Assembly: GCA_010093995.1 (NCBI GenBank)
Contig: ML992508.1
Location: forward strand, 1,026,506 to 1,090,505
Reading direction: 5' to 3'
Length of the DNA: 64,000 nt
From: Elsinoe ampelina
Lineage: Eukaryota
Shown piece after piece: positions 1 through 64,000 of the stretch (position 1 is its first letter; the number at the start of each line of letters is the position of its first letter). Under the pieces are notes generated by a model, which was given only the letters and a program-made list of their open reading frames with translations, had not been told where the DNA came from and ran no database searches. The position numbers and the translations under genes were made by a program.

Positions 1-882
1 GCCCGCTCCACCCTCACCCCCTCCCGCCGCGCCCACCACGGCGTCCTAACCCTCATCCGCACCGACTTCCTCTCTTCCCAGCAATGCACCCTCTCCTCAC
101 CCGCCTGGGACCACGAGGGCCGCTTCTCCATCACCACCACCTCAGGCCTCCACGGCTGGCCCAAGCTGAGCATCTGGAACGTCTACGCCCTCAACGGCAC
201 CGACTACCCCTTCCGGGACCCAGTGACGGGGCGGCTCCAAGGGACGAGACACGAGCGGAAGCGACAAGTCCACGGTCTACTCCAGCAGGAAGTGAGGAGG
301 TTGGAGGCGCAGGGGGTACAGGTGGTGTTGGCGGGGGATATGAACATCGCTCGGGATGCACGGGATGGGTGGCCGAGTCTGAGGACCAGGCCGGTGGAGC
401 ACGTCGTCAACCGGGAGGATTTCGTGGGGAGGTTTTTCGAGGAGGGAGGGGGGAGGGAGGGGTTGGGCATGGTGGATACGTTTCGGGAGGTGAATGGGGA
501 GGAGGCTAGGGGGTATAGTTATCGGCCGAGGGGGGTGGAGTGGGGGAGTAGTTGTGATAGGGTGGATTATGTGATGGTTTCGAAGGGGTTGAGGGGGAGG
601 GTCAGGGAGGCGGGGATATTGGAAAGTGAGCAGGAGAGGGGGCCGAGTGATCATGTGCCTGTTTTTGCTACGCTGGATTTTGGTGGTGGGGAGGAGGGAG
701 GGGAGGGAAGTGAGGAGGGCAGAGAAAAGGAGTGCGAGGAGGAGAGAGACGAGCACGGAGAAGCGAGTTGGAACAAGCAGGATCGGGGCAATGGTAGTGA
801 GCATGACAAGGAGGAGTCATTGCCGGAGAGGAAAGATGGAAATAGCAGGAAACGAAGTCGATTTAGCAATGGGGTATCTTGA
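1..882 (+). CDS. Exonuclease III / AP-endonuclease (EEP superfamily) protein, 5'-truncated by the window edge
   Basis: Frame 1 is open from base 1. It contains NVYALNG, LAGDMNIA, DRVDY and GPSDHVPV, matching the EEP/ExoIII catalytic motifs. Confidence 0.85.
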   Translation, partial: ARSTLTPSRRAHHGVLTLIRTDFLSSQQCTLSSPAWDHEGRFSITTTSGLHGWPKLSIWNVYALNGTDYPFRDPVTGRLQGTRHERKRQVHGLLQQEVRRLEAQGVQVVLAGDMNIARDARDGWPSLRTRPVEHVVNREDFVGRFFEEGGGREGLGMVDTFREVNGEEARGYSYRPRGVEWGSSCDRVDYVMVSKGLRGRVREAGILESEQERGPSDHVPVFATLDFGGGEEGGEGSEEGREKECEEERDEHGEASWNKQDRGNGSEHDKEESLPERKDGNSRKRSRFSNGVS

Positions 883-965
883 ACGACCAGCCAACGCCAC
901 CCCTATGACCGGATACCAGACCCGTGTGAGATTGTGCATACTGTGCATGAGGCATTCGCAGCTCG

Positions 966-2743
966 TCAGTGCCCTTTCTCCGGACTGCTACCAGTAGCAC
1001 TTGAGTCCAAGCTAGTTCGAAGACCACTGTCAGAGTAGAGCGAGTCCCTCACTCTTCGCACTGTGCCTTTTGACCCCTTCAGGCCACCGGCATCATAATC
1101 ATCCCCTTTGAACTCCTTCTTCGGCCAGTCCTTACAGATATCAATGTTCTTGCGTGGATAGATGAGCTCAAGAACGGTGTACAGCAGATAGTCGACTACC
1201 ATGCATATCACAAAGAGCTTTCCTGCCCAAACTCCACATCCGTAGTACCGTTTCAAGCGGTCGATCAGGGCAAAGGACTTTGTGTCATCCGTCATAACCA
1301 AGTCGTAGACGTTCTCGGTTCGTTTCGCTACATCGTTCCAGCTATACATCATTCGCACCTGTTCGTGAAAGCGATCTCTTCGTATCACTTGTCGGCCATT
1401 ACCCATAAGCGCATCGACAGCCTCACTAGTAGCACGGACAAGGTCGTCCTCTTCAGGCTTAGCGAAGATCGTCATGTGTCCTGGTAGTACTTCTGGAATA
1501 CCACCGACTCTTGTGCAGACGATGAGCAAGTTGCAGCTCGCGGCTTCCACAAGCACAGTCCCAAATGCTTCTGTAAGCGCCGGGTGGAAGTAGATATGTC
1601 CTCTGACCATGACGTCTCGAACCTCTTCGTGCCGAACTGCGCCGATAAAGTCCACTCGGTCGTGCAGAATGTGTCTATCGAGCATTTGCTCCAAATCTAT
1701 CGCCTTTGGTCCAGATCCAGCAATGATGAAGCGGACATTGGGATGTGCTGCAAGGATCCGTGGGATGGAAGCGATCAACAAATCGGTACCTTTGTTATAG
1801 AAGAGTCTGGAAATGACAACGATATTGATAGGGTCATTGGGTCCAAGCGGCTGAGATGTGATGGGCGGAGGTGGGGGTAACAATGGATTGGCGTGAGGGT
1901 TTGGCGAGTTGACCTCGGACGGATGTAGTGGTCGAAAATTTGATGCCACGACTGCGTTCGGGATGACAGAGACGATCAGAGGATCCAGCGACGCTCTAAG
2001 CACTGTGTTCTCTTTACTGCAACTTGTCAGCCTATGTGAAGCCTGCGTATACTGAGAGACTCACCAAGTATGACTGACACAGATGACATGATCGATGTCG
2101 CTCAGTGTAAACTTCAGTAGCTTGTTTGTGAGGATACTAGCTGCATCTGCAAAGCCGAATAAGGAGTGGTCGGTGAAGATTGCACGCAGGCCCATGGTCC
2201 TAGCATGAATGATCGCCTCTTGGCATAAATTGCTGAGACTGGCATGGCCGTGTACAATTTGAATCTTCTCCCGTATAACAATGTTGCGGAAAAGCGGGAA
2301 GAAGCTGAACACGGTCGGGAATGTGGTCTCTCGATAGATGACCAGAAATGGGCAATAGTAGACCTTGAGCCCATTCGTCAAGTACCGGACACCTTTACGA
2401 TCTTCGTATGCGTGTGTGATGATGATGACCTTGTGGCCTCGATCGATCAATTTCTGACGAGTGTCAGTATTCATCATTGGCCATTCAAGAGCTGTTAGCT
2501 TGGACCACATAGGGGGTTGACTGACTGTTGACAATTGGTAGATGTGACTTTCGACTCCACCTGAAAAGATCAGACTGGGCTATCATGATATCTCTGGTCT
2601 CCAAACCTGGTTGTGGGAAGAAGAAGTCGCAGACCATACTAAGGACACTTTAGCACGAGCAAACCCCATGAGACGCGTAAGACGGCGTGCCTGATACCTG
2701 GGGAAGGATTGGGGTGCACTCACGCAATATTGTATGATGGCAT
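966..2743 (-). CDS. GPI3: Phosphatidylinositol N-acetylglucosaminyltransferase catalytic subunit (PIG-A/GPI3/SPT14), GT4, multi-exon
   Basis: Spliced N-terminus [38 protein letters not shown] over three micro-exons. Also [33 protein letters not shown] and a C-terminal TM segment. Confidence 0.95.
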
Positions 2744-2989
2744 ATTTACGATCGCTGCAGGGTCCTGAGACCCTACTGTCCACTTCAAGCATACATTCGA
2801 TGTTGTGGCACTGGATGGATGTCGTCGAAAGTGGTCCAGCTGTTCAGGGAAACTCCAGGCGAATTTGCTCGCCGGATCTTGCCCATTTCTCCATGACCAT
2901 GGCAGAACCAGGGCGGTGAGCACTTTTTGATATGGTCATTGCCCGCAAACCACTCGCTCGATTCTAGGTCTGGTAGTCAAGAGCCTCGA

Positions 2990-5374
2990 ATGGCTCCCCT
3001 CTACGCACGTTACGTGCCTCCGAAGAAGATCTCTAAGGCGCCATCAGCTGCACTTGTCCAAGAGGCGCATATCCAAAACACCAGCGGCAGCGCCGATGCA
3101 GACCCCTCCGAGAAGAAGAGGAAGCGATCAGCAGAAGAACAAGCTGAGCGAAAGCTACGAAAGGTCGCAAAGGTCTCGGAAAAGGCTGGAAGATTCGCTG
3201 GGGAAGCTTCGAATGGCGACGAGGGACATACCACCGGTGCAACAGGAGAGAGCACTGCGTCGACGACGAGGTCGGCTGACCCTGAGGATGCGGTGAATGG
3301 AAACAGTACCGCGGACCTGTCTACGTCCAAACACAAGTCAGTGTTGTCAAAGTTTCATAAGTCAACTCGGAGAGCAGCACTCGCTGTTGAAGAAAATGGG
3401 CAGCCCGGCGGTGAGCAAGAAGAGATAGAGTCAAAAGAGCTTCATGATCTGGTGCCTCTACCGCAACCCGAGAAGGAACAGACACCGGAATATGCTCAGA
3501 CGTTTTCCACATTGCCGGAGTGGCTCGAGAAGCCCATTCATGTACTCTCGGGTGATAAAGCACCCTTTGCAGACCTGGGCATCCATGAAAAGACCACATC
3601 ACACCTGAAATCGAAAGGATATTCGGACGCCTTCGCTGTTCAGACTGCGCTAATACCGCGGCTGTTGACCCAGATGGACTTTCTGCCGTACCGACCTAAC
3701 GATATCTGCGTCAATGCTCCTACAGGAAGTGGAAAGACCCTCGGTTATGCTTTGCCCATCATCGAGAACATGAAGCGCCATCAAAAGATTCGAAGATTCA
3801 GAGCTGTGGTGGTGGTCCCTACCAGGGAGCTCGTCAACCAAGTACTCTCTACCATGCAGATGTGCGCGGCAGGGTCCAGTCTTGTCGTCGCGACTTCTAT
3901 TGGAAATCAAAATTTCTCTGAGGAGCAAACCACGTTCGTGCAGCAGGATGAGAGGTTCAGTCCCGAAGCGTATGAGCGGAGCATGCGCTATATACGTAAA
4001 AGGCAGATGTTTGAGGAAGACTTCGAGGACGACTTCGCAGAGGACGAATCCATGGCCAACAAGCAAGAGCAGCATATCAAGAACGCCCTCACATGTACGC
4101 CATACCATGTCCCCCGGTACCTTTCGAAGATTGACGTGCTTGTTTGCACACCGGGGAGGCTCGTGGAGCATCTACAGAGCACGGCAGGCTTCAGTCTAAA
4201 AGACGTTGAGTATTTGGTTATTGACGAGGCAGATCGACTTTTGGATCAAAGCTTCCAAGACTGGGTCAAGGTTGTGAATAAGTCGCTCAAGGAAGATTCA
4301 GTGGAGAGTACGAATGGTTTCTCAATCCGCCAGAAAAACGTCCGAAAGGTCATTCTTAGCGCAACCATGACCACCGATATCTCTCAACTTGCTTCGCTTG
4401 ATTTGCGACGGCCGACCATGATCACCGTGAGAGGCTTTGGAAAAACCCAAAATTCATCAGGTACAGACATGGAAATTCGAATTAACGACAAAGGGGCGTT
4501 CGAGCTTCCGGCGGGTCTGGTGGAGTACGCAGTGCCGATTGGAGGCGATGCTGAGAAGCCACTACATTTGCTTGCGTTACTGGAGCAAATGCTACCCTCC
4601 GGCAAGAGCATGACGAAAAGGAGTAGCAGAGAGCGGTCAGCATCGATCTCGTCGACATCAACTTCTTCCTCTGACTCTGATTCGTCATCTATGTCGTCAA
4701 GCGAATCGAGCAGTTCAAGTTCCTCGTCTGAAAGCTCATCTTCCGAGTCTGACTCGGCCTCGGACTCGGATTCGGACTCGGACGTAATGTCTGAAATGGG
4801 CTCACCCAAGAAAATTCTCGAGGATGTAATACCTTCTGCGATATCAAGAGTCAAACCTGGACCACCACAGTTGCTGATTTTTGCAGCTTCAACATCAGAA
4901 GCGCACCGACTGCACTATCTATTACGGTCACTCCTACCGCGTATCACTACCGATGATCCGACTTTAACACTGCTCACCCGGACGCAGTCGAGTTTGTCAG
5001 CTCTGAATTCGTCCAATCCTCTGAAGGTGAACATCATCATCTCGACAGATCGAGCTTCGCGCGGACTTGACCTCCCGTTGACACACGTCATCAATTACAC
5101 CATACCTCGTTCGTTGGAGTCTTACGTTCATCGAGTAGGACGAACGGCTCGTGCTGGCAGGCGAGGAGAAGCGTGGAGTCTTTTCAGTGACAAGGAAGGT
5201 CGATGGTTCTGGAACGAGATCGCAAGGGCCGAGAAAGTTGCAAGACAGAGCAATCTCGAAAGGCGAAAGATCAGCATCGGGAAGCGATGGAAAGACGGCA
5301 AGGACAAGGACGAATATCAGAAAGTGCTGTCCGATATGGGGAAGATGGTAGACGGAGAGAAGAAGAGCAAGTGA
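2990..5374 (+). CDS. DBP6: DEAD-box ATP-dependent RNA helicase, Dbp6-like (60S biogenesis)
   Basis: APTGSGKT, VVPTRELV, TPGRL, IDEAD, SAT and HRVGRTARAG motifs. MAPLYARYVPP start and a Q-motif FAVQ typical of Dbp6. Intronless. Confidence 0.88.
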   Translation: MAPLYARYVPPKKISKAPSAALVQEAHIQNTSGSADADPSEKKRKRSAEEQAERKLRKVAKVSEKAGRFAGEASNGDEGHTTGATGESTASTTRSADPEDAVNGNSTADLSTSKHKSVLSKFHKSTRRAALAVEENGQPGGEQEEIESKELHDLVPLPQPEKEQTPEYAQTFSTLPEWLEKPIHVLSGDKAPFADLGIHEKTTSHLKSKGYSDAFAVQTALIPRLLTQMDFLPYRPNDICVNAPTGSGKTLGYALPIIENMKRHQKIRRFRAVVVVPTRELVNQVLSTMQMCAAGSSLVVATSIGNQNFSEEQTTFVQQDERFSPEAYERSMRYIRKRQMFEEDFEDDFAEDESMANKQEQHIKNALTCTPYHVPRYLSKIDVLVCTPGRLVEHLQSTAGFSLKDVEYLVIDEADRLLDQSFQDWVKVVNKSLKEDSVESTNGFSIRQKNVRKVILSATMTTDISQLASLDLRRPTMITVRGFGKTQNSSGTDMEIRINDKGAFELPAGLVEYAVPIGGDAEKPLHLLALLEQMLPSGKSMTKRSSRERSASISSTSTSSSDSDSSSMSSSESSSSSSSSESSSSESDSASDSDSDSDVMSEMGSPKKILEDVIPSAISRVKPGPPQLLIFAASTSEAHRLHYLLRSLLPRITTDDPTLTLLTRTQSSLSALNSSNPLKVNIIISTDRASRGLDLPLTHVINYTIPRSLESYVHRVGRTARAGRRGEAWSLFSDKEGRWFWNEIARAEKVARQSNLERRKISIGKRWKDGKDKDEYQKVLSDMGKMVDGEKKSK

Positions 5375-6621
5375 CCTACAGACCCGCAGATACACAACCT
5401 CTGCAGAAGACTGGCGTGTCGCCACTCGGCGTCCGCATTCGGCTGCAGGAGTCGAGGGGTCTCGCCCAGTCTTAAGTAAGACACATATGTGAGCGCTTGG
5501 GTTGCTTGTACCACCGTCAATGGTTGAGCCTGGTCACGCTGCTTGCGGCTGAGCATGTAATGCAAGACAAGCGGACCTGAGTAACCCTCGACGCAGCGGT
5601 AAAACCAGGTAATACGCGCACAGTCATAAGAGGGCCATAAGCCGCTCTAATATGAACGCACTGAGCACGATGTTTGACTTCCCAGCCATCTCAGCCGCGC
5701 CCGATACATAGCATAACGGGGAACAGGCCGAATCATGTCCCGCCATATAAGAGCAGTATTAATGCAAGCATGCCAAGAAATACTGTCCGCTGGCGCAGTG
5801 CTGGGCGGAGGTCAGCGGCGGTTGTCATCGTGCATTGACCGGGAATCTGGTAGAGACCGCAGAGACGAGCTCCAGTGATGATTGGACGGCAGAAGCTCAT
5901 CGAGTCGTCGCGTTCCTGAGGCGCAATGAAAGCGGCAGAGATGTGTGTGACTGACTCTGCAGAGCAGGTGTTGGTGATGGGATGAGATGGACATGCGTAC
6001 GCGTGCACTTCAGCTTCCCATGCAAATCGTTCTAATCGCCCCGTCCTGAAGAAGAAGTCAAGAAGTCCATCTCCCGCTTTTTGGACAGGGGCGTGCCTCA
6101 TCTCAGCCAGGCAAAGCCACGCTGCAATGCGCGCCATGCCCGATCCATGACCCCACTTTGTCACCTCCTGCAACTCTCGTTTCTGTTGCTGCATCTCCGC
6201 TTTCTGATTGCACATTGGAGACTTCGCGGACTCCCCTCCGCTGCCACAGATGCAGCGAGCCGACATGGGTAGAGGTTGCACCGATCGGGTCCCCGTCTCC
6301 AATGCCATTTTGCCAGCACATCCGTCGTCTTTGGCCGAGTTTCCAGTTAAAGGTAGGTCAAGAGCTGCCGAGCTTCAATGACGGACGCATCGCCCGGCGT
6401 CCAAGACTTGCTCTCTTGGATCCGCAGCGGTGATCTTGGTGCATATCCAGCAAAACCTCCTGGTCAGTCCTGTCCCTCGAGGTTTCAGGGTTTTCTCATT
6501 GACACTTGCTTTCTGTTCCTTACCACATTTCTCTCAATCCCCAAAACCTTGCCCTGTAACACTCGTTTCGGCTCGAACCACACATTGCAGGACCGCAAGG
6601 ACTAGCGATATCGTCTATGAG

Positions 6622-8292
6622 ATGAAGTTGGAAATGCTTCTGCGGAAACGAAGCCCGCAGGACGACGATGATGTTCCAGTTCCCGGAGCCCCTACATTGA
6701 CGGGCGGAGACGACGACGACGACGATGTTGTCACACCGCCTCCACCAGCACCGACCGCGACAACTCCAGCGCCAACATCAGCAGCAGCGCCCACAGTGAG
6801 TTTTGCACCTGCACCAACACCCGCGCCTTCGACCGCAGCATCACCTGCACCACCATCGCCTTCCACATTGAGCACTTCTACTACGCCCTCCGTACGTGAT
6901 TTAGGTTTCTTGCAGACAGTTAAGCTGACCATGTGACAGTCTACTCCAGCTGTCAGCAGTACACCCGCCTCATCCACACGACCTTCTAGTACAACGACTA
7001 GCGCATCCTCGACTTCTTCAGCACCAGCACCCACCGAGACAGCGGCTTCTGGGACCCCGTCATATGTGACACCGATTGCGGTCATCGTACCCATCATGGC
7101 AATAATCCTCTTCCTCTTTGCTGGATTTCTATTCATGAAACGCAGAAGGAGAAAGCAAGGACGAGAATTCAAGCCGATGCAGGAGATCAAGGAGATCATG
7201 CCAGGGGGCGACAATTTCCACTTCCCGGCGTCCGGATTCATTCGCAACCCGAGGAAAGCCATGTCCGAGAGATCTTTCATTCCTAGTCGGTATGGGAGCC
7301 AAAGAACCGAGGACTCCGTTCATGCGCACTACGCCGACTCTGTGCCATCCAACAGCTCAGACCCTGCTCAAGGCTACGCACCAGGATCAGGCTTTGCAGT
7401 AATGCCTCAAGAGACGCAACCGCACATGGGTCCTCGACTGAACCCCGTTCAGCCGCATGTAGCATCGACTGTCACCAGCTCGCAAGGAAGGACCTCGCCA
7501 ACCGGATCTCCCGTTAGTCAGAATTCGGGCAATCATGTAGCGTTTGGTGTATCACCTGTGAGCAGGCGGAGTGCGAGTCTGAGCTCTGGCTCGCCTCCTC
7601 CGCAAGGCGGTCTCGGCCAGACACCGGCGCAAGGCGTTGTTGGACACATGCCGCCACAGAACATTGCGGAGCAACGACATCCGGAGGGCTTCGTAGGCAT
7701 GACAGGAGCTACCCAAGCACATATCGGGACAAGCCCGAACAATACTTCCTACATGTCTGGGCTCGATACCATGTCAGTCACCGACGTCGGGTCTCAATCT
7801 GGAGACGAGCCACCGCCGCCGTACTCTGGGATGGCATCTCGCGCAGGAACCATGCGGTCAGGCATGCATAGTCAAAGACGACCGCTTCACGTCACGAACC
7901 TCAATCGTCGTGATATCGGCAGTGTCCGAAGCGTCCAGACCATGCAGACGAACGCCACAATGGATTCAACTACTGCAGCTGCACTAACAGCTGACGGCTT
8001 CCGACCTGCTGGCCTCGGAGCGCATACTGAAGAAGAAGAAGAAGCAAATATGCCAGCAGAACTTGATGCGAAGTCGACGAAAGTTGACATCAGCGACAAC
8101 TCGAGAAACTCAATCAGCAGTGCCAACTACGATGGGGAGAACGCAGTCATTGCGGACGGCATGCCTCGAGGTATAAGCGAGCTCGACGGCAGCGCGAGGC
8201 CGATTAGCGAGCTCGAGGCTGATGTGCCGGTCGATCGTCAAAGGTACTCGTTCTCGAATAGCGTTTCTGCCGATCAGAAGGGAGGCAGTTGA
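6622..8292 (+). CDS. Single-pass membrane protein with a Ser/Thr/Pro-rich N-terminus and disordered cytoplasmic tail (Mid2/Axl2-like architecture)
   Basis: ATG at 6622; intron ~6892-6940 (GTACGT..GCTGAC..ACAG). TM segment PIAVIVPIMAIILFLFAGFLFM is followed by KRRRRK. PPPPY motif in the tail. Confidence 0.75.
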
Positions 8293-8721
8293 GAGGCGTC
8301 ATTACTGCATGCTTGATGATGTTCATGACCTACATTCCTTAGATAGTTGGTTGATACCATTATGGTGGGCGGGAGGGAGAAAATGCAAAGCGGTTCTGGA
8401 AGGTCTGAAGCAGGAGCTTATTCAGACCACACTTGTACATAGTTTATGAACGACTCTATCTTCAACATCGACCAATTGCCGCATCTCTCCCAATATCGGG
8501 TCCCACCGGAAGAACAAAGAGAAGCGGCCGTTGATGGGGACGCGGCTCGCCCAATCATTTGTCCCCGGCGTTGCATGCTCCTCCCGCGCTCCCGACGTCA
8601 AAAAAATCCATCCCCAGCCAAACTCAGAACTGCGGTCCTTCAATCCAAACATCAATAAAAATCTCACACGACACATCTCCACTCCTGAGCCTACCTCAAT
8701 CCCTCCATCACATCAATCGCA

Positions 8722-9849
8722 ATGTCTTCACCCTCAGCTTCCACCGGCTCGACAAAGCTCGATGCGCTCAAGCAGAATGTCGTCGCGGCCACCCCCGAGA
8801 AGCTCTCCGGCGTAGCCCTGTACTCGCGATTCGCCCTCGCCGGCGCCGTCTGCTGTTCCGTCACTCACGGAGCCCTCACACCTGTTGATGTGTAAGTTCT
8901 GCAGCTCAATGGCATCTACAGCTACCTGACGAGTCCCCCAGCGTCAAGACACGTATCCAGCTCGACCCCGTCACCTACAACAGGGGTTTGATCGGTGGTT
9001 TCCGTCAAGTCATCCAGAACGAAGGCGCCGGCGCTCTCCTCACTGGTTTCGGTCCCACCGCCGCTGGCTACTTCCTCCAGGGTGCCTTCAAGTTCGGTGG
9101 TTACGAGCTCTTCAAGCAGCAATCCATCAGCCTGCTCGGGTACGAGACTGCTGCCAACAACCGCACTGCTGTCTACCTCGCTTCTGCTGGTGCCGCCGAG
9201 TTCTTCGCTGATATCGCCCTCTGCCCGCTCGAGGCTACCCGTATTCGTCTCGTCTCGGAACCGACTTTCGCCAATGGTTTGGTCGGTGGTTTCGGAAAGA
9301 TTCTCAAGAACGAGGGTATTGGTGCTTTCTACAGTGGTTTCGGCCCCATGCTGTTCAAGCAGTAAGTCGGAGCGACAGAGAGTAAGAGGGGACAATGCTG
9401 ATACCACAATAGGGTGCCATACACCATGGCCAAGTTCGTCGTGTACGAGAAGGTCGCTGAGGCTGCCTGGAAGCGCATCGACAAGGCCACCGCCTCAAAC
9501 GGTCTCCAGACCGCTGTCAACCTTGGTTCCGGTCTCATCGCCGGTTTCGCTGCCGCCATCATCTCCCAGCCTGCTGACACTATGCTTTCCAAGATCAACA
9601 AGACTAAGGGTCTCCCTGGAGAAGGCACCACCAGCCGTCTGATCAAGATTGCCGGTGAGCTCGGTCTTAGGGGCTCTTTCGCCGGTCTCCCTGCTCGTCT
9701 TTTCATGGTTGGTACTATTACTGCAGGTCAATTCGCCATCTACGGAGGTATGTATACTGCTCTATTCCCTTGATAGCCCCAAATGCTTACGACCAACAGA
9801 CATCAAGCGTGTACTCGGAGCTACCGGTGGCGTGGAGATCGCCAAATAA
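8722..9849 (+). CDS. MIR1: Mitochondrial phosphate carrier (SLC25), 3 introns
   Basis: [57 protein letters not shown] and [12 protein letters not shown] carrier signatures. Confidence 0.95.
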
Positions 9850-11874
9850 ATACCTCGATGTCGAAAGAATGAGCTCGGGAGTGTTTGGGGACGATATAGG
9901 AAGTTTTGCGGGAGCTTCGGTGGACAGGGCGGACAAACGGGGCGGCGGGAGGGCCCAGCCAGGGCATCGACAACAGCCGAGTCTGACATGCAAGAGCCAG
10001 CAAAGTACGAAGGACGACAACGACACAACTTCTCGTGGAATAAACCTGATAGATTCATGCAGCTTTTTCGACAACCCTTTGATATAGACGATGGGCAGGC
10101 ATTTCTCGGAGCGGGGAATGGTGCTGTGTAATATATGAGTTCAAGAAATCAGTTCTCCCCTTTCCCGGTTCTAATCGCTGGATCATCAATGTTTATGGAG
10201 CTTATTGACGCCTGCTTGTTGTCGGCAGTGCGTAGGAGGAGTACAGAAGGGAACTTACCCGGGAGACCTCCCGCCTTGACGAATCATAGGACTGAGGACT
10301 TTCTCGCATAGCCGATACTTGAACCTTGTTGCAAAAGTGACCTACCTCTGGTATGCTGACGACAGACGTGGTGAGTCTGATCCTTAGGGAAAAATTCGAT
10401 CCAGGCTAACAGCGGATGAGCATCTAGCACAGAGGATAGCAAGCCATCTGGAATCAGACATATGGAGGAAGCCATCTGGAGCATGCAGTAGCTAGCGACC
10501 AAGCACTCGCGCCTCGCCACTCGGAACCTCCAAGACTCCCGCCTCTGCAGCTGGCACATCATGCATGCACAAACCGACCGACCGAGAAGCTGGTATCGTC
10601 AACGAGCAAGACGACTATCAGCAGACGTCGACGCATGGCCTCGTCGTGGCATAGACTTTCACCTACATATCGGCTCTCACGTCGGCGACTTCGTGCAGCT
10701 TCTTGCTGGGCGATGTCCTTCCTGCTGCGGTGGCGCGGGAAACCACGTCCATGACCGGTTCAACAATGTCGAATTGAGAATTCAGGAATGTGTTCGGGTG
10801 GGCTTTTCAAGAGAGACTTCGCATTCACTTCGGCCGCAACACATGTGCTTGAAGTGGAAGGATATCGAATTCTACTGTTTCTAGAGATGACGGCAATTCT
10901 TTCGACATGCGAGCTTTGATCAAGATCCGTTGGTTCAAGGGTCAAAGATTTTGTGAGTCCGAATCCTGCACGATTCCTCTCCCTCGACTACTACCCACTT
11001 CAATAACCTTGCAGGACAGGGTAAGGCTCTTGATCATCACTGCTCTGATTGATGGTGTTTCCGATCAAGAAATCAGAACTTGGGATGATCTGACCATACT
11101 CCGCCTTCCTCCAGAAGTTGCGATAACTGGCCGATGCATTGCACACCGTCCGAGTTACCATGAGCTACCTGTGCTGAGGAGGACCTCCAAGCACTAAGTG
11201 ACCATTGGGCCGGTGCAGACGGTTGACATTCACCCTCAGATCAGTCAACTGGGAAATCCCGGCGGATCTGAAACCGACTCACGGCTTATGCCATGCGGCG
11301 GGGAATGGCCTATGTTCTCGCCACCAGAATGGCGGTCTGCGTGGTCTGCGGGACATGTGAAAGCGTAGTTGATCTACGTATCACGGACACACGGTGATGG
11401 TGTCCCCGGTACGAGGTCTAAAGGTAGTACAAGTTCATCGGCAACATGCGGATGAAGGACGTATGCAAGCTTCAAGACCGCGTCTGATCCACGCTGATAT
11501 TGAGGATCTTATGCTAGCAACGAGGCCAAACTTTTGCTAGGGATCCTCGCCGGCTGTTTGACCAACCTGTGCCCCAGATAGTTTTCTCCCTCGAATCGTC
11601 TCATACCAGCAGCGACCTCGCTCAATCACATGCACATGTGATAGGCCAAGCGTGCGCATCTGGCTGCAGCGGCGATAGCTGTGGGGTCGGGGTTCTAATG
11701 AGCTGTACCTGAGGACGCGAACTTTTCAGCTTTATCGTGACAGGGCGTGTCATCTTTCCTGGTCTCCTCTGTAGAGTTCCCATAGGTCCAAATGTATGCT
11801 ACAATGGTAGTGAGCTTCAACTTACGCTCTGCACCAGACCAGGCTGACATCGAGAAGCCATGCCAGCACGAGCA

Positions 11875-12816
11875 TCACAGCTCATCTTTCGCAGTCACAA
11901 TCTCGGCTTCATCCAAAGTCTCCGTCAGCGACCCCACTCTCTCCCTCAAAGGCTCAAACACCCCCACCAACCTCTTCTCCCTCCCCTCCCTCAATCTCTC
12001 ATCCCTAAAGGTCCACTCCCCAAACCACCCCCTCGCCTCCTCCCACTCCCCCGTCTCCTCCGCCCGCGCCACCACATCCCTACTCCTCAACATAAACTCC
12101 ATGCGATTCGGCATCTTCTCATCCCCATACCAATAATCCGGAAACTTCCCATACCTCTGAAACTTCGCCTTCCAACTCTCAAAGTCCGGCGTGGGGTAGT
12201 GCAGCACCACCGCTTGCTCGGCGGGTACTTTGCGTTCTGATTCCCGCATGCCCCAGCCACGAAAGCCGTGCGGGCCGTTGGGCTTGATGCCAGGCTTCAG
12301 ACGGACGGCGGATTTGCCGTTGCCATAGGCCATGAATTTGTTCTCGCGGGAGTTGAGGAGGAAGTTGGTGCATTCTCTGAAGGGGTCGGTGACGGGGTGG
12401 GAGAGGGGGATGGCTTCGTAGTTGCTGAAGTGGAGGGCTGGGGCGCCTTGAGACAGGGCGTCGAAGTCCCATGTGGAAGGATGGGAGGGGAAGTACAGTA
12501 GCTCGTCGGTGTCGAGGTGGAGGAGCCATGAGATGTCGTAGTTTAGTGGACCGTGGAGGAGCAGGTCGATGGCGTCGGCGAGGTTTTCGTCTTGGCGGAG
12601 CATGATGCGGGACTCTGGCGACATCTCTGGGGATTTTGTGGAGCCGAGGAAGACATAGACTGGTAGGTCTTGTCCGATCAAGTCGGCGAATTGACGTTGA
12701 GACGAAAGCGAGTCGGCGTAGATGATTATGAGAGTGACGTATTGTAGGTAGTATGCAAGCCATGTCGAGAATCCAAGGCCAGGAGCAAGACCTGTTGTTA
12801 CGAGCGCGATTGACAT
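11875..12816 (-). CDS. GT-A fold glycosyltransferase-like protein resembling plant KOBITO1/ELD1 (Glyco_tranf_2_4-like)
   Basis: Intronless 313-aa ORF with WLLHLDTDELLY (DxD), FSNYEA, DPFRE, YGNGKSAVR, PNGPH and AVVLHY in the same order as KOBITO1 (from recall). Confidence 0.75.
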   Translation of the reverse strand: MSIALVTTGLAPGLGFSTWLAYYLQYVTLIIIYADSLSSQRQFADLIGQDLPVYVFLGSTKSPEMSPESRIMLRQDENLADAIDLLLHGPLNYDISWLLHLDTDELLYFPSHPSTWDFDALSQGAPALHFSNYEAIPLSHPVTDPFRECTNFLLNSRENKFMAYGNGKSAVRLKPGIKPNGPHGFRGWGMRESERKVPAEQAVVLHYPTPDFESWKAKFQRYGKFPDYWYGDEKMPNRMEFMLRSRDVVARAEETGEWEEARGWFGEWTFRDERLREGREKRLVGVFEPLRERVGSLTETLDEAEIVTAKDEL

Positions 12817-13085
12817 GATCAGACCTTCCTGAGTTGGGTGAAGGGCAAGGTATATACGGATGTGGCGAAAAGTGAGTTGTGGTCAGCATGAGGGCCATTC
12901 AGGCCACCCTCAGATCTTCCACGTGATCATCGGCATTGGCTCACTTGAGGCGGAATCATGGGCGAGTTGCACCGTCAAAGACGAGCGATCTTACCTTACG
13001 GTCATATTCGATGATACTTCATGGTATGGTACTAGCTTTGAATTCGCTGGAAGTCAAGATCAAATGGCCGCTAAAAATGCCAAGA

Positions 13086-15433
13086 TCACGAGGAGCCACC
13101 ATCAAATCCATCAGGCTCCCAGTCTTTCGCCTTTGCCCCCGCTACCTTTGCCCCTCCTGCAACTGCGGCAGCGGCCAAGTTGCCGGCATGCTTCTCTATG
13201 TCTGCACTACCCATAAAGTATAAGGTATATATCACCAATAAGTGCAGCGCTACACAGTACAAGGCGAAGAGGTTCCGACTCGTCCGTGTTGCCAGCACCG
13301 TCCGAGCCACAGCATATATAGCTCTCTCGGGCAGTGTCATTCGTCTGAATGCTCGTGCGCTTTCTCTGCCCCGGAAAGCTGCAAAGGGTGAGAGATTTGA
13401 CTCGTATGCAGACTTGTAGCGATCGAGACTCAGTCCCGAGCCAGTGCTGTCTGACCCAGAGATGTTGATCGTGCTCGGATTGCCACCGCCAGTTGCATAG
13501 GCTGATGAGGCGGTCGATCTGTTGTAGGATGAAACATAACGAGTCTTCTCGTACAAATTGAGGTTGTCCCGTTGAAGCGAAGCGATCTCACTCCGCAGAC
13601 TTGAGACTGTCGCATACGACTTTTGCAGCTCCGTCTCCATGTCTGCCAGCTTCTTCTTGAATCGATCTCGTTGTGCCGTGACCATTGGCAGAATGCCCGA
13701 ACCGCCTCCCATTTGGCCTCCGGGTCCAGCAGGTGATGATCGTCCGCCATCGAAACCAGAAATGATGGACGAGGTTGGAGATGTCCCCCCTCTTCGGCTC
13801 GCGGCGTATGATGATTTCGGGTATCTCGACGTGTAGGTACCAGCCACACTGAATGTGTCAAAATTTGACACATGCTGTTGAGCTTCTGTAAGCTCGTTTT
13901 CTAATTGAGCGTTGAGATTGCGGGTCTTCTCCAGATCCATATTCGTAGTCGAAAGGGTCTCTTGCAATGACTCCAGCTGCGCTTGTAGGTCTTTCTGAGA
14001 CATCCGCAACTCTGTCAATTCGTTTGTGAGCTTCTTGTTTCGTGCGAGTAGAAGCTGCTCCAGCGACTCGGACTTGGACGACTTGGCGTGTCCATTGGTC
14101 ATTTCCTCATCCACAGCACCTTCGGTGACATCTTCTTCGTCATCTCCGGTAGCGAACTCAATTGTCTTGACATTATCAGCTTGACCGTGCAACGCTTCAA
14201 CAAATATGTACTTACCCTGATCATCTCGAGCTCCTGCTTGATCTCCTCATAGTCGCTGACTTTCTCAAGCTTCTTCTTGAGTGTTTCACGATCTTCGTGT
14301 AGTGCAGCCATCTCCCGTTCCAAGGTCTTGATCCGACTGTCAAGCTTCCCTTGCTCAGATCCACGTTCGTATTTGGCCGAGTCAAGCTTCCGGAGCAGGG
14401 ACGTGTTCTCGGAGCGCAACCGCAAGAAAGCTGGGTCATCCTCGACTGAGGTCTTCTGGTTGGACCCCGACTTTGATTGTGCCAGCTCCAAGCGTAGTTG
14501 TTCGTTTCGCGCCTCCATTTCGGACAATCGCAGTGTGACCTTTTCAAGCTCAGAGTTGAGAATCTCCATCTCGGCGTTGGCTGCCTTTCTTGCCGACGCC
14601 TCGGTGTCGTCTCCTCCAGCCTTCTCCAGCCTTTGCGAGACCTCGTAGCTTGCCTTTAGCTCCTTTAGAAGCCTGTCTTGGTTCTCCACCTTCTCCTCCA
14701 GGGTCTTTTCTCGTGCTGTCCAGTTCTCCTCCTTCTCCTTCAGAACAGCCGACCACGACTCTTCCACCTCCTTGATCTTCTCATCCTGTGACGTCTCAGA
14801 TGACTGCCTCGACGTGCGCTCCTGCTCCAGTTGGTTTTCGGTATCCTCCAATTGTGTTGTAAGCTTGGTGACGGTCTTCTGCAAATGCTTATTCTCGGCC
14901 TCAAGTCTCGGCACCAGCTCTTCAGAGGTGACCAGTGACTCCACTGAGGCTTCCAGTAAGGGATATGGATCAGGTGCTTCCGATAGAGGTGTGTACGCAG
15001 ACAAGAAAGCTGAGTTGACAGCTTTGGATTGATTCGTCAGAGAGTCGATGAAGTTCTGGTACATCTTGAGCAGTCCTTTGACTTCGGCAAGCTTGCCAGC
15101 ATCGTCCATCTTCCTGAACTCTTTCGTCTTCTGAGCGAGCTCCTTGCGCTGAGAGACAGCATCTTTCTGGTGCTCCACCAATTGCGTTGCGGCTGTATCC
15201 AATGTCGAGACCAATCCTGTAAGATTCAGGTCTACTACTCGTCAGTCCTATGTGAGCCGTGTTCAATCAGCTCCCAACGTACTCCTCCATGCTGCAATTG
15301 CCAGCTGGAATTTGTTCCCATCTTCTTGCGCAGTATGTGCCGCTCCATCGTGATTGTCCGTATGTCCGTTTCCATCATCGTCTACCTTTTCAGCTCCTCC
15401 GGCCACTTGCTCATTCTGCGCTACCGCGGACAT
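13086..15433 (-). CDS. COY1: Golgi coiled-coil membrane protein CASP/Coy1, 2 introns
   Basis: Exon 1 ends NKFQLAIAAWR. Also RKELAQKTKEFRK, LSEAPDPYPLL, a long coiled coil, the CASP_C region ILPMVTAQRDRFK / DNLNLYEKTRYV, and a C-terminal TM YCVALHLLV. Confidence 0.93.
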
Positions 15434-15756
15434 TTGTCCCGGCTAGCAACATTCAGCAGGTTGCAAGGCTTCGAAATGCCAGATCCAAGGAAGGATGACG
15501 ATAGTAGTGCAGTGGTGTGCAGCAGGTCCTCCGAGTGAAACCGCGAGAGAGAGAATGAGGAAGCCGGTCCAGATATCGCGTATGTTGATTTATTCAAGAA
15601 CGTAGACAGGAGGAAGAAGACAAGTCGTGCATCTGATTGCCAAGATGTCGAAGCCAACCTCCGTCCAGCCCGCAAGGCCTCTACATAATTACCAACAGCG
15701 CCAATCGACTTATTCTTCGCTGGTAAATACGCGGAACTTGTTCGGTATGATCGATT

Positions 15757-18700
15757 ATGACAGACAATGGCTTCGGACGAGCGCCGCCGCGAGTCAATGA
15801 GCCTGAGAGTCCCTATACATTCCGCGAGCTTCTCAAGGATGTCCCCCTCTCCGCGGCGGAGGAGGAGAACGCGGCGCAGCCATATATAACCTGCGTAGAC
15901 TATTGGGGTAGGACAGGCATGGTCTCACTTGACATACGTGCTGACAGCAAGCAGATTCAAATTTATATATCGGCGGATCTAATGGCGAGCTTCTTCACTT
16001 CGTTTCGATACCCGGCGAGGACGAGTCCGACCCACCAACTTTTATTCTTGCCTCACGATTAGAACCGCCTTTCACTCCGCCTGCGGCTGGCAGTGACCTT
16101 CCTGGAGTCCAGCAGATCCTGCTATTACCCTCTGTCAAGAAAGCATGTGTGGTATGCAATGGCACTTACTCGTTTTACACCCTGCCTGAACTCAGCCCGG
16201 CCTATGGTGGGAAGATCAAGCAAGGCGACTGCAACTGGGTCGGCGGGCTGGATGAGAACAGGACTTATGAGGAGGATGAGAGCGTCATCATCATCATTTG
16301 CCTCAAGCAGAGGATTCGGGTGATTCGGATTGGAGAGCAGGCAAAGCGCATCCGAGATATCGAGCTACCTGGTTGCGTCAATGTTAGGAGGCGTGGAGAT
16401 CTGGCATGTGTCGCTGACGAGAAGTCATACTCTCTCATCGACGTGGTGAACCAGCGCAAGATCGATCTCTTCCCCATCTCCTCGGTTCCAGCAAACATCT
16501 CGAGGGCGCCGAGCCCGATCCCAAGTCCACGAAGATCCGGTGAAGGACCACGACCTCGGCCTGTATCCATGCACTTCCCGAACTCGGCCGAAACTGCAAG
16601 TCCGATCCGATCCCACGTCCGCGGCCATGAACGGATATCTAGTTTGGGAGCGGAGCCACGAAACACTGACAGGTTGACCCCCGACAGTCCTTCTCAGTGG
16701 CCATCCAGAAGATCGTCAAGACAATTTAGCCCGGGACCAGACAGTCCTGTTCGAAGTCGAAGCCCACTTGCACAGTCTCGTGACGGTGATGACAAGCCCT
16801 TACCTGCGCAACCCACCGAGCCAGAGTTTCCTCCACCTCCCCCGGAGCCACTGAGGCCACTGATCCTATCGCCGTCGCCAAATGAATTTCTGCTCTCCAC
16901 GGGCACCATTAGATCAGATCCTGGAGTGGGGATGTTTGTCAATCAGGACGGCGACGTATCTAGAGGCACGTTGGAATTTTCGACATCTCCTAGTGCCTTG
17001 TTACTGGACGGCCAGAGCAATGGACCCGAAACCCCTCAATCACCAACGCCGCCGAGCGGTGACTGTCAGGTCATCGCGCTGCTCAGACGTCAAGGAAGCA
17101 ATCAGATGGTCATCGAAACGCAAGGACTTGACGCAGATCCTTCTTCGAAAGCATATCTGAGTATCCCGAACACTGCTGATGAGGCCGAGATCATCAATCC
17201 TGGGCTCTGTCAGTCCACATCGGAGAACACGATCTCTACGCCAAACATAGTCTTCAAATTGGGTCTTCGACGGTTGTATGTAAAAGACGCCACCGAAGCT
17301 GGGCGCCAGAGCGATGATGCCAAAGCTAAGCAGGAAGATCAATTGATCGAGCGATTCGCGACAACGACGACAAGATCCGTGTTTTTCATGAAACAGAGTC
17401 TGTATTGGCTGGTCCGCCATCCCATCCTCCTCAAGCTGGATGCTCGGCTCGACGGTGCACTGAAGTCAACAGCCACAAGCTCGCTACTAACCGTGCAACG
17501 ATCCGAGGCAGAGTATGTCTTCAACAGCTTGCGAGGCCGAGATCCACAAGACGAGATACAATTCATGACATTCAACTACATCAGACAAAAGGCCGCAGTC
17601 CTTCTATTACTTGACCTTATGATCAAGACAGCTCATGGTACAGGTGCATCTCAGAAGGACCTGCAATATACGCAAGAAGCTTTACAATCAAGTGATGTGG
17701 AACCAAGAGTCGTTCTGTCTCTGATCCCAGCACTTCGAGACGAAATCAGCGAGAGTGACGACGGGATCTGGGTCCCGGGTGGTCTTCGGTCCTTGATCGA
17801 GCAGGTCCAGTCAAATGCCCAGCTGTCTTCGCTACAGCATGATTCAGCGACGTTCTACAACAACATACTGCCACTTCTCAAGTCATACCTCCTCTCTTGG
17901 CGCAAGAAGAAAGGATTCGGATCCATCGCAGACGAAGTACACGTCTTTCAGACTGTCGATGCGGCGCTCTTGCATGTCCTCCTTCTGCTTGATTCACGAT
18001 CTCCCTCTGGACCGGCCACTGCAGGATCTGTACGGGCCGAGTTGAATGATGTGGTAGACAATGGAGTGGACTGCTTCGATCGTGCTGTCGTGCTGATGGA
18101 GTCTTTCCATCGACTGTACGTTCTTTCTCGCTTGTATCAAAGCCGTAAGAAAGCGCCACTAGTCTTGTCCACGTGGCGACGCATTCTGGATGGCGAGAAG
18201 GACTTGGGTGGAGAGCTCATCGATGGCGAGACGGACATCAGAAGATACCTTACAAAGATCAAGGACACTTCTCTCGTCCGCGAGTATGGAGCATGGTTGG
18301 CCAACCGAAATCCACCACTTGGTGTCCAGATCTTTGCCGACGATTCCTCCCGCGTCAAGTTCACACCACCCGAAGCTGTAGCACTACTGAAAGAAAAAGC
18401 CCCAAATGCTGTTCAGCACTTTCTCGAGTATTTGGTCTTCACCAAGAAGCAGCCCCAGTACTCTGCAGATTTGATCAGCTTCTATCTATCCTCGCTCCTG
18501 GATACTCTCAAAAGCTCTGATTCAGCCAGAGACGCCTTAAAGACCACAATCGAGGTCTACCTCTCGATACCTGCTCCAAAACAGACATTCCTTGCCTTTA
18601 CGGAAGATAACGCTCCAAGAGAAGAGTGGCACGCACATCGCCTTCGCCTCCTCCAACTGCTGTCATCCACGTCGCCAATCGACATTCCCTCCATCAGTAC

Positions 18701-19334
18701 ACAAATACAGCCATACGGTGACCTTTTGGTCCCAGAGACCATCGTGCTTTTCTCCCGCGCCAACAAGCACGAAGAAGCTCTGACCGCCCTCGTCCACCAG
18801 CTAGGCGACTACGACACCGCAGTGCGCTACTGCCTGCGTGCCGGTAGAGACGTCTTCCCCATCTCGGTGCGCATCAAGACATCACCATTGTCGGATCCAT
18901 CACCCCAAAACACTACACAGCGCAACCTCTTTGCTCTCCTACTAGAGCAGTACCTCTCCATCAGCGACCTTGACACTCGTCTTTCACTAGCCAGCGAGCT
19001 CCTCGCACGTTTCGGTGCTTGGTTCGATGCTCCCACGATCCTTTCCAGGATACCAGCTGATTGGCCAGTCCGAGCCGTCGAAGGGTTCTTGACGACCGCG
19101 ATGAGGAGTCTGGTAAAGGAGAGGCGCGAGACAGGGATCATTCGAGCACTAGCGGCAGGCGAGAACTTGAGAGTCAGCGTCGATGTCGTAGAGCGACAAG
19201 AGCATCTCCGTCCAGTTGTGCAGGATAAGGGAGAGATTGGTGGGACGGTCGAAGGCAAGAGCTGGGCCGACAGTGGGTATGGAAGCATGGGGACAAGCCA
19301 GCGGAGCGAAGGCACGGTAGGAGGGGATGAGTAA
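15757..19334 (+). CDS. CNH-domain Vps39/Vps3/TGFBRAP1-family endosomal tethering subunit
   Basis: Exon 1 ..ITCVDYW, intron ~15908-15954, then a long ORF. It has a CNH-like beta-propeller (GMFVNQDGDVSRGTLEF) and a clathrin-repeat-like solenoid (HEEALTALVHQLGDYDTAVRYC, IPADWPV). Confidence 0.85.
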
Positions 19335-19490
19335 GTGGTGACATGTGGTGTAATGTATCGACAAGAAATGAACTTTTTCTTGCTCTCTTCAAACCGCCAT
19401 TCGCTCTCTCTTTCACTTCCGCGTATCTTCCCACACCGGCCTCCTTCTTCTCAATCCGTTCTCACCCCCCCCCCCCCCTCCTCTGGCCCT

Positions 19491-20344
19491 TTACTTGAAA
19501 ACCGGCTTCAGACTATACTCCTTCACCGTCAAAACCGCATTCTGCCCCACGAAAGGCTCCGTCCCGGCACCCACACTCTGCAAGACCTGACTGGTCGGCA
19601 ACCCCTGATTCTTGGTCAAATAATCAATAAAACCCTTCAAATCCCCCTTGAAACTCCCCACATTCCCATCCGCCACAAACGAAAAAACCGTCATCTGCCC
19701 ATTCGGCCCTTTCCACAACTTCCAGCTCTTGCCCGCCAAGCTCACCGTGGCGATCGGACTCCCCGTCGAGCTGATGGGGCCGGCGCCGCCCAGGGCCCCT
19801 ACCCAGATCATGATTTCGTACACGGGGGAGGAGGTGGCGCTGGACCCGGTGAAGAGGTCGTAGGCTACGTTTGCGACGATGTTGGAGCCCGAGTAGGTCC
19901 AGGTGTAGACCGAGGCGAGGGAGACGAGGCGCGAGAGGGCCAGTTGAGGGGTTTTGGTCACGGCGTTGGCGTAGGATTTTACGTTGTAGGGTCCGTTGGC
20001 CCAGGACCATCTGGGGGGGAAGGGGTTAGGAAGGGAAGGGAAGGGAGGGGAAGGGGGAGGGAGGAGGGAAGGCGTACTTGGTGTTCCATTTGATGCCGCC
20101 TGAGCCGGTGGTGCCGTCGAGGTTGGTGCATTGGCTGCCTGTGCCGGCGTCGCGGCCCCAGAGGTTGTTGTAGAGGGTGTAGTTGCCTGGGAGAGGGTTA
20201 AGGGGAGGCTTGGTCGAGGAGAAGATGGGACGGACCAGAGACGACATTGTCCCATTGTCCGCACATGGCGGCGCGCTTTTCCAAGGGTTGAGCCGAGGCG
20301 GTCACAGCCACCAGGGCTGAGGTGAAGAGGGTAGAGAAGTGCAT
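19491..20344 (-). CDS. Secreted glycoside hydrolase family 12 (xyloglucanase/endoglucanase), 2 introns
   Basis: Signal peptide MHFSTLFTSALVAVTASA and a KR site. CGQWD, YNNLWG, VKSYAN, NVAYDLFT, YEIMIW (nucleophile) and GTEPF (acid/base). Confidence 0.93.
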
Positions 20345-20424
20345 GCTGGTGGTGGTAGGTGTGATCGAGTGAGACTGAAGGGATAGGGTAGGAAAAGGCT
20401 GCTCAGGAGAGTGACTTACGCAGC

Positions 20425-20430
20425 TTTATA
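20425..20430 (-). promoter_or_regulatory. Putative TATA box of the GH12 gene
   Basis: TATAAA on the minus strand ~80 bp upstream of the ATG. Confidence 0.45.
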
Positions 20431-21534
20431 TGACTTAGTCGTCCACGAGTCGTGGAAAGACCGGCATCATCTGTGTATCATCTGTGTATCATTACAAACC
20501 TCGCTTCATGTCATCTCCGCTTCAGAAAAGGGCACGACATGTTCCAGATAGTCCGGGAGGAGGTAAGCTTTTCGAGAAGCTTGTCAAAGTCCATGGTTCG
20601 GAGGTAGATCAGTACCATACAGACGAGTTAGCGCCACGTGAAAAGGCATCACAGGGTCAGGTACAGTGGCTGTCCTAGGATCCCGTTGGTGGAAGTGAAG
20701 ATCCTCAAGTCAGGGAAGACCGGCAAAGACCCGGCGTGACAGGGGGCGATTGACGGACATGAGAGGATCTCGAGACCGGAGATGATCGCTTACGACACCG
20801 GGCGACTGTGATGGGTCTGCGAGTGGCCGCAAGTGGTATTGCGTGGTCCCGGGCAGGTAGATGGGCAGTATGTGGTCTGAGAATGTGAAACGGAGCCACA
20901 CGGCCCGTCTTCATCCATTCTAGGTCTCATAGTTGTGGAGTAGTGTAAATTTTAGGGTACGTCTCATCGTCGCATTTTCGAAGGAAATAGCGGGGAGAGT
21001 GTCATGTCCAACGTGACATGGATTGCCCTGAAGAAGGAAGTTGAGGTCCGAGGTGGTCCGGTGGGGGCTTGACTTTGGTCCTTGTTGATGAGGGTTTTGG
21101 AGCCCTTTTGGAGCCAAGCTTTGGTCAAGAAGATTTTCTCCGGATTTTCAGGCCTGCAGGAGATCGGCTCTGGGCCGAGGAACACTGGGGGAGGCGCCTG
21201 CAAGGTGATATGCATGGCTGACGGGGAACATGCCCGCAAGCGAGGTGATATACCCTTTCTCCTCTCAAACCTTCGAGGCATGACAACCCTAAAAAGCCAT
21301 CGAGGTCAAAGGACTCCTGTTCACAAGGCAAGCACTCCATGATGATGGTCATACAATCGTATTTGCTGCTATCGACCCACCGTCCCCATGTCGTATCAAG
21401 CATGTCAAGACTGGTATGCAATCGCAACAGGCTCATGTAGAAAAGAAGTCTATCACTATGCGTGCATGCAAGCATTTGACAGACATTAGACCGAAACGCT
21501 AAACGCCATGTGTTGATCGTGGTCAACCCGTATG

Positions 21535-21576
21535 TCATGCTCATGCTCATGCTCATGCTCATGCTCATGCTCATGC
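21535..21576. repeat. Hexanucleotide microsatellite (TCATGC)7
   Basis: Seven perfect copies ~120 bp downstream of the LAMMER kinase stop. Confidence 0.95.
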
Positions 21577-21696
21577 CCTATGTCCCCTGCCATTCAATGG
21601 CCGATTTCCTGCCTGTACTGTTGGTATACAAAATTGGTCATCGCCAGCCAGCGACAACGACGAAAGTTACTGCTGAGGTCCAACATAGGGAAGCTC

Positions 21697-23894
21697 CTAG
21701 CCTCGACCCATTCGTTGGTACATCTCCTGCTGTGCCTGCCTCTCCCTCTGGATGCGAATCTTCTCGGCCTCGGTGCCGTCATCCTCAAAGTGCTCCTTGA
21801 ACCAGGGGTGTTGCAGGGCTTCTTTTGCTGTGATCCTCTTATTCGGGTCGTAGACAAAGATACGGCGAAGCAGATCGAGGAATTGCTTGTTGAACTCGTT
21901 ATGTTGCGGTATGATCTCCTGGAAGAGGTCAGTATGGGCATTCCGATGCAGGCAGAGAACTGGGCAACTCACGTGAAGCTTCTTCATCGCCTTGACAAAC
22001 TTCTTGGATGAGCGAGGCGTATCTTCTTGCGGATAGGCGAGATTGAGACGCTTGAAGAAGCTAGTCAAGGTCAGTACCTACACTCAGTCATAATCAAGAA
22101 TTGTACTCACGCTGCTGCAGAGTTTTTATTGCTGCCTCTACCAGCACATACTTGACGGACCAGAGCCTTGTCAATCGGCATGTCCACCACGCTTTCCATC
22201 ATGGCCAGATGCTCGAGGTTGTCATGAGTCTGGAATAGCGCATCACCTGTGTAGAACTCGACCAGGATGCATCCTATGCTCCAGATATCGCAGGGATAGC
22301 TCCATCCAAGATTGAGAATGATCTCGGGAGCACGATAATGCCGAGTGCTGACCACCGACGAATGATATTCGTCGTCAAAGGTAGCGGACCCAAAGTCAAT
22401 CAGTCTGATCTCGGGTTCCAGCAACACCTTTCGAAACTTTGCGTTGCGGTTGGTGGCGGTTGAGGATGATGGAATGTTTCTGTTGTACGTGAAGGTCTGG
22501 TAGCTGTTGTTGACCAAAAGGATGTTCTCAGGTTTGAGATCAGTGTGAATGAGATTGAGGTCATGAAGGACTACAAAACATTAGTAGAGTGTGTGAGCGA
22601 GGATGTGGCTATACTGACAGGCTACACTCGTAAGCAGCTGAGCAGCGAATTGCTGGATGTGGCTGCTTGGGAATGGGACGTAGTTGTTGAGCTTGAGAAA
22701 GTCGAACACACTCTGGCCCAGTAGATCCGTGACGATGCATATGTGGTTGCGGAAGTCGAAGGTATCTCGCAGATGGATGCACTTGTTGCGATTTGTCCGG
22801 TCATTTGATGCCAGTGTCGAGAGTACTCGAAGCTCAATCCTCGATGCGTCGCGGTACTTTTGTACGGACCGGATGATTTTGATGGCCACCTCTTTCTTCA
22901 TACGCCGATCATAGGCTCGAACAACTTTGCCAAAGGTACCTTGGCCGAGAAGCTTGATTATCGAGTCTAAAAAGTGTCAGTACACATGACTGCCTTGTGA
23001 TCATGCATGTACTTACATCTTTCCGTCAGATCGGCATGCTCAACTACCATGTAGTGGCCGTCTTCGTCGTCGACTTTTTGGTCTCTGGTGGAAGTCCTCT
23101 GAATCTCCAATTAGCCACCTCATATTCAACGATTTCTCAGCATGACGTACATCAGGTATGACGGCCACTTGAACATCCTTTGCCTTGATGATTGGGTGTT
23201 TCGGAGCTTGGTATCTTTGGAAAGGCGTCTTCTTCTCATCGTCCTTGACACTCGTACTGGGCATCGCTGGTCCAGCTGGTTGTCTCGTTGACCTCTTCCT
23301 CTTTTGCCCGACCGTGGCTGATTCTTCAGCATAGGTACCTCCACTACTTGTCGAACCGAGTGATGTGGGAGCTGTAGACTGGTATGCTGTGCGATCGGTT
23401 GAACCAGTGTACCTGCTGCCGTACTGCTCGTATGCTGAAGGTGTTTGGGTATTCGACAGTGTCCCATTGTAATCTGCAGCTCCTGTCTTCCGTCTCTTCT
23501 CGTAATGACCATCGAGGGATACTCCTTGACCCATGTTGCGCTCTTCCGGTCCTGGGGTGTCGTCGATAACAATCACCTCCTTGGGCGGCTTGCCTCCATA
23601 AAATTGCACCCAATCCACGGGATCCCGCCCTCTCTTCTTAGAAGATGTGGAGGATTCTGGTTGAGTAGGTCGCGAGCTAGGGACGGCATCGTAGTATTGG
23701 GAGCCCTGTGAATTTGATTGCCGTGGTGCTGCTAGTGATACCGAGTAGGTGGGATTCGGCGGGTATTGTGCATGTGAGTTGATTGTCCGCTGATCCGCCG
23801 CGGATGGATATGGTCTCGTGTAATCACTCATCGTTGGAAGATGTCTGAATTGATGAGGGGGAACTGTAATCGTGGCGGTCGAGGGTGTAGACAT
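21697..23894 (-). CDS. LKH1: LAMMER-family dual-specificity protein kinase (Lkh1/Kns1/CLK), multi-exon
   Basis: [38 protein letters not shown] and the signature EHLAMME. Confidence 0.93.
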
Positions 23895-25110
23895 GATTGA
23901 TCGTGGTTGTTGCAGATTTCAGCAGTCGGTCGGACGGCTGGCTATGTCGTCGGATTCCTCGATTTTGCAGCCGATACTCTCAGTTGTACTTTGATTTCTG
24001 TCAAATGTTTTGAGTTTGATCAGTCAGCTAGCACGGCTTGTTGACCGTCGAGGTCAAAGAGGGTGCATTGGAGCTGTGTGTAGTTCTGCAAGGAAGGGCG
24101 GTTGTTGCTGTGCTCGACGGAAGAAGCACAGAAGTGGAGACGTCGGTTGACGAGCAGAGCAGAGCAGAGCAGAGCGGTGACTTGTTCGGATGACGCAAAA
24201 ACGAGCCAGCACGAGCTGGAAAGTGTGAGGTTGACCTTCAATCGATCATAGCAGTGGGTCGACTGTCATGTGGTCGTAGAGTGTTGGGTAAAAGGACAAG
24301 AGTCCTTGAGGGAACCTGGTGGTGACGATGAGGTGGTGGGCTCGTCAGAAACGGATTTCTATCCACTCCCACTCGGCTTGTCCTGGCCAATGCGCGAAGC
24401 CCGTCACCCAAGGAAGATCTCCCTCTAGAAATTCTTGGGCTTGCCACAATTGATGCGTCGAATTGATAATCAAGTCAAGGATGGCTAGTGAAGGCGCATG
24501 TGAGAATAGATGCGAGCAGACAAGCGACAGCAGGTAGCCACGAGTCTGTGAGAAAACAACCAGACAAGATCACCAAAAATTCATCACCACCTGCACCCAA
24601 GCCTGAACTCGCCCCAAGCCCGACGTTGACAGATTTACGATTTTGGTAGTACTCTGAGGCCACCTGCAGTTAAAAACCGCCTTCCGATTCGTGTCATTCC
24701 CCGCTCTGTCTTTGCTCGTTTCTTCCCTGCACCTTCTTTCTTCGCCGCCGCCGCCGCCCGCCGTTGATTACGGGTACCAGATGCTGGCTGGTCTTTTGTG
24801 TGACGATCACATCGTTGGAGTTTGAAACCGATCTTTCTTTCACCTTCTTATCACACATGTGACACTAAGCTATTTGATTCTCAAACTACCAGCTGATACT
24901 TGTACTCTTACACATGCAGATGAATGCTTTGGGTAATTACCGATCACGATGCGGCCTATTCGAAACAGCTCACGACACATGTGTGGAGCTTTCTGGGCGA
25001 GCCATCCGACATCGCTTCATCATCACCGGCTGTCACGGTTTCATATGATCCAATTAATCCACCTAGCAGAACTTGCTTCAGATACCTTCACGTCATATTT
25101 CCATCCATGT

Positions 25111-26763
25111 TCATGCCATCGCCTTTTCGAAAAACTCCTTGATCACCCTTTCTGTGAGGCTAACAATTGTTTCGACGTCCTCTTTTGTTGCCCGATAGGA
25201 TGGTGCCAGTAGCACGTGATCTCCAGTTCTTCCATCTACAGTACCTGTTCCGGGGTAGATCGAAAAGCTGTATGGCTCGAGCAGTGCTGTGAAAAGGTTA
25301 GTCGTGGCACCGCATGTGCACGTGGTACTCCTACCGAGCTCGTGAACGCCCATGGCTACGCCCTCTGAAGGTGAGAAAGGCTCTTTGGTCTGCTTGTCCT
25401 TGACGAACTCGATCTAGACTGTGTCAGAGTAGAATAGCATGGCAGTGTGGAGGATATTCACTCACGCCCCAGAAGAACCCCTTGCCTCGAACATTGCCGA
25501 CATATGGCAGTACCCCAACTCTCTTTCGAAGCAGCTCTCCCATATACCTGCCCAAAATGTCAACATTCTCGACCAACTTCTCCTCCTTGATAATTCGAAG
25601 TGTTTCGAGTGCCGCTCGGCAGGCGACAGGATGGCCCTGGTAGGTCTGACCGTGGCTAAATGCGCCGGTACCTTTCTGCAGAGTATCCACTACCCTCTTG
25701 TTGATGAGCATAGCAGCGATAGGGACGTGGCCGCCTCCTAGCCCTTTACCGAGAGTCTGAATATCTGGTGCAAAGCCAATTTCTGGTGCCTGCCAGGCAT
25801 GCATAGTGCCAGTCCTGCCGACGCCAGACATGACTTCGTCCATGATGAGCAAGGCTCCATGCTTTTCGCAGACTTCCTTCATGGCTGCAAAATAGCCTGG
25901 TACCGATGGGACACAACCCAGAGCCTGTCGCCTTTTAGTCCTTGTGACTACTATCTATCTCTCTTCATAGACTTACCGCTCCAACAACAGGCTCTGCCAC
26001 AAAAGCACACACTGTTTCTGGTCCCAGACGCTGGAACTCCTTCTCCAATTCCTCCTTCAACCTCGCCACGTACTCCTGATCACTCTCCCCTGCCTGCTTG
26101 AATCTGTACGCATTACACGGATTCACTCTGCTCACATTGCCCAGCAACAACGGCTCAAACAGGGCCCTCCTCGCCCTATGACCTCCCACAGACAAGCTGC
26201 CCAACGTCGTTCCATGATAACTCTCTTTCCTCGCAATAAAGTTCACCCTCTTCGGCTCCTTGACCTCCTTCTCCAGATAGAATTGTCTCGCCATCTTCAT
26301 CGCCGCCTCCATCGCCTCACTCCCTGCCCCAGATCAGCCACCTGGCCCCCGCGATGCACCACAACATCAACCACTTACCCGAAGAAATGAAAAAAGCCCT
26401 CACCATCTCCCCACCCGTCGTCTCACAAAGCTCCTTCGCCAACGCCTCCCCCGTTTCCGTCCCATAGAACAACGAGTGGCAGTACGCCACCTCGTCCATC
26501 TGCGCCATCATCGCCGCTTTGACCCTCTCGTCGCCGTGGCCGAGACATGACACTGCTGCTCCGCCTGTGGCGTCGAGGATGCGTTGGCCGTTGGAGAGGT
26601 AGAGGTAGTTGCCTTTGGCGCGAATGACTTTCAGGGGGTCGCTGTGGAGGGTGCGGTGCAGGACCGAGGAAAGGGCGGGGGAGGAAGAGGGGAGGGATTT
26701 GGATGCTGGTAGGAGAGAGGCGGGGGGGAGGTCGTCGGTGTCGTGAAGGAGGGCGGGGGCCAT
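25111..26763 (-). CDS. Class III PLP-dependent aminotransferase, multi-exon
   Basis: ILDATGGAAVSCLGH, SYHGTT, AFVAEPVVGA, DEVMSGVGRTG, PDIQTLGKGLGGG and HGQTYQGHP. Confidence 0.92.
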
Positions 26764-28205
26764 GGTTGGTGTAGTCCAGAGTAGAGGTGGTTGAGTGGAA
26801 TGCGGGGTTGATGGTAGGGGAGGTCTTGGTGGGAAGATGTAGAACTATCTTGTTGCTACGTGAGGAACAAAGCAGATGGAAGTTGGAAAGTATCAGGATA
26901 TAGAACAATGACTGCTATATGGAGGACTTCCGGTTCGGTGAAGCCATATTGCTACCGAGAACAACTCCGGGCATTTCATGCTGCTGATAACGGAACGAAG
27001 CTTGAGCTTCGCATACTGAACTCCGAACTCCGCTGTTGCAGATAAGGGTTATCATTGCCTACCAGAGTCGTTCGGCATGGTGTGTCTCTCGCCGAGCGCT
27101 TACCTATTAGCATGTGTGTTGCTTTTTAGAAAGAAAGAAAGTCAAAAGGTATAGACAGCAGGTATTGGGCGGCTTGCTTTCGGTTGCTCAACTACCAGGA
27201 CTTGCACAGCTCAGTGTTTGGACGACCCAGGGCTGAACGACATCATGAAAGTAGCGGCCGCCTTTTTCTGAACACTGAAGAAGCTCACTGGCACGCAGCA
27301 TTCTCTTAAATACCATGAATCATAGTAGATGAGATGACCGACACGTCGATCGCGTCTTACCCGCGTTCCACTTAGTTATCCTAATCGAGTTAGCTGTATC
27401 AGATCTCGCGTGACGCACAGATGTTCTAAGCGAAGACTTCCATCACCATCTGCTCACGCTGTAACACCAACGACGCCTCTGAGCTAAGGCGTGGCCGACC
27501 CGTTCACCATCCTGGTAGTCAGGGACACGATTGATGCATCTCACTGCATAAGATCTGCCGCGGAGCTTCTTCCGGATCCGCAACCTAAACCAGCTGTGCC
27601 CTCTGCATACGAGCTTCGCAATTTATGATCCTGCCGTTCAATGCATGCTCCTCTGCTTTCCCCAGGGCGGGTCGCATCCATGTCAACTTCCGAGTGGTAG
27701 ACGCTATCGATTCGATACGTCCGATCTGATTTCCAGCCTAGATTGTGGACACTATTTCTGCCATGTGGCTACCAAAACATGCAGATCTTCCCGTTGACAC
27801 CCAAGATCTCCCGCATTACCCCTGTCCCGTCAAAACATCGACGCATCGATCCAGTGGAGTGGAGGCAGGTAGCTCCGGTAGACTGAAGTCACACAACAAT
27901 CATTGACAACCAGAACGGATCATGTGAGTGGTTTTACGTGACGGTCTACGGGATCTGGCGTGCTCGCAGCACCAGGTATCGAGGTGGCCCTCATGCACTA
28001 CTGGGTGGCCCAATCAAACGTTCGATTGTCGTTCTCTGCTACCTTTCCCATGCGAATCCCCGGTCTCAAGCACATGCAAAAGAGATGAGCTATGAGGTCA
28101 CATCGGCCATGCATGTAATCGATCATCACAGCAGGCACAAACCCACAACAGGCGACAGCTCTCAATGCTGCCTGATATTCCAGCAAACATGTGAAAGCCA
28201 GCAGC

Positions 28206-28210
28206 TATAA
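28206..28210 (+). promoter_or_regulatory. Putative TATA box of con-6
   Basis: TATAA followed by a CT/CA-rich leader ~125 bp upstream of the ATG. Confidence 0.45.
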
Positions 28211-28334
28211 GTATCTGCTTCTTCTCATCATTCAACTCTTCTTCTCATCATTCACAATCACACATCTCCTATCAAAGTCTCACCCACCAACAACAACAAA
28301 ACATCTTCCACAACTACCACCCCTAATTACCATC

Positions 28335-28630
28335 ATGTCCAATACCGGCAATGTCATCGGCGGTACGTCTCAACCCTCTCTCCATCACATTCATACTCTA
28401 ACCCTTTCCCAGGCCACAAGGCTAACCTCAACAACCCCAACACCTCCGAGGAATCCAAGCAGCACTCCAAGGAGGTCCTCGACAAGGAGTTGAACGGCGG
28501 CGAGATCCAGCATGATATTGGCGACAAGAACCCCAACAATGTCGCTGGCGGACTCAAGGCTACCATCAACAACCCCAATGTTTCTGAGGAGGCCAAGCAG
28601 TCTGCGAAGGAACGTCTTGAAAAGTCCTAG
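28335..28630 (+). CDS. con-6: Conidiation protein Con-6 (two Con-6 repeats), 1 intron; not in the ORF track
   Basis: MSNTGNVIG|GHKANLNNPNTSEESKQHSKEVL...KNPNNVAGGLKATINNPNVSEEAKQSAKERL; intron ~28363-28412. Confidence 0.92.
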
Positions 28631-29086
28631 AGGCGGGACAGGGCGCGACATCACAGCGGCAAGGGGGATGGTGTGAAGGGAGCGTGGTGACAGTTGGGAT
28701 AGCGGCCTACGGGTCTTAGCGATCAGGAGCTGATCTGCTTGAAATGAAAGCGTGAACCACAAGCTCTGCTTCTACCTTGTGATGTTAATGCGGTCCGCCT
28801 TGGACAACGCTTGTTCCTCGCTTCCTCGCTTCTTTGCGACGAAGATGCATGTACCACCACTTTGACGTGCGGTCATTGCTCTGGCAAAGTCACAACCGGA
28901 ACCACAGCCACCAGAAGCTTCTTCGTGACCTCGTGGATGCAGTGAGGTTCCGCTACTGCTATCTACACTGCAAGGTTTCATGGATCCAGGACTGCTCGTG
29001 TAAGATTATGTTTGCGTTCTGCCTGCCATTCGCGTAGCAGTTCTCCATACCACCAGCCCTTGCATATCTGGCCAATGTCCCCTCGC

Positions 29087-29956
29087 TCATTTCCCCTTCT
29101 TCCCCGCTTTCACCTTCTTCTGCCCCCCAGCCGGCGCCCCTCCCATGCCTCCCATGCCAGGCATACCCCCCATCCCCGGCATCCCACCCATACCACCCAT
29201 GCCCCCTATTCCCCCCAGCATATTCGCCATTCCCGCCAACGGATTCGCCCCTCCCGCCCCTCCCTGCAGCCCCTGCATCTCCTTCATCATATCCTTGAAC
29301 ATATCCTCATTCACCCCCCCACCCGACAAAGCAGGGGAATGCAACGGCAGAATCCCCCCCATCTTCCACCCCCTCGGCACCGCCGGCTTCGGCACCCCGT
29401 CCTCAGGCACACTCACGCCCCGGGTCTGCAACTTCAACGGATCGTCCTCCGTGGTGGGGTGTTCGACGAGCCACTTCCCGATCTTGCGCATCAGGTCCTC
29501 TTTGTTCTTCACCCGGCCGTTGGTCTTGTCCTTCCCGTCCTCGCGCAGCAGGATGCGTATGCGCCCTGGATTCGCCCAGTCCTTTGGGTGGAGTTTGCCG
29601 GGCTCGAAGACGATTTGGCTTCCTGGGATCATGATGGAGGGGGATTGGAGGGCGTCGATTATGGAGCGGGCGAGGGGGTTGGGGACTGCGAGGGAGGAGG
29701 GGACGCGGCGGCCTTGCGATTTGGAGCGGCTGCTGTCGAAGTAGACGGGGTAGAGGCATTGGTAGTGTTTGGTCTTTTCGCGATGGGCGGCCATTGTGGC
29801 GGCCTGGGATTGGCGGGCGGCGTCGGCGGTGGCTTGGGTGGTGGGGATTTGGGAGGGCTGCATGAGTGAGGTGGTGGGGTTGAAGTCGCTGGGGTCCATC
29901 TCGGGGGGGTCCGAGTCGCTGTCGGACACTTCTTCTATTCGCGGGTTCATGGACAT
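29087..29956 (-). CDS. SEC65: Signal recognition particle subunit SRP19/Sec65
   Basis: QCLYPVYFD..RS..GRRV, AVPNP, EPGKLHPKDWANPGRIRI and ILPLHSPALSGGGV, with a GM-rich tail. Confidence 0.93.
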   Translation of the reverse strand: MSMNPRIEEVSDSDSDPPEMDPSDFNPTTSLMQPSQIPTTQATADAARQSQAATMAAHREKTKHYQCLYPVYFDSSRSKSQGRRVPSSLAVPNPLARSIIDALQSPSIMIPGSQIVFEPGKLHPKDWANPGRIRILLREDGKDKTNGRVKNKEDLMRKIGKWLVEHPTTEDDPLKLQTRGVSVPEDGVPKPAVPRGWKMGGILPLHSPALSGGGVNEDMFKDMMKEMQGLQGGAGGANPLAGMANMLGGIGGMGGMGGMPGMGGMPGMGGMGGAPAGGQKKVKAGKKGK

Positions 29957-30656
29957 TGTGGGCGGTTGTGCGGCGGCTTCGCTGACAGAGGTGATGTATA
30001 CAATTATGCGCAAGTCGTGGCTGGAGAAGGGAGCGTTGAAATGGTGGACTGGCAGCTCAGGCTTGGAGGGGATGAGTACAGATTGATATTCGAAGTGCAA
30101 CGCAAGGTGGGGGCAATAAGCTCCGCCGCCGACCGGCGTCCGTGCAAAAGCTCCGCCAGCAAAAAGTGGAGAATGAGCGGAACCTTGTCCGACACTTCAA
30201 TCGATTTCACCTCTCCAGATATTCCTTTCATCATTCGAAATGTTGCACGCGGCTCTCGCTTGTCGTCAACTCGTATTCCCCTTGATCAATTCATGCACGA
30301 GAGCATGGCTTCTACGCCAAACCACCATTCAGCTCCGCAGGTCCAGATGTACAGCAGCATCGCATGGCAGACTTCCTTGGCACCAGCATATTTCCCAAGG
30401 CGTATTGACATGACATGGAGCAATGTACTCTGGGCGTATTGCGCTGTGTGGAATGCGGGATTACAAGTGGTTGAGCGCTTCCAGCGTGCATGTAAGTTCT
30501 GGTAGGTGATTGGTTGCCTTCCTGCGTCGCAGTTGGGCGTCTTGAGCTGCTGCTCTATCGCGCACTGCACAGCCATGTCCTTCACTGCCTCAGTGCGATC
30601 TTTCTTGATCACTCGGTCCAGCTCGGGCGCATGTTGTCTTCAAGCTGGTCGCCGTC

Positions 30657-32564
30657 ATGCCGCCGAAGAGAAAGCGCCAGCATTTGGACAGCTCCGTCGA
30701 AGAAACGAGCAATGTCGCCCAAGACATCCATGACGGCGTAACGAACAATGCCGGTATTCAGCATAATCACGGAGGCATCTTTCCTGGGACAGTGAATAAG
30801 TTGGTTTCGTCCGAGCGTAATATCGAGACTGTCACTAACCAGCTATTGCGCAGTTACCACTGCTCGCAAACGGACACAGCAAATTTGCAGGACACAATGA
30901 TACTAGAGAACAGGCAGAAGTGCATGAATGCACTGAAGTATGACTCCTTTGACAGCCGGGTTCACGATGTCAAGACAGCGCTCAAGAGCACTTGCAAATG
31001 GAGACTTAACCGACCTGAATACCGTGATTGGGCGGGTGGGGGCCATAATGACTCTGGCCCACCATTCATGTGGATCAAGGGGAAGCCGGCCTCTGGGAAG
31101 TCTACAATGATGAAGTTTTTGTACGGAGAGGCTTGTAAGAGAGGGGGTTGTCTGGCGATTCCCTTCTTCTTTAATGCTCGGGGCGAGTGCATGGACCGCA
31201 CGACCGTGGGCATGTACCGGTCCTTGCTGTATCAATTACTGCAGAAGATGCCCGAGCTTCAGGTCGCACTGAATGACGTGCATGTACCTTCAACTGCCAA
31301 AGGAGCTCCGGCTGTGTGGCAGCTCGAAAGGCTACGGAATATTCTCAGGTCTGCCTTGCAAAGACTTCAGAGGGAAAGGGTCGTCTTTTGCATTGACGCT
31401 CTTGACGAGTGCGATCAAAGCCAGGTAAAGGAAATGCTGGAGTCATTCCACGATGATCTCTCCGTCGAAGACCATGAAATGCTCAATCTGAGTGTCTTGT
31501 TTTCGAGTCGTCATTACCCTCACATCGCCGTTCCAGACGGCATCGAACTCGTGTTGGAGGAACAACAGGAGCATAACGACGACATCTCGCGCTACATCGA
31601 TCGGCGATTACCGTCGAATGGGCAAGAGGATGAAGGACGCATCAAGTCCCTGCTCCTACAACGGGCAGAGGGGGTTGTCCTCTGGGTTGTCCTCGTGATC
31701 AGGATCATGCAGGACGAATACGACGAGGGTGGATTTCTCAGTACTCAAACACGACTGGAGCGCCTGAAGGACGTTCCGCTCGATCTCACGCAACTGTTCG
31801 AACATGTGCTCGCTCAGGGTCACAAGCGCGATCCGAGACTTGTTCTATGCGTACAGTGGGTACTTTACTCGCGGCGGCCATTGACTGTGCCAGAGCTCTA
31901 TTGGGCAATTCACAGCGGGATTGATCTGGATAGCTTTGACTCTGAGCATTGCGTACAGATGACTCGCATGTCGATAAGGCCTGTCATGGAGAGATACATC
32001 ACGAGCTCGTCGAAAGGGCTTCTGGAACAAACTCGTGACTTCAACAAGGTTGTTCAGTTCATTCACGAGACGGTCCGGGAATTCTTCATGAACTACCAGC
32101 TTGAACATCATGGTTTTGGCTCTCTTCAGACTTTCGCCGAGCGCAGCGAGCCTACGATCCGACAGGGCTGTGTCGAATACCTCGAATTATGGCGACGATG
32201 CAGACTGCCGGCTCGGTATGAGATCCGAGATGATTTTTCTGATGGCGAGAGCGACATGATTGACCGGCTGTCCTACCCATTATTAAGATACGTAAAGGAA
32301 TTTGAGAAAGAGCATTGCATCGCGGTTCGAGCGCAGGACTTCGCTAGCGCTAGTAGGTATCACGATGCACTGGAAGACATGGGTTTGGATGCGTTGGGGC
32401 TGCCATACCCAGCAATATTCGACTGGAATAGGGGCACGGTCTCTCCGTTGAAGACATGGTCTGCGGATACCGAAACGGCGCAATCCGCGACTACATCTGT
32501 ACGGGCGCCACGGTCTACCAGCGAGGCTTATGCACACGGCTCCAAGCAATGGAAGGTGACGTAG
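30657..32564 (+). CDS. Fungal NACHT (NLR-like STAND) protein lacking a recognisable C-terminal repeat domain
   Basis: Walker A WIKGKPASGKST, FFFNARG, Walker B CIDALDEC, SSRHYP, RAEGVVLWV and winged-helix VQFIHETVREF. Confidence 0.85.
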   Translation: MPPKRKRQHLDSSVEETSNVAQDIHDGVTNNAGIQHNHGGIFPGTVNKLVSSERNIETVTNQLLRSYHCSQTDTANLQDTMILENRQKCMNALKYDSFDSRVHDVKTALKSTCKWRLNRPEYRDWAGGGHNDSGPPFMWIKGKPASGKSTMMKFLYGEACKRGGCLAIPFFFNARGECMDRTTVGMYRSLLYQLLQKMPELQVALNDVHVPSTAKGAPAVWQLERLRNILRSALQRLQRERVVFCIDALDECDQSQVKEMLESFHDDLSVEDHEMLNLSVLFSSRHYPHIAVPDGIELVLEEQQEHNDDISRYIDRRLPSNGQEDEGRIKSLLLQRAEGVVLWVVLVIRIMQDEYDEGGFLSTQTRLERLKDVPLDLTQLFEHVLAQGHKRDPRLVLCVQWVLYSRRPLTVPELYWAIHSGIDLDSFDSEHCVQMTRMSIRPVMERYITSSSKGLLEQTRDFNKVVQFIHETVREFFMNYQLEHHGFGSLQTFAERSEPTIRQGCVEYLELWRRCRLPARYEIRDDFSDGESDMIDRLSYPLLRYVKEFEKEHCIAVRAQDFASASRYHDALEDMGLDALGLPYPAIFDWNRGTVSPLKTWSADTETAQSATTSVRAPRSTSEAYAHGSKQWKVT

Positions 32565-33511
32565 ACTGGAAAGACGGCGTCACTGTGAGTGGCACAACTT
32601 TACAACACGGCAGCTCCGGTATCTTCGAGACAATCTATCATCCTCGCACCTTCAATCACAAAGCCACAAGCATCTTATTGAGAATCTGATATGTATCCTC
32701 TCACAATGACCTGGAACAGCTGTACCTTCACACAAGTCACGGGCCACGCACACTGTGTCTGGTAGTGTGAGCGGAAACTCATTGCTGGAGTCTTGGTGTA
32801 CCATGCAACTCGTCACGAGAGTAGCAGGCATGTGATGCGGACGTCCAGAACATATTGATTGCCAAGAGTTAGGTCAATGCTAAGGCATCGCCTGGTAGGT
32901 TCTGAGCACGTGTACTACACCAGGAGAGCCGTAACACTTTGGGGTAGGATCGCAGAGCCGATAATGCCAGAACTTTCACACACGTGACATTTGGAGTTTC
33001 AATACTTGTTCGAGCTCTTTGATGTTGATTACTACCATGTTAAGTAGTACTTCAAAGCTCTGGGTGAGACCAATCCGTCGGGAACCGACGCGGAAGTTCG
33101 CTCAATCACGATCCCACTCGTAGTATCGTGTCTTTGAGAAACTTAAAAGGTAGGTTCCTCCAGGTAATGAAGCATATCGCTAGTGGTACAGCTAAGCAAG
33201 GCAAATGGGGCTTCGCCCGACAGGTTGCATTCAAAGCGGTACAAGGCATAGCGCTTTTGGACGCCGTTCAGGTGGCGCAAGGCGTGGATCCACGACAGGT
33301 CAAATGAGCCAGTCAACGACGAGAGCAAGGAGCAGATGAAGATCGAGTAGTCGGAGGGGGAGAATGAATAACCCTTCGTCGTGCCATGCGGTTCCAGCGA
33401 GACATATGCAGAGACGTAGCACTGCGAAAAGTCCAAGAAGTCAGGTCGCCTCGGAAGCGTGATACCAGGAGTGATGGGTTGAGTCTGCTGATGACCATGT
33501 GATAGCCTTGT

Positions 33512-34289
33512 TCACCGCATGACAGGCGGCCTACTCTCCTTGTTCCACTTCACCCTACTACAAATCCACTCCACCGCCTCCTTGACCCCCGTCCCCGTCA
33601 ACGCACTGAGTGGCAAGACCCTACTGTCCCTCACACTCCCCCCCTTCTCCCCCTCAAACACCTTCCTCACCAACCCCTCCTTAATCCTCACCACCTCGAC
33701 ACAATCCTCCCTATCCTGCTTATTCGCCAAAACCAACAATGGCACCCCCTCCGTCTCCTGATTCAGCAACACATCCTCCAACACCAACCTACACTCATTC
33801 AACCTCCCCTCCCCGTCGTCTTCCTGCTCTTGCCCTTCGACCCGCTCAATATCCCCATCCCCAATGTCCGTGCTGTCGATCACAAACACGATCGCGTGGC
33901 ACGACGAGTAGTACGATTGCCACAGGCCGCGGAGAGAGTGTTGGCCGCCGACGTCCCAGATCTTGAGGTAGAGGTCGGGGAGGTCGATGAGGGCGACGTT
34001 TTGGCCTACCGTGGGGACGGTTTTGAGGTTCGGGTGCAGGTGGGGCGAGTGTTGGGCTTTGATTTGTTCGAGGAGGGTGGTTTTGCCGGCGGCGTCGAGG
34101 CCGAGGAGGAGGATGGAGTATTCTGGGTGAAGTGTTAGTGAGGAGAACGAAGAGTGGGGAGGTGCTGGTCGGGATGAGTTTGCAGAGATGAGAGGGAGAG
34201 AGATCGTTGAAGGGCGCAGCAGAGATGCAAGTGACCTTACCTTCTTTGCTTCGAGCGTGCAGGTAGAGGCTCTTGAAGAGGTGATACAT
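33512..34289 (-). CDS. ARL3: Arf-like small GTPase Arl3/ARFRP1, 1 intron
   Basis: MYHLFKSLYL..KE|EYSILLLGLDAAGKTT, PTVGQN, WDVGGQ, ANKQD, SALTG and C-terminal PPVMR. Confidence 0.92.
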
Positions 34290-35294
34290 AGTGAAGATGC
34301 GGTGCCTGCTCCGCTACTGAAGGTTACCGTATCATATCAAACGGCATTGTTATGATTGAGCACGGAGCTACAATGCGACGAATAGTTGAGATCACCGCAC
34401 AGGAATGGTGACACTGCTATTTGTAGGAGAGCGGAAGCGTGGATGCGGTTGGAGTTACAGAGTGTTGGCCGCGAAGCGAAGCAAATGCGGCCACTTGCAG
34501 CCTATGCCTTGGCGCAAGGGAGGACGAAATGGCACACTACCAGACACTTTGTCGTGTAATATGTGTATATGGCTTGGTCATCCAATAGCTGGTAGTACTA
34601 TCTAAAATACTACCAGGTTTGGCGGCACTACTAGCTATGGAGCAGGAGACGTGCCATTGTTAAGTTCTAGTAGTTTGTGTGAAGTGTACCGCTCTTGTGT
34701 CAAGCATGCAGGTGATGATCATGGCTTCACAATGCCAAATCTCTAGAAGTCAATACGTAAATCCATGGAGACCCATCCGCATCAATTTATCAGATCCATA
34801 GTCACCACAGGAACAAATTATGCGAGCTCAGAAGGGTCCATCATTGATCGATACTTCCTGGTAGTTCTAGCACGGCCGATATCGGGAACCACATCTTGTG
34901 GCGACTGTTGCTCGTCGGCCAGCTATGTGAGACAACGAATGTTGCAGATGCGGTCGACCATACTCCTGAAAGTGCAATCGTCGTAGCTTGCAGAAGCATA
35001 GCCCAGAGCTCCAACGTATGCATCTATGACGCTCGAGGCTCACCAGGTGACACCCTGATCGAGGTCGCGAACTTTGACTATGCACATCGTGAACACAATA
35101 GTGTCGGATCCGCAAATGTGTAGTGACGCTTCATATCTTCCATAGACAATGGCCGTATCGCGTAAACGACAAAGGCCTGGTGCCGTCGTCGAGCCGAGCC
35201 TGTGGACCTGCCACGCGCTCGAGACTTGCCGTGATCATGTCCGCATCACATTGGTTTCGACCACAATCTGGCTTGTGAATGATCGTGGTGCTGT

Positions 35295-36059
35295 TTAGAA
35301 TTGGTCTGATCCATGTTAGCTTGACTGTCTGCTGGTAGGTCCGATGCTACTGACCCAAGGTCATGCTCATGGAGACATCTGTATTCTCCACCATCTTGGT
35401 GAACTCTTCAAAGCTTATCTTTCCATCGCGATCTAGATCAGCTTCCATGATCGTCTTGTCCACGATCTAGGAAGAGTGTTAGCATGATAATGACAGTATC
35501 TCCAGTGATGAAGAGTCGCCGGCCTGGGAGCCACTCAACAGCACCGCGGACCTCCTTACCTGTTGTAATTGCTGATCCTTCAAGTTGCTTCCCACCATCA
35601 TCTTCAAAACAATGAACAGCTCGCCATTGCTGATGTATCCATCGCGGTCGATGTCGTAGACCTTGAATGCGAATCGCAGCTTCTCCTCCTTGTTTCCCTT
35701 TGAGCTAAATGCAGATAGGCCGGAAACGAATTCTTGGAAGTCTACGTCCCCTCCTCCGTCCTCGTCGAAGATGGCAATCATTCGTGTCGCAAGCGGATTC
35801 GAGGAGACCTGGGGGAGAGAAAGGAACTCATCGCGTTCGATTGTGCCCGAGTTGTCCTGAAATGGAATCAGTAGTAGCTAGAGCTGTGACGGTGGCGCTT
35901 CTTACCTTGTCCAGCTTCATGAAACGTTTCCGCAACCTGTCGACCTCTTCTCTGTCGACTGTGAGGTTGTCAGTCAGCTCCTGAAGAGCGATGCGAAGAG
36001 CGCTTACAGTTGCTGCCCTGCACCAGGTTCTCTAATAATTGGGAATTTGCGTTCCCCAT
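35295..36059 (-). CDS. CNB1: Calcineurin regulatory subunit B (4 EF hands), 4 introns
   Basis: Myristoylation start [46 protein letters not shown], ending ..SMTL|DQF. Confidence 0.96.
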
Positions 36060-36290
36060 GGTTGACGGCTTGTGTCTCTTGAAGTCGGAAATGGTGTCAG
36101 AGGGAGAAGAATAAATCAGAATGGGGCATGGAAGTCAAGGCAAGCAGCGGGCTGAGGGGCATTGAGGTTGGCCGTGCGGCTCTGCTCCACATTGCGGTCA
36201 AGTTCAGGGTCAGAGCTCGCTCATGTTTAGCCACCACTTTCATTAACACACCCCTTCCCAATTCCAATCAAAGCTGACTGACCGGTCACC

Positions 36291-36904
36291 ATGTCGGACG
36301 CTGCAATTCAAATTGCCGAGACCATACAGACCGCCAGCATCAAGCGGCACCCTTCACCCACACATGATATCAACCCTTCGACCGCGGCATCCGAGAAACG
36401 ACCTGTAGTAGTCGATGATGATGTGCTGTCAGAAGTCGAAGAAGCAGAAGACGACGAGATCCCAGTATCAGTCCTCAGGCCGGCTCCAAGGCGATCCAAT
36501 CTACCACCTCTACCAGACCTCCGATTCGAGCAGAGCTATCTAGCGAGCATACAAAACGCGGACACATGGCAAAGAGTAGCTTTCATCACGGTCAAAGATC
36601 AAGTCATCATGCCGCTGATGCAGGGAATGGTCTGGACTCTTGTCGTTGCCGGATGGAGACATCTCAATCGTGCATCCAAGTTCAACGGACACAGTGTCGG
36701 AGCGAGAATCCGGAGATGGTGGTGGGACGTGAATAATTGGAACGTGCCTCAGAAATACAACAGGCTGGCCGATCCGAAGCTGGCAGAGGACGTCAAAGAG
36801 GTGAGTCTTATATTCTAAGATTGATTGCAACTGCTTATGGTCGAAAGACACTGCTCACATTCGCACAGTACTACACGGCCGAATTCAGCAGTGGCGGTGA
36901 CTGA
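36291..36904 (+). CDS. Fungal conserved protein DUF1770, 1 intron
   Basis: PPLPDLRFEQSYLASI, DQVIMPLMQG and GARIRRWWW.VNNW. Last exon YYTAEFSSGGD. Confidence 0.82.
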
Positions 36905-37924
36905 GCACCGTACGACTTCGATCTAATACTTGCGAACGCGTCAGAAGCTGTAACCGCAGCTGAAAAGACAACCAGTCGAGACAGGCGATCCGCGACCATC
37001 AACAACCGAAACGCCATGTATCATGCGCTACGCCAAGGTCTCATACCTTCAGAGGACTACCAGAAGTGGGCGATCGTTGGTCTGAAGGCCAGTTCACGTT
37101 TGAAGACGACGACTTCCGACCTTCAAGCCAGGTCTTGCCCAGGACACGCAATTGCTGCTGCACCAGGCGTGGGGTGAAGTTGATCCTGAGGGAATTTAGG
37201 GCTGAGATGCCATTGGAGGATGAGAAACAAGGGCGAATTGCGTGCTGCTGCTAGACACAGAGTGGTCGCTTATTCGATGCACTTCAAGAATGTGTGGTAG
37301 TACGAAGACGTGAAGGCACGTTGACTGTAAGGATGAAGCAAGAAGCCTCGAAGCGAGTATGTAGAGAGAAGTTCGAGTACATGGGTACAAGCCTGCAGCC
37401 AAGGCACATGGATCCATTCCTTTTGCAGACGTGCACTCCTTCATTGGTCTTGTTCCCCGGCCATTTATTGCCGGACTCAGAGTCCAGACGACCCATAGTC
37501 GACGATGAGATGGGTCCGCGAGTCAATAGCAGCGAATAAGCAGCCGATTTGACCTTCTCGAATTCAACACCCACGAAAGCGCGACGTCATTCGCAAAGCC
37601 CCTCGGCCGCTTTCCCCCTAAGAACAGTTTCTGCACCACAATTTTCTGCCTCTTGTTGCACCCGTTACTCAACCATGGCTGAATCTAGCTTTCCGTCATG
37701 CATCGGCAGTGCTTGGATGGGAGTTATGTTGGACCTCTTTCTGTACACTGACTTTCCTTTCTTCTTTACTTCACGTTTACATCTGTTGATGTGAAAGCAC
37801 CTGCTCTTCACAGAAGAAAGAGCAAATTGAGCGACAGTATCGCATCCAGCTTCATAAATACTGATTGTCCTCTATTCATCTTCAATTCTCCTTGGACTTG
37901 AGACATAGTCTACTTTCAACCGAC

Positions 37925-39231
37925 ATGGCTGAAAAGCCCGTCTTTGTGGCAACCCATCCTAGGGCATGCTCTACAGCTTTTGAGCGGGTAACATACTCCG
38001 GACGCCTACCATTGGCTCAGGATTGACATCTCCCAGGTCTTCATGACATCCCGCGATCGACTTGTTAATGTCCACGAACCTTTCGGAGACGCCTTCTACT
38101 TTGGTCCCGAAAGGCTCGGCAATCGTTATGAGAATGACGAAAAGGCACGACTCGAGAGTGGTTTTGCCGACTCGACCTACAAATCTGTCTTTGATGATAT
38201 TCTGGATCAGGGCAAAGAGGTGTGATTTCTCCGCGCATTCGTTTTTGTCTCTATGTTTCAAGTGGCTACAATCAGCCTTCTTTGCCCCCTTTCAACCCCA
38301 TAAACACCGGGAAGCATATTCGGCCCCTGTTGTTCGAGACCAAAGGTTTGGGTGAACTTCTCTATACTGAAGACTAGTCGCCGCTTCAGTAGGGACAATT
38401 CACTGATCTCAACGGCAGGGTAAGCGAGTCTTTATCAAGGACATCGCTCACTACCTATCCCCACCCAATGGGAAGCCCGCCAGTATTGCCCCTTCCCTAC
38501 AGAAGGTCAAGCGAGGTGTCGGCACATCTGACAGCTTCGAACACACCAACGGGAAGGCAGTAAACGGCGACAGTTCCTCCCTCCCCTATCCCACGGAGCC
38601 CGAGCCAGGCAACCCCACCGTGGTCCCCTCCGAAGTCCTCCGCCAATTCCACTTCGCCTTCCTCATCCGCCACCCCAAGCACAGCATCCCCAGCTACTGG
38701 CGATGCACCATCGACCCGCTCGACAAAATCACCGGCTTCCACAACTTCATGCCCGAAGAAGCCGGCTACGACGAACTCCGCCGCATCTTCGACTACATGA
38801 AAGACACCGGCATCGTCGGACCCAGCATCACCGATCACCCCACCAACGGGCACCAAACCAACGGCCACTCCGGCGTCCCCATCACCCTCGTCGACGCCGA
38901 CGACCTCCTCAACGCGCCAGACAGCATCATGCGCAAATTCTGCACCGCCGTCGGCATCGAGTACAGCCCTAAGATGCTCGAATGGGACACGGAAGAAGAC
39001 CACGCTTTCGCCAAGGACAAGTTTGAAAAGTGGAAGGGCTTCCACGAGGACGCGATCAATTCGACGGGTCTGCATGCGAGGGAGCACGGGAAGCCGGAGA
39101 CGACGCCGGAGCAGGATTTCGAGGAGTGGGAGAAGAAGTACGGCAGGGAGGCGGCGGAGGTGATTAGGGACACTGTGGAGAGGTGTTTGCCTGATTATGA
39201 GTATTTGAAGGGGTTCGCTATCAAGGCTTAG
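37925..39231 (+). CDS. Sulfotransferase-like P-loop fold protein (fungal family), 2 introns
   Basis: MAEKPVFVATHPRACSTAFER|VFM, HEPF, GKRVFIKD, FLIRHP..SIPSY, LVDADDLL and FHEDAINSTG. Confidence 0.82.
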
Positions 39232-39939
39232 GAGGATGGGGGTGCGGGGATGACGGGAGGGGTGTCTGGGCGAAAGGGTGTGGCAAAGAGGTTAAGGGAT
39301 GGGGTCAAAAGGTATTGGTGCCGGGCTGGAAAAGGATGGAGGACTGAGGAGAGGGATGAAAAGGTCAAATTGATATGAACAGTACATGATTTTCACGAGT
39401 TCTTCTTTATGCAGAATGAAACACAGTACATACTTGGCACCACATTCACTAGCTTCGAAGCGCACACAGATCTAGCTTGATGTGATGTCAATCGAGCACG
39501 TGACCCCCACCGATAACGGTCAAGAGCCTACCGCGAAAACAGGCGAGACATGTCTCCCAAGTCTCCCAGCCCCTAGCCTGGTACACTACAAGAACCATAC
39601 ACCCGATGAACGATTGGTATGTGGAGATCATTGATATATAAAGTCTAAGCAGGGTATCTCTCCTCACGCACCTACGCCACAAAATGCCAGATTACCCAAT
39701 TCCCATCCTCGAACCCTTGATGCGTATATGTATACCCCTATCCCAAGCCGACCTATGCACATCCTATCTCTTGCCCACCCCTCGTCCATCACTTCCAGTC
39801 TATCACACTCAGCCCCTTCATCTGCATCCCTGCACGTCTCATTGTCCACAACAACCAAAGCACCCGCGTCCCGATTCCACCCGCAGCGTGATCTCCTGCT
39901 GCCGTGACCGACCTCGTTCGAGACCATCGCCAGAAGCAT

Positions 39940-41179
39940 CTACTTCGTCTTCAAAACCTTCGGCGGCGCCAACTCCGTCTTGAACACCCGATCCCAAAAC
40001 CTGCTCGTCACGCCAAACCCATTCTCGTAGTCCGCAAAGTGATGCTGGAGGTGGTACTTCTTCAGCTCGCGCCAGTAAGCAGGGAGGCTGTGCTTGTCAG
40101 CATTGCTCATGCGATATACTCCACAAGACCAAGAGGGAAGTAGAGGCCCGGAGGGGGGAAACTCACTTCTTATGATGCAAAAAGTAATGCGTCAAATCAT
40201 AGCAGATGTACCCGAAAATCCCCCCGCAGAACACCGCCGTGGCTGCCTCCCACTGGTAGAAAAACAGCGCGTGGGCGAGTTTCCAGAAGGGCGTGGCCAG
40301 GACGATGAACAGCGTGGGCGGCATGACGAGGCGGTATTTATCCATGGGTAGATAGTGATGGATACCGTGCAGGAGGAAATGCAACGTGATCCCTACCCGG
40401 TTATCCGGGAGGTGATTGTCGAGGTGGAACAAACATCTGTGCAGCCCGTACTCGACGATCGTCCAGATGCCCAGCCCTAGAGCCCAGTGCGCTCCCAGCG
40501 CGAACGGGGAGAGGGCTTGCGAGGAGAGATACGTCCCGTACAACACCGGGGGAAGCCAGACCGTAGGCACGATGTACCAGGGCGTCAGGGAGAGGGGCTC
40601 GAGGAAGTTTCCGAATAGAGGGGCAGAGGCGCCGCCGCGGTAGTGACGCGGTCGGTGGACTTGTTCGAGGTAGAAGTCTTTGGAGAAATTGCCTCGCCAG
40701 ACTTGCATGAGGAGGGGCCGGTTGAGGTCGAGGAACTTGTGGGTCTTGTAGTCGGTGGAAATGTCGGTTTCGCGGTGGAGGTCGTCGGCAGAGGACATGC
40801 CTGTGTTTGCGTAGACGGGAGGGGATTGTGTTGCGAGCTCTTTCTGGCCGTTGGCTGTGGGTGGGAGGGGTACGATGGAGGCTGGGTCCGAGGACTTTGT
40901 GACGCTGTCGATGAGGTTTTCGTCGGCGACGAAGCCGATGTGATATTCTTCTAGCACGTCGTAGGCTGATTCGGAGTGTGCATGTGAGATGTCATCCTCC
41001 ATGATCTCTTTGACGTCTTTCCCGCCATACTCGAGGATGAGGTCGCCTCCGCCAGGGTGGTCGTCGAGGAAGGATGTGATGTCGTATACTTTTGTTCCTA
41101 TCGTTACGTAGCAGGCATCGCTGGTGTTCTTGGATGCGACATCGGCGACAGGCAGTGTCGGAAGCGTCCTGCCTGGCAT
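39940..41179 (-). CDS. SCS7: Sphingolipid fatty-acid 2-hydroxylase with an N-terminal cytochrome b5 domain, 1 intron
   Basis: HPGG b5 motif and His boxes HRCLFH, HGIHH, HYFLHH and HLQHH; ends FGVTSRFWD. Confidence 0.95.
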
Positions 41180-41505
41180 CGCGGAAACAGCGGATACAGC
41201 GGAATCAGGGGCGAGTGGGAGATTGTTTGGGGAAACGCAGCGGAGTTGACAAATGCGCTGAATCGACGCAGAGTATTGAGTTCGTACAGGTCGTGGATAT
41301 TCGAAAAGGAGTGAAGGTGCGCAAAGGCAAATTAGGATTAAATGAGATCAGACGTCAACATTGGTGAGAATGATTCGATTTCTTGATCAAAAGTCCGGCC
41401 GCAGATTGAACACCGAGAGACCGACAGCCAAAAGGCCAAAAGACCAGAAGACCCTTGAAACGGAGTCGCGCGGAACCTGACCCCAGAGCCGCATCAATGA
41501 CGATA

Positions 41506-43496
41506 TAGTAGGACCTCTATATACCGTTAGCTGCGTGAATCGGCCGATTAACGGTATAGCCAAGATATCGGTGTGTCAAATAAGGTAGTGTAACTGCTTT
41601 AAAACCTCTTAATTCTATAGTCTATTACCTTATAAAGAACTTATAAATAGCTAGCTGCCTTATAGAGGCTCTTAAGCGTGCTTAAATAATCTTACGATGC
41701 TCCTCTACCTCCTTTAGTAGCTTAAAGTTATACTCCTCCGACTACTCCTTATATAGCTAAAGCTATGCTAGTGTAGTTAAAGCCTCTAAGTGCTTTATAT
41801 ACTAGAGCACCTCTACTGTCTTATTCTCTTCTTTATGCTCTAGTATAGGTGTATATTGCTTAGTAATAGAGAGAAGAAAGGCTTCTCTAATCTCTTTATA
41901 GGTATCCTTAACCTCCTCTTCCTCTAGCTATAGTAGGCTAGCAATAGTTATTGCTAGATAGATAGCGTTCCTAAGCTATAGAGTATATAGCTACTATTAT
42001 ACTTCTGCCTCTACCTCCTAATCGATAGGCTTTAGTAGAGGAGCTTAGTTCTGCTAGCGGAGTTGCTCTCTTTACTACGCTTTAAAGGTAAGAGGGCCTT
42101 TAACCTTACTAAGAAGAGTTAAATAAAGCTAGCAATTAGCAATAGAAGTTACCGATACTTTATCCTAAGCCTAGAGAGTGTTACGGATAGCCTTTAGTAT
42201 ATTAATTGTCTTTATAGGATCGCGTAAGAGTTCGATCTCCTCTAGTATATAAGTAAGCTAGCACTTCCGATAGTAGGCCTTAAAGTAGTAGATAACTCCT
42301 TAATCTAGAGGCTAGTACTTACTTATAGAGTTTGCTAGTAGCTAGATAATCTTAATATTAGTGACTTTATATTAAATTACTATAACTACGCACTTATATG
42401 CTAAGAAGTTATTAAGAAGAAGAGTAATCTAGAGGAGCAAATTTAGCATATATAGCTTATATAATGTAAAATTGCTACTTACCTTTCTACCGCCTACCTC
42501 CTTATTTAACTATCTTAAGTACTCTTTAAAGATTGAACTAGTTATCTAAGATGTCTTATTTACTTGCTAGAACATGTTCTAGCGCTTAATATCGACTCTA
42601 GCAGCTTTAAAACACTATAGTACTTTAGCATTGCTAATGATCTAAGGCTTTAGCTTATAGTTACTAGAGGCATTATAAGTAAAAAGCACTAAGAGCCTCT
42701 TCTTACTACGCTTAGTGCTAGGTAGTAGTTATAAGGCTAGAGAGTAATTAGGTATTATTATATAATAGAGGCTAGTCTTATTAGCGTTGTACTAATCATC
42801 TAGATAGTAGTATAACAAGCGCTCTTTTACCTTTATAAGCTCTTTAGTATACTTCTCTTTATCGACATTACTAGCCTTACTATAATAGATCCTCTACCTA
42901 ATGTTGTATCTGCTCTTAAAGCTAGTAAGCTAGCTATTAGAGAACTTCGGCATCTCTTAGTCTTTGTACTAAGGCATTACCTTAAATAACCTCTTAGCTT
43001 GCTCCTTTAAGAGAGTACTAGTTACCGACATTAGCTGCTTAATTTTTAGCTGCTACTAGAAGAGCGTAGCCTCTAGCTCCGGAAGGTGCTCTATCCTCCT
43101 TCTTTTACTATTAGGCTTAGCCTTATCTCTAGCCTTGTAGTACTTCTAGTAGATAATATTAGAGATAGTAGATTAATAGATAGTGTAACTCTAGAGGTAG
43201 CTAAAGTGATTAGCTAGCTACTGCTAGCTATAGTAAGGATACTCTTCATAGCGCTAGATAACTACTGCCTTCTAGCTGGCGGTAATAGCATTCCTTAGAG
43301 GCATAACGACTAACAATTAAATAGGCTATTAGCACTAAAATTAGCACTTTGTATACCGATAAAGAGCTTAGTTGACAAACGGAACGGTATAACGAGAGAG
43401 TAGCTTATTTAGCAGTGAAAAAAACGGTAAATTGCAACTCCAACGGAATAACCAAGATAACGGTATATAAACTAACGGTATATGCAGGTCCTACTG
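41506..43496 (-). mobile_element. Complete RIP-inactivated Tc1/mariner superfamily (pogo/Tigger, CENP-B-like DDE_1) DNA transposon, 1991 bp
   Basis: 25-bp TIRs, 22/25 identical ((T/C)AGTAGGACCT(CT/GC)ATATACCGTTAG). TA duplications at 41504-41505 and 43497-43498. Strongly TA/TAG-rich, CA-depleted interior. Confidence 0.92.
41625..43304 (-). pseudogene. RIP-mutated pogo-family transposase
   Basis: Stop-riddled translation retains FSNS*LTSFKSRYNI (FSNGWL..FK.RY HTH), YNANKTSLYY (N.DETGL), LLLNNFLAYK (LLDNF.AH) and SKY*PLD*GVI (QPLDQG). Confidence 0.85.
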
Positions 43497-44206
43497 TATC
43501 TGCGCTTTGGTGGATCTCAAAACAATCCCATTGCCACAAACCCGTCAGTCAGCCTTGTGATATTTTGCAGTATGCTACGCAACTACAATCACATGCGCTT
43601 ATTGCAGTGGCTGCCAGCCACAATAAAGCCACTCTGAACAGCCGCCTCAGCACAAGATGAGCGCTACATCGTGGTCGGCCGGACACGGAAAGGATCTGAG
43701 TGTGCAGCTTGATCAAACGACCTTGGTAACTGGGAAGAGGCCAGTAATCACGCATTGTACAGAGATCAATGTTGGTGGTACATCTACAAGTTTTATATTT
43801 CTTCAGTGTCTGGTCTGTCGTTATCATTTCCTCCTCTTCATCAAAGCCATTCAAAACATTAGATCATTACAGTTTCTTTCGGTGCTGTCCACTTGTAGAC
43901 AGCGAAGCGTCAGCGTGACGTCTAGCCTCTAGCCTCCAAGCACCATGTGGTGGCCACCCAGCCCAGAACCCAGCAAGAGCAGCGGCATGCGTCCAAACTT
44001 TTGTTGATGGGCAAGAGACCTTGAAGAGTGTGAGAGGAAGAGAAGACCTTTGGTGACGGAGAGTGTGAGTATCGGATACAGGGTAGGAAGGATGTGAAAG
44101 AATGTCCATGAAGAAAACCAGCCGTGCCGTCATCGCAACGCCAAATAAGCAGAAAGCCGTCCCAGATGCAACGTCAAAAAGCCATCCAATGCAAGTCGCT
44201 CACCAA

Positions 44207-45791
44207 TCAGCGCCGTCCAGTCCTCTCCTTCTCGAGCACGAGGTCTCGGATCATCGGGAAACAATGCTTGCGACTATCCACGCCAGGCACGTCCTTCTTG
44301 ACACGATTCCAGATCTTCTCGAGTATGTCGGGGGCAGCATCGAGTCCCTTCCACACGATGATTCTATCCTGCATATACTCAGGTGAGAAGGGGTCAGTGC
44401 GTGGAGAGCCTTTGGTCTTGTGCTCGGGTAGCTCCTTCAACCATGCTGACACATGCTTCGAGATGTGGTCAAAGGAATTGTCATGTCGGGTGAACTTCTT
44501 CTCCTTGGTTTCTTGGACCGGCTTCTTCTTGTCATCCTTCTCGGTGTGGTAGGGGGCGGGACACCCGTGTGCCCTCACTCCCGTGTGCATTACGCGATGT
44601 CGGTTGAGGTGCTCAGTTCGTTCAAATCGCGCATCGCAGACTTTGCCATTGATTTTGTGGTCGCAGAACTTTGACGGCTTAGTCTTTCTCGCTGGGTTGG
44701 AGTATCCTGTGGTATCGTCGTAGTCGAGCACGATGTCTCGTAGCTTGTCGTGGAGGACGAACTTGCCGGTCCGAGGGTTCTTGCTGACCATGTTGGCATT
44801 GTGAGCCTTCACTTTGGTCCCCTTTCCAGACCTTCGTTTGGTGACTCGGGATGGTGTAGGATAATGAGGAAATGGAACACTAAACTCATTGACGGTTGGC
44901 GATGACGACTCAGCTTTGACTGTATGGTTGAATGGTGACGAGTCAAAGTCAGCCAGCGTTGAAGCCGAGAAGCTGCTGTCGTTCCTGTGGAGGTTTGGGC
45001 ACGGCATACAAGCACTGCCCGACACAGTCTGTGATGGAACGACTGGTGCGGTCGGGAGACTATCGTAGAACTCCATTGACGCGTCGAAATTCATGACATC
45101 TCGAGCTTGTTGCCCATTCGTCATGTACGATGGTTCCAAAGGAGTCATCATCTCGATCCCAGAGTCGAACGAAGTCGATGCCGTGTTGGGAGGCGTGTCA
45201 GTCTGTGTCGAAAACATGAGACCATGAGACGGTGTGATAATTGGAGCTGGCCTGAAGCTCGCAAAGGCTTTAGTCGGATGGTCCCATTGTGCCGGGGAAT
45301 CGTGACCGATCATGAACTCGAATCGGCCATCCTCGTCCGAGGGACTGCATGGCGATATCAAGCCGTTCCCATTCGCTGCGGTGAATGCACTGTGAAACTG
45401 TGCTTGGTATGCATTCGACAACTTCGTGTTCAAGAGACGAAATGAGGTTTGGTCCGCAGATGGATCGATAGACGGGGTAAAGGCTTCCTGAAGGTGATCA
45501 GGTGACAAAGTGCCCGAAGAGGCTCCGATGAGGCCATCGTCCCAGGACTGGTAGGTAGAAGTCGTCGACTGGCGCCTATGATCGGAAGCAGAAGAGGGGG
45601 GAGAGGCTAGACCTGGCGATGACAGAACATCATTCCAATTGGTCCTGTTCACTGTGGCGGATTCCATCATGAAAGCTGACATTCTGTTAGGGACAAGCAA
45701 AAACAGACGCAATAAGCGACAAGAGGGATGGCATGAAAAGGAGATCAGGGGAGGGATATATACCATAGCTTTGCTCAACCAGGTTGAACAT
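44207..45791 (-). CDS. C2H2 zinc-finger transcription factor (BrlA/Msn2-type finger pair at the C-terminus), 1 intron
   Basis: Exon 1 MFNLVEQSY spliced to AFMMES. Ser/Pro-rich activation region, then CDARFERTEHLNRHRVMHTG and KKFTRHDNSFDHISKH. Confidence 0.8.
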
Positions 45792-47439
45792 AGTGGGACG
45801 CGCTTGTGAAGGTACAGGCGCGTGATGGTGGTTGGTCAAGAAGATCCAGTGGGTACCGCTGAATGCGCTCGAACGCGAGTTTGATGATGAGCAACCCGCG
45901 CTTCTAGGCAAAGAGCTAGCTTGAGGTCTGGATTGGGAGTGAAGAAAGGGATTTGCTCTCTGAACCCACTTGACAGATCGAGGCAGGAAGGATTCCTCGA
46001 GATGTCCAGGAGGAACAAAGATTACGGTTGATGTCCTTGCTCAAGAATAGAAGTCCCATGGAGAAGGACAAAACGATAGTCCTTGCGGCTTGTTCGTAGT
46101 TGCATGAGCCACTCATGCACCTCCTTTGCAACAGGTAGGCGGGAACGCCATCCTCAGCGACAGGTAGGCGGCTGTACCTCTCGATGGCATTCTGAGAGGT
46201 ACCCTAGTCCAACCTGCAGATGCTAGCGGTCCAGGGAATGGGTTGCTGGGAAATCATAGGCTCAACGTCAACCAGTGTGGAGGCGGCAGGGTCTGGGGGG
46301 CACAGACAGCTATGGGGACTATGCCGCTCTTCAAACACTCTGTCGACACCGTCAAAGAAGATCCCGTGTTGACCAGGGCAAAGCTTGACATGTATACTGT
46401 CGTGCAGCATGCAGTCGAGATCCGCAGTGTATCTGGAGGCGCAGGTTGCAAGCAGATGTGTGGTATGCAACACTTGTGGCAGCCACATCAGATCTGACGC
46501 CTCTACCGTGTCAACGGCCATTTCTGGGAGTGTCCCCGACTTCTGATCGGTCTCTACCAGCAGGGATGGGGAATTGCTGGAATTCCGACATGTTTTGCAG
46601 TGACGGTGGTCGAGATCAGACCGTGGTACAAAGTGTGCAGGGATCTGGGTGGTCATTGCTTCAGAGCTCCACATTACGTGCATACCGCTACTTTCGTGCA
46701 TTCCTCGAGAGCAAAACGGCAACATGTCCAGCAGAAGTGGACGCGCAGGATCGCCGTCAGGACTCGAGAGTTATGCTGGTTGATGCAGCTCAAGGTAAAA
46801 ACTCGGGCGGCGGTCGATCTGTTCTGCCGGCAGTATGCTCCACAGGCACATCTCTGGCATTTATCACCAGCCGTGCCGCTTGTCTTGTCAAGCCTGTGGT
46901 TGTACAACCAGGTGATGCTTGCGAACAATAAAGGAGGCGGACATGCTCCGACAAACGACCGTTAGACCATCGGACCTGATTTTCCGCGCTTGAAGCTGGA
47001 CCTCTACTCATACCCCATATCATGACGGGGCGCACCCTCCATACCCGATCTTGATCCAATCGTGACCGAGGCCGTGCACACCCTCCCGTCAAAGGTTGCA
47101 ACATGCGGTGACACTGCCGATTCGTACAGCGGCTCGACATGCAGAATGGCGCGTAGATCCTCCGGTTTACCTCATGCATAAACTCTGTCGCTGAACCAAA
47201 CTTTGAAGACTCTTGCCTGCCGTTTCGCCTTGCGTGCCTGCAGCTGCATCTCGTATCAGATGCCAAGCCCGCACACATTCCTCTGGTTGAAATGAGGCAG
47301 CTTCACAACCTCGAATGACGAACGAGCCTTGTGTAACCCCAAAACTTGAGTGAGAAGAAGGACTGTCAAGATCGAGGACGATCGTAAAGGTAAATAGCGG
47401 TTGACATTGCTGTGATTCTATCAGATACGTCAGACACTT

Positions 47440-48397
47440 CTAAAGTTTAGATCTCGCCCAGACGCTACCGCCATCGATGGCAATGTTCGCCCCGTTCAGG
47501 TGGCTTGACGCTTTGGAGCAAAGGAAGACGACTGTTCCTGCAATGTCCTCCGGCTTCCCCAAACGCTTGTTGGGATTGGCATCAGCCAGAGCTTGTACAC
47601 CACCGCTCAACTCCATAAGACCGTTCGCCATTTTTGTCGGGAAGAAGCCAGGCGAGATTGAGTTAACAAGGATACCGCGGGGACCGAGTTCGACAGCCAG
47701 GTTCCTGGCAAGGTGAATTGCGGCTGCCTTTGACGCACTGTAGCCTGGAGTGGCATTCTCTCCGGTTGAACCTACTCCCATGCCGGCAATAGATGCAGTG
47801 ATGATGACGCGGGAAGGGTTTTCGATGCTCGCTCTCTTTTGAAGCAGAGGGGCAAACCTTAAGGTGAAGTCTGGTTAGTGGGGCTGCCTTGTGCAACACA
47901 CCTTTCGTACTCACTTCTGTGTAGACACGAAGACGGATTGTACGTTCAAGTGCATGACCTTCTCGAAGGCGCTCTCTGGGTGCTTGTCGAATGGCGCCCC
48001 CCAAGTCGCACCGGCATTTGCAAAGAGAATGTCAACATGATCTGTGTGCTTGCTGACCTCCGCTACCAATCTTTCGGTCTCGCCCTGTTTCGCGAGATCT
48101 GCAGGTACAGAGATTGCCTTGCCCTTGATTCCTTTGAGATTGTTGAGAGCCGTGCAAGCCTCTTCGCACGCCTTGGCTTTGCGGGAGGTGATGAAAACGA
48201 GGGAGGCTCCGGCCTGAAGGAGACTGGAATGCTTTGTCAGTTGTGCTTGTACATGGGCAGTGGAATGCCAATCGATCATACCCAGATGCGGCATGTAGAC
48301 CGAGGCCCCTGGAGCCACCAGTGACCACAGCGACCTTCCCATCGAGGGAGAAGATCGAGCCGAAGCTCTCAAGCTGTACATCTGCTTCGGCGGACAT
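47440..48397 (-). CDS. Classical short-chain dehydrogenase/reductase (RhlG-like), 2 introns
   Basis: VTGGSRGLG, LFANAG, YSASK, ISPGFFPT and IAIDGG. Confidence 0.92.
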
Positions 48398-48799
48398 GGC
48401 GTTCGGTGCTGTGAATGTGGTTGTGTATAGATGTGATATGCTTTGAATACGCTCGAGGTCTTGTGGTCAAGTGAAAGGGATAATTATAATCAGGTAGGAG
48501 ATTTGTGTTTGACCGAAGATGCATTATCTCCATTTCATAACCGACAGCGAAACATGGGGAAGGGTGCGGAGAAAAAGATGCCTCGGTTCGGCGTCGGTGC
48601 AAGCCCATCACTCATCAATGCATGATCAATACAGCAATCAAACACAATCTCAATTCGATTAAAGAACGTCTAGAAGGGTATTGGTAAAAGACCCGGAAAA
48701 ATATGTCGTCGTGAAAGGGTCGTCAAAATCCACATAATACGCCTTTTGAAATGCATCGCCGCCAACTATGCACAACCCCAACTCCCCCTCTACCACGCA

Positions 48800-49602
48800 T
48801 CATTGATAGAACCAGTATTCGGTGGCGTATTGAATCTCAAACTTTGCAGGCTGACCAGCGCAAGTCTTGGGTGGGCTTCCACCAGCTGTCCTCACTCTGT
48901 ACACTTCCCTGTATGCTTGGAATCCACCATATCCCGTCGCGGCCTTCAGGTACAACCAGGGCACAGCACCAAAGCCTTTGTTCTTCTGTCCGACCATGGA
49001 GTCCTTTGGAGCATCGGTAGCGTTGGCTTTTTTGAAGGCTCCCTCTCCGTAGGTATGCTTGGCAGTGTCGAGATTGAAGAAGGCAGTGGTGAGGTCGAGG
49101 AAATAGTGGTAACCAGAGAGGCCATAGTAGCCGCGGTTATCGGCATCGTCTTGAACATCAAAGGGGATGGGCAGGTCGAGAGCGATGTTGGCGAGTCTGG
49201 CGACCAGTTGCGGGGACTCGACGGCAAGACACGTGACGTTGAAGAGTGTGGCTACAGCGCCGCCGGCAACTGGAACCGCTGATGAATTGGTCGTGTCGCA
49301 GGTGTAGTTCTGAGTTCCACGCCCAATGACGATGTGGGACAGCGAGCCTTGTGGTGACGGAAGAGGAATGGGAGCTATGAAATGTTAACCATGAATGAAA
49401 GGTGAGGAGTGTACTCGGACTGACCTTGTGGAAGACTGGCCTTGGACAGATCACATTTTCCGCATGTTCCAGCAGCTATCCGTCGTCCGTAGTCGATAAA
49501 GTCTTCATCCTTCTTTGCATGTGGGCTTTTTCCGTCAGGGACTGGGGAGGTCGAGACGAGGGTCGCCAGGATCAGAGAAGAAAGGTAGTAGACGCAACGC
49601 AT
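48800..49602 (-). CDS. Secreted DUF3455-family protein, 1 intron
   Basis: Signal peptide MRCVYYLSSLILATLVSTSP. After the intron: GRGTQNYTC, GAVATLFN, GYHYF, AVPWLYL, TAGGSPPKTC and YATEYWFY. Confidence 0.85.
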
Positions 49603-51020
49603 GGTGGTGGAATAGAGGGGGTGGAGAGGGGGGGTGGGATCTGCCTGTGTCTTGACTGGGGGATTGGTTGAAGGTCGACCGGTGAGGGGAATTGAGAAGG
49701 ACGGTGCTGAAACGAAACCTGCCTTTTGATGTCTGTCCACGAGCTTTCTATATGCATGGGCAGACGGCCGCTGGTGGCCGTGGTACAAAATAGAAAGTAT
49801 TCTGGTTATGCGCCCAAAATCAAGAATGGTTAGTTCGTGCATGGATCCATGAGTCGCAAAGGCTGAGCGATTGGACGAGAATGGTTCATTGCGTCTCGAC
49901 TCAAGCCATATTCGCGCCGGGCTAAACGGCAAGTAAAGCTTGGTCCTGCCTCTCTGTATTGCATGAGATGGTGCATCGGGTTGTTTCTGTTGTGTCTCGG
50001 TCTTTTGATGGGCTGTTCATCATCTCAAATCGCGGGTTTGGCGTGCTGGTCAGGATGTGCCTGTACAACTTTGGTTTCTAGTGGTATTGCTCGACATCAT
50101 CACCGAAGGTAGAGACGAAGACCAGCCATCTGTCATGTCTTCGGGTGGCAGAGTCGCCATTCAGGCAAACTACCAGGTGGACGGCGCCATGCATGTACCC
50201 TGAAGATCAGGAAGGACGGTCAGATGCAAAAAGCGGGAGGCTTGGAGTCGCCGCATGAAGTCCTGCTTTACCCTGATTTCCCGCAATTTTGGGCTATTTA
50301 TACAACATTTCATCTTAATAAGGGATGACGCCGGCGCTTACATGCTTGCTCCAGACCCACTGCAGCGACCACCCGACCTCGCCAAAGACCTTGCGACGTG
50401 GAGACTGTCTGGGTTTTCTCCGTAGGATTCTGTCGCGCGAGGGCAAGCGCCGCCATGGAATGCTGTAAACCTTCTTTGTGGTCTTCTCCAGCGGTAATTT
50501 GTGCTAAATTTGATCCAATCTGGCAGCTGGTCCTGCGTCCACACCTGGTTGAACGTCGTGCGCCGCTTGCTTCGATGGATCTCTCAATAGATTGTCTTAG
50601 GGTCCAACCACACCATCCATCGTTTGACAGCCATGCATGACTTGCTACCGATGCATTGATATTGCGGCTCAGACTGCGGCTCACACACAGATTGCGGGGT
50701 TTGGATATGGACGACTTGGCGTCGACAGGCTTGATGTCTTCTATCAATGTGAGGAAATTGACAATAGGCACCGAATTCTGATTCAAGTTGACTGTCTTGA
50801 TTGCTTCGCTACTGCAAATCGTACCTACGTTTGACAGTATAGCCAGATTGAACGGCCTCTTGGGGCACTTCTACTGTCGTGGGCGGTGCAGCCTCACCCA
50901 TTCGCGTGCCACCAACATCTCAGCACATCGACAATGATAGACTCCTAATTTACCATCCAACAACGCAAGAAGCGCCGCGCGTCAAGCTGACAAGCGCCAC
51001 GTCATTCTGTACAGAAAAGA

Positions 51021-52164
51021 ATGGCAGTACGTACTTGCAAGGCCTCCTGTAGAATATGCTGACCTGGCAGCAAGCGACGGATGGCGCAAGCAGGCTGCTC
51101 AGCGGACCGAATGGCGGGAGAAGCCAGCGTATTGTGCTCATGGGCGACAGAAGGTATGCTCATTCCTCGATCGAAACGACTAGCGCTGAAGAGCGTTCAG
51201 GAGCGGGAAGTCATCCATTGCTGGAGTGGTATTCCACAAGACGCCCCCTTCAGAGACTCTTTTCACCGAGTCAACGACAGAGATCACGTCAGCTGGTGTT
51301 TCCTCGTTCATGAAATTCCAAGTCGTCGAGTTACCCTCACATGTAGACTACACCAAACACACCTCAGAGAATGTCTTCCAGGACACAGGATCAGTCATCT
51401 GGGTCATCGACGCACAAGACCAGTACCTTGACACGCTTAGTCGACTACTCGACACAATCACCCACCTCACGCAACAGCATCCCACAATCAACGTGGAAGT
51501 CTTTGTCCACAAGGTGGATGGACTATCGGATGAATTCAAGAACGACACATTCCGAGATGTCAGGCAACGAGTACAGGATGAATTGTCAGATCTCGGTTTC
51601 GACAACGCTCCTGTCAGCTTCTATCAGACCAGCATCTACGATCATTCGGTCTTCGAGGCGGTTAGCAATGTAGTGCAGAAGCTCATGCCGCAATTGCCTG
51701 CGCTGGAAAGCCTGCTGAACAGTCTCTGCAGCACTTGCAGGATACAGAAGGCCTATCTGTTCGACACGCCAAGCAGAATATACCTTGCATCAGACACCAG
51801 CCCTGCAGACACGAACAGCTATGAAGTATGCTCCGATCTGATCGATGTGGTAGTGGATATCGGCGAGCTGTACAGCTGGGACAGGGCAAGCGAGCCCAGC
51901 TATATCGAAGAAGAGAAGACAGACTTTGGCAACGAAGCTTGTGAGAGCCTGGTCTCCATGGAGAGAAGAGGTCAACCGTACTTGTACTTGCGGGAGATTG
52001 ATCAGTGAGTCACTACAATTGTTCTGGAAGAGCTAGAGGCTGATGTTATCAGGTTCCTTGCACTGGTTTGCATCATGGGGGACGATAACCCGATGGAGAG
52101 AAAAGCGATTATCGACTACAATGTCAATATTTTCAGGGATGCGCTGGCAAAGGTCTGGTCGTAA
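51021..52164 (+). CDS. GTR2: Rag GTPase Gtr2 (RagC/D), 3 introns
   Basis: MA|..IVLMGDR|RSGKSSI..VFHK.PP.ETLF.EST, WVIDAQD, HKVDGL, TSIYDHSVFEA and a C-terminal IIDYNV. Confidence 0.9.
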
Positions 52165-52447
52165 TAGATAAGAACGCGAACATGTACAGTAGCTCTAGAT
52201 ACCATGATACCAAATTTTTTTCTTCTCCATACTGAGGCCCATTCAAATCATCCCTATCCATCAGAGCTCGCGCGTAAAAGCTTCAGCGGGACCCGCGGTA
52301 AAGGGTGTTTTAAACGTCGATCCCGGAAGCTAGCATTCCGACCAATGTCGATCAATTGAATACGCAGCATGTTCCTATAAACTGTCCTTACTGTAAAATC
52401 ATCCTCGAGACAATCCTACTTAGCTCTGCATCTCCCATTCCCCAGAT

Positions 52448-53241
52448 ATGGCAGAAGTCCGCCGCCGCAACCCCCCAAGCAAATCATTAGACGACCGCAT
52501 CCGAGAAGAAGACGACAACAAACCCATCAGCTCCTCCATCTCCTTCCTCGACATCCTCCGTATCCTAGGCGGCATCGCTCTCCTCAACTCCGCCCTCTCC
52601 TACTACATCACAAAGGACCCGGTCTTCTGGGGCTCACGACCATGGTGGACCCAACCCACCCAAGTCCAACGATGGATTGTACCTTCCCTCCTCCCCCCAT
52701 GTCCCCCCCTCCCCCTACGCACCCCCGCTAACCTCCCCAGAACGGCCCCCTCCGCCTCACCGACGCCCAACTCGCCGCCTACGACGGCACAGACCCCACC
52801 AAACCCATCTACCTCGCCCTCAACGGCACCATCTACGACGTGACCGTCGGACGCTCCTACTACGGCCCGGGCGGCATGTACGGCTTCTTCTCCGGCAAAG
52901 ACGCCAGCCGAGCCTTCATCACGGGGTGTTTCGACACGGACCTCACGCCCGACACGCGCGGCATCGAGGAGATGTACATCCCGCTTGACGACGAGGAGGC
53001 GGATCAGAAGCTGAGTAAAGGGGAGTTGAAGACGAGGAGGGAGAGGGAGACGAGGGTCGCGAGGGAGAAGGTCAGGCAGGGGCTGGAGGGGTGGGCGAAG
53101 GTTTTTAGGGGGGATACGGGGAAGAAGTATTTCAAGGTTGGGGAGGTGAGGAGGGAGGAAGGGTGGTTGGAGAAGCTGCCGAAGAGGGAACTGTGTGAGA
53201 AGGCAAAGGGCCAGAGGAAGAAGAGGAAGGTGCAGGGCTAG
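52448..53241 (+). CDS. Cytochrome b5-like heme/steroid-binding (MAPR) membrane protein, 1 intron
   Basis: N-terminal TM, then LAAYDGTDPTKPIYLALNGTIYDVT..YYGPGG.Y.FFSGKDASRAF.TGCF. Confidence 0.9.
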
Positions 53242-53562
53242 GGAGCAGGTGAATGGGGATGGGATATGGTTGGTAAATGAACATGATTTGGATTGTTTGA
53301 TGGGTGTAAGTGATGGGTCACATTCACTGATGCTGGTGCTGCTCGAGGCGTGAGATCCGCTCTGTACACCGAGGACATGGAATGTGCCGCAAGCGATCTG
53401 ACAAAGACTGATATTTGCGATGCACGGAATTCGGTCTCTCCACGTGGCTTCAATGATCCTCGTTCGCGCTGTGCTACGAGATGTATCCGTAAATCATCAA
53501 ACGCCAATGAGGCCGTTCCTCAGATGTCCCCATGCTCATCCACCCGGATCATATCGATGACT

Positions 53563-54075
53563 CTAGTCCGAACCACCAACAGCCCTTGCTGTAAACTCGT
53601 TAGCACCGTGTCCAGTCTCGCCGCGAAATTTCGTGATCCATACTGTAGATGCTGCCCCGAGCGTGTCCGACAACCTTCTTGATCTGTCCTCTCTCCTCCA
53701 AGTCGGCAATTGCCCTTCTGGCGAGCGAGCCATTGATCTTTAGACGATCGACGAGGACGGCGACGGTGATGAGACGGTATGACTGGACATCCTTCTGGAG
53801 CTTGTCGTTGGTGGCCTTGTCGAGAACGACGGCGTGCTGGGCCTTGTCCTTGACTGTCGGAAAATGTTAGTACCATCATCTTCGCATTGTAGCGCAACAC
53901 CAGCAGGTCTATTCTCGAACGCAAAGTCGTTGCTGGTGGTGTGCTGAAGAGTGTGCCACATACCCTTGCCCTTGGACCACTTCTTCTTTTGCTTCTTGCC
54001 TCCGGTCGCAGCGGGAGCCTAACATTGTCAGAAAGCGTCCAGTGTGATCTCGATATCCGGTTGAACTCGTACCAT
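53563..54075 (-). CDS. RPS25: 40S ribosomal protein S25 (eS25), 3 introns; not in the ORF track
   Basis: M|APAATGGKKQKKKWSKGKV|KDKAQHAV..YRLITVAVLVDRLKINGSLARRAI..IY|TRAVGGSD. Confidence 0.96.
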
Positions 54076-55214
54076 GTTGTCTGATTGATGTGTGGTTGTC
54101 GTGTGGATGTCAGGATGTCGCCGCAGTAATTTGCATGAGGTGTGTGCGTGCGGGCAGCCAAGACTTTCTGACTAAGCAAAGTCGTTTTGAACAGAGATGC
54201 GTGGATTCTACGCGCAATGGTCATTGGACATGGTGTACAAACCACCTTCTTCGCATGAATGGGAACGTTATAATCAATGCGATGCAGCAGGAGCTTTCTC
54301 TTCAAGACTATCAAGGCATGTTGTCCCGCCGCGTCTTGCGTACTGATCACGATCGAGAGTAGGGACGATCTCAGAGCGTGGGATTGCTTCCTCCACGTGT
54401 TGCAGCTTTCGGGCGTAACTCGTTCACATGCTCGTCAATAGCTCATAATCGGTCCTACACCAGTTGCATTTTAGGCCTTCTATTCTGGCCGACTGAATTT
54501 TCACAAGTGGGAAGGATTTCACAGCTTTTGCGTTTCATGTACAACAGCTAGAAGCCCTGATATAGACTCTCGGACCGCCGTTGATGTGATGCGGATCGAT
54601 GAACGTCCCTTGCATGTGTGTACCTCAATGATCGACAACCTATCTGCATATCAGTCAACAACACTCGTCGACCTCGACGACTACCTCATCTCACCATGAA
54701 GAATATGAATACCATTGGTCAAGAAGTGACTATTGGCGTGATCTCCGATGGATCCAAAGGCACAGCACAGACGGAAGCCACTCGCAGCCGCTTCCGAGCT
54801 TCTCATGATCGCCCGCCTGTCAGCCCCCGGTACAGCCAGTCGCAGTCGCAGCTGGCCAACGCGATTCCTCGAGGCATCGCAGAGCTCCGGTCTCTCAAAA
54901 TGTAGTACAAGTCGCAGCTGCCTTCGTATTCCGTCAACCTGAAAGACTTGATCTTTTCTCTCGACCAATATTCGTGCTGGTACAGCATAACTATCGGCCC
55001 TCGCTCTACGTCCTTCCCCACTACCAACATCTTGCAATCTCGGCAGCCTTACCCCCCGGTGTCAGACCGACTTCTCTCGTTTGCGACTCGAATCCTACCG
55101 CGAAGAAAGGGCGCCTTGACAGCCATAATATCTAGTGTGACTACACACGCGGAGGGAGTCTTCTCACCACAAGAGTCAGCATACGCTGAGTGTCGCGCAT
55201 ATGGTTGAGGCAGT

Positions 55215-56677
55215 ATGAAGGACAGAATGCCGCAGATGCTGCGAAGAGCGCAAAGATACACAAGTCTGGACGGTATAGCAGCGGAGAAAGATACGGTTGC
55301 TGTAAGGCCCTGTAAAGAACTTGCGACTCGAGCTTCCTTGGCTGACTTGCACAGTGGTATTGGAGAGTGATTGCTGGAATCGCATCATGGCTGTTGGTGG
55401 GAGGGTAAGTGCTTCCAAAAAAGCAAGACTGTGCATGAGCTCTGACCTTTGCTAGCTTCCTCATGCTTCCCGCGACCTTTGACACGTCGGACGACTTCAA
55501 GTTTAGCAAGACCGTCTTAACGATCTTAAGCATCACCTTCGCCGCTGCTGGGGTATGCCTGACCGCTGTACTCTTGTTAGTAGTGCGCAATTGGCAATTC
55601 CAAGCCGATGCTATACTGTTCCCGGCGTTCTCTTCGTGTCTGGTCGGTCTATTGACGGCACTGTACTCATTCTTAGTCCATCGTCGGTACACATGGAATC
55701 TTGCTGGGATCCTTACCACCGCCTTCTCGGCAGGTTTGACAATCACGTACGGCGTCCTGCTCTTCATCACACAGAGACGAGTCGCTGCGTGTAGAGGTCT
55801 CGCCAAACCGCAGCACATCCCTCTGCGATCGCATACCTCATACGAAGACGCTCGAACCATTTACGAGCCTTCTATTCAGTCGACAGTCCCGCCAATGCCG
55901 CAAAGTCCGCCTGCTCCAACGGAACCACTTCCTGACAATCGGACGCGAGAGCAGTCCTTCTACAATAATTATTTGTCGAATATGTATCCAATGTTGCGAA
56001 CGGATTCACGAGCAGCTCCACGCACTCCTGCCCCACCAACGGCAGGACCTCAGACTCCAAATACTCCATGGGATGCTCAGTCTGTTGTCTCCGAGCGTCC
56101 CCCAGCTCCACCCATCAATCGTCCGCCTGTCGAAGCATCCATGCTCACGCAGGAGGAATTGACACGGCAGCAAATGCTCATGCTGCTGTTGAACCGACCG
56201 GAGCCGGAACGACCCGTTGATCCTGCAGGACATCCTCTCCAGCCTGAGACCAGCTATCGTATAGACTGGAATGGAGGGGAGACACAAACCCCAATCGTTG
56301 GTCCAGGAGAGACTCTCAACACACCCCACCGCCAGATTCCATCCACACCCATCATTTCGCCACCGTCGGCAACGTCACGATCAGGAGGCATTGATCAGAT
56401 CACTCCGAGCCGGCCCCAGCACACGCACACGAGAAGCACGTCCAGCCAGAAAGCCCTCGAAGCTCTCACCGGCGGTCGTGTCCACATACCACATGGAGTA
56501 CCACCGCCGTCGTACGAGCAACACTGGGATGGCGTCATGCGGACTGCGGCAGATATTCCACAAGATCGCCTGCATCCGGCATTTCGAGAGAGTCGCTTCA
56601 TGCGAACAGGTGGAGCAAGGGAGGAGCGTAGAAGGGAGATTGAACGAGGAAGCACTCCCACGCATGAGCAGGAGTAA
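55215..56677 (+). CDS. Fungal 4-TM membrane protein of unknown function with a Pro-rich tail, 2 introns
   Basis: Spliced ..DTVA|WYWRVIAGIASWLLVG|GFLMLPATF, followed by three more hydrophobic helices and a PPSY motif. Confidence 0.75.
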
Positions 56678-57392
56678 CGGGCGACAAAGTTTTGTTTTTG
56701 GACTTTGACACGACTGCATCAGTGGCGCTTAATATCCACCATTTGCGAACAGATCTCTTGGGGAACGACATCATGACGGACGGTGTTTGGGCTTCTTTCG
56801 ACCGAATCGCAGGTTGTCTGGTGTAGATAGCATGTGATTGCAATTATATTTACTCTACACTTCATACCTGGACCAATAATCGTCCTGCAAAAGGAACACT
56901 AACGGGTCCAGGCTGCGAAAGGCACATAGAACCCCTACGCACTGATCCCACATTGGGAAGAGATTTCACACATTTCACATGCCTCACATTCTTTCCACAT
57001 CACACGCCAGGAGGACCTCTTCTAACACGTGGGCAATCTCAGATCTGAAGACTTTTGCTTTCGGATTCCACCTCACATCTTTCCCGCAGTACTCGTTTCA
57101 CCCGGTTTCCACATTGCTAACATCGACAGCTCCCCACATGGCTTGCCTGGGGAGGGTCTTTACACTGCAGTACATGGGCGTACAATACAATGAAAGAGAT
57201 GCAATCACGGACCCACGTCAACAGAAGACGAGATTACAAACCCCTCTCCCGCGCGGCAAGAGGCATATTTATCTATGATACATCTAGCCACCCCTCTCAC
57301 TCCTTTCTCCTTTCTCCTTTCCCTACCCTTCCCCTCTACCCCCTCGCCCCACCATCCTCTCCTCTCCCTTTCGCTTCCCTCACTCCCCTGAC

Positions 57393-58938
57393 CTAAGAAA
57401 TCATCCTCGTCATATCCCCCCGGATCCTCGCATAATCCAACAACCCCTCAATCTGCCCCACCGCCGAGATGGCAATGTCACGATCCCACAACTTCCTCTG
57501 GGCAAAATCCTGCACGTCCTTCGCCGAGATGGCACCGACCACACGCTCCACCTCCTCTGGGCTGAGGCGGCGGCCTGTCGTGATGGTTTGGCGGCCAATG
57601 TCCTCTGCCACGGCAGTGGTGCCGTCGAGGGAGAGCAGTAGCGAGGCCTTGAGTTGGGACTTGGCGCGCTCGACTTCGGAGTCGTTGACGGCGAAGGAGA
57701 GGCGGGACCACTCGCGGAGGGTGAAGTGGACGAGGTCGTCGATGCGGGTGATGGCGTCGGTGACGAGGTAGATGCCCCAGAGACTGAGAGAGGGTTAGCA
57801 AAGTCACAAAGGGGGGAAGGAAAGAGGGGTCTTACCCGGTGTCGCTGTAGCTGGTGGAGAAGCTCATGAAGCTGTTGGCGAGCTTGTTCTCGTGGACGAA
57901 AGTGCTGAGCTTGCTGCCGAGATAAGGGGAGTTGCCCATGGCGCGGTCCCAGTTGCCGACGATGGCCTGGGCAACCAGAGCGGTGAAGTAGTCGTCGTCC
58001 TTCCATGAGACACCCTCAACTGCAATGGCGATGTTGGCGGTTGGGATGGTGTCGTCTCGGATACGGACTTCGGAGCCGACAAAGTCGGGCTTTGCCTTCT
58101 GAGCGGCGGCGATGGCTGCCTCGGTCGACGTTGGTGGTTGGTTGGGGACCTTGCCGAAGTACTTCTCTGCGAGCTGTACGAGCTGTTCGTGAGGAATGCC
58201 ACCAGCACCGACCAGTACCATGCGGTCAGCAGTGTAGTTGGTCTTGATGTAGCTGGTCAAATCATCACGGGAGATGGACTGGATGTTCTCCTTGGGTCCA
58301 AGGATGGTGCGGCCGAGGGGCTGGTCCATGAAGGCAGTTGCGTGAAGGTGGTCAAAGACAACCTCCTCGAGCTGCTTGTCGACCTCCTCCTGCTCGCGGA
58401 GGATGACATCACGCTCGCGCTCGATGGCAGAGCCCTCGAGCTTGGAGTTTTGTAGAATATCGGCCAGGATGTCGACAGTGTTGGGAACATCAGAGTTGAA
58501 GGACTTGGCATAGTAGACGGTGTTCTCGCGGGAGGTGTAGGCGTTCAGGTGTCCGCCCATGTTCTCAATCTCAAGCTCCAATTGTGACTGCGACCTCTTT
58601 TGCGTTCCCTTGAAGGCCAAGTGCTCCAGAAAGTGCGCGGTGCCGTTTGTTCGGTCTGTTTCCGCACGGCTTCCAGCATCAATCCAAACACCTACAGTCG
58701 AGGTTTGCGCATAAGGTGAGTATTCGGAGGCAATCTACATCTCCATCAGCCATTGATACCACTATCCAGCATTTCGATGTCCTACCGTAAAGCCATTGCT
58801 CAACGTTGTGCTCTCCGTCTTCACTCCATGACTGACCGGAGTCGCAAGGCCCCTGGTCACCGGCGATCTGATGGCATTGAGAGCGAGTCGGTTGCGAGTA
58901 GAATTCCTCAGATTGAGGGCTAGCCGCCGGGAGGCCAT
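57393..58938 (-). CDS. MAS1: Mitochondrial processing peptidase beta / complex III core 1 (M16), 2 introns
   Basis: Arg-rich presequence, inverted zinc motif GTAHFLEHLAFKGT, LNAYTSRE and SYSDTG|LWG. Confidence 0.95.
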
Positions 58939-59199
58939 GGCGACAAGTTCTGAGGATAATGGTGGTTGAATAGCTGCTTGGAACAGAAATTGTGAGCGAC
59001 GCCGGCGAGATTGACGATTTGCAGCAACAAGAAAGCTCGCTCTTTGGTCTTGGCAAATCGTTGTCCTTCTCGCGGCTCTTTCCGATCCGATCACGTCCAA
59101 TCCCGAGGCTCGCATTACCCTCTTTGGAGACATCAGTTGCTCTGGCATGTCAACTGCACCTCTACCTCTCCACGACCTGCCGCTCCATCATCCTCGACA

Positions 59200-59913
59200 A
59201 TGGCATCAGCAATGCGCTCCTCCGCCTTTCGCCAGGCCTTCCTGGCTCAGCCCAGCAAATTCACAGCTCCTCTGCGCACCTCGTCGCGGTTATCCCAGCT
59301 CGCAACACCCGCATTCGCACGAGTAGCTGCTTTCCACGCCTCCCCTCGCCGCTCCATCCTGCCTCCTCTCCCACGTAAGCGGCCCCCATCAGTTGCTCCG
59401 CGGCCCTCGCCTGCTCGTTCTCGATCGCCACCACTAGCAATGCGTGCCTAACCTTGCCTCCCAGAGAAAATCATCGGCACAGTCAACGACCCGGCCCCTG
59501 TGCCCCCTGTGTCCCCCCAACATGGCAGCTACCACTGGACGATGGAGCGCCTCATCTCGGCCGCGATTGTGCCCTTGACTGTGGCCCCCTTCGCGGCGGG
59601 GTCGCTCAACCCGGTGCTCGACTCGGTCTTTATTGCGACTATCCTTGTGCACTCGCATATTGGTTTCCAGTACGTACATGAGGAGCCAGGATATATGATA
59701 TTATATACAGGATGCTGGTGGGAGAGATGCAGTGCTAACGACAATAGGTCCATCATCATCGACTACGTCCCGACGAAGCGGATGCCAAATGTAAGGAAGC
59801 TGTTCTGGTGGGCATTGAACCTAGCGACTGTAGTAGTGGGAATTGGCTTCTACGAGTTTGAAACAAACGACGTAGGGTTGACAGAGGGCATCAAGAGGGT
59901 ATGGAAGGCTTAG
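59200..59913 (+). CDS. SDH4: Succinate dehydrogenase cytochrome b small subunit (CybS), 2 introns
   Basis: Presequence, HGSYHWTMER, HSHIGFQ|SIIIDY and FETNDVGLTEGIKRVWKA. Confidence 0.95.
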
Positions 59914-60134
59914 AGGGAGTGCTGTGGGTGTGTTATCTGTATCATGGAGCGAGACACCAGCAGAAAGAGACAGAAATGTTTGTAGTACAAATTTTAGAAA
60001 CATGAATTCGTCTGTCGTGGGTATTCCTTTCCCTTTCCCTTTCCCATTTGTCCAAAGGTACGTGACGCCTTGCTGAAAGTATTTTCATCTCGCCGTACCC
60101 ATTTGCACTTGCGCCGTGCACCAGGTCTGGAGTC

Positions 60135-62004
60135 CTAAAACCAATAATCCTTCCCTGCCTCTGTGATATCAAATCGGCATCCCAACCTTATGCCTTTCTG
60201 CGCTAGAGCAGCTGTGTGGTCGTTCAATTGCTGCAGAATGACCTCGCTAATGTGGGGGCCATCCTTCATCGTGTCTTTGACGTGCATAACTAGTACCCTC
60301 AGACCTTTGAGGGGAGGGTCCTGGTTGACCGGAGTGCTCACTGTGTTCGGCTGAGCACTGTTTATTTGACTTACCCCTTCGCTGAAACTCGTCTGGATCG
60401 GGATGGGTTTGTAACGGACGTAATCAGACCCCTGTCCTTCTGTTGCCGGCACGCTGGTGACCTGCGGCGTGGACCTCGGACTTGGAGTGTCTTGCAAGAC
60501 GTCGTCAGGGACGCTACTCCGCCGGCCATATTGCAGTCCAATGTTCCTCCCCACTAGACTGCGACTGCGCTTCTTGTCGAGGTAGTGCTCGGCATCTTGT
60601 GCGCCAGACAGACCATTCATTCTCTTCCGCTTGCGCATGGCTTTCTCGTTGGCACGTATAGCGCGCTCTTCTTTGACCATTTCGGCAAGGACCTGTAGCT
60701 CGGCGATCAAGTGACGGGGGGCTAAGTGTCCAAAGAGCACAGCATCGGCCTGAGTGTCAGCATAAGAGCACTCGACGAATATGCCCGTGAGGACGCCGGC
60801 GGCAATCTTTGGGGCCGCCTCGGCCCAGACACGGGCTGTTCGAGGAGCTACGGATATGCTGTCCGGCTCGACATCGCCGAACATGAGGATCTCGCGGTGA
60901 GAGGAGAGGTCGCGAATGAAGTAGGCGGTAGAGTCTACAGCGTGCATGTTAGGGTCTTGCTGGTATGGGTGCGACGTGATGGGTTGTGGCGGAGATGCAT
61001 AAGATCCTGGCGTGCCGGGCATGTGGAGGTGCGAGAGTGACATGTGTCGTTCTGTTGCTGTGTTGGAGGTGTAGTGTTTTGGCGTGCTCGCGTAGCCATT
61101 CGGGACATCCGACAGATTGGAGATTGAGCCTCGATGCGATTCGGTTGTGCCTGGTCGCATGCATTTGCCATGGGAGATCTTGAAGGCTTTGGTGGAAAGC
61201 CCTTCACAGACTTCGATATATCCTCGTCCTTCCCCTTCGCCTACCATCACATCGCCCCCTTCCTTGAGACGCTGGAACGTCACGAACCCTACTCCACCAT
61301 CTTCGTCGGTCAAATTGGGCCAAATGACATCGTTGAAAATGTGCCGTTTGATTGCATCTACTGTGAATGGAAGTGCTGCGAGGGTCTTTGGCCGTGAGGT
61401 GGCGTGGAAAGCCGCAGTATTGATTGCGAAGCCGGACAGATGATCAAGATGTGGATGGCTAATCAGATACGCAGCGACATGACTCCTAACAATGTGCGCT
61501 GCATTGGCTCTTGCGGAAGCATGAGGCAGCGGAACTCCGGCAAAGGGTCCATTCTCGAGCACGATTGGCTCTAGCTTGGGTGGTGGAGGCGGTCTGGAGA
61601 GCGGCGATGATGGAGGTGAAGAATTTGGCCCCACCGGGTTCTGCGGCGACAATGGCTGATTATGGAAGAGGTTACCATCCGAGTCGGCCCGTATTTGGTC
61701 TCGCGATATAGCAGGGAGATGTTGTTCCAGGATTCTTGTGATGGCGGCAAGATGGGTACCTGCATCCACTGCAAGTATTGAACCTCGTACCCAGCCAGAT
61801 GCCGTCGACCGTACTAAGAAACCGCTGACATTGTCTTCGCTTGGACCACCTCCGGAGCCCTGTAGGTGTCAGCTCCTGGTACGCATAGCTTTGGCGAAGG
61901 AGCCTGCGAAGTGTACTTACCAGACAAATCACCTGTATCGCTGCATGGTGGCTGTGTTCCGATGCACCGTAGCTGACGGGAGTTGGCAGGTCCTGAGAGG
62001 TCAT
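60135..62004 (-). CDS. PDE1: Class II (low-affinity) cAMP phosphodiesterase, 1 intron
   Basis: IQVICL|GSGGGPSEDNVSGFLV, AVDAG, ISHPHLDHLSG, FNDVIWPNL, FGDVEPDS and FGHLAP. Confidence 0.93.
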
Positions 62005-62452
62005 GGAGCCTCCGGGCAGGTCCAATGCCTTGAAATGCGATCGTGTCTCTCGATCCTTGTCCCGTCTCTTTGCGCCTAGCGGTATGTCCTCGTTTGTTTC
62101 CTCGACCAATGTTTCCTTGACGTCGGTCCGAGCGTTGCTGGGTCAAATGCGTCTGATTCAGGTGTCGTTTGCGGATTTGCAGGTAATCCGCGCTGGAGGA
62201 TTGAACGTCCAGGTTGCGCTACAAGCTGTCTGTTCCTGCTATGAAAGGCGGTACAGGACAAAGTCGTGAATCATCAATGATGGATGAAAGAAAGAAAGAG
62301 AAGGACAGTTGAAAGGCAAACATGCATAAAATTAAGCTACCGCTGCAACAGTAGGTGGTTGTTGTACACGGACGCAGTAAAATAAAGTAGCTTCCTCTTG
62401 CCTGCAGCTATGTCTCAGGCCTAGATCCCAGGATCGGTAACGGGTGGGATGC

Positions 62453-62594
62453 TGTTGTAGCTGGCAAATCGGATCGAGAGACGTGTGTTTTATTCAGAGA
62501 ATTACAATAACCGATTTATCTACTGTACGTGCGCTGACTCATCAGTACCAGTTCTTTAGTACTAGAGAAGCTGTACTAGCCTTCTATTATAACA
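62453..62594 (-). repeat. Putative 3' LTR (~142 bp) with an adjacent polypurine tract
   Basis: Bounded by TGTTGTAG...TTATAACA (a RIP-altered inverted repeat). Directly flanked by CTCCCCCTCT, which is AGAGGGGGAG on the minus strand. Confidence 0.65.
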
Positions 62595-64000
62595 CTCCCC
62601 CTCTAGTATAGATTGTTAAAGCTAGAGAACTATCCTATTATATATAAGTAAAGTAATTAGGTTATTACTTTATCTCTTTATAATTACTTATAATTGTTAG
62701 TGCTAGCTAATCACTAGTAAGAATTTACTATTAGATTAGCTTATAACAGCTAGTAGCAATAGTAACTATTAATAATAGCTAGGTAGCTATTATCTCTATT
62801 GTTCTATGTAAATAGATTAGCTTATAAATCTTAATAAGGGAGATATAAGTATCTAGCTAACTTCTTTATAGTTTCTCTTTCCTTTATTATACTTATAATA
62901 ATAGCTTACTATTTTATATTCTACTTTTATACCTTCTATAGTATAAACTAACTCTTTACACTATAAGTGCTACTACTTAGCTAGGTATTAGTAGTATTAC
63001 TACTAGTGCTAGAGTACTAGGTAGTCCGCTAGGTAGTAGAGGTAGAGGACGTAATTTTCCTTAGTCTAGAGATTTAACTAGTTCTAAAATAAAAGAGTAG
63101 AGTACTATAAGGGCTATTGCTAGACTAAATACTCTTAGTATATTATCCCTTATATAGTCTAAAAAGTAGTCCTAACTTATTATAGTTAGGACTAAATAGG
63201 CTCTTACTTAGGAGCTTACTATAAGCATTTAGAACGACCTTACTAGGCTTAGGGACCTTAGATACTATAACTATAACTCGCTATACTTAGTCTTTAAGTC
63301 CTTTACTATTTAGGCTTTTAGTGCTAGTAACCTAGATCTTTTAGTCTTAGCTTCTATCTAGGTAAAGAACCTAACTAAGACAATTAACTTAACTAGTTCT
63401 CTAACTTATATAGCTACCTTAATAGGAACTAGTGCTACTAGAAGGGTTATTTACTATAGTACTAACTACTATACTAAGTATTAGAGCTCTACTCTAAGTA
63501 ATAATAATAGCCTTAGTAGAGCTAGTAAGTTTAAGTAGTATATTATAGTCTCTAGCTAGTTCTATAGTACCTATACTAACTATACCTATAGTCTATAGTA
63601 TAAGACTTACTCTCTTATCTAGTATACTCTAACCCTAAGGCCTCTAAAGGAAACTCTAAGTAGTTTAAGGCCTATTACCTAATCTATTCTATATAGCCTA
63701 ATACATTTACTAACTAAGCTTTTAAGGTCTTTCTCTTTTAGTAGTACTTTGCCTTAAAGGTTCTTACTAAGGCCTACTTCTTCTTATAGTAGGCCTACTA
63801 ATGTTATTAATAAGTCCTTAGTCTATCCTAACTTACGCTACTTTATTATAGTCTCTATAGACTTTATTAATCTAGTAAATCCTATATAGGCTAAGCTCTA
63901 GGCCCTATAGGTTATTATAGCTAGGTTTACTATAAGTATAGCTAAGATTATATCTAGTAAGAGAGCTAGCCTTCTAATTATTTACACCTTTACTATATAA
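62453..64000 (-). mobile_element. Heavily RIP-mutated LTR retroelement remnant, running off the window
   Basis: Abrupt AT-rich, TA/TAG-saturated sequence with no ORFs. LTR and PPT arrangement at the left end. A weak YLPY*DL*ANLFT match to the copia RNase H end near 62805-62850. Confidence 0.7.

Follow-up and report, generated by a model that had tools for sequence, protein, structure and literature searches.

Intragenic GC-skew islands in a 64-kb window of Elsinoe ampelina probably represent the within-gene skew gradient known from fungal genes, at very high amplitude

Fungal genes have been described as C-biased at their 5' end and G-biased at their 3' end, a bias that is present at 4-fold degenerate sites and reaches into the untranslated regions (UTRs) while the AT skew stays flat (McLean & Tirosh 2011, BMC Genomics 12:638, PMC3315797). 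The species set of that study includes Dothideomycetes, and the correlation between skew and expression was very weak (R about 0.07-0.1, C. albicans). At the start of transcription or translation, the genes of fungi and plants have also been reported to show a C>G skew peak, with excess C on the sense strand (Fujimori et al. 2005, PMC555766), and such a 5' peak has been described in Leptosphaeria maculans, a Dothideomycete with AT-rich isochores (Bourras et al. 2012, PMC3411245). In the parts of these two reports available to us, the peak is confined to the neighbourhood of the start, whereas a flip to G inside the coding sequence is the feature found here.

Here, we analyzed a window of 64,000 nt from Elsinoe ampelina contig ML992508.1 (GCA_010093995.1; positions 1,026,506-1,090,505, forward strand), using (G-C)/(G+C) as the measure of skew and the minimum of the cumulative skew as the switch point; the window-level statistics given below describe about 25-35 genes of this single 64-kb stretch. 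The original prediction had listed ten islands in which a C-rich top strand turns G-rich, and these are real, as the sign of the skew switched inside each of the ten. Three further islands were identified, of which the one in SDH4 is clear and the two at the 3' ends of the DBP6-like and Vps3-like genes are weak. At their peak, the left arms reached a composition of C 0.47 and G 0.10, and the right arms G 0.47 and C 0.13. As had been anticipated, C-to-G switches were far more common than G-to-C switches (9 vs 2 with 300-bp arms and 8 vs 1 with 400-bp arms, both at an absolute skew above 0.3), while 200 shuffles within 2-kb blocks gave mean expectations of 0.00 and 0.01 for such abrupt switches. 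The maximum absolute skew in a 300-bp window was 0.77, compared with a mean of 0.36 and a top value of 0.46 in the shuffles. Superimposing 10 switches at their switch points yielded an average profile with a minimum of -0.61 near -225 bp, a jump at 0 and a value of +0.57 near +275 bp, returning to near 0 past about -550 and +400 bp. In this aligned profile, G+C was 0.56-0.62 within the islands versus 0.50-0.55 outside, raised as an island-wide plateau with no central peak, and an inversion of the AT skew was not seen in bulk across the 10 islands.

Our comparison suggests, with a probability of about 80%, that the islands are transcription units, or the 3' parts of such units, showing the within-gene GC-skew gradient already described in fungi. 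The phenomenon itself is known (McLean & Tirosh 2011), and here it appears at very high amplitude in a Dothideomycete. The two share the sense-strand bias toward C at the 5' side and G at the 3' side (third-position skew of about -0.8 to +0.9 in the island genes), the bias at 4-fold sites, the extension into UTRs, the shifted amino-acid use, the lack of a bulk AT inversion, and the generality across genes and fungal species. What differs is that McLean & Tirosh 2011 reported modest genome averages, whereas here single genes attain third-position skews of -0.8 and +0.9, with a third-position G+C of 0.8-0.9, beside flat neighbors. In addition, the choice of A and T at 2-fold sites flips here, which is not described in McLean & Tirosh 2011, and one island, in an aminotransferase gene, is not anchored to a gene end as in their pattern.

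All 13 C-to-G switch points fall in coding exons (p about 0.001, hand-calculated from the roughly 60% of the window that long ORFs cover by a hand sum), and in 12 cases a stop codon follows 84-668 bp downstream; the median distance from switch to stop is about 290 bp. On the forward strand, the islands comprise the 3' part of a gene of the Exo_endo_phos family that is truncated by the start of the window (1..874, assigned by a Pfam match; switch at 214, 668 bp before the stop codon at 880-882), where the third-position skew moves from -0.87 to +0.94; the last exon, together with the 3' UTR, of a gene of 352 codons that has a weak sulfotransferase-like match (38417..39440; switch at 38969, 262 bp before the stop); a small gene with a cytochrome-b5-like heme/steroid-binding domain, together with its 3' flank (52448..53434; switch at 52955, 286 bp); and the SDH4 (CybS) gene (59200..59990; switch at 59654, 259 bp), which was absent from the original list. 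On the reverse strand, they comprise an unnamed 313-codon ORF that is spanned entirely by its island and has only a sub-threshold GT2-like Pfam match (11878..12816; switch at 12260, 385 bp); a GH12 glycoside hydrolase gene that likewise forms a whole-gene island (19378..20255; switch at 19823, 332 bp), its stop codon lying 156 bp from the convergent stop codon of the Vps3-like ORF; the SRP19 gene with its 3' flank (28755..30113; switch at 29582, 495 bp), whose 3' end overlaps with the convergent con-6 transcript; an ARL3/ARFRP1-like small GTPase gene (33506..34300; ATG at 34290, intron 34123-34240, stop codon 33512-33514; switch at 33889, 377 bp); a 386-codon gene with a cytochrome-b5 domain (39690..40930; stop codon 39940-39942; weaker switch at 40026, 84 bp), whose G-rich zone extends into the 3' UTR; and the 3' part of a MAS1-like (M16 peptidase) gene (57290..58150; switch at 57557, 164 bp), which shows a moderate C bias across all of its upstream coding sequence. 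The sole atypical case, not 3'-anchored, occupies exons 1 and 2 of a class-III aminotransferase gene (25950..26900, reverse strand). Its switch at 26565 lies 198 bp past the ATG and 1452 bp before the stop, and the G-rich zone runs for about 600 bp and stops at the intron 25924-25975, the remainder of the gene being neutral. The original prediction placed the aminotransferase island at a 5' end, the MAS1 island at a 3' end and others across whole genes, and these placements are correct. Its statement that long neighboring genes lack the skew holds for COY1, which is flat, but not for the DBP6-like DEAD-box helicase gene (4900..5400, forward strand; weak switch at 5112, 262 bp upstream of the stop, skew -0.31 to +0.33) or the long Vps3-like ORF (18630..19371, forward strand; weak switch at 19079, 255 bp upstream of the stop, skew -0.33 to +0.36), both of which switch at their 3' ends.

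In every island, the sense strand is C-rich upstream and G-rich downstream, and in five of the six switch-bearing genes longer than 1.2 kb the switch lies in the last quarter of the gene (hand-calculated binomial p about 0.005). Only two strong G-to-C changes were found (19371 and 39487), both between convergent stop codons. Among the 41 window ORFs of at least 150 codons, the top-strand skew rose from the left to the right third in 31, with a right-minus-left difference above +0.4 in 12 and below -0.4 in none, and did not rise in 10; flat genes in the window include a calmodulin-like gene, NACHT, COY1, SDR, Gtr1 and others. The position of the switches in coding exons and, for 12 of 13, near stop codons does not support the proposal that the islands bear no relation to gene orientation and are centered on a fixed site. 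The equal polarity in forward- and reverse-strand genes is uninformative in this respect, because a C-then-G pattern also reads C-then-G on the opposite strand, and for the same reason a gene of about 0.8-1 kb resembles a self-contained island of 1 kb.

The same gradient was found in other fungi. Of 80 metagenome loci carrying ARL3, 12 identical ones were dropped, leaving 68 distinct coding sequences, and the 3'-minus-5' difference in skew at 4-fold sites was positive in 58 of these; both parts were strongly skewed in 28, and none was strongly reversed (0/68). The other ORFs of these loci showed a left-to-right rise in 122 of 155 cases when a minimum length of 150 codons was required and in 61 of 67 when the minimum was 250 codons, and in the long ORFs the 4-fold skew was about -0.2 in the body and +0.47 across the last 40 codons. 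The original prediction had named a skew that simply tracks position within transcripts as evidence against itself; as the gradient recurs in the same gene of most fungi sampled and in most long ORFs nearby, this is largely what we observed, though not in every gene.

The skew is strongest at synonymous, neutral-like sites. Codon counts from nine ORF pieces of eight island genes showed that 4-fold sites of the sense 5' arm carry C at 63% and G at 10% (n=655), those of the 3' arm G at 64% and C at 16% (n=461), and those of non-island genes 26-27% of each (n=2139). Between the 5' and the 3' arm, the share of C among pyrimidine-ending 2-fold codons falls from 89% to 39%, and that of G among purine-ending ones rises from 34% to 85%, so that the choice between A and G and between C and T flips at 2-fold sites without a bulk inversion of the AT skew. 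An RNA-supported intron in a sense C-arm has a composition of C50/G9, and one in a sense G-arm G22/C8. The 3' flanks are skewed by +0.54, +0.38, +0.72 and +0.43 and the 5' leaders by -0.22 to -0.41. The claim that introns and UTRs follow the skew accordingly stands for introns and most UTRs but fails for the 150 nt past the ARL3 stop codon, which are not G-rich (skew -0.15).

The sense strand of an island gene is thus C-rich and G-poor and turns G-rich and C-poor a few hundred bp before the stop, usually on into the 3' UTR. As to the cause, we give roughly even odds to a mutation or repair bias that is strand-asymmetric and coupled to RNA polymerase II. Its sign would change from the initiation/elongation part of the unit to its termination part, while purifying selection would preserve the proteins and limit the drift to synonymous and tolerant sites. 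This is the mutational hypothesis put forward for the opposite skews by McLean & Tirosh 2011 (PMC3315797). We infer that either such a transcription-phase-dependent mutation/repair asymmetry or selection for termination may lie behind the gradient.

In the latter case, which we regard as possible but distinctly less than probable, the same gene-linked pattern would be kept by selection on transcription instead of by mutation bias. G-poor upstream RNA would avoid R-loops or structure, and a terminal zone rich in G and poor in C would favor pausing, termination assisted by R-loops, or C-avoidance, chiefly at abutting genes; an adaptive C-avoidance model was offered by McLean & Tirosh (PMC3315797). 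In support of this notion, human genes with a positive GC skew at their 3' end are closely arranged and form terminal R-loops, according to the available part of Ginno et al. 2013 (PMC3787257). The human 3' ends described there, which belong to a subset of genes in gene-dense, close arrangement, share with the islands the positive sense skew, but human 5' ends are G-skewed whereas those here are C-skewed, and the link to neighbor arrangement is only marginal in this window. The third-position skew of the last 80 codons had a median of +0.27 in window genes with a convergent neighbor (n=14, two neighbors unverified) versus -0.09 in tandem genes (n=4; Mann-Whitney p=0.046), and several convergent stop codons are just 83-278 bp apart, with one pair of transcripts overlapping. 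Among ARL3 orthologues with a Pfam-verified downstream neighbor, the median was +0.33 for convergent (16/19 positive) and -0.18 for tandem genes (2/6 positive), but this contrast was not significant (p=0.09, or p=0.54 with one clade collapsed), and one tandem orthologue stood at +0.89. Signals at the level of motifs also argue against selection, as G-runs were slightly below the expectation from composition (350 vs 379 +/- 12) and canonical G4 motifs, found in 13 of 22 arms versus 9.3 +/- 2.0 in shuffles, gave no motif-level signal, being not enriched beyond composition. Introns that follow the skew fit a process at the level of DNA or nascent RNA, without separating selection from mutation. 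More speculatively, the G-rich 3' arm might, instead of being intrinsic to gene ends, be written or selected mainly where the polymerases of a convergent neighbor enter the 3' end of the gene. If so, the islands would be the places in a very compact genome where Pol II traffic meets head-on and terminates, and the 3' G-bias known from fungal genes would largely reflect neighbor orientation.

Far less probable is a footprint of a fixed site unrelated to gene structure, whether an origin of replication or a hotspot of recurrent meiotic double-strand breaks, with strand-asymmetric synthesis or repair on each side. The polarity, with C (and A at 2-fold sites) to the left of the switch and G and T to its right, is the one seen in origin-centered skew jumps, which in bacterial chromosomes and mammalian skew domains turn the top strand from C-rich to G-rich at one point, as here, and repair synthesis running outward from a break with a G:T-mispair bias would give the same polarity. 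Eukaryotic origin-linked skew is weak and spans tens to hundreds of kb, unlike the islands, whose skew is extreme, limited to +/-400 bp with no run over tens of kb, and placed 84-668 bp before stops. The switches are 1-13 kb apart, mostly 1-7 kb, which we judge too dense for replication origins. An origin skew jump is not supported, given that the skew is about 0 within 400-550 bp and the switches are anchored near stop codons. For a fixed site speak the fairly constant arm size of about 400 bp with raised G+C, the aminotransferase island that disregards gene ends, and the SRP19 island region, where 17 of 723 positions differ in contigs of three other runs (0-1 in other genes); against it, contigs of other strains cover five islands, and in four of these the divergence is not raised. 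Intragenic recombination hotspots have been reported in another Dothideomycete, but the accessible portion of the same study describes GC-biased gene conversion as weak or absent in Zymoseptoria (Stukenbrock & Dutheil, PMC5844332). The confinement of all 13 centers to coding exons weighs against any such site, and the recurrence of the gradient in ARL3 of 58/68 other fungi and in 61/67 long neighboring ORFs argues for a gene-intrinsic cause. Taken together, origins and break hotspots are not supported.

Filamentous ascomycetes generally favor C-ending codons, a preference that could contribute to the 5' C-bias; the skew also extends to first and second codon positions, and K/E/Q codons number 99 in the 5' arms versus 248 in the 3' arms. 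That translational codon preference and the amino-acid composition along the proteins yield the skew as a by-product is nevertheless hardly credible, being contradicted by the presence of the skew in introns and 3' UTRs and by 4-fold sites that swing from C 63% to G 64% inside one gene; opposite tRNA optima are impossible for two halves of a gene. The original view that codon or amino-acid choice alone is insufficient is upheld by the same three classes of sites. The 5' arms favor GAA, AAA and CAA, and the 3' arms T-ending 2-fold codons such as GAT and TAT; GAA and AAA in the former and GAT and TAT in the latter are contrary to the usual optimal codons.

Every skew island listed in the original prediction was confirmed by a 400-bp composition profile together with sliding-window scans across the window, and each contains a switch, namely, a sign-change point of (G-C)/(G+C) between a C-rich left arm and a G-rich right arm of the top strand. 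The observation is thus both real and strong. The cumulative (G-C) curve displayed minima at 214, 12260, 19823, 26565, 29582, 33889, 38969, 40026 (weak), 52955, and 57557. A further clear island, absent from the original list, was found in the SDH4 (CybS) gene with its switch at 59654, and the DBP6-like DEAD-box helicase and Vps3-like genes each have a weaker switch at the 3' end (5112 and 19079, respectively). When 300-bp arms with |skew|>0.3 were required, nine C>G switches and two G>C changes were identified in the window (eight and one with 400-bp arms), as compared with means of 0.00 and 0.01 in 200 shuffles within 2-kb blocks. Aligning 10 islands on their switches revealed a clean N-shaped profile, in which the skew stood at -0.61 about 225 bp before the switch and at +0.57 about 275 bp after it, returning to near 0 outside the range from -550 to +400 bp. 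The G+C content within these aligned islands rose to 0.56-0.62, and no inversion of the bulk AT skew was observed in the same profile.

To place the islands on genes, Pfam searches of 130 stop-to-stop ORFs and eight further ORFs were combined with contigs from four public sequencing runs aligned to 25000-44900; these contigs were spliced at GT..AG and CT..AC joints and served solely for exon/intron positions and transcript ends. Genes are densely packed in the window, which comes from a filamentous ascomycete. Its ARL3/ARFRP1-like small GTPase (hereafter ARL3; 33506..34300, minus strand) shares 93% protein identity with its counterpart in Elsinoe australis and 92% with that in Myriangium duriaei, placing the organism in the Dothideomycetes, close to Myriangiales. 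Three groups of islands were distinguished. Six cover whole short genes (an unnamed ORF at 11878-12816, GH12, SRP19, ARL3, a small b5-domain gene, and SDH4), six cover the 3' parts of longer genes (Exo_endo_phos, the M16 peptidase MAS1, a 352-codon gene ending at 39231 with a weak sulfotransferase-like match, a 386-codon cytochrome-b5-domain gene, DBP6, and Vps3-like), and a single 5' case comprises exons 1 and 2 of a class-III aminotransferase. Convergent gene pairs were found at 880-968, 19332-19493, 29087-29095, and 59911-60137, with stop codons as close as 83, 156, and 221 bp. Given this spacing, and since the con-6 contig runs beyond the SRP19 stop codon in the con-6/SRP19 pair, the 3' UTRs must overlap or abut.

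The original prediction considered the islands to be gene-independent footprints centered on fixed sites, because their polarity is the same in plus- and minus-strand genes. A C-then-G pattern is, however, identical when read on the reverse strand, so this argument cannot show gene independence; rather, it is the obligatory appearance of a gene-linked pattern whose sense strand is C-rich at the 5' side and G-rich at the 3' side. What is informative, therefore, is the position of the C>G switches and of the G>C changes with respect to genes. All 13 C>G switch points were located in coding exons (p ~0.001, calculated by hand with long ORFs, also summed by hand, occupying ~60% of the window). In twelve cases, the switch precedes the stop codon by 668, 262, 385, 255, 332, 495, 377, 262, 84, 286, 164, and 259 bp, and in the aminotransferase by 1452 bp; the distance to the start codon ranged from ~200 to >3000 bp. 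Of the six genes that exceed 1.2 kb and carry a switch, five have it in their last quarter (hand-calculated binomial p ~0.005, with the MAS1 start being approximate). Both strong G>C changes are flanked by the two stop codons of a convergent gene pair, one (19371) by those of Vps3-like and GH12 and the other (39487) by those of the gene ending at 39231 and the cytochrome-b5-domain gene. The interpretation as site-centered and gene-independent is thus not supported, and the switches, that of the aminotransferase apart, are anchored near the stop codon.

The skew extends to neutral-like sites. Along island genes, the skew of third positions changes from about -0.8 to +0.9 at a third-position G+C of 0.8-0.9, and in long genes third-position G+C is ~0.55 and the skew is small. 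Degenerate sites were sampled in eight of the island genes, a set that leaves out MAS1, SDH4, and the cytochrome-b5-domain gene; the eight are represented by nine ORF pieces, some of which take in a few leader codons before the ATG. At 4-fold sites of this sample, the sense 5' arm contained 63% C and 10% G (n=655) and the 3' arm 64% G and 16% C (n=461), as compared with 26-27% of each in non-island genes (n=2139), and this flip within the same gene makes the window a very clear single-gene illustration of the fungal gradient. The C share of 2-fold pyrimidine-ending codons was 89% in the 5' arm, 39% in the 3' arm, and 56% in non-island genes, and the G share of purine-ending codons was 34%, 85%, and 66%, respectively. 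Protein composition is bent as well, since K/E/Q codons increased from 99 in the 5' arms to 248 in the 3' arms. Among RNA-supported introns, that of ARL3 in the sense C-arm contained 50 C and 9 G, and that of the aminotransferase in the sense G-arm contained 22 G and 8 C; the skew of introns outside the islands was about -0.1 to -0.5. The 3' flanks were likewise G-rich (+0.54, +0.38, +0.72, and +0.43), except for the one past the stop codon of ARL3 (-0.15), which is overlapped by a contig of the convergent side. The cause is therefore not the choice of codons or amino acids, a point on which the original prediction, arguing from introns and UTRs, was right.

These properties correspond to an already described feature of fungal genes, present here at an unusually high amplitude. 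McLean & Tirosh 2011 (PMC3315797) reported that in most of the 64 fungi they studied, a set with filamentous Dothideomycetes in it, the coding strand has a C bias at the 5' end and a G bias at the 3' end. In their analysis, the effect was seen at 4-fold sites, reached promoters and 3' UTRs, and shifted amino-acid use, while AT skew was flat along genes and the link to expression was very weak; the cause was left between mutational and adaptive hypotheses. Earlier studies describe the 5' C-peak alone (Fujimori 2005, PMC555766; Bourras 2012 for Leptosphaeria, PMC3411245), and no later paper settling the mechanism was found in a literature search that was not exhaustive.

Our broader comparisons rest on the window and on 80 fungal loci from metagenome contigs carrying an ARL3-like exon, of which 68 distinct coding sequences were kept and 12 identical ones dropped. 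At 4-fold sites of these ARL3 orthologues, a C skew of the 5' part was seen in 59 of 68 and a G skew of the 3' part in 51 of 68; the 3'-minus-5' difference was positive in 58 of 68, with both parts strong in 28 and none strongly reversed. The pooled skew along the exon rose from -0.58 to +0.36. In the surrounding ORFs, ARL3 excluded, top-strand skew was higher in the right third than in the left for 122 of 155 ORFs with 150 or more codons and for 61 of 67 with 250 or more. Such a rise was also found in 31 of 41 window ORFs, the right-minus-left difference exceeding +0.4 in 12 and falling below -0.4 in none. In long ORFs of the metagenome loci (n=11), the 4-fold skew was about -0.2 in the body, and in the final three bins of 40 codons it was +0.12, +0.18, and +0.47. 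The orthologue and neighboring-ORF counts thus identify the window islands as the strong tail of a property common to many genes and many fungi. A count of C>G and G>C switches in the metagenome loci (40 vs 26, with 25 of the 40 in ARL3 itself) was dropped as uninformative, since the two kinds of change necessarily take turns along a DNA molecule, which leaves only their placement with respect to genes as meaningful.

As for the mechanism, we favor, with a probability of roughly one half, a strand-asymmetric mutation or repair bias coupled to Pol II, whose sign would change from the body of the transcription unit to its terminal zone. This reading is favored by the skew of introns and flanks, by the 3' anchoring of the switch, and by the recurrence of the pattern in orthologues, where saturation of synonymous sites was reached long ago. 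Two simpler versions were rejected. A model built solely on transitions (T>C with G>A in one arm, A>G with C>T in the opposite one) fails because one base occupies ~63% of 4-fold sites and was gained from all three others. A model in which the sense strand of any transcription turns C-rich and read-through from a neighbor makes the 3' end G-rich fails on logical grounds, as both convergent partners are G-rich at their 3' ends, an outcome that differences in polymerase density could not produce by themselves.

Selection on the nascent transcript or on termination is the main alternative, about half as probable as the mutation or repair bias. Ginno 2013 (PMC3787257) offers an analogy, in which terminal GC skew and R-loops accompany closely arranged human genes. 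In line with this analogy, the 3' G-zone of window genes had a median skew of +0.27 with a convergent downstream neighbor (n=14) vs -0.09 with a tandem one (n=4; p=0.046). Among ARL3 orthologues with Pfam-verified neighbors, however, the corresponding values (+0.33, n=19, and -0.18, n=6) did not differ significantly (p=0.09), and collapsing one clade gave p=0.54. Replication origins or break hotspots, as originally suggested, would fit the polarity but are very improbable in view of the stop-codon anchoring, the +/-400 bp range, the 1-13 kb switch spacing, and the recurrence across species. In the aligned profile, the G+C rise formed a plateau, not the centered peak that would be a sign of hotspots. 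Our results thus guard against reading a striking skew pattern as origins or recombination hotspots. The suggested selected G4/i-motif architecture was discarded, with G-runs at or below the composition expectation and G4 motifs not clearly enriched over it. Genomes with such amplitude would provide good material for deciding between mutation and selection.

The islands also bear on annotation. Skewed islands carry long wrong-strand shadow ORFs, such as the 296-codon ORF on the non-coding strand at 52606-53493 (-) (vs 169 codons for the real b5 exon), and the longest-ORF rule therefore misassigns the strand there, constituting an annotation trap. For this reason, neighbor orientations assigned by longest ORF (convergent +0.33, tandem +0.29, p=0.63) were discarded, two "tandem" calls being really convergent RNase_PH genes. 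The skew pattern itself could serve as a strand and 3'-end cue for gene prediction.

Several genes depart from the common layout. In the aminotransferase, the flip occurs 198 bp past the ATG, is followed by ~600 bp of G-rich sequence, and returns to neutral exactly at the intron 25924-25975; third-position G+C is 0.70-0.86 with strong skew in exons 1-2 and ~0.5 with no skew from exon 3. Short genes in the window that displayed no island include calmodulin-like, Gtr1, and SDR genes. The calmodulin-like gene (34701-36050) has four short introns and contigs from all four runs. Gtr1 lies at 51063-52005 in the window, away from ARL3; in three metagenome loci (L007, L008, and L045) it follows the ARL3 orthologue in tandem at 1.5-1.9 kb, and the orthologue is without a 3' G-zone (4-fold skew -0.36 to -0.56), while in a related locus with convergent Gtr1 (L016) the ARL3 4-fold skew is +0.42.

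The AT-rich blocks at 41600-43600 and 62400-64000 have a G+C of 0.29-0.40 against surroundings of ~52% and are without long ORFs, an isochore-like layout of the kind that repeat-induced point mutation typically gives in Dothideomycetes. In the SRP19 island, 17 of 723 positions differed in the contigs of three other runs, as compared with 0-1 in other genes. Across the SRP19 gene (28833-29783), contigs of runs X2, X6, and X7 differed from the window at 17-20 positions and X1 matched it, and the X6 contig of the con-6 3' region (28465-29096) carried 16 differences and small indels. From sequence comparison, the SRP19 region looks like a divergent haplotype block of ~1 kb.
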